DNA from: a virus | Strand: one strand, 5' to 3' | DNA length: 64,000 nt | IMG/VR virus record: IMGVR_UViG_3300028025_003409 | Location: 45,058 to 109,057 of that record | Shown: piece after piece, positions 1 to 64,000 of the stretch | Position numbering within the stretch: the first letter of the stretch is position 1 | How the letters are laid out: every line of letters begins with the position of its first letter | The notes under the pieces: generated by a model | The model's input: only the letters and a program-made list of their open reading frames with translations | Told to the model about the DNA's origin: nothing | Databases searched by the model: none | Translations under genes and position numbers: made by a program

Positions 1-200
1 GCATATACTGGTGTTCCTGCAGGTAAATTTTCTCCGCTATTATTTAAAATTCCAAGTTGAAATTGAGATAATCCAAGTGGTGGCAAGATAACCATTAATC
101 TATCTACAAGTGATTCAATATCCTCGTGTACATTTACTGGGTCATTTGCAAGCGGGTATGGTAATTTAAATAACGCATCATTAGTATTTCCAGTAGCCAT
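1..200 (-). CDS. partial virion/tail-associated protein (runs off the left edge)
   Basis: ATG at 200 reads MATGNTNDALFKLPYPLANDPVNVHEDIESLVDRL...; LPYP N-terminus is typical of actinophage minor tail proteins; TGGTATAAT just upstream. Confidence 0.55.
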   Translation of the reverse strand, partial: MATGNTNDALFKLPYPLANDPVNVHEDIESLVDRLMVILPPLGLSQFQLGILNNSGENLPAGTPVY

Positions 201-305
201 AGTATATTTATTATACCACCTTCTAAAGTTGACTTTTGGTAAAATTTTGTGTTATACTAGGTGTAGACACCTACCAGGGTGTTATTGTTTTCTAAGGAGG
301 AAACT

Positions 306-869
306 ATGATTAAATTTATCGAAAGAAACAAAGAGATCATTAGCACACTCAGTATTGTATTGTTAGTAGCGATATCTTCTAATGCTGCTAATGCTGCTCC
401 AGAACTAAATACGAAAAATAATCTTAGCCTTGAACAGGCTCAGACATCGGAAACCGCCTCGAAAGAGGTTTTTTTGGTTTCTAAGACAAAAAAACTAGAG
501 AGTTTTGAGAATAAGGTTTCTCTAACTGATTTAGAACTAAAAGAACTACTTTCGCTAGTAGGCTTCAAGGGCAAAGACCTTGTTGTTGCTTGGGCAGTGG
601 CTAAGAAAGAGTCCAATGGGCGACCATTGGCTTTTAATGGCAATCACAAGACTGGTGACTCATCTTATGGTATGTTCCAAATCAATATGATTGATACCCT
701 TGGTCCTGATCGTAGAACCAAGTTTGATCTTGACTCTAACGCTGAACTATTCAATCCCGTCAAAAACGCAGAGATTGCATACTACATGACTAACGGTGGA
801 GAAGATTGGTCCTCATGGAAAGGCATTACTCCAAGAACCAAATCCTGGATGGCTAAATTTCCTAAGTAG
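306..869 (+). CDS. secreted lytic transglycosylase (lysozyme-like fold)
   Basis: AAGGAGG RBS before ATG 306; N-terminal signal/TM segment; catalytic KKES motif and GMFQIN motif. Confidence 0.8.
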   Translation: MIKFIERNKEIISTLSIVLLVAISSNAANAAPELNTKNNLSLEQAQTSETASKEVFLVSKTKKLESFENKVSLTDLELKELLSLVGFKGKDLVVAWAVAKKESNGRPLAFNGNHKTGDSSYGMFQINMIDTLGPDRRTKFDLDSNAELFNPVKNAEIAYYMTNGGEDWSSWKGITPRTKSWMAKFPK

Positions 870-882
870 TTTATTAAAAGAT

Positions 883-904
883 AGGGGGCCTTTATTGGCC
901 CCTT
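883..904. terminator. bidirectional intrinsic terminator
   Basis: AGGGGGCC-loop-GGCCCCTT hairpin between convergent genes, flanked by A and T tracts. Confidence 0.7.
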
Positions 905-910
905 ATTTTT

Positions 911-1153
911 TTACCATTTTTTAATTGGACATTCTGCATACTTTAAGTGTGTCTTTAGTTTCATGAAGCAGCCACACTGTTTACATGTTGCTGTTAATTT
1001 TATTAATTCTGGACAAGATTTGCAAATATCTAGTCTTTCAAAAGCAATGTCTTCAGATACTCTGTTTCCAGGCTTTATGATGTCCCAAGGCTTAACTTCT
1101 CCCATATTTTTTCTAAATCTGTCCCATATTTTTTCATCTGAGTTTTCTTCCAT
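911..1153 (-). CDS. small Cys-rich putative metal-binding protein
   Basis: RLDICKSC...CKQCGC...CPIKKW pattern. Confidence 0.65.
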   Translation of the reverse strand: MEENSDEKIWDRFRKNMGEVKPWDIIKPGNRVSEDIAFERLDICKSCPELIKLTATCKQCGCFMKLKTHLKYAECPIKKW

Positions 1154-1171
1154 ACTACAATTTTATCACAA

Positions 1172-2440
1172 CTAGACCTTAGAGTTGTGTACTACCATAT
1201 TTCCAGCAATAATAGTGTCTACTGGGAAAGCGTTAAACTTAAAGACATTTCTTATTTCTTCAATATAGTCAAGTGAAGATACTGGAGTTGCTACCATTCC
1301 AGAATCTGTTGGCTCAAAAATAAAGTCATTTTCTGTCACTGTTTTTGCCTCAACAAATATATGTGAATCTAGGCGTTTAATAAGAACTTTTTCTTCTGGG
1401 GTAAATCTCTTTGTTTTATCACCATTAAAGTATAAGGTTGTATCTTTTGTTGATGGGCTAATCTGTACAATTTCAGATTGAACCCTTTTAACATTTTTAA
1501 GATTTTCTGGGTAAATTGTTGATGCTCCAGGGTCTTGCAGATCATCAAGTAGTCCATCCCAAGTGATAGACCAAATTTTATCTCCAAGGACAATATCTTT
1601 TGCTGCCTTAAACTCAACAGAGTTTTCATATCCAACAATCTGAATAAGTGTATCTTCATCAATACATACTGTGAGTGGTACGAAGGAGTATGTTGGTGTA
1701 AAGGAGTAAGGAGTAAAAGTATAAGGAGTAAATGTATACGCAGGTGTTGGTGTGAATGTGTAAGTAGGTGCTGTTGGTGTAAAGGTATAGGCAGTTGGAG
1801 TAAATGTGTAAGCAGGTGTTGGAGTAAATGAATACGGAGTAAATGAATAAACTGGACTACAAGTTGCTGCAGCAATTGGGGATGGGCCTTCTTCTGGACC
1901 TGGTGCACAATTAAAGTTGTTTCCAGGACCAAGTTCTCCCATTTGTGTAAGCAATTGCTGAACTTGTGAACAAGTCTTATTTGGCCAGAAGTAAGGACCA
2001 ACCACTGATCCATCTGCACCAGATGCTGGGTTGGAACAGTGTGTGTACCATACACCAGTTGCGGCAACTGGAGTAAATGAGTATGGAGTAAATGAGTATG
2101 GAGTAAATGTATATGCGGTTGGAGTAAATGTATATGCGGTTGGAGTAAATGTGTATGCAGTTGGAGTAAAAGAATAAGGAGTAAAAGAATAAGGAGTAAA
2201 AGAAAAATTATAGTATGTATAAGAAACATTTGTTTCGTAGTCTACAAGAGAATCAAATGATGGATTTTGAGATGCAATTTTTTGATTTAAAGAATCATCT
2301 GCCGTATCTGTTGAACCAGTCTCCAGTGGAACAAGTCCATTACTAACAATTGATGATGAGGCAGTTGTTCTAGTCAAACCAGAAAGATTAGGTACTTTTA
2401 CCATACCCTTTAAAGATGACCAAAAACCAAAATTTAGCAT
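1172..2440 (-). CDS. PASTA-like N-terminus, Y(S/T)FTP repeats and C-terminal Hint (intein-like) domain protein
   Basis: VPNLSGLT...ASQNP PASTA-like start; two repeat tracts; CIDEDTLI...AKDIVLGD...VVHN-S Hint hallmarks. Confidence 0.7.
   Translation of the reverse strand: MLNFGFWSSLKGMVKVPNLSGLTRTTASSSIVSNGLVPLETGSTDTADDSLNQKIASQNPSFDSLVDYETNVSYTYYNFSFTPYSFTPYSFTPTAYTFTPTAYTFTPTAYTFTPYSFTPYSFTPVAATGVWYTHCSNPASGADGSVVGPYFWPNKTCSQVQQLLTQMGELGPGNNFNCAPGPEEGPSPIAAATCSPVYSFTPYSFTPTPAYTFTPTAYTFTPTAPTYTFTPTPAYTFTPYTFTPYSFTPTYSFVPLTVCIDEDTLIQIVGYENSVEFKAAKDIVLGDKIWSITWDGLLDDLQDPGASTIYPENLKNVKRVQSEIVQISPSTKDTTLYFNGDKTKRFTPEEKVLIKRLDSHIFVEAKTVTENDFIFEPTDSGMVATPVSSLDYIEEIRNVFKFNAFPVDTIIAGNMVVHNSKV
1686..2205 (-). 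repeat. coding tandem repeats (15-21 nt units encoding YSFTP / TAYTFTP) in two tracts
   Basis: repeated GGAGTAAA(T/A)G units at about 1690-1850 and 2070-2205. Confidence 0.9.
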
Positions 2441-2447
2441 CTTTAAC

Positions 2448-3080
2448 CTAAGCCGTCAGGTCACCAAGAAGTAGCCAGGTGTTAGTGTCAACTTTTGTAA
2501 GAACTGCACCAGAGTACCTAGAGGATATCTTTTTGTTTGAGTTTTTGCTGTTAATAATTACACCTGGTGTTGCACCTGCAAAAGAAACTGCCCCAGTTCC
2601 ATACCGAATAAACTCAATTTTTTGCCCTATAGAAAAGGCTGCAACACTGTTTAATGGAATGGTTATAACAATATCTGAAGAAGACTCTACAGAAATAGTT
2701 TTTCCTGAATCAGATTTTGCAACGGTATAGTCAGAAGTCTTTGTAACAAATGTTGCAGAATCGTTTACATATCTCCAAGCAGATCCAGAATAATACTGGA
2801 CTTGGTCTATTGGTGTTCCATCATCTTCTTGTCTAACAAAACAAACTAAGCCTGCTGTTGGAGATGTTAAAACAGCGTCTCTTGCTGTTGGGTTTTGAAA
2901 ATTATTAATTCCGCCCTTGGCTTTAATAACATTATTAAATGTAGTTGCTGCGGAGAATGTTTGCTCGGCTGACCAAGTATATTCTTGATTTGTATTTACT
3001 GATCCACCAATAGCGTACCAAGTATCGTCAGATTCGTTGTATATATAAGCATTCTTTCCATCAGTATTAATTGTTGCCAT
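2448..3080 (-). CDS. tail fiber-associated protein
   Basis: TARDAVLTSPTAGLVCFV and YSGAVLTKVDTNTWLLLGDL motifs common in phage fiber proteins. Confidence 0.6.
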   Translation of the reverse strand: MATINTDGKNAYIYNESDDTWYAIGGSVNTNQEYTWSAEQTFSAATTFNNVIKAKGGINNFQNPTARDAVLTSPTAGLVCFVRQEDDGTPIDQVQYYSGSAWRYVNDSATFVTKTSDYTVAKSDSGKTISVESSSDIVITIPLNSVAAFSIGQKIEFIRYGTGAVSFAGATPGVIINSKNSNKKISSRYSGAVLTKVDTNTWLLLGDLTA

Positions 3081-3191
3081 CTGAAGTTATCCCCAATGCT
3101 CTTAGTTCTGCTTCTGTAAAACCTAGTGCAACAAATTTTGCAATAGCATTTTCCTTAAATTCTTGATCTATTGTCTTTTCTTTTTTAGCCA

Positions 3192-3620
3192 TTATGCACC
3201 AATCTCTTTCCACTCGGTTCCACTGTAAACATATATTTTAAGTGGAGAAGAATCTGAGTCAACCCATAATGTACCAGTTGATGGAGATGCAGGAGATGTT
3301 GTAGAATATTGTGCTTGAGCATATTGAACTGATGCAGAGATGCCAGAATCTGAGTCTAGCCAAACATACCCATTTCCAATACCAGTTGGCTGGGTTGTTG
3401 AAACGGTGGATCCAAGTCCACGATTGTTAATAACAGTAATATCTGCTTCAATTCTTTTTAAGTTACCAGCCAAAGAAGTTGATAATATCTCTGACTGATT
3501 AGAAGGTGGTGTTGTGGTTCCATATAAAAATAATTTTAAAGCCTCTTGAATATCTGCAGACTCATTGTAGGATGGCACTTTAGTGTCATAAGGTCCGTTA
3601 AGATTGATATTATCTGCCAT
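3192..3620 (-). CDS. minor tail protein
   Basis: two P..G.(V/L)W(L/V)DSDS repeats; structural gene context. Confidence 0.55.
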   Translation of the reverse strand: MADNINLNGPYDTKVPSYNESADIQEALKLFLYGTTTPPSNQSEILSTSLAGNLKRIEADITVINNRGLGSTVSTTQPTGIGNGYVWLDSDSGISASVQYAQAQYSTTSPASPSTGTLWVDSDSSPLKIYVYSGTEWKEIGA

Positions 3621-3638
3621 TATTCATCTCCCCCAAAA

Positions 3639-4202
3639 TTATACCACAGAAATAAGTAGTTCTACTACTTTCTGTCCGACCACTTCTACCCAGTTGGAGT
3701 TGTTTAGTTCGATTGCATTGACAATAATCTTAAGCGCTCTGACCTGATTGTCTGTAATGATCTCTAAAGATTTCACGGTAGTTATGATTGGCAAATCATT
3801 GACAATAGACTTTTGAACATTGATCTTATCAATAGTGACGGTTGCAACAAGGTCTTCTGGGACAATGCTAATAAGTGGAATAATAATCTGAGCATTACCG
3901 CCTATAAAGTCAGAAACAACGCTCTTACTAGTAAAGTTTGGGATAATCTTTAAGATCTGTCTCCAACTGTTTACTCCATCAGCATTCTGATACTGGTACA
4001 AAAACAGGTAAGACTCATCTTGTGGATCTACATTTATATACATGTCTAAAAGGTTTGGACTTAGTTCTGCTGTATTTGGAAAACCATTTCCAACAAACCA
4101 ATAACTTCCTCTTTTCCCTGTTGGACCAATATCAAGATCTACTGAAATTTTAGAAGGACCACCTAAAACAGTTATATCGTCTGTAGAATAAATCTCAGGC
4201 AT
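3639..4202 (-). CDS. putative virion structural protein
   Basis: GPTGKRGSYWFVGNGFP motif; context. Confidence 0.5.
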   Translation of the reverse strand: MPEIYSTDDITVLGGPSKISVDLDIGPTGKRGSYWFVGNGFPNTAELSPNLLDMYINVDPQDESYLFLYQYQNADGVNSWRQILKIIPNFTSKSVVSDFIGGNAQIIIPLISIVPEDLVATVTIDKINVQKSIVNDLPIITTVKSLEIITDNQVRALKIIVNAIELNNSNWVEVVGQKVVELLISVV

Positions 4203-4204
4203 AT

Positions 4205-4564
4205 TTAGACTCCTTGAGTTACGTCTGCTGTAACAGTAACTGTTCCAGTTAGGATTGTATATACAAGTGGGTATGGCGTTGCGCTTTTGCTAATCTGAAT
4301 ATCATAAACATACTGTGTACCAGCAGTTAATTGTGCTCCATCTGCTGGTCTAATCGCACAGATTGCTTTTGTAGGGTCATCTGCACTGACTACAGCGTAG
4401 CACTCTACTGGAGTTGTTCCAGATCCTCTTTGTGTAGATATCGAAAACTTGATTGTGTAGCCAGACATGATAAAAGCGGATCCATCGCTTTGTTTTGGGT
4501 AGATAGAAAAATCTTGAGTATCACCCTTGTAGTATGTTAAGTTTAGTTCTCCTGGAAATGCCAT
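4205..4564 (-). CDS. baseplate upper (BppU-like) adaptor protein
   Basis: YKGDT...YVYDIQI...ILTGTVTVTADVT pattern. Confidence 0.55.
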   Translation of the reverse strand: MAFPGELNLTYYKGDTQDFSIYPKQSDGSAFIMSGYTIKFSISTQRGSGTTPVECYAVVSADDPTKAICAIRPADGAQLTAGTQYVYDIQISKSATPYPLVYTILTGTVTVTADVTQGV

Positions 4565-4570
4565 ACTTTA

Positions 4571-5272
4571 TTATACCACGCCGACATAAATAGAATTGAG
4601 GATAATTGATGATTCGTGATCAGTTCTAAACTGAGGAATAGCCCCTTCGCTCCAAGACCACTTATCTTCTATAAATATTTGCTGGGTTACTGACATTGGG
4701 TAGGTAGTTTGATATTTAAAGGATCCCAAAAATTGACAAATATTCTGTTTTGATTTTGAAGAATATGTCCTTGCCCACAATTCTGTTCCTGTTTGAAAGG
4801 TAGTTACCTCAAAATTATATGTAACAAAAACTTGTGCTCCTACGTTAAGCCCAAGAAAATTAATTCTTCTTGAATCTTGATTCCAAAGACTAGTGCATCC
4901 TTTTGGCAAAAATTTTTCATCTGCTTCCTTTTGATTTGACAAAAATACATCTACCCAACCGTCTACACCTTTGTCTGCCCCCAAGCGTATTTCTTTTCCT
5001 TGTCCTGAGTAGTAACTTGCCCAACCAGACTGCTGTCCAGAAGAAGACACTGATGATGCTCCGTCTTTTCCTTTGGGCCCTTGTTCTCCCCTAGGTCCTT
5101 GAGGTCCTTCTGGCCCCTGCTTTCCTGGCTCACCCCTTGGACCTTCTGGTCCTGGAAGTGGAAGAAATACTTGATTGCTTTCTGAATTTTCAGTTGCCTG
5201 CATCTGTTGAACTTGTGCAGCATATGAGGATTTTCTTGCGTTTGGAAAGTCCATAGATTTAGAAGAGGCCAT
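4571..5272 (-). CDS. collagen-like (Gly-X-Y) virion protein
   Basis: GPEGPRGEPGKQGPEGPQGPRGEQGPKGKDG. Confidence 0.75.
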   Translation of the reverse strand: MASSKSMDFPNARKSSYAAQVQQMQATENSESNQVFLPLPGPEGPRGEPGKQGPEGPQGPRGEQGPKGKDGASSVSSSGQQSGWASYYSGQGKEIRLGADKGVDGWVDVFLSNQKEADEKFLPKGCTSLWNQDSRRINFLGLNVGAQVFVTYNFEVTTFQTGTELWARTYSSKSKQNICQFLGSFKYQTTYPMSVTQQIFIEDKWSWSEGAIPQFRTDHESSIILNSIYVGVV

Positions 5273-5378
5273 AACAGCATTATCTCACTATTTTATTTAT
5301 TTACTTTAAAAACTTTATCTTTGATTTTAATTACTGGTGGCAACTCAGGTCTAGGAGTTGTAACTTTTACTACAGCCA

Positions 5379-5759
5379 TTATAGACTTCCTGTAATATCA
5401 CCAATGACCGAAATAGTTCCAATCAAAGGTGTCCAGATTGTTTCTCCATCAATGGTTACTTGAAGATCAAAAGTTAATTCTGTTACAACTGATTTAAATC
5501 CAATACCCCAAAACTGAGTAATTGATGCTGGGGCCATAATGTCGACATATCCAACTCCTGGTGTAATTTCCAGGGAATCAAGAAAATCAGACTGAGGATC
5601 ATAAGAGGTAGCCTCATAGGTCCAATCGGAGGTATCAAAATATGTTGCTTCGTCATCCTGCAAGAATTCAACACGAAGCGGAGAGGTATCTCCTCTAACG
5701 ATATTCCATTTGATACGAGCAGGGTCTGCTCCAAAAATCTCAGGTGCACAAAGAGTCAT
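5379..5759 (-). CDS. BppU-like adaptor protein
   Basis: VRGDT...FDLQV...GTISVIGDIT, similar to 4205-4564. Confidence 0.5.
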   Translation of the reverse strand: MTLCAPEIFGADPARIKWNIVRGDTSPLRVEFLQDDEATYFDTSDWTYEATSYDPQSDFLDSLEITPGVGYVDIMAPASITQFWGIGFKSVVTELTFDLQVTIDGETIWTPLIGTISVIGDITGSL

Positions 5760-5987
5760 AGTAATAAGATTATACCATAAAAAAACAAATATTTAGAGTC
5801 AGCGTAAAAGTCATAGAATTAAGAGATTATATTTAAAGTTATCAAATCGTTATAATAGACAATGTCCGTTTTGTCATAAAAAGTCTTAAAGGTCAGGATC
5901 TTCGTAGTGTATACTAAATATATATAAGAAAAAAGAACTATCTTGAAGGTTTGTATATAGAAGATATCTTATATATAGTATATAGAG

Positions 5988-6260
5988 TTACTTTGGTTTG
6001 GCAATATACTCAATCAGAATATCATACATATGGTCAAGTTTATTCTTCATAACCTTATGATCTTCTTTCATCTGAGTTCTAGTAGCATCGGCTTCGTTAA
6101 TTCTCATTTCTAGTCTCGAAATTTGATCCTTCATCGATGATCCAGAATTGGGTTTAAGTTCTGCCAAATAATGTTTGACTAGCCACTTGATTGCAAAAGC
6201 AATAGATGATACAATTGTAAGTATGGCTACAATTAGGGAAGCCCAGTCTTGGATTGTCAT
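5988..6260 (-). CDS. single-TM membrane protein with coiled coil (holin-like/lysis-associated)
   Basis: N-terminal TM then ELKPNSGSSMKD; probable leaderless ATG at 6260. Confidence 0.55.
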   Translation of the reverse strand: MTIQDWASLIVAILTIVSSIAFAIKWLVKHYLAELKPNSGSSMKDQISRLEMRINEADATRTQMKEDHKVMKNKLDHMYDILIEYIAKPK

Positions 6261-6286
6261 AACTAGATTATTATAAGGGGTGTTTT

Positions 6287-7120
6287 GTGAAAAATAGAAC
6301 TGAGTTCTCTTCAGCAGCATTTCTTTTTAGAGAAAAACCATTTATCAATAGCATATCAAGTAGCAATTTAGAATATATTAAAGGCGAGTCTTATTCTTAC
6401 TATATTAATGACCAGCCAAGTAAAAAAACAAAAGACGATATTGAGTATAAACTAAATAATTATCTTTTTAGATCTGATGATTTTTGCAAAGAAGATTCTG
6501 GAGATAACTTTTTATTTGCTGGATGCTCACAAACTGTCACATTAGGGCTACCACTAGAGTTAAGTTGGGCTAACAAAGTTAATTCTAATTTTGATAAAAA
6601 TAAGTATATTAACATATCTGGAGTTGGTCTTGCCATTGATGCAATAGTTAGCAATATAGTTCACTACATTGACTTGTTTGGAAAACCTAAGGCAATTATT
6701 GCTTTATTCCCAGATCACTACAGGGTTACAGAAATAAAGCATGACACAATAACAACAGACTGGCTAGATCCAAGAGAATATGATAAAAATGTTGATAGAA
6801 TAGAAGATGCAATATTTAAAGACTATCTTTCTTTTAAAAATTTAGAAATGATATGCAAAGCAAATGGGATACCCTTGGTCTATTCTAGTTGGCAGCCACA
6901 TACTGCTAAGGTAATAAAGAAGTTAACAGAAAAGTCTTTCTTGGAAAATGGATTTGATATATATGAAAACATTGATATAGATCTAAAACTTTTTTCAAAG
7001 AAAAATAGCAAGTATCCTCATTACTGGGAATATGCAAGAGATGGTGTCCATTACGGAGAAAGAGACAATCTTATGTTTGCTCAATCATTTACCAATAAAC
7101 TAAAAGAGTTAGGTTTCTAA
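6287..7120 (+). CDS. SGNH/GDSL-like hydrolase family protein (paralog 1 of 4)
   Basis: FAGCS block and ARDGVHYG (DxxH) block; similar to genes at 43.6-47.8 kb. Confidence 0.6.
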   Translation: MKNRTEFSSAAFLFREKPFINSISSSNLEYIKGESYSYYINDQPSKKTKDDIEYKLNNYLFRSDDFCKEDSGDNFLFAGCSQTVTLGLPLELSWANKVNSNFDKNKYINISGVGLAIDAIVSNIVHYIDLFGKPKAIIALFPDHYRVTEIKHDTITTDWLDPREYDKNVDRIEDAIFKDYLSFKNLEMICKANGIPLVYSSWQPHTAKVIKKLTEKSFLENGFDIYENIDIDLKLFSKKNSKYPHYWEYARDGVHYGERDNLMFAQSFTNKLKELGF

Positions 7121-7890
7121 TGATTCAAGATATATTAGACACTATCGAGTATTCAAAACAACTTATCATATCCCCCGATATGGATGGGTTTATGACGGCA
7201 AAATTATTAGAGCGTTTTAACGGTTCGAAAATAGTAGGTTCTTATGATAAGAATCTTTTATGTCTCGCCGACGGGATCAACCCAGAGGAATGCTTGTTCG
7301 TCGATTGCGATATGAATAGGCAAGAGTATGTTTCTCTCGGAAATCATATGCGCTTGCTTGAGGACAATATGTCGGTTGAATCATTTAATCCAAATGTGCA
7401 CTTCGGCGTTTCGATATATAGCGACAAGTTTCCCTTCGCCACTGCGTTTTTAATTTCGTTCGCAACAGAGGCCCAAACCTCCGAAGAAGACCTTATCCGC
7501 ATGGCTTTCGCTGATTCTACATTACGCAATATGGAAAAATATAGCGACAACATGCGAAATTGGTCTACACGGATGGATCATCCTGCAGTTAAGTACATAG
7601 TGGACAATTCGGACATTGCAAAAAGAAATGATGCACAAGCAAGGTTTGATTATGTAGACCAATCATTTACATCTAAAAGATACGGCAAGGCAAGATATCT
7701 GGATACCCTTAATAAGGCCCTAGAAGGCCAGGGGATGAAGTTTGAACCACTTACCAGGGGTAGCAAGTACATCTGCGACAAAGTTGGCAAAGAAACCGTT
7801 ATGCGGTATAATAGAGATATCATATCTTACGCAGAGATCTTTACAGGAGAATACTCTGTTACCTATGACCAAGAGACGGAATGGAAGTAA
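7120..7890 (+). CDS. DHH-like phosphoesterase-fold protein
   Basis: SPDMDG, FVDCD and GNH motifs. Confidence 0.4.
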   Translation: MIQDILDTIEYSKQLIISPDMDGFMTAKLLERFNGSKIVGSYDKNLLCLADGINPEECLFVDCDMNRQEYVSLGNHMRLLEDNMSVESFNPNVHFGVSIYSDKFPFATAFLISFATEAQTSEEDLIRMAFADSTLRNMEKYSDNMRNWSTRMDHPAVKYIVDNSDIAKRNDAQARFDYVDQSFTSKRYGKARYLDTLNKALEGQGMKFEPLTRGSKYICDKVGKETVMRYNRDIISYAEIFTGEYSVTYDQETEWK

Positions 7891-7891
7891 T

Positions 7892-8497
7892 ATGTTTACA
7901 TGGGGAAAACACCTTATCAGAGTTGTTCATAATTTTGCTACGCCAGATGAGTTGTCTATCCTAGATGACTACTTAAAGTCACTTCCAGATTTTCATACAA
8001 AATCAGTCTCATGGCTAGATTTTATTGAAGCCGAGCATTTGCCAGAGTATAAAATTGATGATCCAAACGTAGAAAAGGTTATGCGTGAATTAAATACACG
8101 AACTAACAAATACATAACAGAAGTCTATTTCCCCGAATCAGAGTTAAGTGTCATCAGAGATAATGGAAATAGAGAGTTGGAACTTGTTAGATGGAGTGCT
8201 ATGTCACACCTTGCTCCTCATTCAGACTGGAGACTTGCAGATGGATCTCCTTATCCATTAACACTGCCACAATTTACAATTGGATCTCTTATATATATCA
8301 ATAAAGACTATGCAGGCGGAGAGATTAACTTTCCAGATTATGATTTTAAGTTAGATCCCCAACCTGGAGATTTAATTTTGTTTCCCTGCCAATATATGCA
8401 TGAAGTTCTACAAGTACTTCCACTTAAAGGAAAAGAAAAAGCAAACAGATATACCATGCCAGTATTTTACTGGTTTGACTTAGAGGAAAAGGAATAA
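7892..8497 (+). CDS. 2OG-Fe(II) oxygenase (prolyl 4-hydroxylase-like)
   Basis: HSD...YINKDYAGGEINF...HEV...RY. Confidence 0.85.
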   Translation: MFTWGKHLIRVVHNFATPDELSILDDYLKSLPDFHTKSVSWLDFIEAEHLPEYKIDDPNVEKVMRELNTRTNKYITEVYFPESELSVIRDNGNRELELVRWSAMSHLAPHSDWRLADGSPYPLTLPQFTIGSLIYINKDYAGGEINFPDYDFKLDPQPGDLILFPCQYMHEVLQVLPLKGKEKANRYTMPVFYWFDLEEKE

Positions 8498-8501
8498 TAC
8501 A

Positions 8502-8696
8502 ATGCCACAAAAACAAGATGTAGTTAACTTAATGACAAATGTCATCAATGATCTAAATTTTCAGAAAGCCATGCAAGATGGTGTTGACGAAATGCAGATT
8601 CGTAATTCGATTGCCCAGCATCAGGATGAACTTAATTTCATCAATGGTATTTTAGTTGATGCGCTAAAGGCAAACAACCTTATTAATGTAGACTAA
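8502..8696 (+). CDS. hypothetical protein
   Basis: AAGGA RBS, compact ORF following the previous gene. Confidence 0.55.
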   Translation: MPQKQDVVNLMTNVINDLNFQKAMQDGVDEMQIRNSIAQHQDELNFINGILVDALKANNLINVD

Positions 8697-8699
8697 AAC

Positions 8700-9464
8700 T
8701 TAGTCGACAATAGTTTCTCTAGAACCAGGTTTATTGGCTTCAAAACCAAATATAAGGTTTGCTCTAGGCCCTATAGCAGACACTTCATGCCATAGTTCTT
8801 TAGGTATAAAGATTACATCTCCTGGCTCTAGGATAAACTCTGTAGGTTCTGAATCATACGCTTCTGATGTACGCCATCTTGTTTTGCCCAAACACTGAAG
8901 GTTAAGCACATCAGCGTTATCTCTATGCCTTGTTGAAGACTTGTCCCAATCGGTTACAGAAAATACAGAATTAATGTCTGTTAGTTCGCCATCATAGATT
9001 TCTGTCAATTCTCTAATATAGAAGTCTTTGTTTCTATAGTGATCGGATGTCTTAGGCGATACTAAATTGAATTCCCCCCAAAATTGTAAAATACCTATAA
9101 CCTTCTTGCCAGCCTTCTCAAATGCTTCATTTCTAAACATTGGATCATCATCATGTGCACAGGAGTTTACGTTATTTAAGAATTCTTCCCAATATGGAAG
9201 CATGTCTTTTGGGATAGCCCCTCTTAGAACTGTTCCAGTGTTTGTTAGTACTGCGTTTAGGATCTGATTATGATATAAGTCTTTTTTGTTGCAATCCTTA
9301 CATACCGTTTCTGAAAAAATTTTTACAGACAGGTTTTCTGGATCAGGCCTACCTAGGTCTTCCCAAAATTGTTCTCTACCCATGGAGTCAGTGTTAGGCA
9401 TTGCTTTTGATTCGAACTGGAATTCACTGTCCCAGGCATTTTCTAGATTGTCCAAAATTCCCAT
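8700..9464 (-). CDS. JmjC/cupin-like oxygenase
   Basis: HRD...QCLGKTRW...LEPGDVIFIPKELWHEV. Confidence 0.75.
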   Translation of the reverse strand: MGILDNLENAWDSEFQFESKAMPNTDSMGREQFWEDLGRPDPENLSVKIFSETVCKDCNKKDLYHNQILNAVLTNTGTVLRGAIPKDMLPYWEEFLNNVNSCAHDDDPMFRNEAFEKAGKKVIGILQFWGEFNLVSPKTSDHYRNKDFYIRELTEIYDGELTDINSVFSVTDWDKSSTRHRDNADVLNLQCLGKTRWRTSEAYDSEPTEFILEPGDVIFIPKELWHEVSAIGPRANLIFGFEANKPGSRETIVD

Positions 9465-9611
9465 ATCTCATTCTACCATAAATCTGAATATTTTTACTAG
9501 ATGTATGATACAAGAAATAAAAAAATAAAACATAAAAATATAGTGAGCACTTTTACAGGTGATGATGTGTATTTATTTAATCACACCACCACCCGCAAAG
9601 TGATCTGGGTA

Positions 9612-9902
9612 CTACCCCGACTTACTTAGTATGGGTACCACCTTGCGATCCAAAAAGTTTTTCATCTTTTCGGTATCTTTCTTTTGCTTGATGTCTATGT
9701 TAGTAATACCTAAATCTCTAACTACCTTGCTAGTTTCTACTACAATAGTTTTAGCGAATGCAACACCTAAAAGTTTTAGACCTAAAGGAATTGCAACCAC
9801 CGCACCGATTGTTAGCACTAGCATCATGATAGCCATAAAAATAAGTGAGTACTGTACTACATTAGCAAACCACTCGAATGGTGCAGAAATAAAATCAAAC
9901 AT
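9612..9902 (-). CDS. membrane protein, hypothetical
   Basis: AGGAG RBS, long hydrophobic stretch. Confidence 0.6.
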   Translation of the reverse strand: MFDFISAPFEWFANVVQYSLIFMAIMMLVLTIGAVVAIPLGLKLLGVAFAKTIVVETSKVVRDLGITNIDIKQKKDTEKMKNFLDRKVVPILSKSG

Positions 9903-9911
9903 TTATTCTCC

Positions 9912-10121
9912 TTAGTCTGATGTAGTGAGTGTTGATGTGGGGGTGAGTGAGTCTAGGTAATCTTGGCGTACCTTAGACATAACTCTATCTATCTGTGCAT
10001 AAGCATTAGCACACTTATAGCAATAGGTTTCTGTGTTGATGCCTAGCATAAAGGCATCTGTTCCACTATAGACTAACTCTGTTGAGTCGCAGTTAATTAC
10101 CTTGCATGTATTTGTGTTCAT
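9912..10121 (-). CDS. small Cys-containing hypothetical protein
   Basis: CxxxxC...CxxC; purine-rich RBS. Confidence 0.55.
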   Translation of the reverse strand: MNTNTCKVINCDSTELVYSGTDAFMLGINTETYCYKCANAYAQIDRVMSKVRQDYLDSLTPTSTLTTSD

Positions 10122-10272
10122 TTATTTATCTCTTTTCTGTAGTGCATGAGCAGGGGTTGATTGTTATTTGTTTTCCTTTTTGTGTAACTACCGCTAGGGT
10201 GTTACATGATGAGCATAGGTATAGGTGCATTAGAATTCACTTTCCTTATCTAGCATGGTGGGGACTAGTACA

Positions 10273-10294
10273 ATTATAGTGCATAGCACTGACA
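10273..10294 (-). promoter_or_regulatory. PafBC/RecA-NDp-type promoter
   Basis: reverse strand TGTCAG-tgctatgcac-TATAAT. Confidence 0.7.
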
Positions 10295-10321
10295 AAACTA
10301 GGATGATAATAGGTAGGCTCA

Positions 10322-10498
10322 TTAGATACACTCCTCACATGGGCATTGTGGGAATTCTGCATCTTGCTTAATGCGATTAGCAAGGGCAATAACCTTTTTA
10401 TAGGTATCGGCAGACGCACCCCTAAAGGATACTACCTTACCCTCGGCTACTAATTGAGCAGCCTTATTTATTTTTTGTTCTAGTGTTAATGTAGTCAT
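10322..10498 (-). CDS. small hypothetical protein (58 aa, below ORF track cutoff)
   Basis: AGAAAGGTGG RBS; MTTLTLEQKINKAAQLVAEG...QCPCEECI. Confidence 0.6.
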   Translation of the reverse strand: MTTLTLEQKINKAAQLVAEGKVVSFRGASADTYKKVIALANRIKQDAEFPQCPCEECI

Positions 10499-10552
10499 TT
10501 GATGACCACCTTTCTTTTTAATGCGATATCTATTTGATACCTTTTTCCTTGA

Positions 10553-10626
10553 CCTAGGTTATTTGCTCTTATTTGCTACGCTCACCCGATAATCGGTTTA
10601 TTTGGTAGGCTCAGAGGCTCACTAGG
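10553..10626 (-). ncRNA. double-GAGCCUAGCAAAUAA structured RNA, copy A
   Basis: outer stem CCUAG/CUAGG, inner CCGA/UCGG hairpin, downstream of a TTGATA-17-TAGACT promoter. Confidence 0.55.
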
Positions 10627-10736
10627 ATTTTTCTTTATTTAATTTTTCTTACTATGTAAGTCTAGCAAAAAATCTAATAAATATCAACTTACTAGCCAGT
10701 ATTCTCATATAATGAGACGCTTGGGCTATGTGATTT

Positions 10737-10798
10737 AGGTCACTTATTTGCTAGGCTCATATAACTTTTTGTTATCTTATTTGCTAGGCTCATAACCT
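10737..10798 (-). ncRNA. double-GAGCCUAGCAAAUAA structured RNA, copy B
   Basis: outer stem AGGUUA/UGACCU, inner AUAAC/GUUAU hairpin, two exact motif copies, downstream of TTGACT..TATTAT. Confidence 0.6.
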
Positions 10799-10819
10799 TT
10801 TATCTCTATTTAATTTTTC

Positions 10820-11065
10820 TTATACTAGTATAATAACACATCTACCCCTAAAAGTCAAGTCCTAGCACGGCGTGTCGTGTGTGATATGCGTCACATGGGG
10901 ACGTGCATGATCTACCCCCTATACAGGTACCCCCTATCTAGGACGTGCCCTGTGGATAACCTGTGTATAACTATAGTGGTATACATCACATGTGTGCTAC
11001 ATCACAATGTCCAATTTATACCTTTTATACCCTCGTAAATGTCAGACCCCCCTGTTATACTTACT
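10820..11065. promoter_or_regulatory. divergent control hub of the early region
   Basis: leftward TTGACT promoter, CGGCGTGTCG, TGTGA-N6-TCACA (10880), GGACGTG x2, TACCCCCTAT x2, DnaA boxes (10951, 10962), rightward TGTCAG-N10-TATACT (11040). Confidence 0.75.
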
Positions 11066-11113
11066 AGTATAAAGAAAGTCAGAAAAGGTTTCTGAACTAG
11101 AAAGGACAATAAA

Positions 11114-11287
11114 ATGTCAAACAGTATTTTCGGTCAAGGTTTCGCTAAGGTTAGCGATTACCCTAAAGGTCTAATGAACCTCTGCCCTTGTGGGCAGGTA
11201 GTCTTAGCACCTGCTAAGTATCACGCAGGTCAGCCTTGGTGGGATAACCCCAACAAGTGTAAAGAATTATTCGAAGGAGTAAAATAA
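11114..11287 (+). CDS. small hypothetical early protein
   Basis: AGAAAGGA RBS; MSNSIFGQGF...CPCGQ... Confidence 0.6.
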   Translation: MSNSIFGQGFAKVSDYPKGLMNLCPCGQVVLAPAKYHAGQPWWDNPNKCKELFEGVK

Positions 11288-11416
11288 ATGAACTTAGATG
11301 AATACAAGCAAATGATAGAGGCTCAACGCCTCACCTCTTTAGCAATAGCGTTAGACGCTCTACGCAAATCCAATGCCATAATGGAAAACACTTTCAATTT
11401 AGAGGAGAATGAATAA

Positions 11417-11683
11417 ATGAAAACACTTCAAGAAAAATTAGACCTTGCTGCAAAAGCAGTTGAGCCAGTTTTAGCAGAATTGCTAAATGAGGTTGATGAA
11501 AAAACCGACTATGAATTAGAACAAGAATTGCAAGAGCAATTTGATGAATACATAAATGATTCGCATGACCCAGTAATGATTGCAGGAATTTTATTTTATC
11601 CTGCTGACATTCTAAAAGAATGCGACCCAATCGCTTATCGTGTTTTTCTAAATGATTTTGAATCGTATTTAGAAAACGAATAA
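11417..11683 (+). CDS. acidic hypothetical early protein
   Basis: GAGGAG RBS; ILKECDPIAYR motif. Confidence 0.6.
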   Translation: MKTLQEKLDLAAKAVEPVLAELLNEVDEKTDYELEQELQEQFDEYINDSHDPVMIAGILFYPADILKECDPIAYRVFLNDFESYLENE

Positions 11684-11760
11684 ATAAAAACCAAGATCGC
11701 AGAAATAAAACTCTGCGATTTTTTGGGACGTCCCGTGTGATGCGAATCACATTCAAAATA

Positions 11761-11801
11761 CGGCGTGTCGTCTTGACTTTTTGAGATTTCTCTGCTATAC
11801 T
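11761..11801 (+). promoter_or_regulatory. SigA-type promoter with upstream GTGTC (GACAC) element
   Basis: CGGCGTGTCG-tc-TTGACT-17-TATACT with extended TG. Confidence 0.8.
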
Positions 11802-12048
11802 TCTAGTATAAAGAAAATTGAGAAAGGTTCTCAAATTGAAAGGAGTCCAAATGGACTATAACGAATACTATGATGAAATTTATCTAGAAATCTATGAGGA
11901 GTTTGGCGCTGAAAGCGTATCAGACCCAGCCTACGCTGAATCTCTAAAAAAGTGATGTAAATCACACAACGCCTACGGCGTGTCGCCTTGACTTTTCAGG
12001 GTATGTGTGATAGTCTTACTACATAAGAAAAACTAAATAAAGGACAAA

Positions 12049-12116
12049 TTGGCTAATGAGCCTAAGCAAATAAATGTGATACAAATCACAGTGAGCCTTA
12101 GCGAATAAGTAGCCGA
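12049..12116 (+). ncRNA. double-GAGCCUAGCAAAUAA structured RNA, copy C
   Basis: outer stem UUGGCUA/UAGCCGA, inner UGUGAU/AUCACA hairpin, downstream of TTGACT-17-TAGTCT. Confidence 0.55.
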
Positions 12117-12173
12117 AATGTCAGCCCCCAATGGTAAGATAGTCTTATCAAACAAACGAAAGGAAGTCTAAAA

Positions 12174-12371
12174 ATGACTTACACTATAACACTAGAAACC
12201 TTTTCAGGTTCTACAAAAAAAATCAACCTTGCCTCTAAGGGTGCGGTTGCTCAATTCATCTCAACTTATCCAACTCAACTACCTGTTGGCGTTGCTGTAA
12301 AAATCGCTTGCGATACCCTCGGAATTAGTGGCACACTTCGTGGCACTTCTACACTTACAAAATCAAACTAA
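12174..12371 (+). CDS. hypothetical early protein
   Basis: GAAAGGAAG RBS; follows TGTCAG-N10-TAAGAT promoter at 12119. Confidence 0.65.
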   Translation: MTYTITLETFSGSTKKINLASKGAVAQFISTYPTQLPVGVAVKIACDTLGISGTLRGTSTLTKSN

Positions 12372-12390
12372 AGAATAGGAAATAAAATAA

Positions 12391-12597
12391 ATGACTAAAG
12401 TAGAACACTCTCTAAAGTTCGTAACCGAGTTCGATGAAACTCACCCAGTAGCACTACAAGCACTATCTATCCCTCACTCAGATTTGGTTGCTATGCTTGA
12501 AGGAATGCTAAAAGATTTGCTAGTGCCTGCCCTCGGTCCTGTACTTGATGAAATAAATGCTCGTGGCACTTATGCAATTCTAAAGGTGGCCGAGTAA
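12391..12597 (+). CDS. hypothetical early protein
   Basis: AGGA RBS, operonic. Confidence 0.6.
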   Translation: MTKVEHSLKFVTEFDETHPVALQALSIPHSDLVAMLEGMLKDLLVPALGPVLDEINARGTYAILKVAE

Positions 12598-12782
12598 TGA
12601 TGACACGCAAGGACTATGTTGCAACTGCTGAAATTCTTTCATCATTCAAAGATTTGATAGGTGATGAATTTACTTTTCACGACTTAGTTGATGAATTTGG
12701 TTCAATGTTTGAAGCAGATAATCCAAGATTTGATTCAACTAAATTTTTTGAAGCGTGTAACAAAGACACTTACTAAATAAAA

Positions 12783-12810
12783 AAATCCTGAGCAAGATTT
12801 AAAACTGCTC
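12783..12810 (+). ncRNA. small H-type pseudoknot element, copy 1
   Basis: AAAUC/GAUUU and GAGCA/UGCUC interleaved stems. Confidence 0.6.
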
Positions 12811-13302
12811 CACACTCAAAATTTTGGGACGTCGCGTTCGGGCGTGTCGTCCACATGACGCAGATCACATTCAGAATTGAGCGTGAGTTATCCACATGAC
12901 CTACATCACATTTCAAAATGTCCGATTTGTGGCATTACTGGTCAGTAGATGTCAGACCCCCCTGCTATACTTACTAGTATAAAGAAAGTCAATCAAGGTG
13001 ATTGAACTAGAAAGGAATTCAAATGAATTCAACAATTATCAAGTGTGTAGAACACACACCCTTCAAGTCTGCTATCTCAGAGGTTGCAGATACACAATTT
13101 ACTTTTTGTGAAATTTGTGAAAATAACATTGAGCGTTGGTATAACGATACCGACCCTGAGCGTCTACCAATGTGGACAGATTGGAAGGTATCTAAATGAT
13201 AGACTTCGTAAAACAATTAGAATTAGAAAACTATCTTGCAGACGAGCAAGTAGACCCACTAGCAAAAATGCTAGATGAACTAATAAAGAAAGGAGAATAC
13301 AA

Positions 13303-13539
13303 ATGAGTCTATCCCTTGCTAATAAAATCGCAAAAGATAAATTCTTTCTGCCCCCTTCAAAATACATAAACCACAAAGTCGTGGAGATTGTATCTTTAAA
13401 TGAGGATAGCGGTATCGCTACTGTAATCCTAGAAAAATACACAATAGGCAGAAATGCTAATGTGTATAAAAATAATAATGTGTTCACAATTGAATTGCCT
13501 TATTCCGAATTTCAAAATCTAAATGGTTGGAGTGAATAA
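13303..13539 (+). CDS. hypothetical early protein
   Basis: AAAGGAG RBS. Confidence 0.6.
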   Translation: MSLSLANKIAKDKFFLPPSKYINHKVVEIVSLNEDSGIATVILEKYTIGRNANVYKNNNVFTIELPYSEFQNLNGWSE

Positions 13540-14182
13540 ATGAGTACCTATGTACCAATTAAATCTGTATGTGGTGCAGTAACTACCACAATTGACATCT
13601 ATGACATTGAGTTAAATCCTCACGGAGTAATCTGTTGCGATAACTGCAAGTCAATCATTCTATGCCGTAAGGCTTGGGATTTTCTATACAAGGAGAATAA
13701 GTAATGCCACTATTTGAATTTACAACATTTATAAATGTTGAAGCAGAAGACTATGACTCTGCTATTGCTATGTTTGACTCTAATTTAGAGTATGGTGGAA
13801 TTCGCAGAAGCGATGTTTATGTCGCAGAAATTGAGGAAAAGTAAAATGAGTTTTTATCAAACCTTTTTTGAAAGTGGCAACGCATTGTTTTGGTTTTCAA
13901 TGATCTGCTTAGCAAGTGGATTTTATTTATTTGTAAAAGAGTAGAAAAACGGGACGTCGCGTTCGGGCGTGTCGCCACGCTGTGAGATTTATCACATGGC
14001 TTGAGCGTCTCAGTATTTGGACTTACTGGCTAGTAACTTGATAATTTGTGAGTAATAGGCTAGACTTACATAGTAAGTAAAAATAAATAAAAGAAAGTCT
14101 ATCCCACTACGGCGTGTCTAACCGAAAATGTCAGACCCCTATGGTAGGATAGAATTATCAACAAAAAGAAAGAGGTTGGCAA

Positions 14183-14389
14183 ATGTCAGCAAATGTCTAT
14201 ACAATAGAACACCTACTTGTAGGAACACAATACCGCTCACGAACACTATCGGGAGAAATTATCTCAGCAGAGAAACACCCTAACGCAGTTTGGTATCAGG
14301 GTTGCGAAAGTTATCTAGTGGAAGTGCGCCCTAGTAATTTTGGAAAAGTCGTATGTCGCACAGTAGCAGTAAAGGTAGAAAATAACTAA
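14183..14389 (+). CDS. hypothetical early protein
   Basis: AGAGG RBS after TGTCAG-N10-TAGGAT promoter at 14129. Confidence 0.65.
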   Translation: MSANVYTIEHLLVGTQYRSRTLSGEIISAEKHPNAVWYQGCESYLVEVRPSNFGKVVCRTVAVKVENN

Positions 14390-14662
14390 TGGGATACATA
14401 GAGATTTTTAGAATTGACAATGAGGGTGCAGGTTGGATAGACTTGGACAATGCAACACCTAGCGAATTGCTAGACCTAGAAATTGGCTTATTTCAGGAAG
14501 GGGCTATCTAATGGGAGTAATGAAAGAATTGCACTTAGAGATAACTACTTGCGACCTATGCTATGGCACAGGTTGGCTATACTTTGGCAATAGCGAGGAC
14601 TTTGATACAGAGTCTTGCGATTGTAACCCACACCAACTATTTATAACTAAGGAGAATAACTA

Positions 14663-14881
14663 ATGAACGAATACCTATACTCAGTAACAACAACTAATGA
14701 CGGAGAGGCTAAGCCGAATTGGATTGGTCGCTACTCAGACGCACTAAGTGCCGTTGAAGTTTATCAGAGATTTATTGACCACGGATTTGCTAACGAATTC
14801 CGTACAGTAAATTTATCAGAGCCTAGTGGCAAAATGCATACAAAAATTTTGTATCGCAGTGGAATTGTGGGAGGTAAGTAA
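14663..14881 (+). CDS. hypothetical early protein
   Basis: AAGGAG RBS. Confidence 0.6.
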   Translation: MNEYLYSVTTTNDGEAKPNWIGRYSDALSAVEVYQRFIDHGFANEFRTVNLSEPSGKMHTKILYRSGIVGGK

Positions 14882-15042
14882 ATGGACATAACTACTTTTG
14901 CAAAAGGAATGAGCAAGATTGCTCCGAATTATGGCATAGGGTATGATAACTATGGTCAGGTTATTATTTATACTAACCTAAAAGAAACTGAAAATAATCA
15001 GTATGCAGAAATGTCAGATAACGATTTTGAGGAGAATAAATA

Positions 15043-15330
15043 ATGGGATCAGTTACAGCAATTGGATTAGCGGATAGCGTATTGGATTTAGAAACTCAAT
15101 TGGCGTATCACTTACAGGGTAATCACTATCCACCCGTACCACTTTCTATGGTTCAGCCTTGCATAGAAGCAATTGACGCATACTATGATGAGGACTATGA
15201 CCGATTTATTGCTATGCCTGAAGGCGTATTCTATAAGGGAATGAGCCACGCACCTGCCCACGCAATTGTAGACCAACACCACTTGTCTTGGTTTATTGAC
15301 CCAGTAGACGAATTTGAAGATGAGGAATAA
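15043..15330 (+). CDS. hypothetical early protein
   Basis: GAGGAG RBS; HLQGNHYPPVP motif. Confidence 0.65.
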   Translation: MGSVTAIGLADSVLDLETQLAYHLQGNHYPPVPLSMVQPCIEAIDAYYDEDYDRFIAMPEGVFYKGMSHAPAHAIVDQHHLSWFIDPVDEFEDEE

Positions 15331-15331
15331 A

Positions 15332-15574
15332 ATGAATGCTACAATGAGCGACATGGAACTAATCGAGGCAGATACACTTGCACCAGACCAACTAATGATT
15401 GGTGATTTAATAAAAGTAAACAATGACATTCTTGAAGTTATTTTTATTGAAAGTGATTCTACTGGAGATAACTACGATGTACAAGTAAAAAATGAATTTG
15501 ATGAATTAGAAATAATTCAATTTGCTTATACTGATTCTATTCCATTGTATGTTTTTATTGACTACGATGAATAA
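15332..15574 (+). CDS. small acidic beta-barrel-like hypothetical protein
   Basis: PDQLMIGDLI motif; GAGG RBS. Confidence 0.55.
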   Translation: MNATMSDMELIEADTLAPDQLMIGDLIKVNNDILEVIFIESDSTGDNYDVQVKNEFDELEIIQFAYTDSIPLYVFIDYDE

Positions 15575-15799
15575 GTAAAACTATTTTTATGCACTTCCCC
15601 GCATAAAAATGGGACGTCCCGCAGTCGGGCGTGTCTGTGTATATCCTGTGGATAACTATGTGCTACTCATGAGTAACCCTTTAAATATTTCTTTAAGATA
15701 GTTTATTTTATTTTCCCCGATTCTGGGCAAAATTTTTTGTGATTTTTATCACACGATCAGGATTTGACATTTTTATGATATGTGTGTTAGTATTGTTAT

Positions 15800-15946
15800 A
15801 TGAAAAAAACAAATGAGGAACTCCGCAGGCTTATGGAACTACGCCGTAGCAACGCTGCCTCTGCCGTGCCTTCTAAAAGGGCTTACAATCGAAAGAAATG
15901 TCAGTCCGAACTGTTACAATATAAATATCAACAAAAAGGAGAATAG
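15800..15946 (+). CDS. small basic leaderless protein
   Basis: ATG 6 nt after TTGACA..TAGTAT; MKKTNEELRRLMELRRSNAASAVPSKRAYNRKK. Confidence 0.55.
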   Translation: MKKTNEELRRLMELRRSNAASAVPSKRAYNRKKCQSELLQYKYQQKGE

Positions 15947-16109
15947 CCCATGACCTACGAAAACGATGAAATGCTAGATGAATACTATGCAACTGTATGC
16001 CCCTCATGCAAAGAAAATGCGGTAGACGCATATGAAGATAAATGCACTCATTGCTTACTAGAAGAAATGTCTGTCCACTATAACGAAGACATTGCTCTAG
16101 AAATGAGTC

Positions 16110-16850
16110 TTGGCCTTGACTACTGATACACTTAAACTTAAACGCTCTAATGATAGAAAGGTGGCTAATCTTGTCACAAAAAATGGAAAGCAAGCCGCAA
16201 TCGCAAATACCTTTGGACTACCTGCTGGAAAGGCTTTCTCGTGCCCTGGTGCCACTAGCGTATGTGAAAGCGTGTGCTATGCAGGAAAACTCGAAAAACT
16301 CTTCAAAGGCGTAAAGGCTAACCTCTTACACAATTGGACCTTACTTAAGGACGCCGATCAATTAACTATGGAGACACTGTTAACTGAAATGATTAACGAT
16401 TTCCGTGCAGACTGTGTAAAGAAAGACGCCCCTATGCTATTCCGTATCCATTGGGACGGAGATTTCTTTAATGATATATACACTCATGCATGGAAGAATG
16501 TAATCAATAACAATCCTGATATTCAATTCTGGGTATATACCCGTGTTAAGTCTGCTGCACTTATACTTAAGGATGTATCTAATCTATCATTGTACTTCTC
16601 TGCAGATAGTGAGAATGTAAAAACCGCCGTTGACTTAAAAATTAATAGTGGCGTACGTATGGCATACCTTGCTAAGAACTTTGCTATTGGTCAAGCCGAT
16701 GTAAAAGAAATGATAGGCAGACCTGCTGCTAAGTGTCCTGAGAATAATAAACAAATTCCACTTATCTCAACTAACGGTAGCGCTTGCGTTTCATGCTCAC
16801 TTTGTGTATACTCTAAGAGTGATATCATATTCTCTGCGAGTAAAAAATAA
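16110..16850 (+). CDS. GP88-like / radical-SAM-like Fe-S protein
   Basis: SCPGATSVCESVCYA, FRIHWDGDF, C-terminal CP...CxxCxxC. Confidence 0.7.
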   Translation: MALTTDTLKLKRSNDRKVANLVTKNGKQAAIANTFGLPAGKAFSCPGATSVCESVCYAGKLEKLFKGVKANLLHNWTLLKDADQLTMETLLTEMINDFRADCVKKDAPMLFRIHWDGDFFNDIYTHAWKNVINNNPDIQFWVYTRVKSAALILKDVSNLSLYFSADSENVKTAVDLKINSGVRMAYLAKNFAIGQADVKEMIGRPAAKCPENNKQIPLISTNGSACVSCSLCVYSKSDIIFSASKK

Positions 16851-17096
16851 ATGAGCACTGCATTCTATTTTTGGATAATGCTAATACTACTAATAAGTTT
16901 ATTAGGTGGTGGTGGTTGGTGATGATCCCCTGAAAAATGGGGACGTCGCAAAATCTTTGATTTGTCAAATTACGACACGCATAAAAAATGTGGGGTTTAT
17001 CACACTAGAAAATGTCATTTGGATTAGGATTTATGACATTTTTATGCTAAAATTATACTATAAGCAAAACCCCCACAACAGAAAGGCAAGACCCAA

Positions 17097-17267
17097 ATGA
17101 CACTAGGCGGATACACTTACCAAATTGGTGATTTATTCACAACCAGCAAAACAGGCATTACGGGACGCATTAGCGATTTCACCCCTGTCAATGCTAAACT
17201 AACTAGAGTTTCATTACGCTTGGCAAACGGCGCACACCGATTTGCTATGGTAAAGACCTCTAAGTAA
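17097..17267 (+). CDS. small SH3-like protein, paralog 1
   Basis: TYQIGDLFTTSKTGITGRI; own promoter and AGAAAGG RBS. Confidence 0.6.
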   Translation: MTLGGYTYQIGDLFTTSKTGITGRISDFTPVNAKLTRVSLRLANGAHRFAMVKTSK

Positions 17268-17374
17268 TCTCAAAATGTGAGAAAATGTCGAAATGGATTT
17301 GACATTTCTACAAGCAAAATGTTATACTTAGGTATAACCAAATAACAACCCCTAACAGAAAAGAGAAAAAACAA

Positions 17375-17539
17375 ATGGCAGTAAATACAGCAACATACAA
17401 GGTCGGCGATACTTTCACGACACAGAAGTCAAAGGTTAGCGGAGTAATCACAGAGATTACACCACAGGCTAACGGAAATGTCCGAGTAAAGTTAGATGTA
17501 GATGGCAAGCCACGCTACACAACTTGGACGGCTAAGTAA
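17375..17539 (+). CDS. small SH3-like protein, paralog 2
   Basis: TYKVGDTFTTQKSKVSGVI; TTGACA-18-TATACT promoter. Confidence 0.6.
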   Translation: MAVNTATYKVGDTFTTQKSKVSGVITEITPQANGNVRVKLDVDGKPRYTTWTAK

Positions 17540-17590
17540 TCTAATTACTAAGTGTCGGGCGTACAGGCACTATAAATAAGGGGCGAGAAC

Positions 17591-17618
17591 GAACCTGAGC
17601 AAGTTCCAAAAAGGCTCA
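17591..17618 (+). ncRNA. small H-type pseudoknot element, copy 2
   Basis: GAAC/GUUC and UGAGC/GCUCA. Confidence 0.5.
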
Positions 17619-17652
17619 ACACCCCCACTAACAGAAAAGGAAACAAAAACAA

Positions 17653-18075
17653 ATGGCAAGAGGCAAAGCAATCTCAGTAAAAATCCCTACTCAACGAGTA
17701 ATCACCGCACTAGAGTCTGCACTAGCAAAACTAGAGTCAGACTACGCATCACAAGAACAAAAGGAAGCACAGTACCAACTTCTATACAAGGCTTGGCAGA
17801 AAGAGTTAGCAGATTTCGCTATTGCTAATTTCTCAAAGGCTGAGAACATTAGAACAAACTTCCGTTCTTGGAACAAGACCCTCAACATTGACTTCGACAT
17901 TATTGGTAGCGAAAGCAATTTCCCTGCTGAACCTGAGAAGCAACACGAAACTATCCATCAGCACACTTATCGTGAGCAAAAAGAGGAAATGCAAAATGCA
18001 ATTCGTATCCTCAAAATGACAGATGAGGAAGTTGTAAATACTTCCACATACAATGCGGTTGCTCGCTATCTCTAA
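17653..18075 (+). CDS. hypothetical protein
   Basis: AAAGGA RBS, 140 aa. Confidence 0.7.
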   Translation: MARGKAISVKIPTQRVITALESALAKLESDYASQEQKEAQYQLLYKAWQKELADFAIANFSKAENIRTNFRSWNKTLNIDFDIIGSESNFPAEPEKQHETIHQHTYREQKEEMQNAIRILKMTDEEVVNTSTYNAVARYL

Positions 18076-18082
18076 GTGAGAT

Positions 18083-18264
18083 TGGGTGGGGTGTAAAAGC
18101 CCCACTCATTATCCCCTGAGTTCCACGCTATTTATAGCAAGTGTCCCCTGGGGATCCTTCGCCAGGCTGATTAGGGCGATAACAGAAATACTATAGAGCC
18201 AGTTCACACCAACTGCAAGAAGTGTAACTACCTGAGTAAGTATCAAAACTGCTCCCCGCAAGGG
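18083..18264 (+). ncRNA. run of structured RNA elements ending in pseudoknot copy 3
   Basis: successive stems UGGGUGGGGU/GCCCCACUCA, AUCCCC/GGGGAU, UCGCC/GGCGA, then UAC/GUA + GAGUA/UGCUC. Confidence 0.5.
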
Positions 18265-18329
18265 TCCTTGACAAATGTCAGTGGTCTCGTGTACAATTAA
18301 ATTAAACAAACTAACAGAAAGAGGCCCCC

Positions 18330-18749
18330 ATGGACCAAACAACAAACACAGTAGTGAATGCCACAGAAGACTTTCTTCGTGACTCACTAGCCAAAGCAAC
18401 ATTGCGTGTTACAGAATTAGAGGAGCACATCTCTAAGGTTACGCAGCGCTCATATGCAGAGTCTGCAGATAAGAATCGTATCGTTGAAGCAATGCAAGAG
18501 TGGACCCTTGGGGCCCTTGAGCACGGCACCATTGATGAATCAGATGCAGAAGAAATTGCAGACATCTGTGGATTTGAACTAACGAAAGAATTCGAAGTTG
18601 AAGTCACAGTCATGTATTCGGTTACCGTAAATGCTCGCACTGAAGAGGATGCACAGAATGCAATTCATGATATTGATTTTGATACTGTAGACTACAATTC
18701 AGATTCAATTTCATATCTATCATCCTCAATTGATAGAGTTGACATTTAG
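18330..18749 (+). CDS. acidic hypothetical protein
   Basis: AGAGG RBS after dual TTGACA/TGTCAG promoter at 18268-18297. Confidence 0.7.
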   Translation: MDQTTNTVVNATEDFLRDSLAKATLRVTELEEHISKVTQRSYAESADKNRIVEAMQEWTLGALEHGTIDESDAEEIADICGFELTKEFEVEVTVMYSVTVNARTEEDAQNAIHDIDFDTVDYNSDSISYLSSSIDRVDI

Positions 18750-18767
18750 TAGGGGGCTACTAACAAA

Positions 18768-18799
18768 AGACCTGAGCATGTCTGTACGTAAACTGCTCA
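18768..18799 (+). ncRNA. small H-type pseudoknot element, copy 4
   Basis: AGAC/GUCU and UGAGCA/UGCUCA. Confidence 0.6.
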
Positions 18800-18985
18800 T
18801 TTTTAAAATCCCTCAAAATTTGGGACGTCCCGCCGACCAGTCATTGTCAAATCGACACGCCGTTTACGAAGGGTGATCTTTGCCACAATGTTCGATTTAT
18901 CCACATCTAACTATCCCGATTTGCATATGTCAGTCAGTCCTGCTATACTTAGAATTCAACAACAAAAAGAAAGAAGGAAAAACCT

Positions 18986-20008
18986 ATGGCACATGACCTA
19001 GAAACTCAAAACGGAAAAACATCTTTTGCGTCTTTCCGTGAACCTGCTTGGCATGGATTGGGTACCGTATTCACAGAAGAGAAAACAACCGCAGAAATGC
19101 TAGAGGCTGCAAACCTCAATGGTTGGAATGTTCGTCTTGAGGATTTGGAAACCCCTACACATCTAACAAGCGACAAGGCGTACCAATATGTCTTGCGTAC
19201 AAATCCTACCGACAACACACAAACCGATATTCTTGGTGTAGTTGGTGAGCGATACCATGTTTTGCAGAATGAAGATTTATTCTCATTCGGTGATAACATT
19301 CTTGACGGCGGAGGTCGTTGGGAGACTGCTGGCTCAATCAAGGGTGGTCGTGTCGTGTTCGGTGCATTAGCACTAGAGCGTGAAACAATTCTTGACCCTA
19401 ATGGTGTTGCAGACAAGGTAAAAACTTATTTGCTCATCAACACATCACATGATGGCTCAATCGCTATTCAAGCAAGCATTACACCCGTTCGTGTCGTGTG
19501 CGCTAACACTCTCAATCTTGCGCTTGGTGGCGTAGGTCGTAAGAAGAATAAGGGTATCAAGCAATCTTTCAAGATTCGCCATACACAAACTGCAAATGGT
19601 AAAGTGCAAGTTGCTCGTGAGACTCTTGGTCTTGCTAATGCATACATGAACGAATTCGATATCATGGCTAAGGCAATGATTGAGAAAGAAGTTTCTGCTA
19701 AGCAATTCAACGACATCATTCTTGCTGCTTACGCTAAGCCTGAAAAGGATTCTAAGGGTTCACTAAAGAAGTGGGAAAATAAAGTTGATGTTATCAACGA
19801 TATTTACACTGGTGAATTCAATGGAATGATTGCGGGTAATGCGTGGGGTGCTTTCAATGCACTAACCGAACGCCTTGACTGGTATCGTTCTGCTCGTGGT
19901 GGTTCTAACGAATCTATCCTTGCAAGCGCAAGCGGATTTGACCCTGCTATCAACGCAGAAAAAAATCGCTTACTAAAAGTTGTGCAGAATGTAATGTCTC
20001 TCGCATAA
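18986..20008 (+). CDS. DUF932/DUF945 phage-plasmid family protein
   Basis: PAWHGLG, LGVVGERYHVLQN, WETAGSIKGG, SHDGS, RVVCANTL, IRHT. Confidence 0.85.
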   Translation: MAHDLETQNGKTSFASFREPAWHGLGTVFTEEKTTAEMLEAANLNGWNVRLEDLETPTHLTSDKAYQYVLRTNPTDNTQTDILGVVGERYHVLQNEDLFSFGDNILDGGGRWETAGSIKGGRVVFGALALERETILDPNGVADKVKTYLLINTSHDGSIAIQASITPVRVVCANTLNLALGGVGRKKNKGIKQSFKIRHTQTANGKVQVARETLGLANAYMNEFDIMAKAMIEKEVSAKQFNDIILAAYAKPEKDSKGSLKKWENKVDVINDIYTGEFNGMIAGNAWGAFNALTERLDWYRSARGGSNESILASASGFDPAINAEKNRLLKVVQNVMSLA

Positions 20009-20015
20009 TAAAAAA

Positions 20016-20043
20016 ATTCCTGAGCAAGAATAAAAACTGCTCA
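20016..20043 (+). ncRNA. small H-type pseudoknot element, copy 5
   Basis: AUUC/GAAU and UGAGCA/UGCUCA. Confidence 0.6.
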
Positions 20044-20049
20044 CCATTT

Positions 20050-20123
20050 GGTCCGTTAGAATAGTTGGTTAGTTCGCCACCCTGTCACGGTGGAGGTCAT
20101 GGGTTCAAGTCCCATACGGATCG
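20050..20123 (+). tRNA. tRNA-Asp (GTC)
   Basis: cloverleaf GGTCCGT/ACGGATC, anticodon arm CCACC-CTGTCAC-GGTGG, TTCAAGT T-loop. Confidence 0.92.
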
Positions 20124-20314
20124 CAAGTAAATAAATATGCAACGCAATGTATAAAAATTTGGGACGTCCCCTGTGACTTACATCACATGAGATTTTTAAC
20201 TAAATAACTTTACGATAGGGTGATATTTTCCCCAAAAATTCTTTACGATAGATTTGACTTTTTCCCCAAACCATGCGATAATTAATATATAACCCACTAA
20301 AAAAGGAAAACCCC

Positions 20315-20740
20315 ATGAGAGACAGATCAAAAGGATATATCGGTCAAATCGTTGACGGTAAAAAGTTAGCCACAATTGCAAATAATATCTATCGCCTACA
20401 GTATAGTAATGACTTTAGTGAGTGTACTGTAGATAATCTACTGTTCATTACCCTCGAAGAAACCAATGTCTTTGGAGACAACAAGTACGCCTTGGTTTGT
20501 TCAGAAGGAGTGGGCTGGGAGCAAGATACTTATGGATGTCTAGAAGTACCAACTAACATTGGCCAAATGGGTCTATGGAATGGAAGAGTATTTATATCAG
20601 TAGATACCGTTAAGGAATGTCTAACAGATCAAACAGAAGACATTGCAGACTATGTCCGTGTCTTTGGAGACAGACTAGATAGGAACTGTTCCCTGTGGCA
20701 GTCCAAGATGTCAGTGCCTAGTGCTATGATAAATGCATGA
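20315..20740 (+). CDS. hypothetical protein
   Basis: AAAGGA RBS. Confidence 0.65.
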   Translation: MRDRSKGYIGQIVDGKKLATIANNIYRLQYSNDFSECTVDNLLFITLEETNVFGDNKYALVCSEGVGWEQDTYGCLEVPTNIGQMGLWNGRVFISVDTVKECLTDQTEDIADYVRVFGDRLDRNCSLWQSKMSVPSAMINA

Positions 20741-21040
20741 ACACAATAAATGACCTTATAAACGAAATCTATGACGACAACTTCTCTCACCTTGAGTTTG
20801 AGGAGAATATGGGCGGTATCGATTGTGACTGCCATATCCACACTACACTAAACACTATTGCTAAGTATGCAGGGATTGAGGTAGGATAATGTTAGGCTAT
20901 ACTGAAACTGATATTGCAGTAATGACAGATGCTATGGAAGACGCTATCAAATCAGGTAGGCTCTCTGATGAGATAACAGATGGTTTGGAGAAGGCTATGT
21001 CTTTCTTTGATGGCCTATGGGCAGAAGGGTATTTTGACTA

Positions 21041-21247
21041 ATGAAAGTTAGAATCAGTCTTGAACAAACCATTGATATAGATGATGCTATGTCTAATGAT
21101 ATAGGGTTTGAACTCTATGGTCCCCCTGACATGAGCACTGAAGATAAAGTAGATTATCTAATGGCTCGCTTTGCTGAGGACATAGACACTATGGTAAAGT
21201 ATGATGAAGTATTGGGTAACATCTCAGTAGAATACATAGAGGACTAA
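21041..21247 (+). CDS. acidic hypothetical protein
   Basis: operonic ORF. Confidence 0.55.
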   Translation: MKVRISLEQTIDIDDAMSNDIGFELYGPPDMSTEDKVDYLMARFAEDIDTMVKYDEVLGNISVEYIED

Positions 21248-21248
21248 T

Positions 21249-21479
21249 ATGTGGAGTAGGTATACCTTTGTTTGTGATCCTGATGAGTGTGATGCCCTGG
21301 TTGAGTTTACTGCTAGGGATGACTTTGGATTTCCCCTGGGAGTTGTCGAAATGAGATGCCCTTGTGGTAGGATGTTAAACTATATTAGTTATGAAGAAGC
21401 CTATCAACCGATCATTACAGATGTGAGCAAGGTCACACCCCGTACAGTTGTCAAAATCGACTCGAACCCGTATAATTAA
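21249..21479 (+). CDS. small Cys-motif protein
   Basis: CDPDEC...CPCG; GAGG RBS. Confidence 0.6.
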   Translation: MWSRYTFVCDPDECDALVEFTARDDFGFPLGVVEMRCPCGRMLNYISYEEAYQPIITDVSKVTPRTVVKIDSNPYN

Positions 21480-21482
21480 TAT

Positions 21483-21683
21483 ATGAATACAATTATAGAA
21501 TATATGAAGTTACACCTGCTCAGTCTTGAACAAGACTCTGCTCACCTTGAAAAGCAAATGGATGCTTATTCTAACTATGAGGATGATGACTACCGTATGC
21601 TAGAGATTGAAGATATCTCTACTAATGGTCAGATTATCGCTACCGCCCACCTTTTGTCAGTGGCTCAGGGTATGATAGAGTAA
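21483..21683 (+). CDS. hypothetical leaderless protein
   Basis: TTGTCA-17-TATAAT directly upstream of ATG. Confidence 0.6.
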   Translation: MNTIIEYMKLHLLSLEQDSAHLEKQMDAYSNYEDDDYRMLEIEDISTNGQIIATAHLLSVAQGMIE

Positions 21684-21961
21684 TGGAAACAACACAACTA
21701 GAGCCAAGACTGCAAAGACTCATTGACCTAGGAGAGTCAGGCACTGACATACTCCATGGTGAACTCAAGAACTTAATGCTTGAGGCCGAAAAGGAATTCC
21801 TTGAGGCACAACAGATTGAAGAAGACAACGACTACTCAGACGCTATGGAGTCTATGGAGCGTAAGTACTGGGAAGGCCAGTGCGACGCATTAGCCCATGT
21901 CTATGCATTAACTTATCAACTAGCATTTGCTCTCAGTGACAGGATAAAGAACAATGGATAA
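21683..21961 (+). CDS. hypothetical protein
   Basis: TGTCAG-N10-TATGAT (21655) directly upstream of ATG. Confidence 0.6.
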   Translation: METTQLEPRLQRLIDLGESGTDILHGELKNLMLEAEKEFLEAQQIEEDNDYSDAMESMERKYWEGQCDALAHVYALTYQLAFALSDRIKNNG

Positions 21962-22487
21962 GTTTATCGAAATGGACTTTGACGAGTGGTGTGAGACCTA
22001 CAAGCCAATCGTTAATCATATAGATACAAATGCCTCATTTGACAATGGCGAGGGTGGCATTATGTTTGAGACCTACGGCGACGAGGTTGAGTTTGTAAAG
22101 CAGCAAGACGCTAATAAGATATGGATGTATGGGGACGGAGACGACGGTGGAAGTTATATCTGGTCTGGTTGGGGCTTTGTTAATAGGCTTGGTTATTTTA
22201 TCACTGATAAACCTTGCCCAGATAATGTGACCATTCAGGTACGAGTTAGTTACAATTGGTTCTACTGTGAAAACTGTGGGGCTGAGTTTGAAGACCCTGA
22301 TAATACTATCAGAGATAAGTTTGATGAGGCCGATTTGGAAAAATGCCCAAATTGTGCTACACTTGAAGAAATGACCCAAATAGAAAAAGGAGACCCAATG
22401 AAAGAAAATGAGCAAGTAGACGAAGTACTAGTAGACCCTGAACTGCTAAAAGATGTTTGGTTTGATTTAGGCAAGGACGGTAAGTAA
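21954..22487 (+). CDS. hypothetical protein with C-terminal zinc ribbon
   Basis: FETYG...GFVNRLGY; CENC...CPNC. Confidence 0.65.
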   Translation: MDKFIEMDFDEWCETYKPIVNHIDTNASFDNGEGGIMFETYGDEVEFVKQQDANKIWMYGDGDDGGSYIWSGWGFVNRLGYFITDKPCPDNVTIQVRVSYNWFYCENCGAEFEDPDNTIRDKFDEADLEKCPNCATLEEMTQIEKGDPMKENEQVDEVLVDPELLKDVWFDLGKDGK

Positions 22488-22632
22488 TGTCAACATACAA
22501 AGTAGAAGTAATCTTTGAGCCAACAGGCGACTACATGAATTTTAGATACGAGGCGGAATCAGACAATGAAGAGGACCTCTGCAGAGAAGTATTAAACCAA
22601 CTATCAATTGTATCTTGGAAGGATGAAGAGTA

Positions 22633-22992
22633 ATGGGAGCACGGATTAACTACGTATTCAAAGACAGTGAGCAGGGCCCTATGGTTGCTCTATACAGCCA
22701 TTGGGGTGAGACTGAGTGGCAGCGGGACCTAGCAATGGCGCTGCAGCATGCAAAACCCCGCTGGCAAGATTCTGCATATGGTACACGGATGATCATTAGT
22801 TATCTTATGCAAGACAGCATTCTAGAGGAGACAGGCTTTGGTATTTACGCTATTAGCAATGACGGGTCCCTTGACCTAGGTGACCTTACAGTACTAGTCG
22901 ACTTCACTACCAATACTGTTACTGATAGAGTTTCGGTACCGTTTGATAAATTCATGGATGCATATCTACCAGTTTTAGTTGAGCAGGCATAG
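22633..22992 (+). CDS. hypothetical protein
   Basis: MGAR...LYSHWG motif. Confidence 0.65.
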   Translation: MGARINYVFKDSEQGPMVALYSHWGETEWQRDLAMALQHAKPRWQDSAYGTRMIISYLMQDSILEETGFGIYAISNDGSLDLGDLTVLVDFTTNTVTDRVSVPFDKFMDAYLPVLVEQA

Positions 22993-23018
22993 ATCTAGGG
23001 TCAGACTGTGCCTAAGGG

Positions 23019-23043
23019 TGGGGGTAAGCGTGGGGCTTGCCTC
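23019..23043 (+). terminator. GC-rich hairpin, probable terminator
   Basis: GGGGGTAAGC-GTGGG-GCTTGCCTCC. Confidence 0.45.
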
Positions 23044-23082
23044 CCCCTAACTTTTGCGGTATAATGGAAGAGAGGAGGGACT

Positions 23083-23307
23083 ATGGCGTATTCAGTAAGA
23101 CGGAAAGCAGAGCATAACAAAGAGTCAAGAAAAGCAGAGCAGTTGGCAAAACTTCTTACAGAAGATTTCTCCATAGACCTAGAACGGGTTGGATACTATC
23201 TAGTAAGAAACATGCCCACAATCGTGTTTCATAGATTTGATGTTTTAGCCTTGACAGCACAAGAAGAGTATGATAAACTAATGGCAGAGATGAAGGGTAG
23301 ACTATAA
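23083..23307 (+). CDS. hypothetical protein
   Basis: AGGAGG RBS, TATAAT upstream. Confidence 0.65.
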   Translation: MAYSVRRKAEHNKESRKAEQLAKLLTEDFSIDLERVGYYLVRNMPTIVFHRFDVLALTAQEEYDKLMAEMKGRL

Positions 23308-23619
23308 ATGGATTTTGCAGATAAGGCTGGAGCGATTGGTCAGTTATGGATTGAGTTCCGTAATGATGAAGATTTCTCGGCATTCATGGATTACAACGAC
23401 CTAGGTTGTCCAATGGCATACATGGTGGCAGAAGGTTTGATTAAAGAACTTACACCTATTGGTGAAGAGATGATTACTGAAACATTTAAGATGTTTCTAG
23501 AGTTAGTTAATGTTACAGAGGAAGAGATTGACTCTGTACTTCCAGATAAGAACCTTGGTTCTATCTTGGTCTTTGCTCACAATAAGAAGAAAAACTCAAC
23601 ACCAGACGAAGAAGAGTAA
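23308..23619 (+). CDS. hypothetical protein
   Basis: operonic, acidic. Confidence 0.65.
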   Translation: MDFADKAGAIGQLWIEFRNDEDFSAFMDYNDLGCPMAYMVAEGLIKELTPIGEEMITETFKMFLELVNVTEEEIDSVLPDKNLGSILVFAHNKKKNSTPDEEE

Positions 23620-23699
23620 CAAGATTATCCTTGATCCCTGGGCTTGACAAAAGCCTGGGGTTATGGGACGTCTCAGGACGTCAAATCGGACATATCGGA

Positions 23700-24650
23700 C
23701 AAACCTCTCAAACCTTATATTTCTAAAAATAAGATTACGAAGGGGTTTTTTCTTTTCCCCAATCATGGACAAACCATCTTTCTCAAAAAAAGATTACGTA
23801 GCACAAAAACCTTTCCCCATTCATGGCTTATACCATATCAAACCTTGTTTGTCAAACCTTTATATTTGGTGTTATAATAAAGATATGAGTCCAAGACACT
23901 TTGCAAACTATGCAAAACAATATCCTAAACAATATCAGGCATTCTCCGATAACATGTGGAATAGTTTTGTAGGTATTACTCATACTATAGGTTTGGGTAG
24001 ATTCTTTTCATTCACCCCCGAATTTTTAGCGCCCCCGCTCACCAAGGCATCTGGCGTTTTTGCTGAAGCAGATCTTGAAGCATTAGATCCCACCAAAATC
24101 GGGCGGGAATTAGGCAAGGTATACAATCAAACACTACCTGATAACAAACCTCTATAGTATAAAACCCTCTATAGAATAGATTACGAACCCTTGATTATTT
24201 TTCCCAGAGTTTTAGAATATTATCCAAACCTTTATATAATTTTATAAAGGTTTTCTTTATTTTCTGAGCAAATTCGAACAAATTTCATATGAATTTTATG
24301 GGCATATTCATGCATAGAAGGACTTGACAAACCATGGTTTTGCATGTATAATGCCCAAACCTTACTATGGGAAAGAAGGTTTGACAATATCGGGAATATG
24401 TGGTAAGAAGGTTTGAAGGTTTGGGATATGGAGGTTTGGCCGTAAGAAGATTACGACGCCTTCTATAAAAGCGCTCTATCCTCCACTACTCTCCACTTTA
24501 CTCCACTTCTAGACTATCTAATTAAATAATCAGTAACATTTATCTGTGGATAAACCTGTGGATAACTATGATCAAAACCTTACAAACCAGACATTACGAA
24601 CCTAACAATATATCTCCCAAACCTCACAACCTGTGGATAACTGCTATACT
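23700..24650. other. putative replication origin-like locus
   Basis: many CAAACCT/AGGTTTG copies switching strand near 24370, perfect TTGACA-17-TATAAT, CTCCACT x3 at 10-bp period, AT-rich stretch, three TGTGGATAA DnaA boxes. Confidence 0.55.
23885..24157 (+). CDS. hypothetical leaderless protein
   Basis: TGTTATAAT followed by ATG 23885; upstream part of track ORF 23663 is regulatory DNA. Confidence 0.5.
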   Translation: MSPRHFANYAKQYPKQYQAFSDNMWNSFVGITHTIGLGRFFSFTPEFLAPPLTKASGVFAEADLEALDPTKIGRELGKVYNQTLPDNKPL

Positions 24651-24750
24651 ATAACTATGCTAAATGTCCTATGCTTTGACTGTGGTGGTATGTTCCAGGT
24701 ATCATATGAAACTCCAAACCCTACTAAACAATGTCCAAAATGCCAGGGGA

Positions 24751-25062
24751 TCAAGTCTCCTTTATAGCCTTGTTGACCATACGGATCAAACCTCGTCTAG
24801 TGATCTTACTAGCATCAAATGTCTCCGTATAGCCCCCTTGTGGCATATCCGCCTTATCTAGAAAATAACCATGCTTTGCCCTTAGTGTTCTTAGTACTAG
24901 GGTTTCTACTGTTCTCGCTTTATCCCGTTCGAAAAAATACCAATACTTGACGAGTATCCATCCTTTGGTCCTATGGCTTGCAAACCTCTTGCCTGAGACA
25001 TCAGATATCCCTATCTTGACAGCCTTGTATACTGGGCTGTATAGGATGTATAGTAGGGTCAT
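24751..25062 (-). CDS. GIY-YIG-like (T5orf172-type) nuclease domain protein
   Basis: LYILY...VKIGIS...R...E...GGYTETF. Confidence 0.65.
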   Translation of the reverse strand: MTLLYILYSPVYKAVKIGISDVSGKRFASHRTKGWILVKYWYFFERDKARTVETLVLRTLRAKHGYFLDKADMPQGGYTETFDASKITRRGLIRMVNKAIKET

Positions 25063-25284
25063 TACTCTATTATACTTGACATACCGTGCAAAATTGGATA
25101 TACTTGAAGTATGACTAATCAAGAGATATCTGACCTATTAAATAAAGAATCTTACAAGGTTTGGGACACTGCTAAAGTAATTAAGAACCAAGACTACCAT
25201 GATGGACTGGTTAAGGGTTTGAAGATGGCTGCTCAGTTTGTTTCTAAACTTGACTAAACCCTCAACTTAAGGTATACTGGATAT

Positions 25285-25515
25285 ATGCAACTATTTATGA
25301 GCGAGTATGCCTCGTGGGTGCTCGCTGTCATTGGAGTCACAGGCATCTTCTTTGTTGGTCGTAAGACCATTTGGGGATGGTTCGTACTCCTATTCAACGA
25401 AGTTCTTTGGATAGCCTATGCCCTATATACAAACCAGTATGGCTTTATATTTAGCGCACTTGCCTATGCAGCAGTTTATCTTAAGTCATACCTACACTGG
25501 AGGCGTGAAGAGTGA
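25285..25515 (+). CDS. PnuC-like small membrane protein
   Basis: three hydrophobic helices, GRKTIWGW...WIAYA. Confidence 0.55.
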   Translation: MQLFMSEYASWVLAVIGVTGIFFVGRKTIWGWFVLLFNEVLWIAYALYTNQYGFIFSALAYAAVYLKSYLHWRREE

Positions 25516-25923
25516 AGCCTAAAGAGTGTGTAAAGTGTAAGATGGAAGTCAAAGATCCTTTATTCTGGGATACACATCAGACTATGACAGATGACTGGAT
25601 TTGGTGTGCTAAGAAATCTTGAGATACCTGATCCATTCCAAACCTTTGTAGCCAAAAAATATGCTAACGCTAAGGGTGCTGTCTATGACTTCTTTAGCGG
25701 TGAATGGTCTTATACCTGTGGTGCTTGCAAAGAGCCTTTATCTGGTCCGTCCCGCAAAATATTGACAAAGATTCGCCTATACCACAGTAGAAATGAGTGC
25801 TTAAATGGATACTGAACAAACCTTCGATCAAGAGTTTAGTGTTGAAGAGATTACGAAAGCCATTGTAGATCAGGCTAAGGCTGATGTTAAGTCTCGCTAT
25901 GGAAATAAGAAAAGACATAGACA

Positions 25924-26184
25924 ATGAGATCTTGTAGTGCCATTACGAAAAAGAAAAAGCCATGCCCAATTTATGTTGATGACTGGCGTACCGTTGATCT
26001 TTGCCATGTACATGATCCAAATGGAAAGTTTAGAACACAGGTAAGAAATGGCACTACCAGAAGGCTAAGGAAAGAGAACTCTCCTAAGGCTAAGAAAGAG
26101 TGTCAGCATACTTGGTATATGCGTGAGGATGGTATACAATGTACTAAGTGTCTAGTTATATGGGAGAGCGATGAAAGAGCCTAA
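25924..26184 (+). CDS. small zinc-binding protein
   Basis: CSAITKKKKPC...CHVH and CQHTW...CTKC. Confidence 0.55.
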   Translation: MRSCSAITKKKKPCPIYVDDWRTVDLCHVHDPNGKFRTQVRNGTTRRLRKENSPKAKKECQHTWYMREDGIQCTKCLVIWESDERA

Positions 26185-26234
26185 GATTGCACAGATGGAT
26201 TGGCGTAGCCTAGGTTACTGGCCTATCTGGAAAG

Positions 26235-26603
26235 ATGGAAAGAAAGTGTGGGTGCCTAAGGATGATAAATCATTCGACAAAGACACAAAGAACTAAGATA
26301 TGGCCTTTACGATGGATAGGAAATTTTCTTGGTGGCTATGCTGGTAATCATTTAGTTAAGTGTGTTAATATGGATGAGGATGAAGAGCATGGCCTTGCCT
26401 ATAAGTACCACGCAAAAATGTGGAAGTATCTTAATAAGCCCTATGAGTGGTGGGGAACATACTACACCATAGATATGGATGCTTGGAGAGAAGAGTTAGA
26501 TCAGATGAAGTTAGACATGTCTGGCTCTGGTTGGGATGATTATGATGAGTTTGGTAAGGCATATTGGGATAAAGAAACAGATAGCGAGTCGCAAGACTCG
26601 TAG
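26235..26603 (+). CDS. hypothetical protein (start uncertain)
   Basis: ORF track; Trp/Tyr-rich. Confidence 0.5.
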   Translation: MERKCGCLRMINHSTKTQRTKIWPLRWIGNFLGGYAGNHLVKCVNMDEDEEHGLAYKYHAKMWKYLNKPYEWWGTYYTIDMDAWREELDQMKLDMSGSGWDDYDEFGKAYWDKETDSESQDS

Positions 26604-26827
26604 GGTTGTTTAAGTATCTCTATTTTGCGCCGAACTTTAAAAACTTGACATCCATCCGCCGAACCTGTATAATTGGTATATGAGTATAGACGAAATGATT
26701 TTGCGAGAAGAAATTGCAAGGGCTATTGAGGCTTTGCCCATTGAACCATCAAAAACAAATGCTTTGGGCATGCGTATTGCTGCTGCTCAAATAGCAAGGG
26801 GAGACGATAACTATATGACTAAAATGT

Positions 26828-27637
26828 TTGAATCTCAGGTCGACTTTGAATAAAGATCTAAACCTAACTAAAGAAGAGTGGCTTGGCTTTGCGGTAAACA
26901 AAAGTATCCTAAAACCATCTAACTCAAATGAATGTGTTATTGGTGGATACATTGAAGACTTTTCTTATGATGATGTAGACATATACGACACCAAGTTCTC
27001 AAGCGTAGATGATGTAGACTATTGGTTTACTATTGGTACGATGCATGGTTGGCTTGGTAAGACTGGTTGTGTTAAACATGAGTTAGATAAGTTTAACTTT
27101 GTTTTTACCCTGCAAGATATAAAGATCCTCTACCCAGATAAACTACCAGAGATTAGAAAAAGAACTCATATACCAGAGAACAAAGACTGGTTTGCATATC
27201 AAGCAAGTGAGCCAGAGATGACAAAAGAACTTCTTGGCAAAGCCTTAGAGTTTTCTTACTGTAACACACTAATAGACATTGGCTGTGGCCTTGGAGAAGT
27301 ACTAAAGATTGGCATAGATGCTGGGTACAAGAATGTAATGGGCCTTGAGATACAAAAAGAATTGGTTGACCTAGCAAGAAATGATGAAAGATTAGAAATA
27401 ATTCATGGATCTGGATCAGATTACATCTTGCCAGACAAACAACTTCATGTGTTTATGTTTAATCCATTTAGTAACAATGTCATGATAGACTTTTTAGATA
27501 ACAATATAGAAAACATTAAGAAAAATAAGTCTTTAGTTATATACAATTATGCATTTTCTGGACACCATTTGATGGTCATGTATGGTCTAAAGATGATATA
27601 TACCAATAACTTTGCAATTATTTATGCTGCAGATTAG
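26828..27637 (+). CDS. class I SAM-dependent methyltransferase
   Basis: IDIGCGLG motif I, acidic GLE, FMFNPF. Confidence 0.75.
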   Translation: MNLRSTLNKDLNLTKEEWLGFAVNKSILKPSNSNECVIGGYIEDFSYDDVDIYDTKFSSVDDVDYWFTIGTMHGWLGKTGCVKHELDKFNFVFTLQDIKILYPDKLPEIRKRTHIPENKDWFAYQASEPEMTKELLGKALEFSYCNTLIDIGCGLGEVLKIGIDAGYKNVMGLEIQKELVDLARNDERLEIIHGSGSDYILPDKQLHVFMFNPFSNNVMIDFLDNNIENIKKNKSLVIYNYAFSGHHLMVMYGLKMIYTNNFAIIYAAD

Positions 27638-28402
27638 ATATGATATAATAAAGTATGGCACAAAAATGTTTCTATTGCGAAAAGACTGCTGAGTATAATG
27701 ACTTGGTTAAAGAAGGTGACAACTATGTCGTTACTGGTGTATGCAAAAAACATTGTAACAATTACCATGAGGCATCTTGAGTCAAAAAAGACATAAAAAG
27801 AATCTTAAGAGAAAATCAAAAAAGCCAAATACATCTAAGTTTGAAAGAAAGATTAAAAGAATCAGGGATAAGATTATTAATGATGCTCTTGTAACTATTC
27901 GAACAAATCTTCCAAGCAATCTGGACAAAAAAATGTTGGAAGACCGTCAGAGTGACGCATTCCTCCGTAATAAGAGTGCCCATCCCAACTCTCTTTTATA
28001 AAATCACTAGTCATATATCCATAAACATATGGCTTTTTGTTATCATGATCACAGTATTCCATTTTTCTCCTAAAATATCTTAGTATACAGTTATATTGTA
28101 TCATATAATGGACTTTACAAAGACTGGGCCTTAGTGTATACTTATAATATGACAAACTTACTACTACTTATACCTGCTTTTATTGCTGGATACCTTGTAT
28201 GCTATTTTATAATGACGCAAGGTGTTGATCAAGAGGATACCAATACATGAGTTTAATGACACAAGAAATAGTTGATAACTTGCCTAGAGAAGTAAAAAAA
28301 GCAGTTATAAAAGAATATCTTCAGACAACATATTATTGGTCTGTTGGTCTTTTTTCTTTTCTTATTGGAGTATTTTCAACATTACTAATTAAATAAATTT
28401 AA

Positions 28403-28476
28403 GCACCAGTAGCCAAGTTGGTTAAGGCCCCGAACTCATAATTCGGTTATCATAGGTTCAAGTCCTATCTGGTGTA
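28403..28476 (+). tRNA. tRNA-Met/Ile2 (CAT)
   Basis: GCACCAG/CTGGTGT acceptor, CCGAA-CTCATAA-TTCGG. Confidence 0.9.
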
Positions 28477-28480
28477 CTAA

Positions 28481-28553
28481 TGGGGATTAACTCAGTTGGT
28501 AGAGTGGCGAACTGTTAATTCGCAAGTCGCAGGATCGAGGCCTGCATCCCCAG
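28481..28553 (+). tRNA. tRNA-Asn (GTT)
   Basis: TGGGGAT/ATCCCCA acceptor, GCGAA-CTGTTAA-TTCGC; atypical T-loop ATCGAGG. Confidence 0.85.
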
Positions 28554-28557
28554 CAAT

Positions 28558-28630
28558 GTCTCCATGGTCTAGTGGCCTAGGACTCCACCCTTTCACGGTG
28601 GCAACACGGGTTCGAATCCCGTTGGAGATA
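28558..28630 (+). tRNA. tRNA-Glu (TTC)
   Basis: GTCTCCA/TGGAGAT acceptor, CCACC-CTTTCAC-GGTGG, TTCGAAT. Confidence 0.92.
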
Positions 28631-28634
28631 CTAA

Positions 28635-28707
28635 ACCTCTGTAGTTCAGTGGACAGAACGATGGACTTCTAAGCCATGCGTCGCAAGTTCGATTCTTGCC
28701 AGGGGTA
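28635..28707 (+). tRNA. tRNA-Arg (TCT)
   Basis: ACCTCTG/CAGGGGT acceptor, CTTCTAA loop, TTCGATT. Confidence 0.9.
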
Positions 28708-28837
28708 CTTTACTTTTTAGGATGTTTTGGTTCGTATGGTTCAATCTTAGATTTAATACGACCATCTTTATATAGTCTTACAATCCAACCATCTTTAATT
28801 TGCATTGGATTAAATGCATGTGCTTTTTTCTTTGGCA

Positions 28838-29524
28838 TTATAATGTGTGTCTTTCTGTTTGATTTCTTGTATAATCTTTTCCAAAGTCAGCAAACAAGGC
28901 TTTATCTTTTTCACGATTAACAATCCCTCTTGACCAAGAAAACCCTGCATCTCCACCCCACGCTAACCACATAATGTAGCCATTAGATGGGTTTGCTGAG
29001 TTGCCCCAGTCCTTACCCTTCTTATCTACTTCATGGCGTGAGAAATATGAGTACATTCTCTTGACAGTACTAAGAGAGATTGTTTCTCCTCTTGCTAACT
29101 GCCCTGCACGAGTCCAACCTACAGATGTTCCAGCACCATTAGCCTTACCATCTTCCTTAAACTTAATTGCTCTGCGAGCAGCAGATCGTGCTCCAGCAGG
29201 TGGTGAGTATCCATCAGCCTTTGAAACCGTGTCTGTATCATACTCAACAGTATCATCATCTTCAAATAGATCATCTGCTTTTGCAGCAGGAACACAATTA
29301 GGAACTGGTTTTCCATTATCTCCTGGCTTCATGCCACGCTGTACATAACCTTCCCAGCATGGATCAGCCTTTCCAATTGATGAGTCATACATGGCCATAG
29401 AAACCTCTGAATCGGTGTTTGGAGAGCATACAGGACAGTCTGGGCAGTCTACATTAAGTTCTTTGCAAGTCTCACATTCGCAACCCTGATATGTGCTTGT
29501 AGGCATCATTGAATCATCTATCAT
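28838..29524 (-). CDS. multi-motif phage protein, possibly head-associated
   Basis: Cys-rich N-terminus, PCWEGYVQRGMK...VPNCVP motif, VKRMYSYFSRH...WLAWGGDAG domain. Confidence 0.6.
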   Translation of the reverse strand: MIDDSMMPTSTYQGCECETCKELNVDCPDCPVCSPNTDSEVSMAMYDSSIGKADPCWEGYVQRGMKPGDNGKPVPNCVPAAKADDLFEDDDTVEYDTDTVSKADGYSPPAGARSAARRAIKFKEDGKANGAGTSVGWTRAGQLARGETISLSTVKRMYSYFSRHEVDKKGKDWGNSANPSNGYIMWLAWGGDAGFSWSRGIVNREKDKALFADFGKDYTRNQTERHTL

Positions 29525-29544
29525 TAGATTAGTATACCATATAC

Positions 29545-30129
29545 TTAAAAATCAACTGGCTCCAGCATAGACTCATCAACATCACAGACTAAATTAATAA
29601 CAATAGAAAACCTAAAATCTGCTTCATTTGGAAACTCCCAGTTATGGAAAATATCACCATCAAAAAATAAGGCATACCCAGCCTTTGGGGTAAATGACTT
29701 ATATAATTCTAGGCTATCCCCATCTACATGTTCTCCAGTATACTTCTTGCTATAAAAATTTGTGCTTCCATCGGCATCGTTAGCATAATAAACAAGGTTA
29801 TAGTTTTTAACAACTCTTCTTAGATCTACATGGGGTTCCATTGGCCTTGGATCATTTGTCTTGCAGGTTAAGTTTGCCCTGCCTCTCAAAATCTTGTGAA
29901 CAGTCACATTGTTTTTAGCAGCAAACCTTTCTATAATATAGTCCACAATATCTTTATCCAAAGGCTCATTAACTAAGATTCCCTTGTCAGAATACTTACT
30001 TCCAGTCAAGCCAACAATTCCATCTTTTGCAGCGTTAGGACGCACAAAAAGATATGGTAAACCCTGTATCTTATTTTTTAAGTAAACAACTTCTTCTGGT
30101 GTTAAAAAATTATTGGTATATTTATACAT
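29545..30129 (-). CDS. 2OG-Fe(II) oxygenase
   Basis: PHVD...VYYANDADGST...FDGDIFH...R. Confidence 0.8.
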   Translation of the reverse strand: MYKYTNNFLTPEEVVYLKNKIQGLPYLFVRPNAAKDGIVGLTGSKYSDKGILVNEPLDKDIVDYIIERFAAKNNVTVHKILRGRANLTCKTNDPRPMEPHVDLRRVVKNYNLVYYANDADGSTNFYSKKYTGEHVDGDSLELYKSFTPKAGYALFFDGDIFHNWEFPNEADFRFSIVINLVCDVDESMLEPVDF

Positions 30130-30140
30130 ACTTTATTATA

Positions 30141-30413
30141 TCATGACTGACCATTAAGCCTATTGTGAGTTCTAATCCTATGACAGTTAGCACACACTAC
30201 TTCACATTTTTCGATCTCTTTCTTTATAGACTTCCAAGAAAAACCATCATGAATCATTCTTGACACATTATATTTCTTATCTCTTATATGGTCAAAATCT
30301 AAGATAATATGATTATTGATTCCACAATCTACACAGCCAGAATCTTCTTTTATCTTAGCAAGTTTTCTTTTATACTCTTGCTTATTATAGATATCTAACT
30401 CTTTGTCAGTCAT
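30141..30413 (-). CDS. HNH endonuclease
   Basis: CVDCG...LDFDH...CEVVCANCHRIRT; probable leaderless start 30413. Confidence 0.85.
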   Translation of the reverse strand: MTDKELDIYNKQEYKRKLAKIKEDSGCVDCGINNHIILDFDHIRDKKYNVSRMIHDGFSWKSIKKEIEKCEVVCANCHRIRTHNRLNGQS

Positions 30414-30441
30414 TGCTTCTATTATACCCTGCAATATTAGG

Positions 30442-30525
30442 GCCCCACACAGGCAATTCACCTGACTTGCGCCACGGTCTCTATCCAATGGGTAACTAAT
30501 CCATCACTAAGGTCCTGTGTGGGAC
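30442..30525 (-). ncRNA. candidate 84-nt structured small RNA
   Basis: 12-bp closing stem GUCCCACACAGG/CCUGUGUGGGGC, two internal hairpins (one GCAA tetraloop), TGCTACAAT 6 nt upstream. Confidence 0.65.
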
Positions 30526-30547
30526 AATTATATTGTAGCATAGGAAA

Positions 30548-30653
30548 TGAGCAGTTTATAGACTTGCTCAGGTCCCCCAAGTTGCGATCTTGGGCTTATC
30601 CGTACTCAGCAATAGGGTTGCTAAAAGCAACTGCATGTATCATGACGGAATAG
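30548..30653 (-). ncRNA. candidate structured RNA ending in pseudoknot copy 6
   Basis: TATAAT next to the hsp20 stop; UCCGU/ACGGA, GUUGCU/AGCAAC, CCCAAG/CUUGGG, then GAC/GUC + UGAGCA/UGCUCA. Confidence 0.55.
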
Positions 30654-30664
30654 TATCTATTATA

Positions 30665-31081
30665 CTACTTAATTTTAATAGATTTAGGCTTCTTTTCTTC
30701 AGGAACAATACGAACTACATGAACATGTAACATGCCGTCCTTCAGTTCTGCAGATGTTACTTCCATATATTCTCCAAGGGCAAAAGATCTTACGAACTTT
30801 CTTCCTGCAATACCCTTGTGGACTACCTCTGCATCTGTTACTTCTACAATTTCACCCTTGATAATAAGCGTTCCATTGTCTACTGATACATCAATGTCTT
30901 CCTTAGAAAATCCAGCAATAGCCAGAGAAATCTGATATGTATCTTCATCTAGTTTAAGAAGATCGTACGGAGGATATGACTGTGAGTTTGTTTTATATGC
31001 TGTGTTTAATCGGCCTAACTCTCTGTTAAAGCCAATAAAAAAGGGATCATTGAATAGATCCATAGTTAGTTTGTTTACCAT
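30665..31081 (-). CDS. small heat shock protein (Hsp20/IbpA-like)
   Basis: SYPPYD...LAIAGF...HKGIAGRKFVRSF...LKDGML. Confidence 0.92.
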   Translation of the reverse strand: MVNKLTMDLFNDPFFIGFNRELGRLNTAYKTNSQSYPPYDLLKLDEDTYQISLAIAGFSKEDIDVSVDNGTLIIKGEIVEVTDAEVVHKGIAGRKFVRSFALGEYMEVTSAELKDGMLHVHVVRIVPEEKKPKSIKIK

Positions 31082-31170
31082 TTTATTCCCCTTTCAAGCG
31101 AATAAGTTAATTTACCCCCCATTTGGGCAGGTATATATATTATATCATAGGTTGTGATACAATGTAAAGT

Positions 31171-31854
31171 ATGCACTCAAAAGACATACTATTAAATGGA
31201 ATGTTTAGATCTGCCAATACATATCTGGCGTTTGCCTTTCTTGAAGCAGTCGAAAATAACATTTCTGATGAATTTGACTTTAATACAAAATGGAATCTTC
31301 AGAACCACACTCATAGTTCTGCACTACTTAAACTAAAAGATCCAGACAATGAAACAGTACATTTTGTAATATTTAGGAACCCAGAACAACTTATTCCTAG
31401 TTTTTTTATGTTTCACTATTCTAGTGAAGAAATTAAAAATCTTAGTGACCACGAGTTAGAATCAAAAATAAGAAATGCGTGTGCCGAATATCACAAGTAT
31501 TTAAAAAATCAAATAAAGTATGGCTATGCAGAGGTTATTTTATTTGATGATATCATTAATAATATAGACAGTGTGCTTGAAAGAATACTAAAGGCTATAG
31601 ACTTAGAGTATGTAAATAAAATAGACACAAAAAAAGTAAAAGCAAATCTTTTAAAAATAGATGAACAAAGATATAGAGATCCAGAAAATTTTTATAGAAA
31701 CTATCATTTACCAAGAGAAGAAAAGTATCCAGAATTAAAAAATAGAGTACTAACGAAATTTAAAAAAATGCCAGAGTTTTACCTTCTTATGAATGAATAT
31801 AAAGAAATAGAAAAGGGAGCCAAAAAATTGACCCCCTTAACTATATCTAACTGA
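31171..31854 (+). CDS. sulfotransferase-like protein
   Basis: GMFRSANTYL (5'-PSB-like) and IFRNP (3'-PB-like) motifs. Confidence 0.55.
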   Translation: MHSKDILLNGMFRSANTYLAFAFLEAVENNISDEFDFNTKWNLQNHTHSSALLKLKDPDNETVHFVIFRNPEQLIPSFFMFHYSSEEIKNLSDHELESKIRNACAEYHKYLKNQIKYGYAEVILFDDIINNIDSVLERILKAIDLEYVNKIDTKKVKANLLKIDEQRYRDPENFYRNYHLPREEKYPELKNRVLTKFKKMPEFYLLMNEYKEIEKGAKKLTPLTISN

Positions 31855-32160
31855 TTACTCTGGTCTTGCTGCGCCTCTTGGGACTTTTCTTGCTGCTGCT
31901 TTCTTAGCAGGAGCCTTCTTTGCAGCCTTGTTAACCACCTTAGCGGTCTTAAGTGCTACATCAACCTCATCTACTGAAGGCATCTTTCCAAACGCCTTGT
32001 CATTAGGGTTGGCTGCTCTCAATGCTACGGGGATTAATGCTCCAAGTAGTGAGTACGCTAGTGTCTTTGGATCAGTTACACCAGATGCATACATTGCTGT
32101 TGCTGCTCCAAGTACTGATCGTCCATATGACGCTAGTGCTGCTTTAATTTGTTCATTCAT
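31855..32160 (-). CDS. holin-like membrane protein with Lys/Ala-rich tail
   Basis: AGGAGG RBS; SYGRSVLGAA...ALRAANPND; AAKKAPAKKAA. Confidence 0.55.
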   Translation of the reverse strand: MNEQIKAALASYGRSVLGAATAMYASGVTDPKTLAYSLLGALIPVALRAANPNDKAFGKMPSVDEVDVALKTAKVVNKAAKKAPAKKAAARKVPRGAARPE

Positions 32161-32171
32161 TTTTATTCCTC

Positions 32172-32330
32172 CTAGGATATAAATCGTGTTAGTATTGTGA
32201 AACCAATCCATAGACCAATAATTCCTGCGACTCCCGCAAAAACTGGTGGTGCTGGTACTGGTAATTTGAATGCAGCAAACACGATGCCACACCCAAAACC
32301 TGTTAGTGTTGATAAAAGAACATCTTTCAT
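32172..32330 (-). CDS. XapX (DUF1427)-like small membrane protein
   Basis: G..CGIVFAAFKLPVPAPPVFAGVAGIIGLWIG. Confidence 0.7.
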   Translation of the reverse strand: MKDVLLSTLTGFGCGIVFAAFKLPVPAPPVFAGVAGIIGLWIGFTILTRFIS

Positions 32331-32728
32331 TTTTCTTCCTCTGGTAACATTAGTATAAGTTTATCATATGCATTAGTTATTCTTTGAATTAGTCCATCTG
32401 TTGGTAGATCCATTACGCTGCCAAACTCCCTGAAGTACTCTATTTCAGGCCCTGCAGCCTCTTTAAACTCCTGAATAGCCACTTGAACATCATCTATATA
32501 GTCAAATGCCCATTCTCTAGACTCAGAAATAAATTTCATAAATCCTTCTGTATTCTCTATTGGCTTTATCTCATTGCTTAAAGCCTTTTTGACACCCTGC
32601 TCTAGTAGGGCAGCCCTAAGAGAAAACTCTGCAAGATCATTCCTCAATGTTATTAGTCTTGCTCCTAGAACGGCAGATAGCAAAACAAAAAAAATAATAA
32701 TTGATATTAATATTAAATTTAATATCAT
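32327..32728 (-). CDS. membrane-anchored hypothetical protein
   Basis: N-terminal TM; ESREWAFDYI. Confidence 0.65.
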   Translation of the reverse strand: MILNLILISIIIFFVLLSAVLGARLITLRNDLAEFSLRAALLEQGVKKALSNEIKPIENTEGFMKFISESREWAFDYIDDVQVAIQEFKEAAGPEIEYFREFGSVMDLPTDGLIQRITNAYDKLILMLPEEEK

Positions 32729-32964
32729 TCCTTACCACCTTCCCTAACTAATAAAACAATTGCCCCAGTATCTTCTAAGGCTTTCTTGGCTCTGACCATA
32801 TACTCAACTGCACGAACCTTGTCTTCTCCAGTAAGCAACATAAAATCTTTTTCACTCGCTCTTAATGTTAAAAAGTGATCGTTGTCAATGACATCTAGTT
32901 TAAAGTTAGCAGGAGAAAAATGAGATACGGACTTAAAGGCTCTTCTATTTTGATCTGTATACAT
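32725..32964 (-). CDS. hypothetical protein
   Basis: operonic. Confidence 0.6.
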   Translation of the reverse strand: MYTDQNRRAFKSVSHFSPANFKLDVIDNDHFLTLRASEKDFMLLTGEDKVRAVEYMVRAKKALEDTGAIVLLVREGGKE

Positions 32965-33246
32965 CTAGTTCTCCATAGTCAAATACTTCCATGTATTTGC
33001 CCAATCATTTCTATTCTTATGCTTACTGAATTCTTTGGAGAGTTCTCCATTTTCTAAATAGATTCCTCCCCAAATTCCCCACTCTTTTTGAGATACCCCA
33101 ACTGCAAAACAAGTTTTGGAGACTGGACATTGAGAACAGAGTTTGTCAATCGCTGGCCTTAGTAACTCATCTTCCTCATACTTGTCAAAGAATAGGTTAG
33201 TATCATATTCTAAGCAAGCAGCATCATCTTTCCAGTCATTCTTCAT
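32965..33246 (-). CDS. whiB: WhiB family Fe-S transcription factor
   Basis: W..AAC...LFF...CxxCPV...C...GIWGG; basic C-terminal helix appears divergent. Confidence 0.9.
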   Translation of the reverse strand: MKNDWKDDAACLEYDTNLFFDKYEEDELLRPAIDKLCSQCPVSKTCFAVGVSQKEWGIWGGIYLENGELSKEFSKHKNRNDWANTWKYLTMEN

Positions 33247-33249
33247 GTT

Positions 33250-33459
33250 TTATTTTGTAAACCTATCTGGTATATTCCAACCATCTCTTGTTGGAGCAAA
33301 CTGCTTTTGCAAATACCACTTGCCATTTACATATACTCCATGCTTTGATGTTTGTGCTAAGTCAGATCTAGTCAAATGTGTAACTGTCCAACCAGACCAA
33401 ACCAAATCTTTGTTTGATGATACAATCTTTTCCATTTTTTCTAATGTTTTTACAATCAT
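33250..33459 (-). CDS. hypothetical protein
   Basis: AGGAG RBS. Confidence 0.6.
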   Translation of the reverse strand: MIVKTLEKMEKIVSSNKDLVWSGWTVTHLTRSDLAQTSKHGVYVNGKWYLQKQFAPTRDGWNIPDRFTK

Positions 33460-33468
33460 TTTATCTCC

Positions 33469-33819
33469 TTAGTATTTAAAAATTCCGACTTCGATGTTAT
33501 TTGTTTTTGCAATTTCAACCAGTTTTGATGGTTGCTCACTTGCAGATGTAAAGTATGCAATGTAATTAAAATCATTGATATTATCGCTAATCCATGATGG
33601 TGCTACCTTGTAAACTTTTATTTTTTTACCACGAGATTTTAGTCCACGCTCTGACAGGTTTACAAATTCAGAAACCATATCATTTACATTTCCTGGTCCT
33701 GCAGAGTAAATATCAAAGTTTAAGTCTGCTGGATTAATCATAGACATTGCTACAGCCATGCCACGCAACAGAACATTGTAGTCTTTAAAACTATTAGTCC
33801 CCTGAATCCCCACTATCAT
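33469..33819 (-). CDS. SLOG/YspA-like fold protein
   Basis: IVGIQGTNSFKDY N-terminus. Confidence 0.45.
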   Translation of the reverse strand: MIVGIQGTNSFKDYNVLLRGMAVAMSMINPADLNFDIYSAGPGNVNDMVSEFVNLSERGLKSRGKKIKVYKVAPSWISDNINDFNYIAYFTSASEQPSKLVEIAKTNNIEVGIFKY

Positions 33820-34216
33820 TTGATAGCCCCTCTCTTAGTTTGTCCATTATAAACAGCATCTTATCTAATTGTACCTTATCCATGCCTATTGTGTCAACTA
33901 CTCTTGATCCTTCTTTGTTAATCCCCTGATCATTTATTTCTGCCTCATAGAATTTGTTATCTTTGATCCAGTATGCCATTCCGTCTAGAACAATAACACG
34001 AACATTTGTCTTTTTTTCATACTCATAGGACTGTGTTTTTTTATTCTCTACCCTGAATATTTCTTCTGGAAGCAAAGGCTTTATCATTTCGTGTAGTGCG
34101 CTTTGTGTAAAGTTATATCTTTTTGGTTCTTCTGAAATATTAAAAAGTCTTTCAAAATATTTCATGGCAAAATAAAGTATTACTGTGGCTGTGACAGCAC
34201 CAATAAGAAAATCCAT
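33794..34216 (-). CDS. membrane-anchored hypothetical protein
   Basis: N-terminal TM; AGGAG RBS. Confidence 0.6.
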   Translation of the reverse strand: MDFLIGAVTATVILYFAMKYFERLFNISEEPKRYNFTQSALHEMIKPLLPEEIFRVENKKTQSYEYEKKTNVRVIVLDGMAYWIKDNKFYEAEINDQGINKEGSRVVDTIGMDKVQLDKMLFIMDKLREGLSNDSGDSGD

Positions 34217-34218
34217 AT

Positions 34219-34551
34219 CTATCTCCTATGGTTTAGCATAACTCTAATTATTTCTTTTAGAGTATACTGTTTTTGTTTATCTAGTTTCATTACTTCTTTT
34301 TCATCTAATGCCTTCTTTGTTAAAGAAACCATAGGATTTTTTTCTGTAACATCCATTTCAATAAAACCATTTTCCCAAAGACCAGATATTTCTGTTGAGA
34401 AATATGTAGAAAATTCATTGTGAAGTTTAGGATTAATATCTTTTAGTTTGTCTGTAAAGTTATACAGCATTTCTCCAGTGTCAATGTCTACACCAGCAAC
34501 TTCTAGTGCACCACTTAAAATTAAATCCTCAAAGATTCTATCTTCATCCAT
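34219..34551 (-). CDS. hypothetical protein (winged-helix-like)
   Basis: similar to neighbor 34544-34813 (GEMLY..TDKL..INP). Confidence 0.6.
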   Translation of the reverse strand: MDEDRIFEDLILSGALEVAGVDIDTGEMLYNFTDKLKDINPKLHNEFSTYFSTEISGLWENGFIEMDVTEKNPMVSLTKKALDEKEVMKLDKQKQYTLKEIIRVMLNHRR

Positions 34552-34813
34552 TTAGTTTCCAAACCATAGTCATTGGACCTTTATCTATTAGCCTAAACAT
34601 GTGATCATTGTATTGATTGACTAACTTTTTATATATATCTGGATTAACTTCTCTGAGTTTATCAGTTATCTTATAAAGCATTTGCCCATCCTCATCAATA
34701 CTATGAATCTTAATTGCGCCTTGGTCTACTAAGTGATCAACCATTGCACTTGTTCTTGGATTCATTTTACTCTCCCAAAAATTCCAAGAACTGATCTCTT
34801 GTTTTTGTTCCAT
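34544..34813 (-). CDS. hypothetical protein, paralog of 34219-34551 (start likely near 34765)
   Basis: GQMLYKITDKLREVNP. Confidence 0.55.
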   Translation of the reverse strand: MEQKQEISSWNFWESKMNPRTSAMVDHLVDQGAIKIHSIDEDGQMLYKITDKLREVNPDIYKKLVNQYNDHMFRLIDKGPMTMVWKLNG

Positions 34814-35018
34814 TCATACGGGATACTTCTCTTCCATCTTCAATAAGTATATATGTTGGAACTGATTTAATTCCAAACTTTTCTAAAAGATCTAACTCTG
34901 TATCTGCATCAATAAATAAAAAATCTATTAATCCTTCTCGCTTTAGTTCTTCAGCAACAGGCCTAGTTCTCTGACATGGGTTGCACCAATCAGCAGTAAA
35001 GTAAAGGACATGTCTCAT
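34767..35018 (-). CDS. thioredoxin
   Basis: FTADWCNPC, GIKSVPT. Confidence 0.9.
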   Translation of the reverse strand: MRHVLYFTADWCNPCQRTRPVAEELKREGLIDFLFIDADTELDLLEKFGIKSVPTYILIEDGREVSRMNGTKTRDQFLEFLGE

Positions 35019-35422
35019 TTTCCAGACTTCTTTCTAGCCTTTGCAAGCGCTCCAAAATCCTTAACCTTAGTATCTCCAAGATATCCCCATGCATAACCAT
35101 CATTAATCATCATATCGTTAAGAGATATGGTGTTACCATCTACATATACCCAGCCTAAAATGCGACCATACTTTTCAGATGAATCCATTTTCTCAGTCTT
35201 GATCACAACAGACTTAGCATCCTTAAGAGACTTCTTTAAATACTCCTTAGCCTCTAGACCTAGAGCCTTCTCAGCAAGGTCCTTTGTGCGTGACTCAGGA
35301 GTGTCAATACCAGCCAGTCTAACACGGGATGCAAACAGGATATCAAACCCTAAATCAATAAGAACATCGATGGTATCTCCATCTACAACATTCTCTACTT
35401 TTCTTACATAGTATTCATACAT
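35015..35422 (-). CDS. thermonuclease (SNase-like)
   Basis: VVDGDTI, RVRLAGIDTPES, KYGRILG. Confidence 0.9.
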   Translation of the reverse strand: MYEYYVRKVENVVDGDTIDVLIDLGFDILFASRVRLAGIDTPESRTKDLAEKALGLEAKEYLKKSLKDAKSVVIKTEKMDSSEKYGRILGWVYVDGNTISLNDMMINDGYAWGYLGDTKVKDFGALAKARKKSGK

Positions 35423-35634
35423 TACTTTCTCCCCCATTTTATTTTATTCCAACCACGCTCATGGAAGTAATAAAGAATTGTTTTTGTAAATACCTCAAAA
35501 CTTGCAATAGCACCTGCTGTTACTGGCTCTTTGGTTATGGCCCAAGATATAACAAAGGTATCTGCTGTTCCAATGACACGCCATGTAATTGCTTTTAGTG
35601 CTGATCTTTGTTTGGTTACATTCATGACGGCCAC
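35422..35634 (-). CDS. DUF2061 membrane protein
   Basis: RSALKAITWR...YYFHERGW. Confidence 0.8.
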   Translation of the reverse strand: MAVMNVTKQRSALKAITWRVIGTADTFVISWAITKEPVTAGAIASFEVFTKTILYYFHERGWNKIKWGRK

Positions 35635-35670
35635 TCAATATTGTTTGGCTTAGTTATAAAGTTCCACACC

Positions 35671-36432
35671 TTAGATACCCATCTCTTTACGTTTTTGCGT
35701 AGCCGAAATAGCATGAATGTCTGCCCCCAAATCCACTTGTTCAATCTTATATCCTACATCACGACCATATACAATGTTGGTAATGTTAGGAAGTCTTAGT
35801 ACTAATGCGCCATCCATAAATTCATCCTTAGCAATATACTCTTTTACCTGATCAAACTTAAGTGGATCCTTTTCGCTTGTATTATATGTATTACGGACTC
35901 CAAGTAGTACTTGGTCTGTTCTCTTCCCCGCTTCTTTGTAAAGAGCGTGGTGGCCTTCGTGCCATGGCTGATACCTACCCAGCATAAGAGTTGTAGGTGC
36001 AGACCAATCGTGTAGCCCAAACTTATCAATGATATGGGATGCCTTTGCTTCTGCATCTAGATTGTGACCAACAAATGATACATCAAACTCTGTTGGTCTT
36101 TCAAACATCTTGTTTGTGTCCTCAAAGCGACCCTCCGCAATTGTGTCCATAAAGACCAGAATATCTGGCTTTCCAAATGCTGCACGAGTTAGGTCTGTTG
36201 GACAAACAAAATCCACAATTACTGGCGCTACACCCTGCTTAGAGATAAGTCTTGCCATCTCACCCATACGACGAGCCTGCTCAAGTCTATCTTCTGGGGC
36301 AAACCCTAAGTCTGAATTGACTGTTGCACGGACTTCATCTGCATTAAGATGAATGGCATTAATACGCTCTTTTAGGGCCTTTGCTAGTTCTGTTTTACCA
36401 GAACCAGGTAGGCCAATAATCTGAATAATCAT
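35671..36432 (-). CDS. adenylylsulfate kinase-like domain fused to a HIGH-family nucleotidyltransferase
   Basis: GLPGSGKT, NADEVR...DLGFAPEDR...FVCP; GRYQPWHEGH...ISAT. Confidence 0.8.
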   Translation of the reverse strand: MIIQIIGLPGSGKTELAKALKERINAIHLNADEVRATVNSDLGFAPEDRLEQARRMGEMARLISKQGVAPVIVDFVCPTDLTRAAFGKPDILVFMDTIAEGRFEDTNKMFERPTEFDVSFVGHNLDAEAKASHIIDKFGLHDWSAPTTLMLGRYQPWHEGHHALYKEAGKRTDQVLLGVRNTYNTSEKDPLKFDQVKEYIAKDEFMDGALVLRLPNITNIVYGRDVGYKIEQVDLGADIHAISATQKRKEMGI

Positions 36433-36683
36433 TAGTAGTCTTTACCCTTTGCCTTGTTTTCAACAAGTTTTTCTCGCTCATCAATGATACTGATCATAAA
36501 AGACATCATGCTATTGTAGCCATCTGGGATTGCCATAATCTTGTTATAGTGATGTCCACAGAACAAGAGATCCCCACTGATACCCGTTACTTTAACTAAG
36601 GCTTCAGCGCTGCATCTATCACAACGGTCATGTGGAGATAGTTGCCAATCTTGCTTAACCTCATCTTTAATCATTGTAAACAT
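36432..36683 (-). CDS. actinobacterial-type zinc-finger protein
   Basis: LSPHDRCDRCSAEA...LLFCGHH. Confidence 0.65.
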   Translation of the reverse strand: MFTMIKDEVKQDWQLSPHDRCDRCSAEALVKVTGISGDLLFCGHHYNKIMAIPDGYNSMMSFMISIIDEREKLVENKAKGKDY

Positions 36684-36687
36684 TATA

Positions 36688-36873
36688 CTACTTCTTTCTG
36701 TTGTCGGTGGAATAAAATCCAGAACCATTAAAAACGGCTCCTACATTAGAGTATACACGAACTAAAGGCTTATTGCAAGTCTCACACTCATACCCTGGAT
36801 CTTCTTCAGAAATACCACGAGTTTTTAAATATCTCGTAGCACAAACCATACAATCATATTCATATGCTGGCAT
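36688..36873 (-). CDS. FmdB-family zinc ribbon protein
   Basis: MPAYEYDC..C...CETC...FNGSGFYSTD. Confidence 0.85.
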   Translation of the reverse strand: MPAYEYDCMVCATRYLKTRGISEEDPGYECETCNKPLVRVYSNVGAVFNGSGFYSTDNRKK

Positions 36874-36978
36874 AATGTTACTTTTTCTTTTTAAGTTGCC
36901 AAATTGGAAGGTTAATCTTAGTATCTTCTAGTTTGTAGCCAAGAATAGAAACAAATAGTCTAATAATTTTAATTCTCA

Positions 36979-37179
36979 TTACTTTACCTTATTTCCAAAC
37001 TTTGCCCACACTCTTTCGTGAAGAAAATATCCAAGTGCTTCCCAACCGATATAAATAAGAGCACCAAGACTAGCATACTCCCACTCACCAGTAAATAAAT
37101 AAATCACACCAGCAACTCCAACAAGGTGAAATGTTTCCCAACTTGCTGTCTTTAGTAAAGTTCTTCTAGTTGATTCCAT
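36979..37179 (-). CDS. DUF2061 membrane protein
   Basis: MESTRRTLLKTASW...YFLHERVW. Confidence 0.75.
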   Translation of the reverse strand: MESTRRTLLKTASWETFHLVGVAGVIYLFTGEWEYASLGALIYIGWEALGYFLHERVWAKFGNKVK

Positions 37180-37817
37180 TATAGAGCCACAGAACCCTTT
37201 CCTCCGCCACCTGATGACTTCTTTACAGCAGGCTTTGCAGGTGTTGATGCTACCTTGTTTAGCAACGGAGCATTTTCTTCTCCAGTATAAACTGGACGAC
37301 CCCAACCAACTACAGCATTAACCAACTTCTTCTTATTGTTCTTTACATAGCCACGAGTCTTCTCAACGCACATTCCTCCGTTGCGCTGATCTCCCTTTGC
37401 AGTTCCTGATGTATTTCCTTCAACAACTTGGATAGTTCCATCGCCATTGTTCTTAATGCAAAGACCAACATGTGAAATACGATTTACACCGTCTTCTGGG
37501 AAATCAAAATAGATCCAGTCTCCTGGCATTGGATCATCGTTACGAGCATCTGACCAACGGCCTTCCTTCTTGAACTGATCTGACGCTGCTACTGTTGATG
37601 CAGACTTTGGAAACTTTGAAACTCCCGCAGTAAATGCACACCAAGAAACGAATGATTGGCACCATGGTTGGAAGTTAACCTTCATCCATGCACCATACTT
37701 TGTTTCGTTATCCTTAGGACCCTCAATGGTTCCTAGTTCTTTCTTTGCAACCGCAATGATTGCTTCTACAGATCCCTTTGCTGGCTTACTAGATCCTCCT
37801 GATATTGCTTCTTTCAT
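37179..37817 (-). CDS. CHAP-domain peptidoglycan hydrolase (endolysin candidate)
   Basis: PWCQSFVSW, PGDWIYF, SHVGL, VEGNT. Confidence 0.88.
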   Translation of the reverse strand: MKEAISGGSSKPAKGSVEAIIAVAKKELGTIEGPKDNETKYGAWMKVNFQPWCQSFVSWCAFTAGVSKFPKSASTVAASDQFKKEGRWSDARNDDPMPGDWIYFDFPEDGVNRISHVGLCIKNNGDGTIQVVEGNTSGTAKGDQRNGGMCVEKTRGYVKNNKKKLVNAVVGWGRPVYTGEENAPLLNKVASTPAKPAVKKSSGGGGKGSVAL

Positions 37818-37986
37818 TACATTATCTCCTTTTCATTTTTAAATGTCATATGACTCATATCATGAACTTCTTCAAAACTTACTTTTAATGCTTGCTTAGC
37901 AAGTTTTTTATAAGCAATACAAAGTTCTTCATATTTCTTATACATAAAGTTAAGTTCTGATAAAAGTTCTTCTTCTCTATTTCTCA

Positions 37987-38664
37987 TTACTCTGTCCCAT
38001 CTGTATATATCTTGTTACTCATATTATGATACCAGTTAGGAAGGGCATATCTTGTTCCCTTTGTCACTGCAGCAACTTCATGAACATATACAAACATTGA
38101 TGGGAAAAAGATGGCACTGCCAGCACCTGGCTTGACTGTAACCCCATTCCCTACGTATGGAAATGTTATCTCTCCTCCATCAAAATCATCATTTAGATAT
38201 AGGACAACTGATAGCGTTCTACTGCTACTGCCATGGTCAGTATGCGCTGGCAAATACCCTGCTGTCTCATACTTTAATATACTCATGTTATCCTCTTTGC
38301 CCTTTAAGTTTCTAGATGCATATGGGTAAATTTCTGTTGAATAGTGCTTAAAACTAGAATCAAGTGCGCTGAATAGTCTATCGGATATTGATGAGTATTC
38401 TGCATAGTACATATCTTTTTCATTCATATCTTCTGTTCTTGGAAGCCAACGCTGTTTGCAAAAATGAAGAGTCATTGTTCCATTGTCATGATCCCAGTTG
38501 TGCCAAGGCTTTACAAAACTTTCTGCAGCGCCTGGTACTCCATTTTTAATATCGTTTTCTATCCTATTATTTAGTTCTTCTATATCTGAAATAATTTGAT
38601 ATGGATCTTCAATAAGATTTTTATAAAAAACTAAACCATCTCCTAATTTTTCATATGTAAACAT
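37987..38664 (-). CDS. 2OG-Fe(II) oxygenase (P4H-like)
   Basis: HTD...YLNDDFDGGEITF...HEV...GTRY. Confidence 0.9.
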   Translation of the reverse strand: MFTYEKLGDGLVFYKNLIEDPYQIISDIEELNNRIENDIKNGVPGAAESFVKPWHNWDHDNGTMTLHFCKQRWLPRTEDMNEKDMYYAEYSSISDRLFSALDSSFKHYSTEIYPYASRNLKGKEDNMSILKYETAGYLPAHTDHGSSSRTLSVVLYLNDDFDGGEITFPYVGNGVTVKPGAGSAIFFPSMFVYVHEVAAVTKGTRYALPNWYHNMSNKIYTDGTE

Positions 38665-39485
38665 TATTTTCCAACTTTCTTCTCTACATTGAACATTCTC
38701 TTGTCGTCTTCAGTTAATTGTGAGTCATCTCCAAAAACTGGCTCTGGCAATCCATCAACACTCTTTACATGATCTACATATAGTTCTTGCCAAATGTGAA
38801 GTCTTTGCTTTTGAAAATCAAGGAAGTCTTTATCTTGTATGTACTCGTTGCCATAAAGATTTTTCCAATGATCCTTTCTAATTAAATGAAAGAATAAAAC
38901 CTTATAGTTCTCTTCTGGATTATCCGAATTCCATGCTGGCCTGTAATGAAAGTCTAGTTCTGGTTGAACAATAATTGCATCATTTGGCTTTGTTATAAAT
39001 TCTTTATCGTGTGCAATAAAACCCCAGTCACGATTTCCACCAATATGAAGATCAACCATATAGCATCCTGGAGACCAGTCTAGGTGAACTTGCAAAAATG
39101 GCTTACGGCCTTCTGCTGTTATTTGGTGATGTGCGTATAGATAATAGCCTAACTCCACATCTTTTGTTCCTAGCAAGTCTTGTGTTCTTTTGATAGCCTT
39201 ATCAAAGAAATGTTGCGGAATAGTGATTGCATCTTCCCATTTATTCATTTGCTTTGTATATGCAATATCCTTGACATCTTTAGACTCTAGTATACCCTTT
39301 AATTCTTCAAAATCATTTTTATCAAAGAAGTTTTCTACTAGAAATGGATCAAAGAATAAAACATTCTTTCTAAACATTTCTTCAAATTTGAGGTAATGAT
39401 CTCTACTACAAAATTTCCAGTCGATCATGCTCTCATCTGGATGATTTTCCAGCATTGCAAATGTTGTATCTCTAAAATTTACCAT
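38664..39485 (-). CDS. 2OG-Fe(II) oxygenase-like
   Basis: VHLD...HYR...LFFH. Confidence 0.6.
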   Translation of the reverse strand: MVNFRDTTFAMLENHPDESMIDWKFCSRDHYLKFEEMFRKNVLFFDPFLVENFFDKNDFEELKGILESKDVKDIAYTKQMNKWEDAITIPQHFFDKAIKRTQDLLGTKDVELGYYLYAHHQITAEGRKPFLQVHLDWSPGCYMVDLHIGGNRDWGFIAHDKEFITKPNDAIIVQPELDFHYRPAWNSDNPEENYKVLFFHLIRKDHWKNLYGNEYIQDKDFLDFQKQRLHIWQELYVDHVKSVDGLPEPVFGDDSQLTEDDKRMFNVEKKVGK

Positions 39486-39487
39486 AA

Positions 39488-40033
39488 TTAGTCCAAGTCT
39501 GGATCTACATGTTCGAGTTGAGTTGTGTGCATATAAAGCAGAGTAGATCGTTCTCCACTTTCAACTGGTGTAATTCCGTGCTTCCAATCGCTGCCATCGC
39601 TAATAAAGAATACTCCAGAATATTTTTTTGGAACATACTCAAAGTTTTTTGCAGGGAAAAATATTGTTCCACCCTCAAAATTATCATTCAAATATATAAC
39701 TGTGCTGTACTCAATAAATGGTTCTGGGTCTTGGTCATCAACATGAACCAAGCCATATCCCCCTGGGCTCCATGTAGATCCAAAACACTTGAATGTTTTT
39801 ATTTCATTTGGCTCTTCTGGATTTAGTTTTTGCAATAACTCATTTGACTTTAGAGCATATTTTTTTTGTATTGCTAAAACCCGACTGTTGTATGGATATC
39901 CCGTTCCACCAAACCTAGTTTTATAATATTCTGGATAAGGATTTACCTCAGATGGTGTAGACATTTCTTCTAATAGTATCGCTGCATCTTCTGCAGATAT
40001 AAAATCTTCAACAACTACTGGAACTGTAAGCAT
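39488..40033 (-). CDS. 2OG-Fe(II) oxygenase (P4H-like)
   Basis: HVD...YLNDNFEGG...HGITPVESGER. Confidence 0.88.
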   Translation of the reverse strand: MLTVPVVVEDFISAEDAAILLEEMSTPSEVNPYPEYYKTRFGGTGYPYNSRVLAIQKKYALKSNELLQKLNPEEPNEIKTFKCFGSTWSPGGYGLVHVDDQDPEPFIEYSTVIYLNDNFEGGTIFFPAKNFEYVPKKYSGVFFISDGSDWKHGITPVESGERSTLLYMHTTQLEHVDPDLD

Positions 40034-40059
40034 TTTTTTCCTCCTAACATATTATACCA

Positions 40060-40902
40060 CTACTCTATACTTCGTACATTGCTGATAAATCTTGTTTCAT
40101 TCATCTCGTCGAGATCCATAGCGGTGTTATACGATGTGTCATCATGAGAAAATGGAAGCCATGACAGTTTGCTAAAATCAAAGCCTGTCAAACTATATAG
40201 TTTATCTACACATGAAAGACCATCAAAAAAGGCATTGGACTCTTTAACAAATAGACTTGTCACTAGGTCATAGTTATGCTTTAAAGAAAAAGGAACATAG
40301 TCTACTCCACTAATGCCACTATCAAGTCTACGGCACCATGCGCTGGCAATTGCAAAAATAGGAACATCTTTACTGCAAGCATACATTGAATAAACTTCTT
40401 CTAATCCATAATGCTTTAGTCTAGACAAGTTTGGAAAATCTTTAAACATTTCAGTTGTCATAAAAATAAAATCTTGAGATATCCAATTAGTCATGGTTGT
40501 TGTGTTAAGTGCTGCTTTAAAATAGTTAGGATAAAACTTATATTGTGGAACAAAATTTATTAAAGCATTTCCACTAAGTACGCAAGGTCTTCCTCCATGC
40601 CCCATAACCAATTCTAAATCCCAATTTTTTTCAAACATGATTGCACCATCAATATACATAAAATAGTCTTTGTCACATTCTAATAAAGAATTGTTTAGAT
40701 ATGTAAAGGGAGACTCTAGAGAGTCCCAGTAAACATGGCTATATGATACATCTGGAAACTTTTCTTCTCTATCTATGTTAACCTGGTCATACACTGAAAC
40801 TACTATATTGTGATGACCACTCTGATTATTAATTAATGAAGATACTGCTTCTGGAAGTTCTTTACTTTTGTATCCATACACATGTACAAATATGCTCTTC
40901 AT
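40060..40902 (-). CDS. GT-A glycosyltransferase-like (resembles Skp1/hydroxyproline GlcNAc-transferase family)
   Basis: SIFVHVYGYKSKEL start, YFMYIDGAIMFEKNWD, YGLEE. Confidence 0.5.
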   Translation of the reverse strand: MKSIFVHVYGYKSKELPEAVSSLINNQSGHHNIVVSVYDQVNIDREEKFPDVSYSHVYWDSLESPFTYLNNSLLECDKDYFMYIDGAIMFEKNWDLELVMGHGGRPCVLSGNALINFVPQYKFYPNYFKAALNTTTMTNWISQDFIFMTTEMFKDFPNLSRLKHYGLEEVYSMYACSKDVPIFAIASAWCRRLDSGISGVDYVPFSLKHNYDLVTSLFVKESNAFFDGLSCVDKLYSLTGFDFSKLSWLPFSHDDTSYNTAMDLDEMNETRFISNVRSIE

Positions 40903-40903
40903 T

Positions 40904-41560
40904 TTATAGTAACGGAATCCAGTGTTGCTCAATAGTACCTGGATTATCAATCAAAGACTGAAGAGGCTCAATGTCGTATGCAAGTGTGATTCTTGCTCCA
41001 TTCCAGTTCCAGTCTCCCATGGCATGAGGATGACCCATTTCAGAAATAACTAGCCTATTATTTTTATTAACATTATCTACAACCCTACTAGTTCCATCAT
41101 TAATTTGGTAATGAGTTATAGATGGCTCTGCTGCGATGCAATAGTATCCATGAAAATGTGGAGCAAATGGTCCGCCATGATCATGCCAGTTTAACTTACC
41201 AACCTCTGAGTGATTTATGTTAAACCATCCCTGGACCATATACTTTTGTTCTTCAAAATTAATTCCATAATATTCACAGGCTTCACGAGTTGCTTCTGAA
41301 ATTCCTTTAAAAACATTATAGATTTCATTATTTGAAAACTGAAAAACATTGTACTCTCTCCACTTAACAGTAGAAAGACTTCCAGATTCTACCCACGCTT
41401 CTTCCTGTCCTAATTCATCTACACCACGCAGTTTTGCTGATTGGATTAATTCATATTTTTCTGTTAAGAATTTTGAAAGTTTATCCAGGTCATTGTCTAG
41501 GTAGCGCTCAAAAAATTTATGAGGCTTAGTTGAAACCTGAACTGTCTTGCTTGCTATCAT
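40904..41560 (-). CDS. 2OG-Fe(II) oxygenase-like
   Basis: WFNIN...WHDH...HGYYC...HPH...RITLAYD. Confidence 0.7.
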   Translation of the reverse strand: MIASKTVQVSTKPHKFFERYLDNDLDKLSKFLTEKYELIQSAKLRGVDELGQEEAWVESGSLSTVKWREYNVFQFSNNEIYNVFKGISEATREACEYYGINFEEQKYMVQGWFNINHSEVGKLNWHDHGGPFAPHFHGYYCIAAEPSITHYQINDGTSRVVDNVNKNNRLVISEMGHPHAMGDWNWNGARITLAYDIEPLQSLIDNPGTIEQHWIPLL

Positions 41561-41589
41561 TTTTTCCCCTTTGTTATATAACTATTATA

Positions 41590-42330
41590 CTACAGATCTC
41601 TTTTGGTGTATTGCTTTTTGCGCCAGGCAAATTTTCTATAATGTGCAGTAATGTGAGACCTTCTGTTTTCAGATAGTAGTTCATGCTTGTCTAACATTTC
41701 CTGTGATTGATCAATGACCAGGTTCCAATTATCTCTCTTGATTGGAATCATCTGAGCAATTGGAGTTCCCTTTGGTATTACCCCTTCAAAATTTCTTTTA
41801 ATAAACAGCGGAAGGAAAGCAGGCAACCCCCATATATCAGAGTCAACAATACCAGATGGAGTCCAGAAAGGCAGGTCTGGTCTGTTTAGTGGCATTGTCA
41901 TTAGTAAAGAGTAGTCTGGTGGAGTTTCATAAAACCAATTCATTTTAACACCAAAATGTATTGGATGAACATCATCGGGTATAGCCATATCTACATATGG
42001 CCTTTTGTCAATAAGCATTAGGTCAGAGTCCCAAGATAGTCTTGGCTTACCACTCTTAGAAAGTTCTACTGTAAGATTTCCCTCTAGACAATACATGTAC
42101 CCAAGAGACATTGCGTCCTGAAATGGCAGACACAGTTTTGTAGAAACATTAGATCCGTCTCCACCCCTATCATTAATTGGATCGAGATTTTCTAAATCAT
42201 TTGAAACATAGTGCTTTGCAAGATCACGATACCATTGAGGTATTTTTTTATATGCAGGCTCTGGTGGTAAATAGTCTGGGTGATTTCCAGCAACAAAAAT
42301 AATATCAATTTCTTTATCTGTATTGCTCAT
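41590..42330 (-). CDS. DUF6065-like protein
   Basis: IPQWYR, KLCLPFQDAMSLGY, GIVDSD, IPKGTPIAQMIP. Confidence 0.6.
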   Translation of the reverse strand: MSNTDKEIDIIFVAGNHPDYLPPEPAYKKIPQWYRDLAKHYVSNDLENLDPINDRGGDGSNVSTKLCLPFQDAMSLGYMYCLEGNLTVELSKSGKPRLSWDSDLMLIDKRPYVDMAIPDDVHPIHFGVKMNWFYETPPDYSLLMTMPLNRPDLPFWTPSGIVDSDIWGLPAFLPLFIKRNFEGVIPKGTPIAQMIPIKRDNWNLVIDQSQEMLDKHELLSENRRSHITAHYRKFAWRKKQYTKRDL

Positions 42331-42955
42331 TTATTTTTTCCAAGTCTTTGTCGTTTAGATTTAGCGTTATGTCATACATTGGTGTTCCTATTTCAATTAT
42401 ACCATAATTAGAATTTTTCATATGAGCACCGAACCTTTTTATCTTAAAGTCAATAAAAGGCACATCTATAAAATCTAAAATAATATCATTTTCTTTTGTA
42501 TTAATTATTGATTTCTCAGAATAAAAGCAGTCTCCTGCTGGACTAATCTCTATCATAGAATTCAGATCTATTATCCATGGCATATAAAATTTATATGTTG
42601 GCTCGAAAGAATCTGGGTCGTCAATTTTATTTTCAGATGGATAGAACTGTCTTTGGTGACACTTATCTAAGGCATAAAGATCGTCACTTTTTATATCTAC
42701 CCAAATTTCAGCATGGGTTTTTTGTCTAAGTTTTACAGTATTATTGTTTATTGACAATATTTCTGGTCTTGGGTATAGATTTGACACATATCTATTGACT
42801 GGTTTTACTATACTATTTCTATATTTTTCTTCAATTAGAGAGTATTTTGACCATTTTGCTGGGACCCTTGATCCCGTAAGTATTTGACTAAAAGAAAGTT
42901 CAGAACTATTTAGCCAAAATTCACTTCCACGCATTCCATTTTTAACCTCAATCAT
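42314..42955 (-). CDS. hypothetical protein related to neighbor
   Basis: KFYMPW...IEIGTPMYD. Confidence 0.55.
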   Translation of the reverse strand: MIEVKNGMRGSEFWLNSSELSFSQILTGSRVPAKWSKYSLIEEKYRNSIVKPVNRYVSNLYPRPEILSINNNTVKLRQKTHAEIWVDIKSDDLYALDKCHQRQFYPSENKIDDPDSFEPTYKFYMPWIIDLNSMIEISPAGDCFYSEKSIINTKENDIILDFIDVPFIDFKIKRFGAHMKNSNYGIIEIGTPMYDITLNLNDKDLEKINEQYR

Positions 42956-43626
42956 TATTTACGCATAACGATCTCATTAAAACTATCTTCTTGGTACTCA
43001 TATCCACCATGGTTTGGTTCTTCTAAAAATTCCGCACCGTATTCTCTTACATCAAATCCGTGGAAGAATGGCAGTGTGTATCTTCCGACACTACCCTCAT
43101 TAGGGAAAATGCTAGTGACTTGGTGCATATAAAATGATGGGAACATGCAGAGACTTCCTGCAGAAGGTTTAAACCCATAGTCAAAGTCTTCAAAATATAG
43201 TTCTCCTCCATCAAAATCATCAGTTAGATAAACCAAAGAACTAATTGGTAGCCCTAGCCTTAACTTGTCATCTTCTGTTGGCATGCCTTCGTGACCATCT
43301 CTATGTCCTTGTAGGCCACCGCTAGTCCATCTAACTATTTCAATATCTCTTTTCCAGTTTAGCCTGGTCACCCTTAGTTCATGGGATGCAGCGTATTCTC
43401 CAATAATAAAGGTATATGCTTTTTTTTCTAACTCTATCATTAAGTCTTTAACTTCTTTATCTTTTATGCCAACAAAGGGAAACACTATTCTTCCATACTG
43501 ATCTATCACATCTGAATACTTATCTTTGGATGCTATCTTTTCTGCATAAGATATAATTAAATCTGCTTCATCTTTAGTTACAAAATTTTTCTTTTCATGA
43601 ATTTTACTTACATCCCAATTAAACAT
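42955..43626 (-). CDS. 2OG-Fe(II) oxygenase (P4H-like)
   Basis: HRD...YLTDDFDGGELYF...HQV...RY. Confidence 0.88.
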   Translation of the reverse strand: MFNWDVSKIHEKKNFVTKDEADLIISYAEKIASKDKYSDVIDQYGRIVFPFVGIKDKEVKDLMIELEKKAYTFIIGEYAASHELRVTRLNWKRDIEIVRWTSGGLQGHRDGHEGMPTEDDKLRLGLPISSLVYLTDDFDGGELYFEDFDYGFKPSAGSLCMFPSFYMHQVTSIFPNEGSVGRYTLPFFHGFDVREYGAEFLEEPNHGGYEYQEDSFNEIVMRK

Positions 43627-44539
43627 TTTTCACATCCTTTTCTTTATATATTGAGGAAAACGCATCAAAAAATCTATCAGCAATTAGTTTATGATATCCA
43701 ATTCCTGGATGATTTCTATCTCTTGCCATATACCAATATGGGTCATTTTCTGTATTTTCTTCAATAGTGTATGATTCACGACTTGGTACATCTATATAAT
43801 TATTAAAGCCAAGTTCTTCTGACATCTTTTTATAATCTTCAGACCATGTGGACCAAATAAGGTCTATACCTAAGGCCCTACAAACAAATTCTAAATTATG
43901 AATGTAGTCTGTTGCAAATAAAATACTTTCTTCAATCACATAACTTTCCATAAAATGTTTTACTCCATTATTTTTTTTGTAATTTTCATGGTGTGGTTGA
44001 GTTATGGTTACCTTAATAAAACTTCTGCTATTATTTTGATCTTGATACTTTATTGTTCTTTCAAACCCTGGGAATAATACAAAAAGATAATCTGGCTTTC
44101 CATATTTTTCTATATAGATTCTTAGGTTTTTGCAAATTTGAAAAACATTACTACCACCAAGGGCTATGTTTCTATGCTCTACATTTTTATTTGAAACTTT
44201 TGATATCATCTTTATAACTTTTGCTGGCCATGCATAGTCCGATGGTAGGCCTGCACCATGAGTAAATGAACAACCAGAAAATAAAATATTTAAATTTTCG
44301 CCACTAAGTTTTTCAAAATGCTTCGTCCTAAATCCATCGAGATTAATCTTATAATCAAAGTATGGTCCGTCAGAAATAACTTCATGGTCGTAGAGTCTAA
44401 ACTTTACCATATAGTCATCTTCATCAATTTTTATGGATTGCTCTAGATCAGAATTTACTTTACTGAAATTTTCTCCAGTTTGGTATTCAATCTCTCTCCT
44501 ATCCAAAGCACTATCAAGTAGGGAAAAATTATCAGACAA
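43619..44539 (-). CDS. SGNH-like hydrolase (paralog 2)
   Basis: FSGCSFTHG, ARDRNHPG. Confidence 0.65.
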   Translation of the reverse strand: MSDNFSLLDSALDRREIEYQTGENFSKVNSDLEQSIKIDEDDYMVKFRLYDHEVISDGPYFDYKINLDGFRTKHFEKLSGENLNILFSGCSFTHGAGLPSDYAWPAKVIKMISKVSNKNVEHRNIALGGSNVFQICKNLRIYIEKYGKPDYLFVLFPGFERTIKYQDQNNSRSFIKVTITQPHHENYKKNNGVKHFMESYVIEESILFATDYIHNLEFVCRALGIDLIWSTWSEDYKKMSEELGFNNYIDVPSRESYTIEENTENDPYWYMARDRNHPGIGYHKLIADRFFDAFSSIYKEKDVKNV

Positions 44540-44591
44540 AAGTTCATCCTTGATAAATCTAAAAGATGAATAATCGTAGAGTGAGTTTGGG

Positions 44592-44687
44592 TTAATAGAT
44601 GAAATCTTCTTTTCCTGCTTTCTTGTATATTTTCCTGTAGCGCACTCTAAAGTACACCATCCTAAGCCTATTTATTATTTTTTGCAT
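44592..44687 (-). CDS. 31-aa basic peptide ending DFIY
   Basis: MQKIINRLRMVYFRVRYRKIYKKAGKEDFIY; resembles 46945-47022. Confidence 0.45.
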   Translation of the reverse strand: MQKIINRLRMVYFRVRYRKIYKKAGKEDFIY

Positions 44688-45516
44688 AATCTATTATAGC
44701 ATTAATTAGATTAGTTGACCATACCTTATGAGCGTTTAGCCCTTGGTGACCATCTCTTTTAATGACCTCGTTTTGCTTATATTCAAAAAATTCAGGGTGA
44801 TAATTAAATTCAATAAAGTTTTTAGAAAAGTTTAATTCTGACAATACAGAGTTTTCTAATCTACTCCATGTGCTCCAAAATAATTTTATTTGATTTATTC
44901 TACAATATTCTTCAAACATATTTATATATAAAATAAAATCTATCATTGAGTCCATATATAGTTTTCTGTTTTCTTTTATTTCTAAATGATTAAGATCTTT
45001 CCATTCAATTGTATAAGAGTTTTCGCTATCCAACCACTTAAAAACTCTTGCAACATCTGGGAAAAGTACTACGAAGGCATCTGGCTTTCCAAATTCTTTA
45101 ACATAAAGCAAACAGTTCATTATTATTTTTTGAAATCCAAAGTTGTCAATAGATAGATTATAGAATCCGTCCAGACTTAGTTCATCCTTAATAGCATTAT
45201 ACGTCATTCCAGTCCAACTATCTTCTATGTTGCCACCAATTCCCTCACCTTCAGAGCACCCAGCAAAAACAAACCTATTTTTTTTACTATCTGTTTTTTT
45301 TACAAAATCGTCTGACCTAAAACCCAGACTGTTGTAATGATAGGAAACAGAGCCATCATCTTCTGGAACTGGGATGTTGTTCATTTTAAACATAGGAAAT
45401 TCTTTTGGATGAATTGCAAATGTAGCGTTATGGTGCTCTGAACCTTCAAGGTCAGAGAAAAAGAGAGAGTTACTATTTGTATTGAGTATTGCTTTTACTA
45501 TAGAGTCTTTATCCAT
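44668..45516 (-). CDS. SGNH-like hydrolase (paralog 3)
   Basis: FAGCSEGEG, RDGHQG. Confidence 0.65.
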   Translation of the reverse strand: MDKDSIVKAILNTNSNSLFFSDLEGSEHHNATFAIHPKEFPMFKMNNIPVPEDDGSVSYHYNSLGFRSDDFVKKTDSKKNRFVFAGCSEGEGIGGNIEDSWTGMTYNAIKDELSLDGFYNLSIDNFGFQKIIMNCLLYVKEFGKPDAFVVLFPDVARVFKWLDSENSYTIEWKDLNHLEIKENRKLYMDSMIDFILYINMFEEYCRINQIKLFWSTWSRLENSVLSELNFSKNFIEFNYHPEFFEYKQNEVIKRDGHQGLNAHKVWSTNLINAIIDYAKNNK

Positions 45517-46945
45517 TTTCTGATCCTATAATCTTTGTTCCATATGTTTTTTCCCATAGTTCAATATCTTTTTTATCATTCAGCAACGGCTGCCCTTTAA
45601 TATTTAAACTTGTGTTTAGTAGTATAGGTACACCTGTTTGTAGGTAAAACTTATTAATTGCCCGATATAGACCTGGGTGCTGTTCTCTTGTTACAGTTTG
45701 TACTCTTGAAGTTCCATCTTGATGAACCACAGAAGGTATTTTTTCTGGCTTTAAACATTTAACTGTGTACTGCATATAAGGGCTTTCAAAGTCCATATCA
45801 AACCACTTGTGTGCATGGTCAGCCAATACAACTGGTGCAAAAGGTCTAAACAGTTCTCTTTGCTTAATTCTATTAACCTTATCCTTGATATTAGGATCTC
45901 TTGGATCAGCGAGGATTGACCTATTCCCTAATGCTCTTGGACCATACTCTGCTCTTCCTGATGCTACTGCTACGATTCCGTCTTTTAGTATACCGTCCAC
46001 AATTTGCTGAACAGGATACTCTCCTCCAAGATCATAACCAAGATATGGGGTCTTCCACCCAAGGTGTTTTCCATACAGTGCTGCTGCTGCACCCAAAGAA
46101 CTGCCAGCATCTCCTGGATTAGGCATAATCCAAATCATGTCAAAGATATTCCAAAGTAGCGTATTTGCTGATGAGTTAAGTGCACAACCACCCATAAATA
46201 CCAAATTCTTTTTACCAGTAATGGAATAGGCCATATGCATAAAATCATTTAGCCTTTGTTGATAGACAACCTGAACTGCTGCAGCAATATCAAATCTGTC
46301 TTGCTCTGTAATCTCCATTCCCCAGTCATTGATTCCTTTATGAAAGTTGTACTTTTGGTTTGAATATGACGGGAAGTATTCATCGACCTCTTTATAATAT
46401 CTTTTCCAGTCCCCGTAAGCAGCCATTCCCATCATAATATACTCTTCTTGGTTGGGCATTAAGCCTATTAACTGTGTAAAGGCAGAATAGAATAGACCGA
46501 AACTTACTGGATAGTTTTGCTTATACTTTAATTTTATTTTATCTCCCTCTCCAACCCAAATGGTTGAAGTGTTATATTCTCCTATTGCATCTAGTACAAC
46601 AATAACGGCATTGTCGAAGGCGCTTGTATAGTATCCTGCTGCTGCATGAGAATAGTGATGACTAAAAGATTTTCTTGGTATTCCATCTATATTAAACCTT
46701 GGCTTCCATTCCCCAGATCCACCCCTTAAAGCCAGTCTGGAGGCCTTTAGGAGAGGCTTTTCATAATAGGCTATGTGATCTGGTCTACCATACTGTAAAG
46801 CATCTTTTATTAAACTATCATTCACATACCAATCATTTTTTTTCTTGCTGTATCTTTCTGCATGTCCAGCAAAAAGTATTTCTCCATCTTTGATTAAAGA
46901 TACGGACGCATCGTGAGAGGTTTCGTTTATTCCAAGAATAATCAT
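45509..46945 (-). CDS. carbamoyltransferase (NodU/CmcH family)
   Basis: HDAS, ERYS, HHYSHAA, DAIGE, GGCALN, EYGPRALGNRS, FRPFAP, NTSLN. Confidence 0.93.
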   Translation of the reverse strand: MIILGINETSHDASVSLIKDGEILFAGHAERYSKKKNDWYVNDSLIKDALQYGRPDHIAYYEKPLLKASRLALRGGSGEWKPRFNIDGIPRKSFSHHYSHAAAGYYTSAFDNAVIVVLDAIGEYNTSTIWVGEGDKIKLKYKQNYPVSFGLFYSAFTQLIGLMPNQEEYIMMGMAAYGDWKRYYKEVDEYFPSYSNQKYNFHKGINDWGMEITEQDRFDIAAAVQVVYQQRLNDFMHMAYSITGKKNLVFMGGCALNSSANTLLWNIFDMIWIMPNPGDAGSSLGAAAALYGKHLGWKTPYLGYDLGGEYPVQQIVDGILKDGIVAVASGRAEYGPRALGNRSILADPRDPNIKDKVNRIKQRELFRPFAPVVLADHAHKWFDMDFESPYMQYTVKCLKPEKIPSVVHQDGTSRVQTVTREQHPGLYRAINKFYLQTGVPILLNTSLNIKGQPLLNDKKDIELWEKTYGTKIIGSENG

Positions 46946-47022
46946 CAGTATATATACCTCTTTGGTTTTTTATTAAATCTTCTTAATCTATACTTTAAGA
47001 TTATTTTTTTTATTATGCTCAT
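46945..47022 (-). CDS. 25-aa basic peptide ending YIY
   Basis: MSIIKKIILKYRLRRFNKKPKRYIY; overlaps both neighbors (ATGA and TGATG). Confidence 0.55.
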   Translation of the reverse strand: MSIIKKIILKYRLRRFNKKPKRYIY

Positions 47023-47801
47023 TGTTCTACCCTATCTAAAAAATGTTTTGCAAAATACATACTGGTGATAACTCCTGGATGCACAGAGTCTGCAGCGCTA
47101 ACTAAAAAGTCTTTATCGTATCCGTCTAAATCATCTTTATTAAGGCTCATTAGAAAATCCTCTTCTCTTTCAAGGTCCATATTACCATAGTTTGAAAACC
47201 CTAAAGTAGAAAATATGTGACTTGTTTCATCATCCCAAGAGGATGTATATAGTTTTATTCCTAATTGACTGCAGAATATCTCAAAAGATCTATAGTACGC
47301 TTGGCAAGAATATATCATGGAGTGCTCAGACATAGTGCTAGAACTATCTAAATCATTTTGGTGGCGCATTTTAATAACAAACAAATCTCCATCTGTAGTT
47401 GGCCAATTTGTTCTAAATAAGTCTGGAAGCAATAAGAATATGTAATCTGGTTTTCCAAATAAATTAATGTATTTATAAATATTATCGATTATTTTTTGCA
47501 CACTTCCTCCTGGATAGGAAAGCGTGAATGGTTTAGATGTGTCAAACTTTTTTGACATGCCTTTGTGTACGTGGTACTGCCATGAATAACCTTCTGGTAG
47601 ATACTCACCAAATGCCATTGAGCAACCAGCGTACAAAATATTTGTTTTGCTTTTGTCTAATACATCAAAGTCTTCAGATCTATGGCCAAAATTATTCATC
47701 CTATATTTTATTTTTGGTATAGTTTTTTTGTTAATCTTATTAATTCTTTCTTTAAAAACATCAGTCACGCTGTACTCTTTATTAAAAGATATGTTTTGCA
47801 A
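47019..47801 (-). CDS. SGNH-like hydrolase (paralog 4; may start at ATA 47888)
   Basis: YAGCSMAFG, AADSVHPG. Confidence 0.65.
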   Translation of the reverse strand: MQNISFNKEYSVTDVFKERINKINKKTIPKIKYRMNNFGHRSEDFDVLDKSKTNILYAGCSMAFGEYLPEGYSWQYHVHKGMSKKFDTSKPFTLSYPGGSVQKIIDNIYKYINLFGKPDYIFLLLPDLFRTNWPTTDGDLFVIKMRHQNDLDSSSTMSEHSMIYSCQAYYRSFEIFCSQLGIKLYTSSWDDETSHIFSTLGFSNYGNMDLEREEDFLMSLNKDDLDGYDKDFLVSAADSVHPGVITSMYFAKHFLDRVEQ

Positions 47802-47884
47802 AGAAGGCTCTATAGTGTTTGAAAACTCAACCTTTGTGAAAAGTTCTTTATTATTGTAGAAATATTCTGGATTTCTTATTAGGT

Positions 47885-48772
47885 TTATTTTTTTACTCCT
47901 AACTTTTTAACTATTTTTTTATTTTTGGCTGCTATTTTTTTGACAATAACTTTGGGCTTAGTAGAAACTGAATTTGCTGCAACAACAGCAGTAGTTGTTT
48001 CTTCTATTTTTGTAGACTTTATAGGTTCTAAAATTAAAGGATTTGCCAATAAAAATTCTTTTGCTTGATCTATCAGATATAAATGATGATGGATTAGAGC
48101 ATTTCTTGCTAAAGAAATTGGTTGACTATCTGATGAACAGAATGGCTTATTTGATGAAACTGTTGCTCCTAAATAGTATACATAATCATTATCAAAAACA
48201 TAGGAAGGTCCTCCAGAGTCTCCACTACATACTTCAGATAAATTATTTATTGAATAAAACTCAGTATATCCATCATGCCCGTTCATATACGCAGGAGGAT
48301 TTTTAACAAACCTAAATGCTGCACGAGATGGAGTAGAGCCATAAGAATATCTATCTATTAATCCATGCCCATAAAAATAAACAATGCTTTCTGACTCTGT
48401 AAACCTTTTGATATCCTCATAAGATGCTATCTTGATATTATTTTTTATTGGCATATCTTTATCAACAACAATTGCCATAATGTCATTTTCTCTGTTATTA
48501 ACATAGTCTTTGATTGGAACAAAACTTGATATTACCCTATACATAACTTTATTATTTTTGCCTTCTTCATAAAAACTAATCAAAGTTGAACCAGTTTTGA
48601 CTGAGCAATGTTGTGCTAAGATCAAGATTCTTGTAGAGATTGGTGCTGCAGAGCAGCCAGAGTCTGTTTTTGCAACAAGAGTGTTATCTGATACATCCTC
48701 TCCTTTATATATTGCATTTGCAGAAGGTGTAATAAAAGTAAAGAATAGCAATATCGATATAAATTTTTTCAT
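47885..48772 (-). CDS. secreted trypsin-like serine protease
   Basis: signal peptide; LAQHC, NDIM, CSGDSGGP catalytic triad. Confidence 0.85.
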   Translation of the reverse strand: MKKFISILLFFTFITPSANAIYKGEDVSDNTLVAKTDSGCSAAPISTRILILAQHCSVKTGSTLISFYEEGKNNKVMYRVISSFVPIKDYVNNRENDIMAIVVDKDMPIKNNIKIASYEDIKRFTESESIVYFYGHGLIDRYSYGSTPSRAAFRFVKNPPAYMNGHDGYTEFYSINNLSEVCSGDSGGPSYVFDNDYVYYLGATVSSNKPFCSSDSQPISLARNALIHHHLYLIDQAKEFLLANPLILEPIKSTKIEETTTAVVAANSVSTKPKVIVKKIAAKNKKIVKKLGVKK

Positions 48773-48773
48773 A

Positions 48774-49319
48774 TTACTCCTGTGATAACGATCCAAAGCC
48801 CATAGATACGGCGCATCTAGGTGAGTTTGCAGACACTTCGTGCCAACGACTTGGTGGACAATAAATTATATCTCCTTGGTTAAGTGTCTCTACAATGTCT
48901 ATATCTGTTTCATTTTTGTAAATTGTCCATGTACTGCTACCTTGTAGTTGCCAAAAAATAACATGCTCAGGTTCATGGTGCTTTCCACCATAAGATCCTT
49001 CTTGTGTTGTAAGACTTATGTATATCTGATGAGCATAATCTTCTTCATCTAAATCTTCAAAGTGAGGAGATTTGGCAAAAACAGAATATAGTTTATCTAC
49101 AAGTAGTCTAACTTCTGGAATTCTGGTTGCTTCAATAAGTCTAAATCCATAGTCTTTATAAATTTTACTTCCAATTTGACCACCATTTAATACATCATAA
49201 TTTAATAATTCAAGAACTGTTTGCCAAGAAACATCTGGAAAATTAGAGCCACGAATAACAAAAGGGGTATTGTTTTTAAACTTACTTATGTTTTGATCAT
49301 TAATTAAAGTACTAAACAC
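48774..49319 (-). CDS. JmjC/cupin-like oxygenase
   Basis: HHE...WQLQGSSTW...GDIIYCPPSRWHEV. Confidence 0.75.
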   Translation of the reverse strand: MFSTLINDQNISKFKNNTPFVIRGSNFPDVSWQTVLELLNYDVLNGGQIGSKIYKDYGFRLIEATRIPEVRLLVDKLYSVFAKSPHFEDLDEEDYAHQIYISLTTQEGSYGGKHHEPEHVIFWQLQGSSTWTIYKNETDIDIVETLNQGDIIYCPPSRWHEVSANSPRCAVSMGFGSLSQE

Positions 49320-49329
49320 CTTGTCTCCT

Positions 49330-49521
49330 TTAAATCATTAGTCTGACTACATGGCAACACGGATCTCCACCGTCTTCCCACTCTTGTACTTCGTCTTCAC
49401 CCATGAATTCATATCCACCATCATGTGTATTGCAGTATGGATCTGATATCCATCCTCTTTCAATACCGTTTCTTAGCCAGATACCAAATTCTGCGTCTTC
49501 TGTCTCGTCTTCTGTATGCAT
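49330..49521 (-). CDS. hypothetical protein
   Basis: GIERGWIS..YCNTHDG...GGDPC. Confidence 0.6.
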   Translation of the reverse strand: MHTEDETEDAEFGIWLRNGIERGWISDPYCNTHDGGYEFMGEDEVQEWEDGGDPCCHVVRLMI

Positions 49522-49536
49522 ATTTAAAGTATACTC

Positions 49537-50061
49537 CTAAAGACTGACAATGTCAACTGGGCCCATACAGGATGGGTTAAATTTAATTGCAGCGTTTACT
49601 GCTTGTGCTACTCTGTTCCTTGCATTTTTTTGTTTGTCTGTTGCGTACAGAACTCCATAAGCGTACTCTGCTCCTGAGCCCATTGCAAGATATGGAAGTG
49701 TGTACTTAGATAAAGACATGTCAGCAGAACTATGCTCATAGATTTCTCCACGAACCGCAATGATCAAACCAAGATCTCCATCTTTAGATGTGTCAACCCA
49801 GAACTCATTATAAAATTCTTTAAGTTCTTTAATAAACTTAGTTTGCATAAACTTGTCTGTGTCTTTAATATTAGGTGCTGTTGGCTTAAAGTTATAACGG
49901 ATTCTTTCTCCGTCCATTGCCCCCGCATACCCAATAAGATATGGACCTATCTTCCAAACCTTTGGTGCATCAAGTGCTAAAATAGTTCCATCATCTGAAG
50001 CCCCACGGTCTCCAGCCATGTAGATCTTATCTTCATGTTTTACTACGGCAATACAAGTCAT
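49537..50061 (-). CDS. HslV/proteasome-beta-like Ntn peptidase
   Basis: M-T-C-I-A start (catalytic Thr), AGD, K, AMGSGAEYA. Confidence 0.8.
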   Translation of the reverse strand: MTCIAVVKHEDKIYMAGDRGASDDGTILALDAPKVWKIGPYLIGYAGAMDGERIRYNFKPTAPNIKDTDKFMQTKFIKELKEFYNEFWVDTSKDGDLGLIIAVRGEIYEHSSADMSLSKYTLPYLAMGSGAEYAYGVLYATDKQKNARNRVAQAVNAAIKFNPSCMGPVDIVSL

Positions 50062-50139
50062 GGCAAAAGCCCTCTCCAGATAGGTGATACTTAAGTATAC
50101 CATTGCCTAGAGAGGGCTGTCAAGCAAGGTCAATAATGA

Positions 50140-50424
50140 CTAATTAGCCTTTTTGTCTACCGTTTTAAACGCATCATTGATCTCTGCCAATGTGAGTTTT
50201 CCATCGTCCAAAAAAGCCCTTGCCAGTCTTTCAATGACTGTTGCTACTCCTAATAGTCCTGCTAAGAATACTGCCTGAACTGTGTCAATTCCAACTACTG
50301 CTCCAGCACCAAGTACTGATAGACCAGATGCTGCAAAGACTGCGACAATACGCATAAGGATATTAGTGATTGCCTTTTGTGGGTGCTCCTTCTTAGGAGG
50401 CTCTACTACCTTTTTAGTTGCCAT
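50140..50424 (-). CDS. two-TM membrane protein
   Basis: AAGGAGG RBS; hydrophobic helices; DDGKLT..EIN. Confidence 0.6.
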   Translation of the reverse strand: MATKKVVEPPKKEHPQKAITNILMRIVAVFAASGLSVLGAGAVVGIDTVQAVFLAGLLGVATVIERLARAFLDDGKLTLAEINDAFKTVDKKAN

Positions 50425-50426
50425 AT

Positions 50427-50633
50427 TTAGTCCTCCTTTCTTAGCGGGATTGTGATAAGCCAGATTACTGTTGTTATTAGTACTGCAATACCAACAATGT
50501 CTCTTGCTGATCCCGTCAAAGTTAGCCATGCGATGAAGAAGCCAAGGAGAGTAAAGGCTTGTGCAATCACTTCCACCCCTGCATCTTTAAGCCATGTGAA
50601 GAATCCCTTCACAACCTTTTTGATTATTTTCAT
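50427..50633 (-). CDS. two-TM membrane protein
   Basis: AGGAGG RBS; hydrophobic. Confidence 0.6.
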   Translation of the reverse strand: MKIIKKVVKGFFTWLKDAGVEVIAQAFTLLGFFIAWLTLTGSARDIVGIAVLITTVIWLITIPLRKED

Positions 50634-50634
50634 A

Positions 50635-52734
50635 TTACCTCCTCATCCCAATCATTACATTTGCAATCTGTGAAACAATGATTACTGGGATAATGACTTC
50701 CTGGGCTTTTTCTCTCTGATCGTCTGTCATGTCCATACCCAACTCAGAGAAATTGGATAGGAGTTCTGTAACATCCACTGCAAATACTGCTCCAAGTGGG
50801 TCTGCTAAGAATGCTTCTGTTTGTACTTCTGTTACTGCATCTGCTAATGTAAATGGCATTGGTGTCTCCCCTGCAGTTTCTGCTCTGTCTGTGAACTCAA
50901 CGAATGCTTCTGCAAGTGCTGGGTTAGACTTCATCTGCTCAGCAATCTGTGCAACTTCTGAAGCCTTGATACCAAGATCTTCTGCAACCTCTGCCTTTGC
51001 TTCTTGGGTTAATGCTCTAAGTGTTTGACTAACTGCTGTGATTTGTTCAGGGGATAGTTTAACTAACTTATTATCCTTGCTTGTAAGGTTGGCAATAACT
51101 CCAGATAAATCTTCTGAGGTTCCCGTTCCTTTTTCAGGAATCAGGGCTGCTAATACTTCATCTTTAATTTCTACATCTGGCTCAGCCCAAGGATTATCTT
51201 CTGGCTCTGGATCTGGTCCAGGTTCTGGGGAAGGCTCTGGAGTAGGCTCTTCAGTTGGGTCCACAACTGGCTCCTCAGATGGTTCTGGATCTGGTGTAAC
51301 CTCTGGGGTAGGTTCAGGTGTAGGCTCATCTGTAGGGTCTACTGTAGGCTCTGGAGATGGCTCTGGTGTAGGTTCTTCAGTTGGTTCATCTGTTGGCTCT
51401 GGTGAAGGCTCTGGGCTTGGCTCATCTGTTGGCTCTTCAGTTGGTTCTGGAGAAGGTTCTGGTGTGGGTTCTGGGGTAGGCTGATTGGCTGCAGCATTGG
51501 CTGCTGCTTGAGCAATAGCAGCATTTAATTCTCTTTCTGATTGCTCATCATAGTAACGCCATGCGTTATCAATAGCACTGTCAACATTATTAATTGCTTG
51601 ATTGTATGCACTAATTGCATTATTTTTATTCTGTAGTGCTGTTGCAACATTTAAAACTGAATTATCATATTCATTTATTTTATTGGTTAGTGTTTGATTG
51701 TAGCCATTAAGTGTTGAGACTGCTTGGTTATAAATATTTAATTTATCATTATATACATCTTGTGCTGAGTTCCTTGCAGCAAGTGCAGAGTTGTACGCAT
51801 TTGTTTGCTCTTGTGTTGGACCTGATCCAGAAGAAAATGTATTTAAATTACAACTAAAGTTTTCTCCCCATACTCGTGGATCTCCAGCATAGTCACAACC
51901 TGCTCCAGTCATTCCACCAGGAATTGTCCACCCAAGATGATAAGAACCTGGGCCTCCTCCGTTATACCACCATATTTCTACATCCAAAGTTTTGTCTTCA
52001 GTTACATCGTATGTTGGAGACCATGCACTCCATCTAACTCCTTGCTCCACCCAGTTATTAACAGCAGGCTGTCCGTCAATATACATTCTAAATCCATCAT
52101 CTGTATATCCTGCAAATGCTACTGTTGTGAACCATGATGGAACTGTTATCTGTCCAGCAAATTTAACTACAATATTTTCATATCTATTTCCACATATTGG
52201 AAGTTGCATATAGTTTGAGTTCCATGTGCCTGAGCAGATTACAGATCCAGGGACTGCTGAATTTCCACTCCTTAATAGATTGTAGACCGTATAAGAAAGC
52301 CCTTCTCCACCAGCACTATTCAATGCTTGTTGGGCTGTCTGTAGATTAATATTGGCTACACCAAGTGCATCATAGGCATTGTTCTTATTAGTTAAAGCAG
52401 TGGCTACTGTTACTGTTTGTCCATCTACTGCTGATTGGGCTAAGTCTTTTTCTTCAAGTGCCGTGGCTTTTGCGTCAAGAGCATCGTCATATAGGTCAGA
52501 GGTTTGAGTCTGGGTCTCTTTTGCAGATACGGCAAGATCATATTTATCTTCTGCTTCTTCAATTAATGATATAAACTCATCCTTATAGCCAAGATCTTCT
52601 ATGCTGTTGTTAAGTTCTTGAATTTCTTGGGCTGCAACTGATAGTGGGTCGTCAGAGTGTGCACCTTCTGGGGATATAATAAGCCAGCCAAATGCTAGAA
52701 GTGTGGCTGCTAGTATGCGTATTAGTCTTTTAAT
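50635..52734 (-). CDS. secreted coiled-coil / PA14-domain / EPTP-repeat membrane-anchored protein (probable ATT start)
   Basis: open frame extends 137 codons above track start to a signal peptide; TDDGFRMYIDG PA14 motif; EPTPEPSP repeats; C-terminal hydrophobic segment. Confidence 0.7.
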   Translation of the reverse strand: MKRLIRILAATLLAFGWLIISPEGAHSDDPLSVAAQEIQELNNSIEDLGYKDEFISLIEEAEDKYDLAVSAKETQTQTSDLYDDALDAKATALEEKDLAQSAVDGQTVTVATALTNKNNAYDALGVANINLQTAQQALNSAGGEGLSYTVYNLLRSGNSAVPGSVICSGTWNSNYMQLPICGNRYENIVVKFAGQITVPSWFTTVAFAGYTDDGFRMYIDGQPAVNNWVEQGVRWSAWSPTYDVTEDKTLDVEIWWYNGGGPGSYHLGWTIPGGMTGAGCDYAGDPRVWGENFSCNLNTFSSGSGPTQEQTNAYNSALAARNSAQDVYNDKLNIYNQAVSTLNGYNQTLTNKINEYDNSVLNVATALQNKNNAISAYNQAINNVDSAIDNAWRYYDEQSERELNAAIAQAAANAAANQPTPEPTPEPSPEPTEEPTDEPSPEPSPEPTDEPTEEPTPEPSPEPTVDPTDEPTPEPTPEVTPDPEPSEEPVVDPTEEPTPEPSPEPGPDPEPEDNPWAEPDVEIKDEVLAALIPEKGTGTSEDLSGVIANLTSKDNKLVKLSPEQITAVSQTLRALTQEAKAEVAEDLGIKASEVAQIAEQMKSNPALAEAFVEFTDRAETAGETPMPFTLADAVTEVQTEAFLADPLGAVFAVDVTELLSNFSELGMDMTDDQREKAQEVIIPVIIVSQIANVMIGMRR
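51190..51480 (-). repeat. coding Pro/Glu/Thr/Ser tetrapeptide repeats
   Basis: (EPTP/EPSP/EPTE/EPTD)n. Confidence 0.9.
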
Positions 52735-52797
52735 TTACCTTTCCCCCTTGCAGACATTATGTCTGATAGGATGATTATACCATTTTATTGCACAAAA

Positions 52798-52826
52798 AAG
52801 GGGACTAGCACTCAGCCAATCCCCTT
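52798..52826 (-). terminator. intrinsic terminator
   Basis: AAGGGGA/TCCCCTT stem followed by a U-tract on the minus strand. Confidence 0.6.
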
Positions 52827-52840
52827 AGTTGTTGGATTAA

Positions 52841-53980
52841 TTACTTAAGTAAAGTAACCTTAGCCTTTGGATTCTTTGCATTCCACTTCTTGGCAAGTGC
52901 ATTGAATGATGTCTTAATTGCCTTAAGTGCAGCAGCATTATCTGCAGTCAACTTAGCAATTGTTGCATCCTTATCAAGGATAACCTTGTCAGAAGCAGCC
53001 TTTGCATCAGCAAGTGCCTTGTCTGAAGCAATCTTTGCATCAGCAAGTGCCTTAGCAGAAGCAGCCTTCTCAGCAGCAATTAGAGCAGCATGCTCTGCTG
53101 TTGCCTTAACAAGTGCAGCATCTGCAGCAGCCTTTGCAGCAAGTGCTGCATCCTTTGCTGCAACCTGTGCAGAAAGTTCTGATGCTAGATCACGAACTGT
53201 AATCTCTGCGAATGGTGCAAGTGTTGGAGCAGTCAAACCTGTTACAGCAGCAGCCACAGCATCTGAAGATGTTGTTGGAGCAAATGTAATAAGTGAGCGT
53301 GTGCCAGTTGTTGGAAGTGTTGCCTTAAATGTAGCAACTCCAAAATCTGAAAGTGTAGCACCAGTTGTTGCTGTTGCTGAATCTAGTGTTGCTGTAGCAG
53401 CAAACACTGTTGCAGTAATTGACTTACCAGATACCTTGTTTCCAAATGCATCTGTTGCAGTTACTGTGATGTCCTGCTTTGTTCCTGCAGCACCTGTTGC
53501 TGGTGCTGAAAGTGTAAGGTTATTAATCTTACCAGCAGTACCCTGTACATAGTATGTAAAAGTAGTTCCCTGATTGGTAACTGTTACTGTTCCAATTGCT
53601 GTGGTCTTTGTATATACCCAGAATGTTGCAGTTGTTCCTGTACCAGTTGCAATTGTCAAGGTTGAAGAACCTGAAGATGCTCCTACTGGTGCAGCAGATG
53701 TGTGTAGTGCAGACACGATTGTTGCGTTTGTTGCTACTACAGAAACTACTGTTCCTGTGTCAACAGTTGCGACGAACTTTAGTGCGTCAGCAGCGTCAAC
53801 TGAGTTGTCTGCAGGGACTGGTAATGATGCAGGTGTTGAGATTGATGAAGCGGTTGTATTGGCCGTTCCAGCAAGTTCTACAGCGACTGACATTACAGCA
53901 GCACTTGCAGGTGATGCTACGATTGTGCCCAAAGTCATGGCTGCAACCATGGCTAGTGCGATTTTCTTAAATGAGTTCAT
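52841..53980 (-). CDS. secreted Ala/Thr-rich Ig-like surface protein with coiled-coil C-terminus
   Basis: signal peptide MNSFKKIALAMVAA...ASA; ATDAFGN Ig-like motif; Ala/Lys heptads. Confidence 0.7.
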   Translation of the reverse strand: MNSFKKIALAMVAAMTLGTIVASPASAAVMSVAVELAGTANTTASSISTPASLPVPADNSVDAADALKFVATVDTGTVVSVVATNATIVSALHTSAAPVGASSGSSTLTIATGTGTTATFWVYTKTTAIGTVTVTNQGTTFTYYVQGTAGKINNLTLSAPATGAAGTKQDITVTATDAFGNKVSGKSITATVFAATATLDSATATTGATLSDFGVATFKATLPTTGTRSLITFAPTTSSDAVAAAVTGLTAPTLAPFAEITVRDLASELSAQVAAKDAALAAKAAADAALVKATAEHAALIAAEKAASAKALADAKIASDKALADAKAASDKVILDKDATIAKLTADNAAALKAIKTSFNALAKKWNAKNPKAKVTLLK

Positions 53981-54000
53981 TTAATTTATTCCTTTTCTTT

Positions 54001-55785
54001 TTATAGTAGATTTAATCTATCCAGATAATCTTTTACATCATCTGGCATAGGTTTATATTGTATCACACCGTCGTTTTTCATGTCAAATTCACTCTTAGAT
54101 CTGTCTCTAAAAGTATGAATCTCTACTTCGGTGTTGTTATTTTTTGGAGTATGAGATATAGCCCCAAAAATAGCACCACACACAGCATCAGCCAAGTCCT
54201 TTGACTTTTTGCGTGGGTGGTCAACTCTGTCATTTTTCATAATCTTCAATTGTGTTAGTTCATCAAATAGGAGTTCGATTGCTGGCATCGCCAGTCTTTC
54301 TTCATATACAAGCATTGCCATATCTTCGTAGTGCTTCTTGGCAACAGAAACAGTATCAGTTCTCATTCCAACTTGCTGAAGTTCATTTTGAATATCAAAC
54401 GATTGCCAACGGTCAAACGAAACCATTCCAATATCAAACCCAAGTCTTCTAAGGTTTTGGATCCACTGTTTTACTTCTGAAAGATTTACTGGACCCTCGA
54501 TCTTTGGTTCCCACCATGCTACTGCATCTACTACTACAATAGGTGCTACCTGTTCGTAGTTGTTAATGACTTGTATGTTTACCCATTTTTCTACATGGGC
54601 AATAGCAACAGCACACTTATCGTGCTTTTGTGCAAGGTCAGCATGTACATAATACTTTTTATTTGGATCTGGTTTGAATGCTTCGTCAAACCTTCTAAAA
54701 TTGTCTATTGGATTACGAAGAGTCATGCATGCTCTTACCTTTTCTGCTTGCTTAAAGAATGCATCTGAAGCAAAAGTTGGTACGCATGTAAAGCGCATCA
54801 TGGCATCTCCAAGGTCTGTCATAAATGCAATCTTAAAATCATCAATACTTCTTGTTGGGTTTACTTCCCAGGTTGGTCTCTTTAGTGCAAACACTCCTGG
54901 ATATTTGTATGAAATGATCTGATCTTCGTCCCAGGAAATTTGAAACTTATTACTTGGGTCTGTATCTGGAAGTAACGGATTGATTATAAATTCATGAGTT
55001 CTTTCTATTAATTCTTTTTCAGCAATAACTGCATCATATCTTTCTGAAATAAAGTCACCTGGATATCTAGGGAATGAAAGCAAAACAACTTTTCCAAGGT
55101 CAGGGAAACGAGAGTCTACTGATCCACGGAAAGCCTTGTAGATATTATCAGCAGTCTTTCCCTGCTCATTACCTGTTCCAACTTCAGATGCAAAACCAGA
55201 AATCTCATCAAGCACTGCAAGTAACAAGTTCAAACCCTCATGTGACTCACGCTCTGAGTGACCAGAGTAAACAGTAATTGATTTATCAAACTCAACAGAG
55301 TCAGCCTTTGCGTTATACTTTCCAGCAAACCATGGTGACTTTTCGATCTTTGTTTTAAAACCTTTAAAGAAAACATTCTTTGCTTGCTGTGCGTTAATAG
55401 CCACATTGATAAGGTCGATAGCATCTCCAGATGGCTTACCAAAATACTTTGCTGGGTCTTTTAGGCATAGAAGTTTATATACGATGTATGAGCATGCTAC
55501 GGTTGATGTGAAGTCTTTTCCAGATCCCTTGCCAAGTTGTAGAATGATTTCGTTCTTTGTGTACTTTTCATAGTACCTTGAGCCTTTTTCTTCACCCATA
55601 ATATCTATAAGATCCTCTTTACGATATATCTGGCTCATTGCCTCAACAATGTCATACTGAATATCTGACAAAGGTGGCTGACCCAAATAGGACGCTGACT
55701 CAACAAATGTTTTTGCGTCTACAGGAGTTTCTTCAAAGTTATTGTTTTTAAGTACTTCTAAGAACTCATTAAACTTCGTGGACAA
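54001..55785 (-). CDS. terL: terminase large subunit
   Basis: LGKGSGKD Walker A, VLDEISGF Walker B, HADLAQKHD and KDLADAVCG nuclease motifs. Confidence 0.88.
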   Translation of the reverse strand: MSTKFNEFLEVLKNNNFEETPVDAKTFVESASYLGQPPLSDIQYDIVEAMSQIYRKEDLIDIMGEEKGSRYYEKYTKNEIILQLGKGSGKDFTSTVACSYIVYKLLCLKDPAKYFGKPSGDAIDLINVAINAQQAKNVFFKGFKTKIEKSPWFAGKYNAKADSVEFDKSITVYSGHSERESHEGLNLLLAVLDEISGFASEVGTGNEQGKTADNIYKAFRGSVDSRFPDLGKVVLLSFPRYPGDFISERYDAVIAEKELIERTHEFIINPLLPDTDPSNKFQISWDEDQIISYKYPGVFALKRPTWEVNPTRSIDDFKIAFMTDLGDAMMRFTCVPTFASDAFFKQAEKVRACMTLRNPIDNFRRFDEAFKPDPNKKYYVHADLAQKHDKCAVAIAHVEKWVNIQVINNYEQVAPIVVVDAVAWWEPKIEGPVNLSEVKQWIQNLRRLGFDIGMVSFDRWQSFDIQNELQQVGMRTDTVSVAKKHYEDMAMLVYEERLAMPAIELLFDELTQLKIMKNDRVDHPRKKSKDLADAVCGAIFGAISHTPKNNNTEVEIHTFRDRSKSEFDMKNDGVIQYKPMPDDVKDYLDRLNLL

Positions 55786-56302
55786 TTGTTATGACCTCAT
55801 CATCCCTGGAGATTTTAGAAAGCCTACGCATAATCTCGTCACGGATCTCTGGGTGCTCTGTTGCTATATCTTTAAGAATATTAATCAGCACTTCTTGTCT
55901 GTGCTCAATCTCTATCATTTCTTCTGCAAGTTCTTTGTTTTCAAGCAAGCCAGCCTTTTGAAGCATGTCGATTCTTTTAGATTCAATATCCATAACAAGT
56001 TTAATTGCAGCAGTCTTTGCACTAAGATTATTTGTCATTGAAGCCTCATCAATAACTTCGTATGTTCGTGATACCAACTTGCTATAGTGTGTGTCTGCTG
56101 CTGCTAGTGCTTCTTTGGCACGAGCACGAATTGCATCGTTAGCAGAGGCCATAACCTTCCACTCATTAATAAGAGTCACAACTCTTTGTCTTGGAATATC
56201 AAGTTGTTTTGAAATTACTGTTGGGTCATTGCCCTTTAGGTATTCTTCTACTACCTGATTAACCTGATCAAGGTGCTTAACTAAATCTTCTTCAGTTGAC
56301 AT
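55769..56302 (-). CDS. terminase small subunit-like HTH protein
   Basis: N-terminal HTH, helical, directly upstream of terL. Confidence 0.55.
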   Translation of the reverse strand: MSTEEDLVKHLDQVNQVVEEYLKGNDPTVISKQLDIPRQRVVTLINEWKVMASANDAIRARAKEALAAADTHYSKLVSRTYEVIDEASMTNNLSAKTAAIKLVMDIESKRIDMLQKAGLLENKELAEEMIEIEHRQEVLINILKDIATEHPEIRDEIMRRLSKISRDDEVITIVHEV

Positions 56303-56534
56303 ACTTGCCCTCTAGTCTATTAATTTCATCCTTGATATAAAAAATTGCCTTCTCTAAATCTTGAATTGTTTTTGCTTCATCCTTTAATCCTGCTCTCCAA
56401 AGATATTTGAACGCATTCCCAATATTAAAGTTGCGGTGTCTAGTAATTTCAATACACTCAATGCCAGATGGATCAGATGTGTAATGTCTTGGATTATTTA
56501 CTTGGTCAACAGTTATGTTTAGGTTATCACTCAT
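56292..56534 (-). CDS. DUF3310 protein
   Basis: DQVNNPRHYT...IECI...GNAFKYLWRAGLK...DLEKAIFYI. Confidence 0.88.
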   Translation of the reverse strand: MSDNLNITVDQVNNPRHYTSDPSGIECIEITRHRNFNIGNAFKYLWRAGLKDEAKTIQDLEKAIFYIKDEINRLEGKYVN

Positions 56535-56805
56535 CATCTTCCTCCCAATCAAAAGTTTCTGGCATTCCTTTTAGTGTGAAGGTTGCATACGCAAGTCCCA
56601 CTGCTGATACTAACGACAAGACAAACAGAACATACTTAATTTTTTTCATCGCTTTGATTTCCTTAATCCAAATTTAGCAAGGTATACGTAGATAGTTTCA
56701 ACACTGGCTCCGCACTCCTTTGCAATCTCTTCTGGGGTCTTCTTGTCCATAAGATACCTCTTACGCATAAAGACTTCTGATGTATATAGTTTAGCAGCCA
56801 TGGAG

Positions 56806-57399
56806 TTATTTGTCAAGCCCAATGGCTTTATCCCAATTTTTTATAGACCAATGACCAATGCCACAAGCATCTGCCACATCATTATCTGTTATATTTCTGT
56901 CATACTGTATATTGATAAAGTTAATTGTTCTTTGCTTTCTTAGATCTCTTTCATAGGACTTAAGCCATGAGTCTGACTTCCCTGGATTTTGTGATTTAAT
57001 ATATAGTTTCTCATCTTTGGATATCTTTTTGTTTCCAATAAAATTTTGCCAAGTGATTGGGGCTACTCTACCTATAACCTTAGTTCCAGACTGTCCTGCT
57101 GCTCCAAGAATAGCCCCTTGAACCAGTGCAAGATCTGCAGCAGTCTTAGGACTATTCATAAATACTGTATGCTCAATAACGATAGCCTCAAAACCTTCGT
57201 ACATATCAAGAAACGCCTTTACTTTTTTACCAGCGTCCATAACCTTTTCATAGGTATTGCTTCCTTCAAAATTGATCTTTCCAACAGTGCCCAACGCTTT
57301 TTGTTGGGTATCAAACAAAGCAAAAGCAAGACTGTTTGTGCTTGCATCAATAGCACATATAGTCTTTGGCATCATCTCCATACCCCATTTATTCTTCAC
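56806..57399 (-). CDS. RuvC-like Holliday junction resolvase
   Basis: ICAIDAST, IVIEH, DVADACGI. Confidence 0.8.
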   Translation of the reverse strand: MKNKWGMEMMPKTICAIDASTNSLAFALFDTQQKALGTVGKINFEGSNTYEKVMDAGKKVKAFLDMYEGFEAIVIEHTVFMNSPKTAADLALVQGAILGAAGQSGTKVIGRVAPITWQNFIGNKKISKDEKLYIKSQNPGKSDSWLKSYERDLRKQRTINFINIQYDRNITDNDVADACGIGHWSIKNWDKAIGLDK

Positions 57400-57673
57400 T
57401 GTTGCCCATACCCTTAATCTTTTTTAATGTTTTTAAAACAATTACAGGATTAACAAAACACTCTACGCATAGCGGTTCATCATTATATATTGATAAACTT
57501 TTTTGACAACCCTTGCATTTTCTTTCTTTACCAATTCTTTTTTGACGACGAAGCACCAGATATCGCTCTGCAATTTTTTCTTTAGTTGCTTGCTCTCTGC
57601 ATTGAACAGAGCAATATATCTGGTAACTAACCTCTGTATTGAATTCTGAATCACACCATTTACAATGCTTCAT
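57389..57673 (-). CDS. zinc-finger protein
   Basis: CKWC...YCSVQC...CKGC...CVEC. Confidence 0.7.
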   Translation of the reverse strand: MKHCKWCDSEFNTEVSYQIYCSVQCREQATKEKIAERYLVLRRQKRIGKERKCKGCQKSLSIYNDEPLCVECFVNPVIVLKTLKKIKGMGNSEE

Positions 57674-58454
57674 CTTTCAATGGCTCCATAGATTTTAATT
57701 TAAATTCCCCCTTGCCAGCATCTGCACAGGCCTTTTTGATTGGGCATGACTTGCAAATCTTTGAATTGGATCTGTAGTTCTTTTCAGGAAGTGTTCTATC
57801 AACCCAAGCCTTTCTAACTGATCTCATCCAATCAAATGTCTGGTCTACCCATTTACGATAATAATCATTTACCTCAACAGGAAGAATTAGCAGTTCGTGA
57901 TTGTTTTTATTTTCATAAATCAAAACTGCCTTAGGCTTCTTTAAAATTTTCATATATATGAGCAATTGAATTAGATGACCACTCTTTGGCTTCATATGTG
58001 CCTTTCGGTACTCAAAGCCTTCGTTCATCATTGTCTTAATTTCACCAAGGAGTTCTTCTCCTTGCCAGTTAACAATAACATCCCCATAACCAAAAATTGG
58101 TGGATCTGTATATGTAATCTTAAATTCTGAATCAACTAAGAAGTCTGGGACATTGCCCATAGCCTCTTGGATTCTTTCGTGAGACTTTGTTCCTGCAGTC
58201 ATATTTGCTGCACTGTATGGTGTTGCGTCATCTTCAAACATCTGTCCATCAAAAGCAAGGTACCAGTATCTTGGACACTCGCCATGCCCGTAGGCAATTG
58301 TAGATGGAGCAAAAGTTTTCTTTTGAGTTTGTTTATCAATACGATTAACTGTATAGCCAGACTGAATTTTTTCAGTCAAGCCAGCAGTATCAATTGGATG
58401 GGCTGGTGGAACTTCTTGCTTTACCATAATTTGTTGCAGTAAACTTTTTGTCAT
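57660..58454 (-). CDS. Cas4-like PD-(D/E)xK exonuclease
   Basis: CPRYWY, GYGDVI...EIKT, QLLIY, CKSCPIKKAC. Confidence 0.85.
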   Translation of the reverse strand: MTKSLLQQIMVKQEVPPAHPIDTAGLTEKIQSGYTVNRIDKQTQKKTFAPSTIAYGHGECPRYWYLAFDGQMFEDDATPYSAANMTAGTKSHERIQEAMGNVPDFLVDSEFKITYTDPPIFGYGDVIVNWQGEELLGEIKTMMNEGFEYRKAHMKPKSGHLIQLLIYMKILKKPKAVLIYENKNNHELLILPVEVNDYYRKWVDQTFDWMRSVRKAWVDRTLPEKNYRSNSKICKSCPIKKACADAGKGEFKLKSMEPLKDEAL

Positions 58455-58489
58455 GTTTTTCTCGTTTCTATTAGTATAAGTATAGCAGA

Positions 58490-58813
58490 TTAGCGAGTTA
58501 TATACTTGAGTGCAGAAACAAGATTGTTAATAGACTCTGCTGCAGTATAGTAAAGGTTTTTCTTTCCACGATCCGACTTGTCAACATTAGCCATCCATGT
58601 GGCTCTAAAGGCCATCTTTGCTGCTATTGCTTGTAGTCTTACAATCTCAATAGTTGCAACCTGTGTTGGAATATCTGGCTTAATAATAATCTTAGCAATA
58701 AAGGTTAGTGCCTGAGTGAGTTCTTCATCTTGCATGTAGTCTGCTATTTCTGCAAGACCATTAACCATATCGATAGTAGTATTTTCAGTTTGCACTAGAA
58801 GACTCCTCTTCAC
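58490..58813 (-). CDS. hypothetical protein (start likely GTG 58795)
   Basis: helical ORF in the replication cluster. Confidence 0.6.
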   Translation of the reverse strand: MKRSLLVQTENTTIDMVNGLAEIADYMQDEELTQALTFIAKIIIKPDIPTQVATIEIVRLQAIAAKMAFRATWMANVDKSDRGKKNLYYTAAESINNLVSALKYITR

Positions 58814-59393
58814 GACTTATTAAAACTTTTTGTTCCCATTCCTTTTCAAGAATTTTCATTTTTTCTTTATGGTCTTCAGAGATAAACTTGTTTGGACCAT
58901 CCTTGCGCTCACAGTGACAGAATATAAGATCTACCACATCATCTTCTGATAACTCAGCGTCAGTTCTCCAATGTATCTGATCTGTTCCAGAAAATATTAG
59001 CCCATCATTATCTTTTAGCAAAAATTCTTTGCCCTCAACAACTAATGGCCAATCAATTGTGGACTTAACCTGAACATCTAAAGTTAGTTTATGAACATCA
59101 AAAGCATCATCAAAATGAGGATAAAGTTTTGGTTTATACCCAAACTTACTAGAGTATCGAGCAAACTGATAGTCAGTAAGAACCCATTCGTCTCCATAGT
59201 ATTTTTGAACAATTTCTTCAAAGTGTTTTCTTAAGTCTTCTCCCAGACCAACTAGGTATGCCCTATGGCCAAGTCTTGTCTGAACTCTAGTGTTTTCTTC
59301 TGGAGTAGAATCAATAACACTATATATGTGATCTATCTGTTCTTGTGTCAATATATTCTTGATAATCATGTTTTCCATATTACTATTATACAC
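58785..59393 (-). CDS. 2OG-Fe(II) oxygenase-like
   Basis: LYPHFD...WPLVVEG...IHWR...IFCH. Confidence 0.7.
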   Translation of the reverse strand: MYNSNMENMIIKNILTQEQIDHIYSVIDSTPEENTRVQTRLGHRAYLVGLGEDLRKHFEEIVQKYYGDEWVLTDYQFARYSSKFGYKPKLYPHFDDAFDVHKLTLDVQVKSTIDWPLVVEGKEFLLKDNDGLIFSGTDQIHWRTDAELSEDDVVDLIFCHCERKDGPNKFISEDHKEKMKILEKEWEQKVLISREEESSSAN

Positions 59394-59670
59394 CCTCCAC
59401 TAGTTGTTCAAGTATGCTCATTTCAATTATTGCAAGTCTTACTTTTGTGTTGCCCTCGCCAATTACGACCACTATTGCTGGATCTTTACTATTCTTCATA
59501 GCATCTGTAGTAGCCTTCGCCCAAACCTCTTTATTTAAAGTAAAAGATTTTCCAACTTCTTTGAAGTCTACAACAAAGTTATTCCAAGAAGCATCACCCT
59601 TTTGAGTATTACGACCAGAGTTTTTGTGCTGCTTGGCACCTATTCTTTTAGACTCACTCTTCTCCGTCAT
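59386..59670 (-). CDS. small PD-(D/E)xK nuclease (resolvase-like)
   Basis: E...NSGR..KGDA...VDFKE. Confidence 0.65.
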   Translation of the reverse strand: MTEKSESKRIGAKQHKNSGRNTQKGDASWNNFVVDFKEVGKSFTLNKEVWAKATTDAMKNSKDPAIVVVIGEGNTKVRLAIIEMSILEQLVEGV

Positions 59671-59825
59671 CAAAATCCTTCTTTTTTCTTCTTCCTAAAT
59701 ACACTGTTGTCAAGTGCTTTTCTTTGCACATCCAAGTCAATGTCTTTGTTGCAGCATAACACCTTAGTGTTGGAACAATTGCCTTACAGGTATGACATGT
59801 CCATTGACCTTGATAGACTGTATAC

Positions 59826-60842
59826 TTATCCATTTAGTTTATTCTTGATAGATTCTTGCAAGTCAAGGTCCTCTCTTACACGGTTTACAAATGCTTCTTT
59901 ACCCTGGACTTTTGAACCATCAGGCAATATGTACCATGCACCTGTTCGTTCTACAATGCCATTCAACTCTGCGGTAGTAACCAGATCACCAATGGTATCA
60001 AGACCAATATCGTCACCTCTAAAATAAAAATCATACTCACCAGACTGGAACCCTGGAGAGGTTTTGGAGAACTGGAGTTCCCACTTAATAGTTCTACCAA
60101 TTTTTTCTTCAATTAATTTATCTCCTACCTTGATCTTGCCCTTAATCGCTTGATTGTCTGACTCTGAAGAAAAGAGTTTAACAATACATGAGGAATAAAA
60201 CTTAGTAGCCTGACCACCAGAAGGCTGCTGGCTAGTATACATAGCATTGATATTGTTACGAGACTGAGAAATAAGAACAAGCAGAGTTGGCTTAACTTTA
60301 TTGTTTGCATAGTTAAGCATTTTCCATGCGTTACTAAAGTCACGGGATTCGGCTCCAATCTGTTTAGTGTTTTCTAATGCTTTCATTTCATCTGTATCTT
60401 TTTCAAAATAGATTGCTGGAAGCATTGATGTAATAGAGTCTACCACAATCAGGTCAACGCCAGCGTTCATTAATCCAACGCCCACATCTACCATGTCACT
60501 AATAGTTCTTGCTTGTGAGTAGATTAGTTTTTCTGGATCTACCCCCAAAGTTCTAGCCCACTCTTCAGAGTATGACATTTCTGAATCAATCCATGCACAC
60601 AACTTTCCTTCGGCTTGTGCTAGAGCAATCATTTGAAGGCACATAGAGGACTTTGCAGACGACTTTGACCCCCAGATAAGAACTTGCCTACCATATGGAA
60701 GGCCTCCTCCTAGAGCACGGTTTAAACCAAAACTAGGGGTTGGTTGATATTCATAATTAATACCTACCCCACTTCCTAACCTTTTTCTTAACTTAGGATC
60801 AAGTTGTGCTAATGCTTCTTCTAAACTAACTGACATGTACAT
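59826..60842 (-). CDS. recA: RecA/UvsX-like recombinase
   Basis: LGGGLPYGR, GSKSSAKS, WIDSE, VVDSI, SQSR, GGQATKFYSS, GAWY. Confidence 0.92.
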   Translation of the reverse strand: MYMSVSLEEALAQLDPKLRKRLGSGVGINYEYQPTPSFGLNRALGGGLPYGRQVLIWGSKSSAKSSMCLQMIALAQAEGKLCAWIDSEMSYSEEWARTLGVDPEKLIYSQARTISDMVDVGVGLMNAGVDLIVVDSITSMLPAIYFEKDTDEMKALENTKQIGAESRDFSNAWKMLNYANNKVKPTLLVLISQSRNNINAMYTSQQPSGGQATKFYSSCIVKLFSSESDNQAIKGKIKVGDKLIEEKIGRTIKWELQFSKTSPGFQSGEYDFYFRGDDIGLDTIGDLVTTAELNGIVERTGAWYILPDGSKVQGKEAFVNRVREDLDLQESIKNKLNG

Positions 60843-63800
60843 CCTCCAATGTTACTGTTCCGTCTTTTGTTTTTCCAAAATCAAACTTATAAGATTTTCC
60901 TTCTTCAATACTCATATAAGCCTTTGCAAAGGATGTAGGAAATACTGTTATAGAGTGCAAGTCTCTACTGGTGTCTGCCAGAGTAAGAGATGCCATCTTC
61001 TTTCCAGTCTTTGTAATCCTTGGCTTAAATGAAACAACAAACATTTCGTCATCCTTGTATGGAAGTTGTTTATAACTTAAGAACTTTACAAGAGCATGAG
61101 ATGACTCTTTTATCTCATCTGAAGGTATAAAAGAAACAATCCTGTTGTCATTACAAAGAACCAAATAAGAACGACCTGTTTCAATAGTGGTATTTTCATC
61201 ATCAAATATACCAACACTGCCAGTCTTGTCCAAAATTTCAACTCGTGACCATCCAGTTCCTCGCTTAATTGATTTTACCATACCCATAAAAATGTATGAT
61301 CCCTTTTCTTCAAAGTCAACGATCTCCTGAATAAATGCATAATAGTGAGAAGGTATTGTAATATTAAACTCTGGAAGGTTTAGATATTCATATAAATTCT
61401 CTTTAATCTCTTGATCATTTCTAGGATTATCATTGAAGGTTGCAGCACCTACTGCTCTTAGTGCCTGAAGTGCACGGCTATTTACTCCGTTTCCTTTTGT
61501 AAAGGTAAATTCTTCAAGTTCTTTGTATGAATTAAATGGTCGTGCTGATATGTATCTTTCACCAATTTTGTCAGATATGAACTTGATAGCACTGAGTCCA
61601 AACCGAATGCCTTTACCCTCAATTTTAAAATCGATATCCGAATCGTTAATGTGAGGTAACTTAACGCTAATGCCCATTCTTTTTGCTTCAATAAGATATT
61701 CAGTTCTCGCATCTTTGTCCTTTTCATTTTTTAGCACTGAGTACATAAACTCAAGTGGGTAATAATACTTTAACCATGCTGTCCAGTAGGATAGCGTTGA
61801 ATATGCCACTGCGTGTGACTTATTAAATGAGTACCCTGCGTGAGCCTCAAAGTCATGCCACAAATCACGAGCAGCATTTGGAGCAATAAACTTAGATGCT
61901 CCCTCTACGAACTTCTCTTTAAACTGATCAAATTCTTTAGCATCTTTTTTCTTTCCAATGATTTTTCTAACTTTATCTGCTTCCGACATGGACATACCGC
62001 CAAGGTGTACGCATGCTTGCATAACTTGTTCCTGGTAAAGAATACAGCCATAGGTGTCCTCCGTAAATTGTTTTAGTACTTGGTGAGTATAAGAAATATT
62101 CTGACGACCATGCTTACGATCAACATAGTCTTTTCCAATGGTGTTCATAGCACCTGGACGAACAAGAGCATTTGATGCTGCAAGTTCATTCAGGTTTTTA
62201 ACACCCATCTTAACAAGAAGGTTTGTGTATGGGGCTGCTTCACATTGAAACACACCCTTTGTATACCCATCTGACAACATCTGATAAACATTTGCATCAT
62301 CCATCTTGATCTTAAGAAGATCTATTTTCTTTCCATCTCGCTCTTTAATTATATCAATTGTGTTCTTAAGAACAGATAAAGTCTTAAGACCCAAAGCATC
62401 AATCTTAATCAGACCAATTCTTTCGGCCTCTTCCATGTCAACACCAACAACAGGGATTCTTTCATCTGATCCTGTTGAAGATCTTGTTTCAAGTGGTGCG
62501 TATCTGAAGATTGGTTCTTTTGCAGTTACAACACCAGCAGCATGGATTCCTGTACCACGAATGCGACCACGAAGTTGTTCTCCATAAATTTCTACCTCTG
62601 GATACTTTTCACGAAACTCTCTTGTAGATTTAGATGTGCAGAAGTCATCCCAAGTATCTACAGTTTTTAAAACCTTGTTAACATCTGACAAAGGAATGTT
62701 TAGCACTCGTGCAACATCTCTAACGATTCCCTTTCCAGTAAACTGAAGGAATGTGGCAATAGACGCAACATGTCGATATTGTCTAACTAGATAATCTTTA
62801 ACTTCTTCACGACGGGTGTCCTGAATATCGGTATCAATATCTGGGAAGTCATTACGCTCTGGATTAATAAAACGGAAGAACAAAAGATTATGCTCAATAG
62901 GATCAATGTCTGTAATCTTTAGTGCATAACAAACAAGAGAACCAGCAGAAGAACCACGACCTGGGCCCACCATAATCTCTTCTTTCTTTGCCCAGTTAAT
63001 CATATTACTTACAACAAGAAAGTATGGTGCAAACTTTTTATCTTTAATAATCTGCAACTCTTCTTCAAGTCTATCCAGGTATTCTTGATTTTCTGACAAA
63101 CCTCGTTCTACCAAACCCTCTAGTGCAGCCTTTGCAAGTTCCTTGTCAGGATTCTTGTACTGCACTGGTAGCAAGTCTAATCCTTCTTGAATGCCATAGT
63201 CTCCCACTGTCTCTGCTAATAGGATTGTGTTTGAGTATATGTCTGGTCGATCAATGCCCTGCGATTCCATCGCTGCTTTAATCTCTTCGTATGAGAGCAG
63301 GTGAATATCAAACTTGTTAAATGTTATCTGACGGTCTTCGCCATAAAGGTAGTCTAGGCGTTCCATCATATCAGTCTTCTTCTTTGACTTTTCGTATGTT
63401 GCTTCTTTTATTACCTTGCCGTGTGTGTTCATAAGCAACTTAAACTCTTGAACTTCTTTTTGAGATGAGTCAACATGGTGGCAGTCTGGTGTAACAATAA
63501 CCTTAATTCCAAACTCATCTGCAAGTTCAATTAAATACTTATTGATGTGTGCTTCATTATGAGGCATAACTTCAATATAATAATCATCTTGAAAGCGTTC
63601 TTTAAACCAAGATATGTATTTCTTGGCAAGAGCAAACTCTTCTTCTTCAAGTGCTTTAACTAAAACGCTACTTGGACAAGCAGAAGAAACAATAATTCCT
63701 TCTTTGTATTTTTCTAATATACTAAAATCAAATCGTGGCTTCTTGAAGAAACCATCTGTCCAAGAAAGTTCACTAATTTTGTTAAGGTTTTCCAAACCAA

Positions 63801-64000
63801 TTTGATTCTTGGCTAGAAGGATAATGTGATTGTAGACAAGATCTTGTTGACCTTCTCTTTCAGACTTATCTCTTGTATCAGATATGTCTGCACACATGTA
63901 TCCTTCTAGACCTAGAATTGGCTTAATGCCCTTTGCTTTTGCAATACGGTGCAGTTCCCTATGCCCAGATAAAGTACCGTGGTCAGTGATGGCAATTGCT
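60826..64000 (-). CDS. dnaE: DNA polymerase III alpha subunit (5' end beyond window)
   Basis: ITDHG PHP motif at the edge, GPGRGSSAGSLV, PDIDTD, HAAGVV, KIDALGL, GYSFNKSH. Confidence 0.96.
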   Translation of the reverse strand, partial: AIAITDHGTLSGHRELHRIAKAKGIKPILGLEGYMCADISDTRDKSEREGQQDLVYNHIILLAKNQIGLENLNKISELSWTDGFFKKPRFDFSILEKYKEGIIVSSACPSSVLVKALEEEEFALAKKYISWFKERFQDDYYIEVMPHNEAHINKYLIELADEFGIKVIVTPDCHHVDSSQKEVQEFKLLMNTHGKVIKEATYEKSKKKTDMMERLDYLYGEDRQITFNKFDIHLLSYEEIKAAMESQGIDRPDIYSNTILLAETVGDYGIQEGLDLLPVQYKNPDKELAKAALEGLVERGLSENQEYLDRLEEELQIIKDKKFAPYFLVVSNMINWAKKEEIMVGPGRGSSAGSLVCYALKITDIDPIEHNLLFFRFINPERNDFPDIDTDIQDTRREEVKDYLVRQYRHVASIATFLQFTGKGIVRDVARVLNIPLSDVNKVLKTVDTWDDFCTSKSTREFREKYPEVEIYGEQLRGRIRGTGIHAAGVVTAKEPIFRYAPLETRSSTGSDERIPVVGVDMEEAERIGLIKIDALGLKTLSVLKNTIDIIKERDGKKIDLLKIKMDDANVYQMLSDGYTKGVFQCEAAPYTNLLVKMGVKNLNELAASNALVRPGAMNTIGKDYVDRKHGRQNISYTHQVLKQFTEDTYGCILYQEQVMQACVHLGGMSMSEADKVRKIIGKKKDAKEFDQFKEKFVEGASKFIAPNAARDLWHDFEAHAGYSFNKSHAVAYSTLSYWTAWLKYYYPLEFMYSVLKNEKDKDARTEYLIEAKRMGISVKLPHINDSDIDFKIEGKGIRFGLSAIKFISDKIGERYISARPFNSYKELEEFTFTKGNGVNSRALQALRAVGAATFNDNPRNDQEIKENLYEYLNLPEFNITIPSHYYAFIQEIVDFEEKGSYIFMGMVKSIKRGTGWSRVEILDKTGSVGIFDDENTTIETGRSYLVLCNDNRIVSFIPSDEIKESSHALVKFLSYKQLPYKDDEMFVVSFKPRITKTGKKMASLTLADTSRDLHSITVFPTSFAKAYMSIEEGKSYKFDFGKTKDGTVTLEDVHVS

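Follow-up and report, generated by a model that had tools for sequence, protein, structure and literature searches.

The window analysed here, a stretch of 64,000 nucleotides from the 109,057-bp genome (37% G+C) of an uncultured lake phage, raises the question of which regulator reads a promoter-like element that recurs in front of a series of small genes. A preliminary description had listed ten sites of the form TGTCAG-N10-TAnnnT and likened them to the DNA-damage promoters activated by PafBC in mycobacteria; the coordinates and strands claimed for all ten were verified. Judged from the sequence, the ten sites are best explained as promoters of one regulatory class, and it is probable, at roughly 0.68, that they are read by a PafBC-type sigma adaptation of the host.

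The motif occurs far above its chance frequency. In the window, 14 exact matches to TGTCAG-N10-TAnnnT are found against 0.89 ± 0.99 expected from shuffles, among which the maximum was 5 and a count of 14 was reached in 0/100. A scan of the whole genome (109,057 bp) returns the same 14 copies, all inside the window and none outside, and 12 of them fall within the block 10273-21676. Counted without spacing and -10 box, TGTCAG is no commoner than expected (34 vs 34.3), and the signal therefore resides in the combination of hexamer, spacing and -10 box. Consistently, TGTCRG precedes TAnnnT 15 times at a spacing of 10 nt and only 0-4 times at any of the remaining spacings between 5 and 19. When every hexamer was scanned without bias, with spacers of 4-22 before TAnnnT, TGTCAG at N10 ranked first among 45,373 combinations (14 vs 1.23 expected, Poisson 6.5e-11), the best Poisson value from the same scan of 20 shuffled genomes being 1.9e-6. 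We estimate that a random hexamer with a random spacing has a chance of about 1 in 10^4 of being TGTCAG or TGTCGG at N10.

All ten sites follow the local gene direction, as had been reported, with an RBS and ATG located 29-52 nt past the -10 box, apart from the sites at 20709 and 21655, which are leaderless instead, their ATG lying exactly 6 nt past the -10 box. The leftward candidate promoter, TGTCAGTGCTATGCACTATAAT (10273..10294, minus strand), precedes a predicted minus-strand operon of a 34-aa ORF (10126-10230), a 69-aa Cys-rich ORF (9912-10121) and a 96-aa membrane protein (9612-9902), to which the JmjC protein at 8700-9464 perhaps also belongs. On the plus strand, TGTCAGACCCCCCTGTTATACT (11040..11061; ACCC flavour, extended -10 TGn) would drive the operon of small genes 11114-11683 from the ATG at 11114, followed by TGTCAGCCCCCAATGGTAAGAT (12119..12140; ATG 12174, genes 12174-12776), TGTCAGACCCCCCTGCTATACT (12950..12971; ATG 13023, genes 13023-13944) and TGTCAGACCCCTATGGTAGGAT (14129..14150; ATG 14183), whose putative operon 14183-15574 encodes proteins of 68, 72 and 95 aa, which are conserved more widely than any other small proteins in the clade. 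Further along the same strand, TGTCAGTCCGAACTGTTACAAT (15899..15920; ATG 15950) precedes a 58-aa gene and a GP88-family gene (16110-16850), TGTCAGTGGTCTCGTGTACAAT (18276..18297; TGG flavour, ATG 18330) a 139-aa gene, and TGTCAGTCAGTCCTGCTATACT (18928..18949; ATG 18986) the gene of a 340-aa DUF932 protein, with a tRNA-Asp downstream of it. The two leaderless plus-strand sites are TGTCAGTGCCTAGTGCTATGAT (20709..20730; ATG 20737, genes 20737-21683) and TGTCAGTGGCTCAGGGTATGAT (21655..21676; ATG 21683, genes 21683-22992 and beyond). Three sites had been described as lying within the 3' end of the ORF ahead of them; this holds for those at 20709 (ORF 20315-20740) and 21655 (ORF 21483-21683), and for that at 15899 only if the 48-aa ORF 15800-15946 is real.

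Four matches were missing from the preliminary list. A possible eleventh site, TGTCAGTCTTTAGGAGTATACT (49528..49549, minus strand), lies outside the small-gene block, overlaps a canonical TTGACA-N17-TATACT promoter and is followed by a leaderless ATG 6 nt past the -10 box. The other three are probably due to chance: the match at 11588..11609 (minus strand) is antisense inside gene 11417-11683; that at 14184..14205 (plus strand) sits on the start codon of gene 14183-14389 and, in the orthologous-site comparison, is absent from relatives, which carry TGGCTACT... there instead; and that at 30404..30425 (plus strand) lies opposite the minus-strand ORF 30141-30488, with no gene start downstream.

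The comparison with related lake phages indicates which parts of the element are maintained. Orthologous sites were compared with no imposed pattern, giving 136 distinct variants, in which the first four hexamer positions are T in 100%, G in 100%, T in 99% and C in 100%; position 5 is looser (A 88%, G 7%, T 5%) and position 6 is G in 97%. The net length from hexamer to -10 box is kept in 131/136 variants by way of compensating indels, the spacer sequence itself being free. At individual loci, TGTC is invariant at 37 orthologous sites of 11040..11061, the 39 orthologous sites of 12119..12140 (23 variants) retain N10 through compensating indels, and 48 orthologous sites (25 variants) were found for 18276..18297. 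At related loci, 604 sites are found in forward and 39 in reverse orientation, whereas a control pattern gives 3 and 6. Both hexamer and spacing are under purifying selection throughout this deep clade of phages. A logo built from 473 distinct sites contains no conserved -35 hexamer 17 nt before the -10 box, and an extended -10 TGn is present at approximately 75% of sites. The sites at 18276 and 49549 are exceptions in having TTGACA besides the -26 element; at 18276..18297 it stands 18 nt upstream of the -10 box, and this promoter may be dual, both of the -26 class and canonical. The hexamer is most commonly followed by ACCC (12-14% in the clade, background 0.23%) or by TGG[CTG] (23-47%, background ~1%). 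The possibility that TGTCAG belongs to a promoter on the opposite strand, as its -35 box in inverted form (CTGACA), was rejected, there being no -10-like conservation upstream of the hexamer.

As regards the distribution of the array, a scan of IMG/VR with AATGTCNGTGG-N7-TATAAT returned at least 120 stretches. In all of those with a terminase gene, TerL is 55-80% identical to that of this phage; independent lineages carrying the array were rejected on this basis in favour of one deep clade. The array is not a general actinophage trait, for none of 13 cultured actinophages has it. Three of these are Streptomyces relatives, nine are mycobacteriophages and one is a Rhodococcus phage, and the hosts of all 13 do have PafBC.

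The likeness to PafBC-dependent promoters is real and extends deeper than the preliminary description had seen. The published consensus, tGTCgg(N10)tA(N3)T, lacks a -35 box and has its -26 element between -28 and -23; PafB reads both G:C pairs of the GTC triplet, and it is these pairs that hardly vary across actinobacteria (PMC8635444). Promoters of this kind (recA P1-type) are read by "sigma adaptation" (PMC8635444, PMC11804915, PMC8223512), and the RecA-NDp motif reaches past mycobacteria into other Actinobacteria (PMC8223512). The phage sites agree in hexamer, in the exact N10 and in the missing -35 box, and beyond these in the invariant GTC, the loose position 5 and an ACCC extension as at DNA-repair promoters of aquatic actinobacteria. 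The small-gene block moreover contains seven perfect CRP-type palindromes against 0.13 expected, so that this phage embeds sites matching the consensus of conserved host regulators. Counting against a reading by host PafBC, T is frequent at position 5 in a more distant relative (TGTCTG), outside the published R.

The ACCC extension, reported here for the first time, is common to the phage promoters and to DNA-repair promoters of aquatic actinobacteria. In five of 11 small rhodopsin-bearing genomes, taken as aquatic-type, TGTCAC-ACCCCC-N4-TAGGTT stands upstream of recA, and among the 51 matches to TGTCAS-N10-TAnnnT in seven such genomes, 14 continue with ACCC where ~0.3 would be expected. Genome G108 has ACCC-type sites (TGTCAC-ACCC-N6-TAnnnT) upstream of recA, sbcD, rmuC and dnaB, and sites of other flavours upstream of dciA and a DUF222 gene; sbcD, rmuC, dciA and the DUF222 gene start 7-9 nt past the -10 box, near the leaderless geometry. 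Position 6 of the hexamer differs, being C in the aquatic-type sites (TGTCAC) and G in the phage (TGTCAG), which counts against the host-PafBC reading; furthermore, the aquatic-type genomes compared may not be of the host's lineage. WYL genes are present in 257/301 sampled Actinomycetota genomes, a tally that includes 11 unpublished ones, and are usually paired; the small rhodopsin-bearing (aquatic-type) genomes of this sample have at least two WYL genes in 11/11 cases. Among the ten small actinobacterial genomes checked first, five of which have WYL hits, TGTC-N12-TAnnnT precedes recA in just two. Genome-wide motif counts in several WYL-bearing genomes are at chance level or weakly enriched (13 vs 2 in G023), and such counts were judged too insensitive to use.

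The phage is not a mycobacteriophage. It is a freshwater actinophage, distantly akin to the Stanwilliamsviridae of Streptomyces: its DnaE is 52-55% identical to that of Streptomyces phages, its WhiB, which scores above the Pfam cut-off and matches actinophages only, is ~40% identical in amino acids to that of Stanwilliamsviridae, and it encodes GP88, a further indication of an actinophage. A search for the host by scanning genome contigs for this WhiB recovered phage contigs only, mis-binned into MAGs. The labels of these MAGs were Acidimicrobiaceae, Polynucleobacter, Saccharibacteria, Bifidobacterium and Arenimonas. Comparison of the DNA of the small-gene block with 401 actinobacterial genomes gave tRNA matches and mis-binned contigs only. 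The large order of G046 was not accepted as an acI-type host group, WYL being mostly absent and rhodopsin occurring in 0/31 of its genomes; the orders of G008, G067, G023 and G031 are represented by just 5-6 genomes each.

PafBC, made up of the paired HTH-WYL-WCX proteins PafB and PafC, is a constant component of the cell that ssDNA activates; in its active form it inserts between domain 4 of SigA and the DNA, reading the GTC of the -26 element. An element at -28 to -23 is too near for sigma region 4, so that an adaptor protein must bridge the sigma factor and the DNA. We infer that the host possesses PafBC and that it binds the phage sites, and likewise the source of ssDNA and the timing of expression. 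The adaptor would most likely be host PafBC, or its orthologue in the presumed freshwater actinobacterial host, activated by ssDNA arising during infection from entering or processed phage DNA ends, from phage replication or recombination, or from breakdown of host DNA. All ten cassettes, comprising approximately 45 small genes, would then be transcribed by the housekeeping holoenzyme, and the canonical -35/-10 promoters of the same genome would run without PafBC. The labels "early" and "takeover" applied earlier to these genes derive solely from gene size and position; canonical promoters share the block, and the -26 class may consequently be delayed-early or replication-coupled, rather than first.

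Turning to other explanations, the reading of the matches as chance, or as a by-product of composition or coding, can point to the 3/14 matches (11588, 14184 and 30404) that look random, consistent with ~0.9 expected per window. It is already refuted for the ten listed sites by the excess of matches, the first rank of the combination, the abundance of sites at related loci relative to the control pattern and the purifying selection, and overall it retains virtually no probability. Dependence on another host factor, either a second WYL-type activator at -26 or a repressor whose operator overlies extended -10 promoters able to work without a -35 box, is very improbable. Many actinobacterial genomes do hold more than two WYL genes, one such activator at -26, SiwR, is established in actinobacteria (PMC10693628), and the frequent extended -10 could give activator-independent activity. 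The SiwR element, however, is a GGA triplet within a 19-bp palindrome and not GTC, TGTCAG being non-palindromic; an operator needs no base-exact -10 spacing preserved by compensating indels; and the genes behind this extended motif in host-type genomes (recA, sbcD, rmuC and dnaB) are those of a PafBC-type regulon.

The main rival, which we regard as unlikely, is a phage-encoded adaptor, MotA/AsiA-like or a PafB mimic, that would link TGTCAG to the host sigma factor and be made early from a canonical promoter, such as that at 17299, behind which lies a conserved 140-aa protein (17653-18075). Phages can build such a promoter class, as T4 proves (PMC8635444). A motif confined to one lineage would also fit a lineage-confined factor, and the array occurs in a single clade of lake phages and in none of the 13 cultured actinophages. 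Canonical TTGACA-N17/18-TAnnnT promoters coexist with it inside the small-gene block, and many small phage proteins lack a known function, several of them being clade-wide yet without homologue in cultured phages. The 140-aa protein itself diverges rapidly, with 31-87% identity between relatives, which is common in proteins that interact with the host. Such an adaptor would nevertheless require coincidence or mimicry of hexamer, spacing, GTC and ACCC/TGG continuation with host DNA-repair promoters. The phage, examined for a WYL or sigma gene of its own, has neither a WYL domain nor Sigma70_r2, and a tblastn search with the proteins of the PafA-PafB-PafC locus of G001 and a WYL protein of G178 gave a best E of 0.19. 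DNA-binding families were assigned to 0/21 proteins of this genome part by Pfam and to 0/10 by PHROGs. As regards the 140-aa candidate, its model, a confident one (pLDDT 84.5), consists of one long helix and a small sheet; it shows no helix-turn-helix, its fold has no counterpart in the PDB, and atlas look-ups returned viral hypothetical clusters only.

The host-PafBC reading can be carried further, to a rather doubtful extension in which the array is both sensor and sink, the ssDNA alarm timing the ~45 small genes while the sites titrate PafBC. The hundreds of high-affinity -26 sites of the multiplying genome, together with phage ssDNA, would pull PafBC off host repair and defence genes. The CRP-type sites would likewise draw off CRP. 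If this extension holds, the same sequences would blunt the response they exploit. According to a 2025 study, as cited in PMC12848934, pafBC regulates mycobacteriophage resistance.

The preliminary description knew of no lytic-phage case, and our literature search likewise found no published PafBC-type phage promoters; to our knowledge, PafBC and sigma adaptation have been described in one role only, the response of the host to DNA damage. If the host-PafBC reading is true, this would be the first case of a phage that switches its own transcription by means of a WYL-type ssDNA sensor, and it would hold throughout a clade of abundant lake phages. It would also tie phage gene timing to ssDNA, the signal by which many WYL-regulated defence systems detect phages.

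Compared with the PafBC class of actinobacteria, the phage sites have the same tGTCrg at -28 to -23, N10 and SigA-type TAnnnT, the same invariant GTC and non-palindromic character, and the same ACCC or TGG continuation as the actinobacterial DNA-repair promoters found here. They differ in being gathered, ten in 11.4 kb, on a phage genome before small genes of no known function and not before repair genes. The SiwR promoter of M. smegmatis also has a WYL activator at -26 of a SigA promoter, responding to genotoxic stress (PMC10693628), but its GGA triplet lies in a 19-bp imperfect palindrome at a single operon, in contrast to the TGTCAG of the phage. Judged by DnaE and WhiB, the closest relatives in culture are the Stanwilliamsviridae BillNye, Jay2Jay and Blueeyedbeauty. 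They are likewise large lytic actinophages with a G+C content far below that of their hosts, but their counts of TGTCRG-N10-TAnnnT (0, 2 and 0) do not rise above chance. In the middle promoters of T4, the MotA box (a/t)(a/t)(a/t)TGCTTtA has its centre at -30 and is separated by 11-13 nt from the -10 box, in place of the lake phage's TGTCAG at a fixed 10 nt. In both systems a nearer element replaces the -35 box, the housekeeping holoenzyme would work with an adaptor, and a temporal gene class is marked. T4, in contrast, supplies its own adaptors, which remodel sigma region 4 ("sigma appropriation"), whereas no such protein is detectable in the lake phage, and its element equals the site of a host activator.

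The preliminary description had listed ten TGTCAG-N10-TAnnnT promoters (the -26 class) between positions 10273 and 21676, namely at 10294 on the minus strand and at 11040, 12119, 12950, 14129, 15899, 18276, 18928, 20709 and 21655, and all ten are present there. The motif occurs in 14 copies against 0.89 expected, and a scan of the full genome returned the same 14 copies, 12 of them within 10273-21676. Enrichment is observed at a spacer of 10 nt only, and the hexamer TGTCAG by itself is not enriched. An open scan of all hexamers at all spacers of 4-22 nt ahead of TAnnnT (45,373 combinations) places TGTCAG at N10 first, with a Poisson probability of 6.5e-11 vs 1.9e-6 for the best shuffle; the ranks directly below it are shifted versions of the same element, and the fourth is CTTGAC at 18 nt, i.e., the ordinary -35 class. 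For the ten sites, chance can be ruled out, and the original observation is confirmed. Since TGTCAG-N10 leads the scan and CTTGAC at 18 nt comes fourth, the genome has two promoter classes, canonical and -26. The former is scattered over the genome; the latter is restricted to the small-gene block.

Every -26 site follows the local direction of transcription, as had been proposed: the 11-28 kb block lies on the plus strand, and site 10294 serves a leftward operon. The expected RBS and start codon are also close downstream, with RBS and ATG 29-52 nt past the -10 box; for sites 20709 and 21655, the ATG, at 20737 and 21683 respectively, follows the -10 box by exactly 6 nt, a leaderless arrangement that is frequent in actinobacteria. 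Leaderless canonical TTGACA/T-N17-TATAMT promoters, with the ATG exactly 6 nt past the -10 box, are found at 25076-25104, 25250-25278 and 26645-26673 (plus strand) and at 49556-49528 (minus strand), and form a second, presumably activator-independent class. In the logo, an extended -10 (TGn) is present in about three-quarters of the -26 sites, and no -35 box is formed at the upstream positions. The palindrome TATACTnnnAGTATA spans the -10 box and transcript start at 11056-11071, 12966-12981, 11796-11811 and 10835-10821 (minus strand); it occurs at several promoters of both classes and may serve as an operator or as a 5' stem.

The intergenic regions of the block are modular, with a hairpin and T-run followed by GGGACGTC(CC), a CRP-type palindrome, GGCGTGTC and the promoter. 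GGGACGTC(CC), located 3' of the hairpin and T-run with which most cassettes begin (11725, 12826, 13951, 15611, 16940, 18822, 20161 and 23665), divides the block into modules. Perfect CRP/GlxR-type palindromes, TGTGA-N6-TCACA, number 7 vs 0.13 expected, every copy lying within the small-gene block (10880-10895, 11736-11751, 12075-12090, 13981-13996, 15738-15753, 20172-20187 and 21422-21437), and for three of the seven the centre lies ~64 nt ahead of a predicted transcript start. GGCGTGTC is present in 9 copies vs 0.24 expected, mostly immediately upstream of promoters (10869, 11762, 11977, 12841, 13966, 14111 and 15628 on the plus strand, 18854 and 35575 on the minus strand); it contains GTGTC, complementary to the WhiA-type GACAC. 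Four exact copies of ATGTYCRATTT (roughly 0.1 expected by our estimate) lie at 11007-11017, 12918-12928 and 18888-18898 (plus strand) and at 23683-23693 (minus strand); the element stands 32-40 nt upstream of three -26 promoters, and the copy at 18888 is kept in relatives. Furthermore, repeats with GAGCCTAGCAAATAA at 10553-10626 and 10737-10798 (minus strand) and 12049-12116 (plus strand), downstream of canonical TTGACT promoters (10858, 10687 and 11988), may be small RNAs.

The virus record, 109,057 bp with direct terminal repeats, is rated complete in IMG/VR and has a G+C content of ~37%; the window covers its bases 45,058-109,057. The phage is assigned to the actinophages because it encodes a WhiB protein scoring above the Pfam cut-off, which as a query against the cultured-phage collection matched only actinophages (Streptomyces 127, Mycobacterium 94, Microbacterium 13, Rhodococcus 9), together with a GP88-family protein, a DUF932 protein and a DnaE-type polymerase 52-55% identical to those of Streptomyces phages of Stanwilliamsviridae. 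No near match to the phage was found among the cultured phages searched. Relatives of the DUF932 gene occur on at least 430 IMG/VR contigs; all 80 that were retrieved come from metagenome assemblies, and one related contig sits in a metagenome bin with a Lake Mendota series-style name. Consequently, the phage is an abundant, uncultured freshwater actinophage, with Streptomyces phages as nearest cultured relatives by DnaE, and the mycobacterial setting assumed earlier does not apply. The window carries five tRNA genes, tRNA-Asp (20050-20124) and a tight Met, Asn, Glu and Arg cluster (28403-28708) where the plus-strand block ends. Phage-family contigs (loci L094-L098; G001:C64, G001:C102; G002:C1) are also binned in public MAGs labelled Acidimicrobiaceae, Polynucleobacter, Saccharibacteria, Bifidobacterium and Arenimonas, which are contaminated bins.

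The scan of relatives, covering 80 related loci (1.38 Mb), gave 604 forward and 39 reverse matches vs 3 and 6 when the pattern was reversed as a control. Orthologous sites were found through flanking similarity, with no pattern imposed. Among the 136 distinct variants of nine sites, TGTC is invariant and the spacer sequence varies freely; hexamer position 5 is A in 88%, G in 7% and T in 5%, and position 6 is G in 97%. Total length is kept in 131 of the 136, several by paired insertions and deletions. A more distant relative, an 85-kb contig (DnaE 73% and TerL 80% identical), carries AATGTCNGTGG-N7-TATAAT at 19 co-oriented sites, with AATGTC at 12 nt scoring 27 vs 2.3 expected. The same flavour was found in at least 120 IMG/VR stretches, reaching 16 sites per 14 kb, from genomes of 105-116 kb whose terminase is 55-58% identical to that of the phage; thus, the promoter type is old and kept within one deep clade. 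Behind these promoters the genes turn over, protein similarity to the phage ORFs covering only 3-40% of the loci. No motif array was detected in 13 cultured actinophages, the nearest Streptomyces relatives included, and the trait is therefore lineage-specific.

On the host side, of 301 sampled Actinomycetota genomes, 257 have WYL genes, which typically form an adjacent pair (the tally takes in 11 unpublished genomes, on which no specific claim depends); in genome G001 the pair adjoins pafA. With rhodopsin, encoded by 29 genomes of the sample, as the marker of aquatic life, all 11 small rhodopsin-bearing genomes (1.7-2.4 Mb) have at least two WYL matches, and TGTCAC-ACCCCC-N4-TAGGTT precedes recA in 5 of 10. 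Across seven of these small rhodopsin-bearing genomes, 14 of 51 TGTCAS-N10-TAnnnT matches continue with ACCC, vs ~0.3 expected from base composition. In the rhodopsin-bearing actinobacterial genome G108, sites of this type, sharing the promoter TGTCACACCC-N6-TAnnnT, stand ahead of sbcD, recA, rmuC and dnaB (G108:C1 39309, 951288, 1500809 and 2363600; loci L262, L264, L266 and L257), and the sites ahead of dciA and a DUF222 gene are of non-ACCC flavours; for sbcD, rmuC, dciA and the DUF222 gene, the start lies 7-9 nt past the -10 box (8-9 for sbcD and rmuC). The TGTCACACCC promoters appear to be a flavour of PafBC-type regulon of which we know no description. The commonest four bases 3' of the hexamer in the phage clade are ACCC (12-14%, background 0.23%) and TGG[C/T/G] (23-47%, background 1%). 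Because the ACCC extension lay outside the search pattern, its presence in both the phage promoters and an aquatic actinobacterial DNA-repair regulon is counted as an independent match. In a further ten small actinobacterial genomes, of which five have WYL matches, the recA promoter is mostly of LexA type only, and genome-wide motif counts in actinobacterial genomes are too noisy for the regulon to be discerned.

The most economical mechanism is that host PafBC-type sigma adaptation reads the ten promoters, to which we give a probability of roughly two in three. The earlier PafBC reading is supported in part: it stands as to the sequence-level class and falls as to a Mycobacterium host. A phage-encoded adaptor mimicking PafB specificity would also explain the lineage-specific array, missing from 13 cultured actinophages. 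Several small proteins without counterpart in cultured phages are kept clade-wide, and clade-conserved small proteins are encoded at 14183-14389, 14663-14881 and 15043-15330; the phage, however, contains no WYL, Sigma70_r2 or PafB/C-like sequence, and we regard such an adaptor as unlikely. Its best-placed candidate is a 140-aa protein (17653-18075, plus strand) behind the canonical promoter at 17299, kept across the whole lake-phage clade yet fast-evolving. Its predicted model is confident (pLDDT 84.5), with a long helix and a small sheet, and reveals no HTH, PDB match or known fold, which counts neither for nor against such a role; no homologue was found in cultured phages. That another host factor reads the promoters is very improbable. 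As to timing, the labels "early" and "takeover" given to the small genes are interpretations; because the block also contains canonical promoters, the -26 promoters could just as well be a delayed class or one coupled to replication.

No description of PafBC-type promoters in phages was found in the published literature. The published in vivo PafBC consensus is tGTCgg(N10)tA(N3)T with no -35 box, and the HTH of PafB contacts -28 to -23, with base-specific readout of both G:C pairs in the GTC triplet, near-invariant across actinobacteria (PMC8635444). PafBC is constitutively present and activated by ssDNA (PMC11804915; PMC10693628), and the motif class is not confined to mycobacteria (PMC8223512). 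Judged by sequence, the ten promoters are members of the PafBC (RecA-NDp) class: they agree with PafBC promoters in every sequence-level feature, and their conservation pattern is the one predicted from the PafB readout.

Follow-up and report, generated by a model that had tools for sequence, protein, structure and literature searches.

A probable new family of modular structured leader RNAs in large low-GC phages of Actinobacteria

Three related RNA elements in the early region of an uncultured phage are best read as representatives of a hitherto undescribed structured leader RNA family of large low-GC actinophages. Judging from the sequences compared, the true unit of these elements is an asymmetric internal loop in which UGAGC lies opposite CAAAUAA. 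Phage leader RNA elements are already known as a general kind; the family and its modular build are new. The window analyzed here is a stretch of 64,000 nucleotides (positions 45,058 to 109,057 of IMG/VR record IMGVR_UViG_3300028025_003409) and makes up the right-hand portion of a phage genome that is 109,057 bp long and has direct terminal repeats. All coordinates below are those of the window.

We refer to the elements as A (10553-10626, minus strand), B (10737-10798, minus strand), and C (12049-12116, plus strand); A and B are directed leftward, and C is directed rightward. The original prediction had placed three copies at these positions and on these strands, and a covariance model (R1) detected all of them, with E values of 1e-16 to 1e-12 (B, 68.2 bits and E = 1.5e-16; C, 67.9 bits; A, 55.2 bits). 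They were the only strong R1 matches in the whole 109-kb genome, the next-best match having an E value of 0.04 to 0.07. This weak fourth match, at 19416-19468 (minus strand; E = 0.04) and antisense inside a DUF932 gene, was judged to be due to chance. Compared with shuffled sequences, C was clearly more stable in folding energy (z score of -4.2), but A (-0.7) and B (-1.4) were not. Since only C folds better than its shuffles, the case rests on comparison rather than on folding energy. Counting the 15-mer with mismatches in the window gave 6 occurrences against 2.6 expected, a number that is uninformative by itself.

In B, the outer stem (AGGUUA, 10798-10793, with UGACCU, 10742-10737) encloses two copies of the 16-mer UGAGC-CUAG-CAAAUAA (10792-10777 and 10759-10744), between which lies an inner hairpin (AUAAC/GUUAU, 10775-10761). 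Because the center of this 16-mer is self-complementary, two direct copies can fold back on each other and leave two identical loops. The centers of the two 16-mers accordingly pair together as a middle helix, CUAG/CUAG (10787-10784 with 10754-10751), around which B displays two inverted UGAGC x CAAAUAA loop modules. C follows the same plan, with an outer stem of UUGGCUA (12049-12055) and UAGCCGA (12110-12116), a first motif of UGAGC-CUAAG-CAAAUAA (12057-12073), a second of UGAGC-CUUAG-CGAAUAA (12092-12108), an inner hairpin of UGUGAU/AUCACA (12075-12090), and a 5-bp middle helix, CUAAG/CUUAG (12062-12066 with 12097-12101). A is a three-module form. Inside its outer stem (CCUAG, 10626-10622, with CUAGG, 10557-10553) it carries an extra outer pair of half-motifs, UGAGC-CUC (10621-10614) and GAG-CAAAUAA (10568-10559), which sets UGAGC (10621-10617) opposite CAAAUAA (10565-10559) in an outer module. 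The helix CUC/GAG joins this module to two inverted inner modules around CUAC/GUAG (10608-10605 with 10579-10576), and the inner hairpin is CCGA/UCGG. As had been predicted, the stems differ in sequence between the three copies yet pair in each of them. The prediction had further described each copy as displaying two single-stranded motifs. The two repeats are indeed there, but they are not wholly single stranded, given that their centers pair, and the window alone holds three versions of the resulting middle helix, one in each element.

Homologous elements proved to be widespread among viral contigs. The exact 16-mer TGAGCCTAGCAAATAA was found in at least 120 IMG/VR viral contigs, nearly always as two same-strand copies 25 to 34 nt apart, located on the transcribed strand with a promoter upstream and a small gene downstream. 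With a more tolerant pattern, the matches listed comprised 149 elements from 122 sources, and 112 of these elements were distinct. Among the 112, there were 66 variants of the outer-stem flanks and 62 of the inner hairpin, and no inverted-orientation copy occurred among the 149. The original prediction had suggested a covariance-model search of phage genomes and had noted that a DNA operator would keep its motif in either orientation between nonpairing flanks. The homologs instead showed a single orientation, flanks that always pair, and stems that covary.

Covariation was assessed on 97 distinct elements in a sequence-only MAFFT alignment. The three-helix structure had 86.4% of its cells paired, compared to 63.1% in shuffles, and its covariation score was 0.447, compared to 0.110, with none of 500 shuffles reaching 0.447; slid controls scored between 0.03 and 0.13. 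RNAalifold on its own predicted the same three helices, and a model-fitted alignment raised the paired cells to 88% and the score to 0.557. A slipped register proposed by RNAalifold (G13-C56, C14-G55) was set aside, as the symmetric partners 19 and 51 covary (G-C, C-G, U-A). The stems also contain G-U pairs, which indicates that the fold is strand specific and belongs to the sense strand. The predicted structured RNA with unrelated but pairing stems is thus borne out by strong covariation of both outer stems and inner hairpins.

The middle helix is fully complementary in all 112 distinct elements. It occurs in eight versions (CUAG/CUAG, CUAC/GUAG, CUAAG/CUUAG, CUUAG/CUAAG, CUAAU/AUUAG, CUAGG/CCUAG, AUAG/CUAU, and CUGAG/CUCAG), and each of the 23 distinct elements that depart from CUAG/CUAG is compensated. 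The element is a single composite hairpin of three coaxial helices, which together form a quasi-continuous helix of 13 to 20 pairs.

Within this hairpin, the loops show little variation. The short strand UGAGC is invariant; in the long strand CAAAUAA the C, U, A, and A never vary, and positions 2 and 4 vary slightly. The loop consensus is (R)UGAGC opposite CRANUAA(R), with helices of free sequence on both sides. Of the 206 loops counted (from 103 elements with two loops each), 131 were flanked by A/G or G/A and 7 by A/A, and none was flanked by G/G, a distribution that suggests a purine-purine closing pair.

The number and arrangement of the modules vary. In the common form, two identical 5-6 x 7-8 loops lie on either side of a covarying 4- to 5-bp helix. 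The nested three-module plan of A recurs in 8 distinct homologs, where the joining helix is CUC/GAG, CUU/AAG, or CUCU/AGAG, and in a further homolog, L053, which was tallied among the two-module forms and has CUCUUA/UAAGAG. Single-module hairpins were observed at L072:2799-2842, L096:1562-1602, and L067:211-258, and a nested pair of modules in the same orientation was seen at L050:2766-2836. Tandem elements occur in the window (B and then A) and also in L031 and L040. The pseudo-twofold two-module form is therefore the commonest arrangement, not the sole one, and the existence of one- to three-module and nested forms indicates that the functional unit is the loop rather than a pair of displayed single strands. 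For the same reason, the strictly dimeric binding partner proposed originally is not required.

All three elements are preceded by promoter-like sequences. Consensus scanning placed TTGACT-17-TATTAT upstream of B (10830-10858, minus strand) and TTGATA-17-TAGACT upstream of A (10659-10687, minus strand), both with TG before the -10 hexamer. The promoter of C, TTGACT-17-TAGTCT (11988-12016, plus strand), was read from the sequence and is conserved in C-type homologs. The element starts approximately 26 nt past the inferred transcription start in A, B, and C, in agreement with the predicted location of each copy on the transcribed strand shortly after a promoter of its own. An alignment of the three revealed a common A/U-rich leader of about AAGAAAAAYUAAAUARAG, which in B spans 10799-10823 (minus strand) and includes AAGAAAAAUUAAAUAGAG.

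This layout is largely shared by the homologs, upstream of which the TTGAC-N17-18-TAnnnT arrangement is also found. Among 128 distinct upstream flanks, 116 had a promoter pattern (counted as TTGAC-type or TGTC(A/G)G-N10-TAnnnT) that ended 16 to 53 nt short of the element, compared to 6.7% of random positions; TGTCAG-N10-TAnnnT preceded 39 of 128 distinct homologous elements. In 110 of the 128 distinct flanks, the 40 nt closest to the element contained an AAAUAA-like leader. A few elements (L102, L107, L118, and L064) lie between genes with no promoter. In the C-type homologs (30 loci), a second promoter-like site is located between the element and the first gene. The corresponding site in the window, TGTCAG-N10-TAAGAT, was read from the sequence right after C (12119-12140, plus strand). 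Consistently with the earlier claim that B and C have no open reading frame (ORF) before the next promoter, each of them leads directly into another one.

The genes that follow the elements are small and diverse. The first gene after A (10322-10498, minus strand) encodes 58 amino acids and matched no family, and the first gene after C (12174-12371, plus strand) encodes 65 amino acids, belongs to a family of 30 loci, and heads a conserved same-strand early block running to about 16850. A same-strand ORF with a ribosome-binding site was located within 260 nt of 134 of 141 elements, mostly 20 to 80 nt away, and these ORFs (35 to 100 amino acids) fall into at least 37 unrelated families. Clustering of neighboring genes revealed no family common to all loci, and the genes next to the elements in the window had no PHROG function. 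Six conserved gene families are, however, found 0.8 to 3 kb downstream on the same strand (12597-16850 here), indicating that the element heads a conserved early block; in most complete relatives, a single copy does so. No terminator-like site was found to overlap or follow the elements, B and C included. With no terminator there, and with most of the approximately 150 homologous elements lying in 5' untranslated regions (5'-UTRs) 20 to 80 nt before a start codon, the originally proposed free-standing RNA gives way to a leader element.

The phage host is very probably an actinobacterium, as suggested by the DnaE encoded in the window, which is 52 to 55% identical to the DnaE proteins of Stanwilliamsviridae phages of Streptomyces; WhiB, RecA, and a carbamoyltransferase are encoded in the window as well. 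The R1 model detected one element copy in each of 5 other complete relatives (100 to 110 kb) and none in BillNye, Jay2Jay, Wakanda, or Blueeyedbeauty, cultured Streptomyces relatives picked by DnaE similarity. Searching the 4 kb around the elements with blastn against 50,697 phage records returned nothing. The paired motif was absent from 185,579 species genomes except for 5 MAG contigs, which resemble phage DNA and one of which has three copies; this absence from bacterial genomes provides no sign of a host origin or of a host RNA that is being mimicked. The Rfam search that had been suggested, run against Rfam 15 as a 5-kb scan and two narrow scans, matched no family over A, B, or C at E values of up to 10.

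We tentatively favor the explanation that the elements are cis-acting recruitment sites whose loops would bind a protein or RNA polymerase and thereby control elongation. RNA made from the early promoter would consist of the A/U-rich leader of about 25 nt followed by one irregular hairpin. Its two loops would be related by a pseudo-twofold axis, with nested versions offering one or three loops, and each loop may dock one protein subunit or RNA polymerase itself. The bound complex would then act in cis on the early transcription unit headed by the element, most plausibly by making elongation termination resistant across many small-gene cassettes, in the manner of nut and put sites. That something reads the loops is suggested by their near invariance, by the free sequence of the helices around them, and by their use in one to three copies. 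The position of the elements after early promoters and at the head of a multicassette block, their low copy number, and their indifference as to which gene follows point to the transcript or the transcribing polymerase as the target, rather than to a gene-specific operator or riboswitch.

Several observations weigh against elongation control. The downstream cassettes carry promoters of their own. Between 12100 and 16500, the plus strand yielded no canonical intrinsic terminator, so any need for antitermination downstream of C is hypothetical. CAT_RBD (PF03123), L7Ae, and NusG domains were absent from the phage genome, and a Pfam search of 92 ORFs matched 42 families, of which the 25 listed include no RNA-binding domain. 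Furthermore, the tandem elements and the variable number of modules fit avidity or titration equally as well as a role in cis.

Titration is the basis of the decoy or sponge RNA suggested originally, in which the loops would titrate a host protein (for example, a global RNA-binding regulator or a defense nuclease) at a very early stage of infection, working either within the mRNA leader or once cut off from it. Taken as a whole, this reading appears possible but rather unlikely. Besides the avidity expected from a varying count of identical modules per hairpin and from tandem elements, it would explain why strong consensus promoters precede the elements at the head of the early region, why it does not matter which gene lies downstream, and why B and C lead straight into another promoter instead of an ORF. 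It is opposed by the lack of any terminator-like site after B or C that would yield a discrete small RNA, by the ordinary 5'-UTR location of most homologs, and by the motif's absence from bacterial genomes, where no host RNA to mimic was found. The single two-module copy of most complete genomes would, moreover, be few for a sponge.

We consider it unlikely that the UGAGC x CAAAUAA loop directly binds the actinobacterial elongation complex or Rho, which would make the element a factor-independent, put-like modular processive antiterminator. A signal for RNA processing or stability is doubtful, too. Here the hairpin would be a site for a host ribonuclease of the RNase III, E, or J type, comparable to those for RNase III in the early region of T7. 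Although the location after promoters, the few promoterless homologs between genes, and the quasi-continuous helix with its conserved internal loops would suit such a signal, the 6 x 8 loops disrupt the helix far more than is the case in known RNase III sites, and one copy per 100-kb genome is few. In addition, the hairpin cannot protect the 5' end, since a single-stranded leader of 25 nt precedes it.

Translational control is improbable. Identical loops in the 5'-UTRs of small early genes might suit an oligomeric phage repressor that shuts off translation of the first gene of the unit. Such a translational operator is hard to reconcile with a distance to the start codon ranging from about 20 to more than 200 nt, with a Shine-Dalgarno sequence that never lies inside the fold, and with the lack of an ORF adjoining B or C, and the unrelatedness of the downstream genes leaves no autoregulatory logic. 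A riboswitch-like sensor, whose loop would bind a small molecule or ion and tune early transcription to the state of the host, is about as improbable. Near-invariant loop letters within free helices are typical of ligand pockets, and pseudosymmetric and tandem aptamers exist, but the elements have no expression platform (neither an overlapping terminator nor a sequestered ribosome-binding site), no association with gene function, no Rfam match, and, apart from the 5 MAG contigs, no occurrence in the cellular genomes searched. A DNA-level site, with the direct 16-mer repeats serving as operators or oriented stoperator-like sites and the stems being incidental, is close to excluded, since a duplex explains neither the compensatory changes between repeats (23/23 variants) nor the G-U pairs and the covarying outer stems and inner hairpins, whose sequence is free. 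No inverted copy was seen, either. In favor of such a site, the repeats are oriented with transcription, as are the L5 stoperators, and the early region contains 9 occurrences (0.67 expected) of a GTGA-N6-TCAC palindrome that coincides with the C inner hairpin and the B 3' flank.

The elements thus provide a new, well-supported structured RNA family for very abundant, uncultured freshwater phages of Actinobacteria. Its architecture is unusual in that a small internal-loop module is employed once, twice, or three times, in either orientation, within a single helix, which hints at a compact, portable RNA recognition unit. If the loops bind RNA polymerase or a termination factor, antitermination mediated by RNA would be extended to Actinobacteria. 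A put-like mechanism, if true, would be without precedent beyond the lambdoid coliphages and would, in addition, be modular. Should the partner be a defense or regulatory protein, the elements would represent a new RNA countermeasure. In both cases, the module could be employed as an orthogonal RNA tag, comparable to boxB or MS2 hairpins.

Known systems resemble the elements in different respects. Like the lambda nut sites (boxA plus boxB, acting with N and Nus factors), they are leader RNAs located after divergent early promoters. Unlike nut, A, B, and C have no boxA-like run, the 62 distinct inner hairpins share no conserved loop, and no N-like or NusG-like protein was recognized in the phage. 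With the CsrB/RsmZ sponges, type III antitoxin repeats, and RNA anti-CRISPRs they have in common repeated identical recognition units on one RNA. CsrB and RsmZ, however, carry many GGA motifs in their loops, whereas the motif described here holds no GGA and no discrete terminated small RNA is predicted. ToxI consists of tandem repeats of about 34 to 36 nt followed by an endoribonuclease toxin gene, in contrast to 16-nt repeats with no adjoining endoribonuclease gene, and the elements showed no likeness to a host repeat in bacterial genomes.

The loop itself is reminiscent of the UAA/GAN, loop-E (bulged-G), and kink-turn motifs, which typically contain a core of a U-A reverse-Hoogsteen pair and an A-G sheared pair. 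The letters of that core recur as the invariant G-A in the short strand and as U-A-A in the long one, a resemblance in sequence only. A kink-turn combines a three-base bulge with subsequent tandem sheared G-A and A-G pairs and has a G at position 1b. The short strand UGAGCC resembles the nonbulged strand of a kink-turn, and the long strand has three extra bases. A canonical kink-turn was nevertheless rejected, as position 1b is an invariant U (long strand C-RAN-UAA); the phage has no L7Ae domain.

In position and use, the elements are similar to putL and putR of HK022. The put RNA suppresses termination in cis through the beta-prime zinc-binding domain, and no protein factors are involved. Like putL and putR, the elements are structured RNAs of about 60 to 75 nt on the transcribed strand just past early promoters, occur one to three times per genome irrespective of the downstream gene, and display conserved unpaired bases on helices of free sequence. 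The put RNAs measure about 70 nt, follow PL and PR immediately, need no protein for their action on RNA polymerase, and consist of two stem-loops whose free-sequence helices bear conserved unpaired bases (PMC9378689). Unlike this two-stem-loop put fold, with its V shape and triplex, the elements form one hairpin of repeated identical internal loops. They further differ from put in lacking any sequence likeness and in having an actinobacterial rather than an E. coli host, and antitermination is only a proposal here.

The RAT hairpins of the BglG-SacY-LicT systems overlap a terminator and act by competitive folding, unlike the present elements, which no terminator overlaps; the loop sequences differ as well, one- and three-module forms occur here, and the phage encodes no CAT domain. 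Like these elements, however, a RAT hairpin has two asymmetric internal loops of analogous shape, which are read by a symmetric CAT dimer (PMC3105407). We therefore regard RAT/CAT as the best structural analogy for the two-module form.

The leader that separates the transcription start from the element is itself conserved in the window and in related loci. It has a AUAACAAUUAAAUAAG-like sequence (10799-10823 for element B, 10627-10652 for element A and 12024-12048 for element C), which repeats the AAAUAAG of the long, CAAAUAA-bearing strand of the internal loop, and such a leader was found in 110 of the 128 distinct upstream flanks among the matches listed. On the element's far side, the small early genes at 12597-16850 of the window, all of no known function, are syntenic in 40 to 63 of 120 related loci among those listed, invariably located 3' of the element and on the same strand.

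Directly upstream of the -35 of early promoters we observed eight copies of CGGCGTGTCG, compared to 0.2 expected (10868-10877, 11761-11770, 11976-11985 and 18853-18862 (-), plus one-mismatch copies). Many related contigs also carry CGGCGTGTCG upstream of promoters, in both orientations, and it could be a site for an activator or a repressor. A promoter-like site, TGTC(A/G)G-N10-TAnnnT, is present at 12119-12140 of the window and at many related loci, preceding 39 of the 128 distinct homologous elements among the matches listed.

One related locus, L130, is a contig of 85 kb that was placed in the bin of an uncultured Bifidobacterium MAG and is probably of phage origin. It contains three elements within 4 kb (2936-2997, 3909-3971 and 6739-6800), whose middle helices are of the rare versions AUAG/CUAU and CUGAG/CUCAG. 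If the bin is correct, this hints that the element family extends beyond freshwater. Within the window, the covariance model of the family (R1) gave a weak additional match resembling a single module, UGAGCC ... GCAAAUAAG, at 19416-19468 (-) (E 0.04); it lies antisense within the DUF932 gene and is probably due to chance.

The palindrome GTGA-N6-TCAC occurs nine times in the window (0.67 expected), and all copies are confined to the early region (10730-10743, 10881-10894, 11737-11750, 11952-11965, 12076-12089, 13982-13995, 15739-15752, 20173-20186 and 21423-21436). One copy constitutes the inner hairpin of element C, where TGTGA-N6-TCACA is retained across all C-type homologs, and a second copy overlaps element B at its 3' outer stem. 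GTGA-N6-TCAC is the core of CRP/GlxR-type sites, and the palindrome is probably bound, as DNA, by a regulator acting on the next promoter downstream.

What the first reader, a model, noticed from the sequence alone, without database searches (positions are those of the whole stretch)
11725..23682. GGGACGTC punctuates the early region into self-contained gene modules
Seen: eight co-oriented intergenic copies (11725, 12826, 13951, 15611, 16940, 18822, 20161, 23665), four extended to the palindrome GGGACGTCCC. Each follows the end of a gene block (terminator hairpin, pseudoknot or A/T tract) and precedes a fresh set of regulator sites and promoters. I saw none elsewhere in the window; by rough estimate fewer than one is expected in 64 kb at this composition. 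Inference, alternatives: recombination junctions of a cassette-shuffling array of host-takeover genes; programmed nick, modification or pause sites for stepwise DNA entry; or binding sites for a phage repressor. The core GACGTC is also a type II restriction target, so deliberate restriction or methylation sensing is possible. With the PafBC, WhiA, CRP and DnaA sites this looks like one modular host-sensing system.
Basis: partly seen in the sequence, partly recalled or inferred. Interest (0 to 1): 0.85.

Follow-up and report, generated by a model that had tools for sequence, protein, structure and literature searches.

The report
Lineage-specific boundary word in phage early cassettes
GGGACGTC marks the head of each early-gene control region in an uncultured 109-kb lake phage; related phages keep the layout but each lineage uses its own short GC-rich, restriction-site-like word, so some unidentified sequence-specific factor must read it.

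Summary
GGGACGTC occurs 8 times on the + strand at the stated coordinates (0.29 expected). Four copies are GGGACGTCCC. The core GACGTC occurs nowhere else in the whole 109,057-bp genome.

Each copy lies 7-90 nt after the previous cassette's last gene or tRNA. It precedes the shared regulator-like sites and promoters.

Among about 150 related lake-phage loci and 10 complete relatives, cassette order is conserved, but the word at the orthologous spots differs by lineage. Examples are GACGTC, CACGTG, CTCGGG, GGCGCC, CCTAGG, CCCGGG, GCCAGCC and GCCGAC. The word sits in either orientation, its flanks stay orthologous, and it is absent from the rest of each genome.

These words look like type II restriction sites and are depleted in all lineages. 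I found no phage methyltransferase.

Two adjacent small genes (23083-23619) show the strongest association with word type, and this replicated on new contigs. They fail at fine scale: GACGTC and CTCGGG lineages have no discriminating residue.

Cassette shuffling at the motif is not supported. Nicking and modification could not be tested.

An earlier report of this scan (e1-5977240) reached the same "boundary word" reading on a related phage.

The parts
11725..11734 (+). Boundary word copy 1, GGGACGTCCC. It directly follows a terminator hairpin and T-run.
12826..12833 (+). Boundary word copy 2, GGGACGTC. The shared box GGGCGTGTCG follows at 12840-12849.
13951..13958 (+). Boundary word copy 3, 7 nt after the upstream ORF stop. 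GGGCGTGTCG follows at 13965-13974.
15611..15620 (+). Boundary word copy 4, GGGACGTCCC. It comes straight after an AU-rich 12-bp hairpin at 15581-15612, whose last two paired bases overlap the word.
16940..16947 (+). Boundary word copy 5. As RNA it would pair with the upstream GAUGAUCCCC.
18822..18831 (+). Boundary word copy 6 (site A), GGGACGTCCC, 164 nt upstream of the DUF932 gene. Its orthologous position was aligned in 80 relatives.
20161..20170 (+). Boundary word copy 7 (site B), GGGACGTCCC, 37 nt after tRNA-Asp. Its orthologous position was aligned in 72 relatives.
23665..23682 (+). Boundary word copy 8 plus a second GGACGTC at 23676-23682. The site lies 46 nt after the 103-aa gene, follows a strong hairpin (about 23636-23660), and precedes CGGACA repeats and an origin-like non-coding region.
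10897..10948 (+). Two near-copies with a hybrid core, GGGGACGTGC and TAGGACGTGC. Each combines a GACGTC half with a CACGTG half. They lie in the first early control region.
23083..23307 (+). 74-aa early gene, predicted as three helices with a basic N-terminus. It associates with word type at coarse scale and is a candidate partner or reader.
23308..23619 (+). 103-aa early gene, a six-helix acidic protein (pLDDT 93). It shows the strongest association with word type of any gene tested, but no residue separates GACGTC from CTCGGG lineages.
11693..11724 (+). Intrinsic-terminator-like hairpin plus U-run that ends the cassette before copy 1.

Best explanation
GGGACGTC(CC) is this lineage's version of a 'boundary word'. 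It is a short, GC-rich, mostly palindromic recognition site placed at the head of every early-cassette control region, just after the previous cassette's terminator and A/T run, and before the shared regulator-like sites and promoters.

Shown: the position is conserved across a large family of lake phages. The word itself is swapped between lineages while the flanks stay orthologous. All copies within a genome carry the same word, and the word is excluded from the rest of that genome.

Inferred: a sequence-specific, probably dimeric, DNA-binding factor particular to the lineage reads all copies at once. It would act as an insulator or roadblock between cassettes, or as a common switch that shuts the early programme off. 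It might also tell a phage's own DNA from that of co-infecting relatives. This would work in the manner of stoperators.

The adjacent early genes 23083-23307 and 23308-23619 are the best phage-encoded candidates at coarse scale only.
For: Enrichment and exclusivity. Whole-genome confinement of each lineage word is seen in 8 of the 10 complete relatives: GGACGTC in G001, G008 and G009, CACGTG in G002 and G007, CTCGGG in G003 and G006, GGCCAGC in G005. No confined word was resolved in G004 or G010.

Swapped word, orthologous flanks: at the orthologous sites the flanks are conserved and the word is replaced. For example, the window has GGGACGTCCCGCC where L039 has CCTCGGGGCGCAG, before the same downstream sequence. 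The same holds after tRNA-Asp.

Independent sites agree: two separate intergenic sites of one genome share a lineage-specific GC-rich 6-mer in nearly every locus. Ninety-two loci could be labelled, giving 11 classes.

Symmetric recognition: orientation flips between sites in L012, L056, L071 and L032. Many words are palindromic, and half-site hybrids (GACGTG) exist. All this fits a symmetric reader.

Not a promoter element: the distance to the promoters varies (54-285 nt) while the distance to the previous gene end is short.

Gene association: in a region that is mosaic gene by gene, only the 103-aa gene follows word class across 11 genomes. Among genes present in most loci, the pair has the largest identity gap between same-word and different-word loci: 0.77 vs 0.54 and 0.77 vs 0.49, against gaps of 0.03-0.11 for all others. 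For the 103-aa gene alone this replicated on 19 new contigs (73.5 vs 51.7%); the 74-aa gene's gap there (85.2 vs 74.3) was not the second largest.
Against: No alignment column of either candidate protein separates GACGTC lineages (16 sequences) from CTCGGG (9) or GGCGCC (7) lineages. L158 carries CCTCGGGGGC with a window-type 103-aa protein. L167-171 and L200 carry GACGTC with CTCGGG-type proteins.

The 103-aa protein has a net charge of about -15, which is unlike a DNA binder. Neither model matches a known DNA-binding fold (Foldseek E > 1; VIA-align Z < 5).

No gene is exclusive to one word class, and 48 core families show no discriminating columns. The columns that best split GACGTC from CTCGGG genomes lie in tail genes, which points as much to the host as to a phage reader.

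No binding, transcript or modification data exist.
Confidence: 0.4

Rival explanations
1. The words are recognition sequences of restriction-modification systems, or other sequence-specific host proteins, that differ between host strains. The phage purges them everywhere else but keeps them at cassette heads. A host enzyme or methylase would then gate or mark the early region, and word switches would track host switches.
For: Most words are classic type II sites: GACGTC, CACGTG, GGCGCC, CYCGRG, CCCGGG, CCTAGG and CAGCTG.

These and other palindromes are strongly depleted in all 11 genomes: TGCGCA 0 against 76 expected, CGATCG 0 against 21, CTCGAG 0 against 11, CCCGGG and GGCCGG 0.

The word switches repeatedly between close relatives without a matching phage protein change. 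Tail genes carry the most columns that split GACGTC from CTCGGG genomes. No phage methyltransferase was found.
Against: Keeping 6-9 cleavable sites in what, by its gene layout and promoters, looks like the first-expressed DNA should be lethal, and no benefit is known. Several words are not palindromic or not known restriction sites (GCCAGCC, GCCGACC, TCGACCCGC, GTCGGGC). The host is unknown, so nothing on the host side was tested. Depletion of the words in all lineages could equally come from a shared gene pool exposed to many phage-encoded readers.
Confidence: 0.25
2. The words are programmed single-strand nick or cleavage sites made by a phage endonuclease. This would resemble the site-specific nicks of T5 virion DNA, and would serve stepwise entry, replication priming or transcript ending.
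For: All eight copies in this genome lie on one strand in the early block. Exclusion of the word elsewhere fits a nuclease target. Relatives in Streptomyces carry the DUF932 gene in a region present twice per record, suggesting a long terminal repeat as in T5 or SPO1.
Against: Half the copies are palindromic, and relatives have the word in either orientation, so there is no strand logic. No class-specific nuclease gene was found. There are no read-end data.
Confidence: 0.1
3. The words are recombination junctions for cassette shuffling. They would work like PeSL regulatory cassettes or integron sites, with the word as the crossover point.
For: The region is an array of small-gene cassettes, each with promoter and terminator. 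A few genes change cassette between genomes: families 61 and 88.
Against: Cassette order and word positions are syntenic in all 11 genomes whatever the word. Mosaic breakpoints occur between almost any two adjacent genes, including inside cassettes. Eight bases are too short for homologous exchange, and no class-linked recombinase was noticed among the proteins that were scanned, although no recombinase or integrase family was searched for specifically. Shuffling does not explain why the word differs by lineage yet is uniform within a genome.
Confidence: 0.05
4. There is no specific reader. A GC-rich clamp after the A/T run would be needed only for its composition or as part of the terminator, and would be homogenised within a genome by gene conversion between similar control regions.
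For: Every lineage has a GC-rich patch at this spot in a 38% G+C genome. Control regions share many repeats that could support conversion.
Against: Identity within a genome is exact over 8-10 nt, while the immediate flanks differ between sites of the same genome and are orthologous between genomes. That pattern is the opposite of conversion tracts. Exclusion of the word from the rest of the genome is unexplained. Hairpin context is heterogeneous.
Confidence: 0.07
5. The word is a promoter element (a -35-like box) for a lineage-specific sigma factor or phage RNA polymerase.
For: T7-type phages change promoter specificity between relatives. The weak structural rows for the 103-aa model include sigma region 4 chains (Z 3.6-3.7).
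Against: No conserved -10-like element lies at fixed spacing downstream of the eight copies. Orientation flips in relatives. No phage RNA polymerase was seen, and the giant 3183-aa protein is a tape measure. The Z values are within noise for helical proteins.
Confidence: 0.03

Closest known systems
Stoperators of Cluster A mycobacteriophages (L5, Bxb1; PMC6550527)
   Same: Both are a short site repeated in many intergenic places of one phage genome. In both, the consensus differs between related phages. Both are read as a transcription roadblock and as the basis of self versus non-self discrimination.
   Different: Stoperators are 13-bp asymmetric sites, 20-30 per genome, spread genome-wide and mostly co-oriented with transcription. 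They are bound by a known immunity repressor whose divergence tracks the motif (PMC6550527).

Here the word is 6-10 bp and often palindromic. There are 6-9 copies, confined to the early block of a phage whose gene content looked lytic (no integrase or repressor gene was noticed, but none was specifically searched for). Orientation is free in relatives. The word changes wholesale rather than gradually, and no reader tracks it at fine scale.
PeSL (promoter-early stem-loop) cassettes of T4-type phages (PMC2839356)
   Same: Both involve arrays of small non-essential early genes. In both, each gene set is framed by a strong sigma-70-type promoter and a stem-loop terminator, within a hyperplastic mosaic region.
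   Different: PeSLs themselves are the recombining repeats and create shuffling and mini-circles. Here cassette order is conserved, and the distinctive feature is an extra lineage-specific word between terminator and promoter.
Type II restriction targets and restriction-site avoidance in phages (e.g. AatII GACGTC; general knowledge)
   Same: The words are 6-bp GC-rich palindromes identical to known restriction targets, and they are purged from the rest of the genomes.
   Different: Avoidance predicts zero copies. Here 6-9 copies are kept at fixed functional positions, and which site is kept differs by lineage.
Site-specific nicks of T5 virion DNA (own knowledge, not re-read here)
   Same: Both are a small set of defined sites on one strand of a large siphovirus genome with an early region of small genes.
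   Different: T5 nicks are spread over the genome. Nothing here shows strand breaks, and relatives have no strand logic.

Membership tests
Stoperator system (Cluster A mycobacteriophages) | 20-30 copies of a 13-bp asymmetric site distributed through the genome | tested here: not met
   There are 8 copies of an 8-10 bp word, half of them palindromic, all within 12 kb and none elsewhere in 109 kb.
Stoperator system (Cluster A mycobacteriophages) | [quoted passage not shown] | tested here: inconclusive
   All 8 copies are on the + strand in this genome. Four are palindromes, and relatives carry their word in either orientation.
Stoperator system (Cluster A mycobacteriophages) | Motif divergence tracks divergence of the cognate repressor | tested here: inconclusive
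   The 103-aa and 74-aa gene pair associates with word class at coarse scale. No residue separates the GACGTC, CTCGGG and GGCGCC classes.
Stoperator system (Cluster A mycobacteriophages) | Repressor binding blocks elongation | not testable with these tools
   This needs EMSA or transcription assays.
PeSL regulatory cassettes (T4-type phages) | A strong early promoter plus stem-loop terminator unit between small early genes | tested here: met
   Repeated promoter families D1-D3 and consensus promoters are present, and hairpins precede most motif copies.
PeSL regulatory cassettes (T4-type phages) | Recombination between the units drives gain, loss and reordering of cassettes | tested here: not met
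   Cassette order is syntenic in 11 genomes. Mosaic breakpoints fall at most gene boundaries, not specifically at the word.
Restriction-modification target (AatII-type GACGTC) | A short palindromic recognition sequence that is avoided elsewhere in the genome | tested here: met
   GACGTC has 0 copies outside the early block against about 5 expected. Related words are depleted in all lineages.
Restriction-modification target (AatII-type GACGTC) | A cognate methyltransferase or endonuclease encoded by the phage | tested here: not met
   PF00145 and PF01555 gave no match in G000, G002, G004, G005 and G006. No class-specific gene was found.
Restriction-modification target (AatII-type GACGTC) | A cognate enzyme in the host | not testable with these tools
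   The host is unknown (uncultured lake phage). No host-side search was made.
T5-type nick sites | Strand-specific interruptions in virion DNA at the sites | not testable with these tools
Chi-like recombination hotspots | An orientation-dependent, host-specific octamer that is not excluded from the genome | tested here: not met
   Orientation is free in relatives, and the word is excluded from the rest of each genome.

The most novel reading that the evidence does not exclude
The boundary words are the recognition sequences of host-strain restriction-modification systems (AatII-, PmlI-, NarI-, AvaI-, SmaI-, AvrII- and PvuII-like). The phage erases them everywhere except at the heads of its early cassettes. 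It would thus use a host restriction enzyme or methylase as a strain-specific gate or mark for its first-expressed DNA, and word switches between close relatives would record host-strain switches.
Probability: 0.15. Interest if true: 0.9.

Novelty: new variant of a known kind. Interest (0 to 1): 0.62.

Why it matters
If a lineage-specific reader exists, this is an addressing system in a very abundant, uncultured group of lake phages, probably of low-GC Actinobacteria. The phage's gene content looked lytic. Closely related phages would carry mutually exclusive 'passwords' on an otherwise shared early control architecture.

That would bear on how co-infecting relatives exclude or ignore each other, and on how early programmes are insulated and shut off.

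The overlap of the passwords with restriction targets that are purged elsewhere raises a second possibility: phages may put host restriction-modification specificity to regulatory use.

The comparative data give concrete tests: many natural word variants at orthologous positions, and two candidate genes.

Tried and rejected
**Near and distant DNA searches of cultured phages.** There was no near match. Only a short DUF932 stretch matches Streptomyces phages. The 103-aa protein has no tblastn match in cultured phages.

**Search for a reader.**
- Whole-protein covariation over 92 single-copy families.
- Discriminating columns in 48 core families: at most 2.
- 60-aa segment presence or absence. 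The hits were a tape-measure segment and a modular Cys-rich protein (28838-29524) that is not class-consistent.
- The class-restricted genes 8700-9464 (JmjC/cupin) and 15950-16126 turned out to be widespread.
- Column scan of all 925 ORFs for GACGTC versus CTCGGG genomes: the top hits are tail genes.

**Function of the candidate pair.**
- Pfam and PHROGs gave no match.
- Fold searches of both models gave no significant match.
- The ESM Atlas gave no usable hit.
- Longer proteins carrying the 103-aa domain gave only zinc-ribbon and TPR hints.

**Other tests.**
- A first replicate with words counted over whole regions was too noisy to use. It was redone with the two-site method.
- A promoter reading was rejected, because no fixed -10 element follows the word.
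- An N4-like virion RNA polymerase reading of the giant protein was rejected, because it is a tape measure.

Full report
**What is there.** GGGACGTC occurs eight times on the + strand at exactly the coordinates given. Shuffles expect 0.29 copies. Four copies are the palindrome GGGACGTCCC. The window is the second half of a single 109,057-bp contig with overlapping ends, at 38% G+C. In that whole genome the core GACGTC occurs nine times, all in this 12-kb stretch.

The genome is an uncultured phage. It has a DnaE-type polymerase closest to Streptomyces cluster BK/BE phages at 52-55%, a 3183-aa tape measure, a terminase and tRNAs. Relatives are numerous in IMG/VR metagenome virus contigs: 430 and 556 or more hits.

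**Anatomy.** The motif lies in a block of small + strand genes (about 10.6-28.7 kb) organised as cassettes. Each copy sits 7-90 nt after the previous ORF or tRNA-Asp and 154-477 nt before the next gene. It usually follows a hairpin and an A/T run.

Downstream come boxes that every related lineage shares: GGCGTGTCG in either orientation, TGTGA-N6-TCACA and DnaA boxes. Then come repeated promoters of the form TGTCAG-N10-TATACT, at 54-285 nt. The variable spacing, and the lack of a fixed -10 element, argue against a promoter element.

**Comparative result.** I aligned two orthologous spots in 80 loci fetched around the DUF932 gene: upstream of that gene, and after tRNA-Asp. The flanks are conserved, but the 7-12 nt after the A/T run differ by lineage. 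The words seen include:
- GGGACGTCCC
- GCACGTG(G/C) and CCACGTGG
- CCTCGGGGC
- CTAGCG and CCTAGGGG
- GCCAGCC
- GCCGACC
- CCGGCCCG
- TTTTCGACCCGC
- GTCGGGC
- CCCGGG

The two independent spots of a genome share the same lineage word in nearly every locus. Further intergenic regions of the same genome carry it too.

In eight of the ten complete relatives, each lineage word is confined to the early block and is absent, or nearly so, elsewhere: GGACGTC in G001, G008 and G009, CACGTG in G002 and G007, CTCGGG in G003 and G006, and 4 of 5 GGCCAGC copies in G005. No confined word was resolved in G004 or G010. Orientation can differ between sites of one genome (L012, L056, L071, L032). Half-site hybrids such as GACGTG occur, including two near-copies in this window at 10897 and 10939.

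A second, independently fetched set added new classes: GGGGCGCCCC, CAGCTG and CCTAGG. Of 92 loci that could be labelled, 26 carry GACGTC, 15 CTCGGG, 13 CACGTG, 11 GCCAGC and 9 GGCGCC. Six smaller classes make up the rest.

**Restriction flavour.** Most words are classic type II targets. Across the 11 genomes these and other palindromes are strongly depleted: TGCGCA 0 against 76 expected, CGATCG 0 against 21, CTCGAG 0 against 11, CCCGGG and GGCCGG 0, and CTCGGG about 0 except where it is the lineage word. No C5 or N6/N4 DNA methyltransferase domain was found in five genomes.

**Cassette shuffling.** Gene-family maps show the same cassette order, and the same word positions, in all 11 genomes. 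Only a few genes move. Identity of each early gene of this phage to the ten relatives changes from gene to gene, also inside cassettes. Recombination is therefore frequent but not focused on the word.

In this mosaic background, linkage is broken almost everywhere, so covariation is informative.

Two adjacent genes, 23083-23307 (74 aa) and 23308-23619 (103 aa), sit at the end of the last cassette before the final motif copy. Among genes present in most loci, they have by far the largest difference in DNA identity between same-word and different-word loci: 0.77 vs 0.49 and 0.77 vs 0.54, against differences of 0.03-0.11 for all others. This includes the gene directly upstream of them.

Their sequence clusters map roughly one-to-one onto word types. 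Only the 103-aa gene follows word class across the 11 genomes. On 19 contigs not used before, the 103-aa gene again showed the largest gap, 73.5 vs 51.7%.

The association fails at fine scale, however. No alignment column of either protein separates 16 GACGTC sequences from 9 CTCGGG or 7 GGCGCC sequences. L158 has the CTCGGG word with a window-type protein, and L167-171 and L200 have GACGTC with CTCGGG-type proteins. The word has therefore switched repeatedly without a matching change in these proteins.

The 103-aa protein is very acidic. It folds confidently into six helices (pLDDT 93) with no significant PDB match. The 74-aa protein forms three helices with a basic N-terminus. The 103-aa family is large, with 911 clusters at 50% identity, and is absent from cultured phages.

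No gene or 60-aa segment is exclusive to one word class. The columns that best split GACGTC from CTCGGG genomes lie in tail genes next to the tape measure. This may reflect lineage or host.

**Reading.** Several features together indicate selection for recognition by a sequence-specific factor that reads all copies of a genome:
- exact identity of the word within a genome
- replacement between genomes at orthologous positions
- free orientation and frequent dyad symmetry
- exclusion of the word from the rest of the genome

The position, after the terminator and before the control sites, fits an insulator or roadblock, or a common early switch. The closest described analogue is the stoperator system (PMC6550527). 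It differs in site size, number, distribution and symmetry, and in having a known co-varying repressor.

The candidate pair would at best be part of a phage-encoded reader.

**Relation to earlier work of this scan.** A follow-up on a related 112-kb phage (e1-5977240) reached the same 'lineage-specific boundary word, reader unidentified' reading.
- the whole-genome exclusivity of the word
- the link to restriction-site depletion
- the test and rejection of shuffling
- the candidate gene pair, with its replication and its fine-scale failure

Noticed in passing
whole genome G000 and relatives G001-G010: There is very strong avoidance of certain palindromes and words across all 11 genomes: TGCGCA 0 against 76 expected, CGATCG 0 against 21, CTCGAG 0 against 11, GCACGC 3 against 59, and GGATCC at half the expected count. 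CACGTG is fully avoided in some lineages but at expectation in G003-G006.
   Followed up: partly
window 12787-12815, 17594-17622, 18231-18259, 20019-20047 (also about 18773-18800): A conserved hairpin family, CCTGAGCA-N-AAACTGCTC, recurs at cassette ends and directly before tRNA-Asp, and is kept in most relatives. It could be a terminator or an RNA processing signal.
   Followed up: no
window 12840-12849, 13965-13974 and others; all related loci: The box GGCGTGTCG, in either orientation, is shared by all lineages. It often lies 0-8 nt from the variable word. In some lineages the word overlaps it (GGCCAGCGTGTCG, CCTAGCGTGTCG).
   Followed up: partly
window 23308-23619: The 103-aa acidic protein belongs to a very large uncharacterised family: 911 clusters at 50% identity, some fused to longer proteins. 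Its six-helix model is confident (pLDDT 93) and has no PDB fold match.
   Followed up: partly
window 28838-29524 (- strand): This is a modular protein built from a 6-Cys CxCxxC...CxxCxxC unit, a PCWEGYVQRGMKPG unit and a conserved C-terminal domain. The units are shuffled, duplicated or split in relatives.
   Followed up: partly
window 8700-9464 (- strand): This protein has an N-terminal stretch of about 60 aa conserved in nearly all relatives, followed by a variable C-terminus. Here the C-terminus is a JmjC/cupin domain.
   Followed up: partly
window 23683-24650: A largely non-coding, origin-like region directly follows the last motif copy. It has a perfect TTGACA-17-TATAAT at 24324-24352 and DnaA-box-like repeats at 24555 and 24630. 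Other first-reader notes of this scan (e1-5995496, e1-5995481) also flagged it.
   Followed up: no
G000:C1:12050-21601 (outside the window): The tape measure protein is 3183 aa long, which implies an unusually long tail.
   Followed up: partly
L170, L176-L185; L208, L210; L205: Further lineage words turned up in the second locus set: the palindrome GGGGCGCCCC, CAGCTG(G), and CCTAGG (9 copies in L205).
   Followed up: partly

Follow-up and report, generated by a model that had tools for sequence, protein, structure and literature searches.

A minimal H-type pseudoknot of phage and bacterial gene gaps: a candidate 3'-terminal cap for processed mRNA segments

Six copies of one RNA motif in a phage genome

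In a stretch of phage DNA 64 kb long, hereafter called the window, a short motif recurs in the gaps between genes, and the question arises what a small folded element of this kind can do for the transcripts that carry it. A preliminary description, made from the letters of the window, reported six copies of a compact H-type pseudoknot whose stem 1 covaries. All six are present (Table 1), and the stem 1 pairings given for them are correct. They are scattered, with a single copy in any one gene gap. The pattern CTGAGYA-N8-20-TGCTC matches the window 5 times against 0.25 expected, and 5 matches were reached in none of 100 shuffles; the copy outside this pattern (copy 2) carries GGCTC. With a covariance model built from relatives the six copies scored 26–50 bits versus 14.6 bits for the next-best match in the window, and no seventh copy with a stem 1 turned up when all 109 kb of the genome were scanned under relaxed criteria.

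Table 1. Pseudoknot copies and the adjacent tRNA gene in the window (S1, S2, stems 1 and 2; L1, L3, loops)
Feature	Position (strand)	S1	L1	S2	L3	Bits	Surroundings
Copy 1	12783-12810 (+)	AAAUC/GAUUU (5 bp)	C	GAGCA/UGCUC (5 bp)	AAAAC	49.8	6 nt past TAA of ORF 12597-12776
Copy 2	17591-17618 (+)	GAAC/GUUC		UGAGC/GCUCA (GGCUC variant)	CAAAAA	42.3	51 nt past ORF 17375-17539; ATG at 17653, 34 nt further on
Copy 3	18229-18254 (+)	UAC/GUA (3 bp)		GAGUA/UGCUC, one G-U pair		40.2	153 nt past ORF 17653-18075; downstream, CCCGCAAGGG hairpin, then promoter-like TTGACA-N18-TACAAT (18268-18297)
Copy 4	18768-18799 (+)	AGAC/GUCU		UGAGCA/UGCUCA (6 bp)	GUACGUAAAC (long)	26	18 nt past TAG TAG of ORF 18330-18749; UUUUU next
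Copy 5	20016-20043 (+)	AUUC/GAAU		UGAGCA/UGCUCA		49.9	7 nt past TAA TAA of DUF932 gene (18986-20008); 6 nt 5' of tRNA-Asp
tRNA-Asp (GTC)	20050-20124 (+)						CCA not encoded
Copy 6	30548-30575 (-)	GGAC/GUCU, one G-U pair included		UGAGCA/UGCUCA		37.5	89 nt past Hsp20-family gene (30665-31081, -); upstream of HNH-endonuclease-like ORF (30141-30488, -)

The copies were said to lie always on the transcribed strand. This holds for the window, where all six occupy the coding strand, as well as for 80 related loci, where all 300 matches listed (of 350) are on the gene strand. Location just after a stop codon was borne out for three copies (6, 18 and 7 nt) and failed for the other three, which lie 51, 89 and 153 nt past the ORF; the copy expected directly before tRNA-Asp does end 6 nt from its 5' end.

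Two covarying helices and a wide family

The element is an H-type pseudoknot of 26–32 nt. Stem 1 has 3–5 bp with an invariant closing C-G pair, and a single C (L1) bridges it to stem 2 of 5–6 bp (UGAGYA/UGCUCA; in the window three copies have the shorter form and three the longer), the coaxial stack being 9–11 bp. One free base follows the stem 2 strand and an A-rich loop (L3) ends with AAAC, while L2 is without conservation. The position next to UGAGYA, entered as W in the preliminary consensus, has to be corrected to N across the wider family. Covariation was estimated in an alignment of orthologous sites, picked by the neighbouring gene with the motif ignored. In this alignment 92.5% of cells were paired against about 30% with partners slid, and compensatory changes were registered in both helices; broader alignment sets gave 89–90% of paired cells. 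In alignment A5, for instance, stem 1 pair 36-49 is represented by UA (30) and AU (24), stem 2 pair 41-61 by GC (47) and AU (7), and stem 2 pair 42-60 by AU (50) and GC (4). Stem 2 variants at the orthologous site include UAGGCA/UGCCU and UAGACA/UGUCUA, and a descriptor free of any stem 2 sequence found 358 unique matches versus 19 in shuffles, compensated stem 2 variants among them. The compact fold with covarying stem 1 is thereby fully supported, and covariation now reaches stem 2. Judged from the aligned sequences, the knot is a classical H-type pseudoknot with two interleaved helices, both backed by compensatory changes. Since stem 2 varies with compensation, it is the helix that appears to be selected, not its letters.

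The same changes bear on the idea that the motif operates in DNA, as an oriented protein-binding site resembling "stoperators" of cluster A mycobacteriophages. Its copies are indeed oriented and intergenic and have two conserved half-sites, but recognition of duplex DNA fails to explain compensatory changes that keep two interleaved helices complementary, which makes such a role extremely improbable.

The Rfam search suggested together with the preliminary description gave no match of the knot to any Rfam 15 family (4227 models). At the gathering threshold the whole window returned tRNAs only, at E ≤ 10 nothing was found at any copy between positions 12500 and 20200, and in carrier loci of other organisms only tRNAs and hammerheads were registered beside the knot. 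Full-text literature searches found no description of such a knot either, and it is apparently undescribed so far. Hundreds of its variants were found: related phages from lakes, unrelated viral contigs (GC 30–69%), cultured phages and genomes of many bacterial phyla all contain them. Cultured carriers infect Actinobacteria, Firmicutes and Alphaproteobacteria (Arthrobacter phage Amigo, mycobacteriophage Labelle, Staphylococcus phage StB12, Bacillus phage Page, Lactobacillus phage phig1e and roseophage SIO1). The element, therefore, is not peculiar to the phage of the window, and its family spans many bacterial phyla.

Over contigs of 30–69% GC and many phyla the sequence of stem 2, the C of L1 and the AAAC of L3 remain conserved. 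This favours an assumption that a small ligand or a host factor of wide conservation binds to the knot, the fold being the docking surface, and that flanking genes are regulated in this way (through next-cistron translation or recruitment of a processing enzyme, for example), with end protection being secondary, if any. A phage-encoded partner is unlikely, because carrier phages share no obvious gene; flanking genes encode DUF932 and Hsp20 proteins, an HNH endonuclease and unknowns. Nearest-neighbour energies are modest (from −0.4 to −2.8 kcal/mol for stem 1 and from −2.7 to −6.3 kcal/mol for stem 2), which is weak for an autonomous roadblock and speaks for a bound partner. A ribosome-binding site with a start codon is located within 45 nt downstream in 12–25% of copies, head scaffolding genes being a recurrent downstream partner. 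The architecture also resembles that of preQ1-I aptamers. These are likewise about 30 nt long and H-type in fold, and in them, too, a short second helix comes after an A-rich 3' loop. In the knot, however, stem 2 is a full 6-bp helix, and the copies are multiple and stand after stop codons. A preQ1-I riboswitch as such was rejected: no Rfam PreQ1 match was obtained at E ≤ 10, and the flanking genes listed above include none for queuosine. A type III antitoxin RNA (ToxI-like) was rejected as well, given dispersed copies that form no tandem array; family scans of knot-flanking genes revealed no ToxN-like neighbour. Regulation through a bound factor or ligand is at variance with the compensated stem 2 changes at the orthologous site and with variable L2, and copies preceding tRNAs, ribozymes or promoters cannot act on a downstream start codon. 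On balance we consider it an unlikely explanation that still deserves attention.

Position between stop codons and cleavage sites

In related phages an upstream ORF of at least 40 codons ends no more than 60 nt before the knot in 207 of 241 unique copies (86%), while the distance from the knot to the next ORF is broadly distributed. The spacer between the stop codon and the 3-bp core of stem 1 was counted in three sets, i.e. related phages, unrelated viral contigs and bacterial genomes. Spacers of 0–5 nt were found in at most 1–3 copies per set, the modal length is 6–7 nt, and approximately half of the copies are more than 15 nt past the stop codon, some of them 50–150 nt. A lower bound of 6 nt and a mode of 6–7 nt recurring in three independent sets may suggest that the knot acts on the ribosome terminating at the upstream stop, slowing its termination or recycling from a place at the mRNA entrance, or barring post-termination sliding and so insulating the tRNA, ribozyme or next cistron downstream. 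It is well known that frameshift and read-through pseudoknots use the same spacer range (6–7 nt). Mechanically resistant recoding pseudoknots are built in the same way, with a 6-bp stem 2 spanned by an L1 of 1 nt and with an A-rich L3. Among those of retroviruses and luteoviruses, SRV-1, BWYV and the MuLV read-through signal share with the knot the H-type fold, this L1, an A-rich L3 crossing a short stem 1, and location 6–7 nt past the A-site codon. The modal spacer falls within the range expected for recoding signals (about 5–9 nt from the A-site codon), with about half of the copies further away. Yet the knot follows genuine and often doubled stops (TAA TAA before copy 5 and TAG TAG before copy 4), its UGA is spread over the frames of the ORF without preference (53/72/82), and no extended ORF was found, so that a recoding function was rejected. 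The unbiased frame, the double stops and the distant copies count equally against any action on the terminating ribosome, and a plain spacer would insulate just as well; this explanation seems improbable to us.

Termination was among the functions offered initially. A terminator or pause signal could be made of stem 2 as a terminator hairpin pre-organised by stem 1, and the knots do follow genes where canonical terminators are lacking; on the plus strand of the early region of the window they are almost absent. A U-run stands after 6–15% of copies, including copy 4, but in most copies a U-tract is missing, and the helix is neither long nor rich in GC. Moreover, RNA polymerase must read through the knot, because tRNAs, hammerheads and ribosome-binding sites located 0–45 nt downstream leave no room for a promoter. 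On the same grounds of rare U-runs and close downstream elements an intrinsic (Rho-independent) terminator was rejected, and termination or pausing in general is very unlikely.

What follows the knot is more informative. The 5' end of a tRNA lies 3–9 nt after it in 51 of 251 related copies, and other viral contigs show this placement in 20 of their 197 copies (with one outlier at 14 nt). Tandems of this type make up 10–20% of viral copies, comprising 71 unique copies and six tRNA species, and only one case of a tRNA upstream of the knot was detected. At the orthologous DUF932 sites the knot is inserted between the stop codon and tRNA-Asp in 79 of 79 cases, and in Arthrobacter phage Amigo the SSB gene is followed by the knot, 3 nt and tRNA-Gly. 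Hammerheads occupy a similar position in at least 12 tandems, their predicted cut being 5–20 nt past the knot; Rfam recognised type III hammerheads at loci L216, L349, L335 and L348, and weakly at L340 (E 0.046). No recognisable cleavage element is present after approximately 75–85% of copies. The 5' ends of tRNAs are the sites of RNase P cleavage. Knots preceding tRNAs or hammerheads are thus structures immediately 5' of a cleavage site, and in the window the presumed RNase P cut at tRNA-Asp would leave copy 5 six nt from the new 3' end.

Participation of the knot itself in cleavage can also be imagined, either as a tiny self-cleaving ribozyme or as a mimic of the tRNA acceptor arm that RNase P or RNase Z would cut directly. 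Knots and hammerheads have a common niche in gene gaps, the coaxial stack of 9–11 bp is close to the 12-bp top half of tRNA, and the 3' flank in the clade of the window leans to ACCA (A 73%, C 55%, C 48%, A 42%). The latter bias, however, vanishes outside this clade, the motif matches no Rfam ribozyme and is too small, with no known catalytic core, and a cleaving element beside a hammerhead or a tRNA would be redundant; we find such participation highly improbable. The hammerhead core consists of CUGANGA and GAAA around a three-way junction. The CUGAGYA of the knot has Y at the essential G8 position and the fold contains only two helices, so that in the absence of Rfam matches hammerhead, pistol and twister were all rejected. 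Self-cleaving ribozymes of phage operons (hammerhead and pistol; Perreault 2011, PMC3088659; Harris 2015, PMC4604425) share the genomic niche with the knot, which can be fused directly to type III hammerheads but has no ribozyme core and lies 5' of the cut, not around it. Hammerheads are believed to break phage transcripts down into mRNAs of one gene each, around ardA among other places (PMC3088659), and ardA-type genes recur both around knots and in phage hammerhead contexts.

A possible cap for the upstream cistron

Location after ORFs, 3–9 nt 5' of tRNA ends and next to hammerheads lends comparative support to 3'-end protection or processing, another function named in the preliminary description. 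Based on this, one can assume that the knot is a 3'-terminal cap protecting the upstream cistron once polycistronic RNA is cut, a reading that we prefer while regarding it as somewhat short of probable. Each copy would be transcribed within polycistronic phage mRNA and fold as a minimal H-type pseudoknot, beginning just out of reach of the ribosome parked at the upstream stop codon. In vivo the transcript would be cut a few nt downstream, by RNase P if a tRNA follows, by a hammerhead ribozyme if one follows and presumably by host endonucleases elsewhere, and the upstream cistron would then end with the knot, followed by a tail of only a few nt. To engage structured RNA, PNPase, RNase II and RNase R require about 7–10 nt of single-stranded 3' tail. 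Denying 3'-to-5' exoribonucleases a single-stranded start, the cap might stabilise the upstream message.

Similar arrangements are known. The 3' module of MALAT1 and MEN-beta consists of a triple-helical ENE followed by tRNA-like mascRNA, which is cut by RNase P. Both systems have a compact structure with an A-rich strand directly 5' of the RNase P site (the knot–tRNA gap being 3–9 nt), which would protect the new 3' end. MALAT1, however, is eukaryotic and its U-rich hairpin clamps a genomic A-tract, whereas the knot is a 26–32 nt H-type pseudoknot of phage and bacterial mRNAs, its tRNAs are real and hammerheads can substitute for them. RNase III sites of T7, REP elements and intercistronic hairpins of puf and pap are also oriented, intergenic and present in multiple copies in polycistronic RNA, and their processing leaves a structure at the upstream 3' end. 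These are long hairpins defined by stability or RNase III recognition, in contrast to the minimal knot with its conserved loop residues and weak helices.

Some observations do not agree with a cap. Because the helix energies are modest, an effective block of exonucleases would need tertiary contacts or a partner, and a plain roadblock leaves strong cross-phylum conservation of stem 2, the bridging C and AAAC unexplained. In H-type pseudoknots the triplex formed by the A-rich loop and stem 1 probably withstands a force arriving from the 5' side better than one from the 3' side, which also counts against a cap. Most copies have no recognisable cleavage element, and some sit in 5' UTRs, such as copy 2 of the window and chromosomal copies of Saccharibacteria, 21 nt 5' of the start codon. 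Still, it is conceivable, and we propose it tentatively from comparative data, that phages, conjugative elements and some chromosomes use this so far unrecognised class of minimal pseudoknots, spread over many phyla, to cap the 3' ends of mRNA segments in a modular way after RNase P, hammerheads or endonucleases have released them. This would be a prokaryotic counterpart of the MALAT1 triple helix with mascRNA, and the conserved core of the knot may dock a universal factor.

Cultured carrier phages make the cap directly testable. If it is real, phages and other mobile elements of many bacterial phyla have in common a portable device of 28 nt by which the stability of each cistron cut from a long transcript is set. 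Few natural RNA structures known from thousands of examples would be smaller. Annotation of phage genomes would gain a feature that it now lacks, and the design of synthetic operons a compact part. It is a long-standing puzzle why self-cleaving ribozymes and tRNAs occur in the gene gaps of phages, and the cap would help to explain it: ribozymes and tRNAs would create RNA ends, one of which would be protected by the knot.

Fold and covariation

The window makes up the 3' 64 kb of a virus record of 109 kb in one contig, with 33–43% GC, five tRNA genes and many small ORFs. A nucleotide search with 9 kb of the window against cultured phages gave no match; relatives were gathered through the DUF932 protein, whose gene has its best cultured protein matches in Streptomyces phages (about 52% identity) and close relatives encoded by more than 400 IMG/VR contigs. 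All six compact pseudoknots proposed in the preliminary description were found exactly at the positions listed in the table. They share the sequence [S1]-C-UGAGYA-N-[S1']-(N0-5)AAA(C/A)-(U/G)GCUC(A), in which the loop of the stem 1 (S1) hairpin pairs with the segment 3' of the A-rich run, giving an H-type pseudoknot (below, the knot). A simple pattern gave 5 copies in the window, where chance would give 0.25. Scanned with relaxed criteria, the genome as a whole showed S1 at these six sites only, and a covariance model built from relatives scored the six at 26–50 bits and everything else at no more than 14.6 bits. Five complete relatives of the phage carry 5–8 copies apiece, arranged, as here, in an early-region cluster with one distant copy on the opposite strand.

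Positions of the knots and of the features discussed with them (window coordinates unless a locus is named)
Feature	Position	Strand	Remark
Copy 1	12783-12810	+	ends a gene cassette, promoter-like sites ahead
Copy 2	17591-17618	+	in a 5' UTR
Copy 3	18229-18254	+	ends a gene cassette, promoter-like sites ahead
Copy 4	18768-18799	+	ends a gene cassette, promoter-like sites ahead
Copy 5	20016-20043	+	DUF932 gene, 7 nt, knot, 6 nt, tRNA-Asp
Copy 6	30548-30575	-	ends a gene cassette, promoter-like sites ahead
Module after copy 1	12812-12900		common with copy 4
Module after copy 4	18800-18912		common with copy 1
ORF before copy 3	17653-18075
Non-coding stretch	18076-18228		150 nt, between this ORF and copy 3
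Hairpin and promoter-like site after copy 3	18255-18297		directly 3' of the knot
DUF932 gene	18986-20008	+
tRNA-Asp	20050-20124	+
Early genes	11600-28700	+	about 17 kb of + strand genes
Polynucleobacter MAG contig	L216:7290-7630	-	two knot-hammerhead units
Alistipes finegoldii	L202:960-1350	-	ribozyme, ORF, knot
Saccharibacteria	L231:3700-3830		5' UTR knot

The consensus comprises an S1 of 3–5 bp with an invariant closing C-G pair, a loop L1 of a single C, a stem 2 (S2) of 6 bp, an L2 of one unconserved base and an L3 of 5–10 nt ending in AAAC, or in AAAA ahead of GGCUC. Textbook examples of compact triplex-forming pseudoknots have an L1 of 1 nt over a 6-bp helix and an A-rich L3 over a short S1, a geometry that the knot by analogy appears to adopt. 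Its helices are thermodynamically weak. Tertiary contacts or a partner have to be assumed to explain why S2, L1 and L3 are strongly conserved, and this speaks for a module binding some factor or ligand, a reading that we nevertheless regard as unlikely. Across the family the dinucleotide 5' of GCUC is either CU or AG, its two bases co-varying (AAAAC-UGCUC versus AAAAA-GGCUC). The AG form turns the last S2 pair from A-U into A.G; a tertiary or junction constraint seems to lie behind this co-variation. Resemblance to a boxA-like NusB/E site was dismissed, since UGCUC shares only 5 nt with boxA.

Among pattern matches S1 length is bimodal, either 0–1 or 3–6 bp. In alignments of related phages (A1, n = 87), of bacterial genomes with unrelated viral contigs (A4, n = 104) and of one orthologous site (A5, n = 56), 88.7%, 90.4% and 92.5% of cells were paired, against about 30%, 20–37% and 29–36% when the partners were slid. 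S1 pairs in A1 are very diverse (in one of them AU 41, UA 24, CG 13, GC 9). A5 consists of the sequence 3' of the DUF932 stop codon from every related locus, picked by the protein C-terminus only; as the motif itself had no influence on the choice, it is the cleanest test of the fold. The knot lies between this stop codon and tRNA-Asp in 79 of 79 orthologous sites, and compensatory changes in A5 bear out the claimed fold in both helices: UA 30 / AU 24 and AU 38 / UA 7 at two S1 pairs; GC 47 / AU 7, AU 50 / GC 4 and GC 53 / AU 1 in S2. Fully compensated S2 variants (UAGACA/UGUCUA, UAGGCA/UGCCU) also occur. A structural descriptor carrying no S2 sequence returned 358 unique matches versus 19 in shuffled DNA; about nine in ten have UGAGYA, and the remainder includes compensated variants. 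The knot, of which more than 500 distinct examples were collected, is a genuine structured RNA. Its placement on the transcribed strand, also proposed earlier, was reproduced in all 300 matches listed of the 350 that the covariance model gave in 80 DUF932-linked loci; that it acts as a DNA site is very improbable.

Genes before the knot and elements after it

An ORF of at least 40 codons ends no more than 60 nt upstream of 207 of 241 unique copies (86%) in related phages. The spacer from the stop codon to the 3-bp S1 core was compared in related phages, other viral contigs and bacterial genomes: lengths of 0–5 nt occur in at most 1–3 copies per set, 6–7 nt is the commonest (50, 32 and 21 cases, respectively), and a tail extends to 150 nt. 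From the A site to the mRNA channel entrance the ribosome covers about 6 nt of mRNA, so the minimum spacer suggests that the knot stands as near the stop codon as is possible if the terminating ribosome is not to unwind it. A role directed at the ribosome itself is, in our estimate, quite improbable. Recoding was rejected, as the UGA of the knot is spread over all three frames without preference (53/72/82) and some copies follow double stop codons.

In bacterial genomes the ORFs 5' of the knot include ones for minor head, head morphogenesis, protease, portal, ArdA, DUF3768 and DUF7249 proteins, and those 3' of it ones for head scaffolding (at least 10 of 60), ArdC and DUF932 proteins; such genes belong to phages and conjugative elements. 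A phage-specific partner protein was discarded because the flanking genes are too mixed (head genes, ArdA/ArdC, DUF932, DUF3768, RNR, SSB).

Elements downstream of unique knot copies (bacterial genomes: matches listed)
Set	Copies	tRNA within 15 nt	RBS and start within 45 nt	U-run	Stable hairpin	Hammerhead-like	Other
Related phages	251	51	29	37	28	1	105
Other viral contigs	197	20	47	25	21	0	84
Bacterial genomes	98	1	25	6	17	3	46

The distance from knot to next ORF is broad. As for copy 5, which does stand directly before tRNA-Asp as first reported, the gap to a following tRNA (Asp, Leu, Gln, Trp, Glu or Asn) is 3–9 nt, with one outlier of 14 nt; one contig has two knot-tRNA pairs, and in one case only does a tRNA lie just upstream. 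The window tRNA-Asp has no encoded 3' CCA (G-CAAG follows the acceptor end), and its maturation would thus need host 3' trimming and CCA addition. Mimicry of a tRNA acceptor with 3' ACCA was rejected: outside this phage clade the bias disappears, and its +1 A simply completes the sixth S2 pair.

Hammerhead ribozymes form the second group of recognisable cutting elements. The Polynucleobacter contig has two consecutive units of knot and type III hammerhead around a 51-codon ORF; S2 of the first knot is fully compensated (GAGUA/UACUC), stem III begins at the first base after S2, and self-cleavage would leave a 5-nt tail. A dedicated IMG/VR scan gave 42 stretches in which CUGANGA comes after a knot. 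About 20 of 30 unique ones look hammerhead-like by eye, and several tandems have a ribosome-binding site and ATG 3' of the ribozyme; a strict matcher accepted at least 12 unique tandems with tails of 5–20 nt. Rfam confirmed only four of the tandems submitted (Hammerhead_3 in loci L349, L335 and L348; L340 weakly, E 0.046). No other known ribozyme was found beside the knot in 18 unrelated viral loci, and we give very little credence to the knot being an intrinsic ribozyme or RNase P substrate. Most copies lack a recognisable cutter after them; whenever one is recognisable, the knot is on its 5' side. In Alistipes finegoldii a RAGATH-1 hammerhead and a knot bracket one small gene of 73 codons.

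Other observations concern the surroundings of window copies. Copies 1 and 4 are followed by a common module, AAAAUUU(U)-GGGACGUC, a GC-rich hairpin and ...UUAUCCACAU, which could be an endonuclease site between two structures; an AU run with a GC-rich hairpin is frequent 3' of the knot in related loci. The sequence GGGACGTC at this module is treated as a finding separate from the knot. Copy 3 is followed by a CCCGCAAGGG hairpin with a GNRA loop, which at least 15 related loci also have 3' of the knot, and then by a promoter-like site TTGACA-N18-TACAAT. The non-coding stretch before copy 3, a candidate structured RNA in the preliminary description, had no match in Rfam.

Distribution and novelty

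Pattern scanning of IMG/VR gave at least 128 matches, many on contigs dissimilar to this genome (30–69% GC), and S1 of at least 3 bp was present in 126 of the 128 listed, though the pattern did not require it. One genome per prokaryotic species yielded at least 120 matches (S1 in 98 of the 120 listed); the sources of those listed include Saccharibacteria, other Patescibacteria, Bacteroidota, Firmicutes, Actinobacteria, Proteobacteria, Chloroflexota, Cyanobacteria, Omnitrophota, Acidobacteriota and two Methanobrevibacter MAG contigs. BLAST with two window copies reached cultured phages: the knot follows the ribonucleotide reductase gene in roseophage SIO1, separates minor-head/portal genes from scaffold and major-head genes in Lactobacillus phage phig1e, Staphylococcus phage StB12 and Bacillus phage Page, and in Arthrobacter phage Amigo lies between the SSB gene and, 3 nt further, tRNA-Gly; mycobacteriophage Labelle and crAss-like, Erwinia, Paracoccus and Clostridium phages also carry it. 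The knot is pan-bacterial in mobile DNA, with a clear positional grammar.

Saccharibacteria have a conserved chromosomal knot in a 5' UTR (equivalents in loci L200, L243 and L283), flanked by the D-Ala-D-Ala carboxypeptidase gene and valS. An extended -10 (TGCTACAAT) lies about 85 nt 5' of it, and 21 nt 3' of it comes the start codon of a 138-aa gene of no assigned function, followed by a HIT-family gene; a 14-codon mini-ORF ends within L3.

The Rfam search suggested at the outset (Rfam 15) matched no family to the knot, either at the gathering threshold or, over positions 12500–20200, at E ≤ 10. Full-text literature gave no description; the Weinberg 2015 list, where RAGATH motifs were reportedly first compiled, was outside its coverage, so an earlier description is possible. 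Intercistronic RNA structure tied to processing is of a kind already known; as far as could be checked, the novelty lies in the architecture, in the conservation and in the fusion to RNase P and hammerhead sites.

Possible role at processed 3' ends

Since tRNAs, ribozymes and start codons follow within 0–45 nt, transcription must pass through the knot. The earlier proposal of a termination element fails at this point, and, with no room left for a promoter, a terminator has only a slight chance of being the right reading. After processing the knot would become the 3' terminus of the upstream cistron and shield it from 3' exonucleases, enzymes that engage only on a longer single-stranded tail. 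Where a hammerhead makes the cut, the new end would in addition carry a 2',3'-cyclic phosphate. The downstream fragment would then begin with the ribozyme body or mature tRNA. Judged from sequence, such protection is the best supported reading, because the knot is tied to the upstream ORF and placed 5' of any recognisable cutter. We put it forward tentatively, as a serious possibility, because the helices are weak, tertiary contacts or a partner are called for, most copies have no cutter, and the Saccharibacteria copies lie in 5' UTRs. Copy 5 fits it directly, copy 2 less well. The MALAT1 triple helix with mascRNA is a parallel to the arrangement of knot and cutter. The early region of the window has many strong sigma-70-like promoters scored and only two terminator-like sites on the + strand, both weak. 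Protection of processed 3' ends by the knot would agree with this near absence of canonical terminators, and with the proposal that hammerheads cut phage transcripts, including those around ardA, into single-gene mRNAs (PMC3088659).
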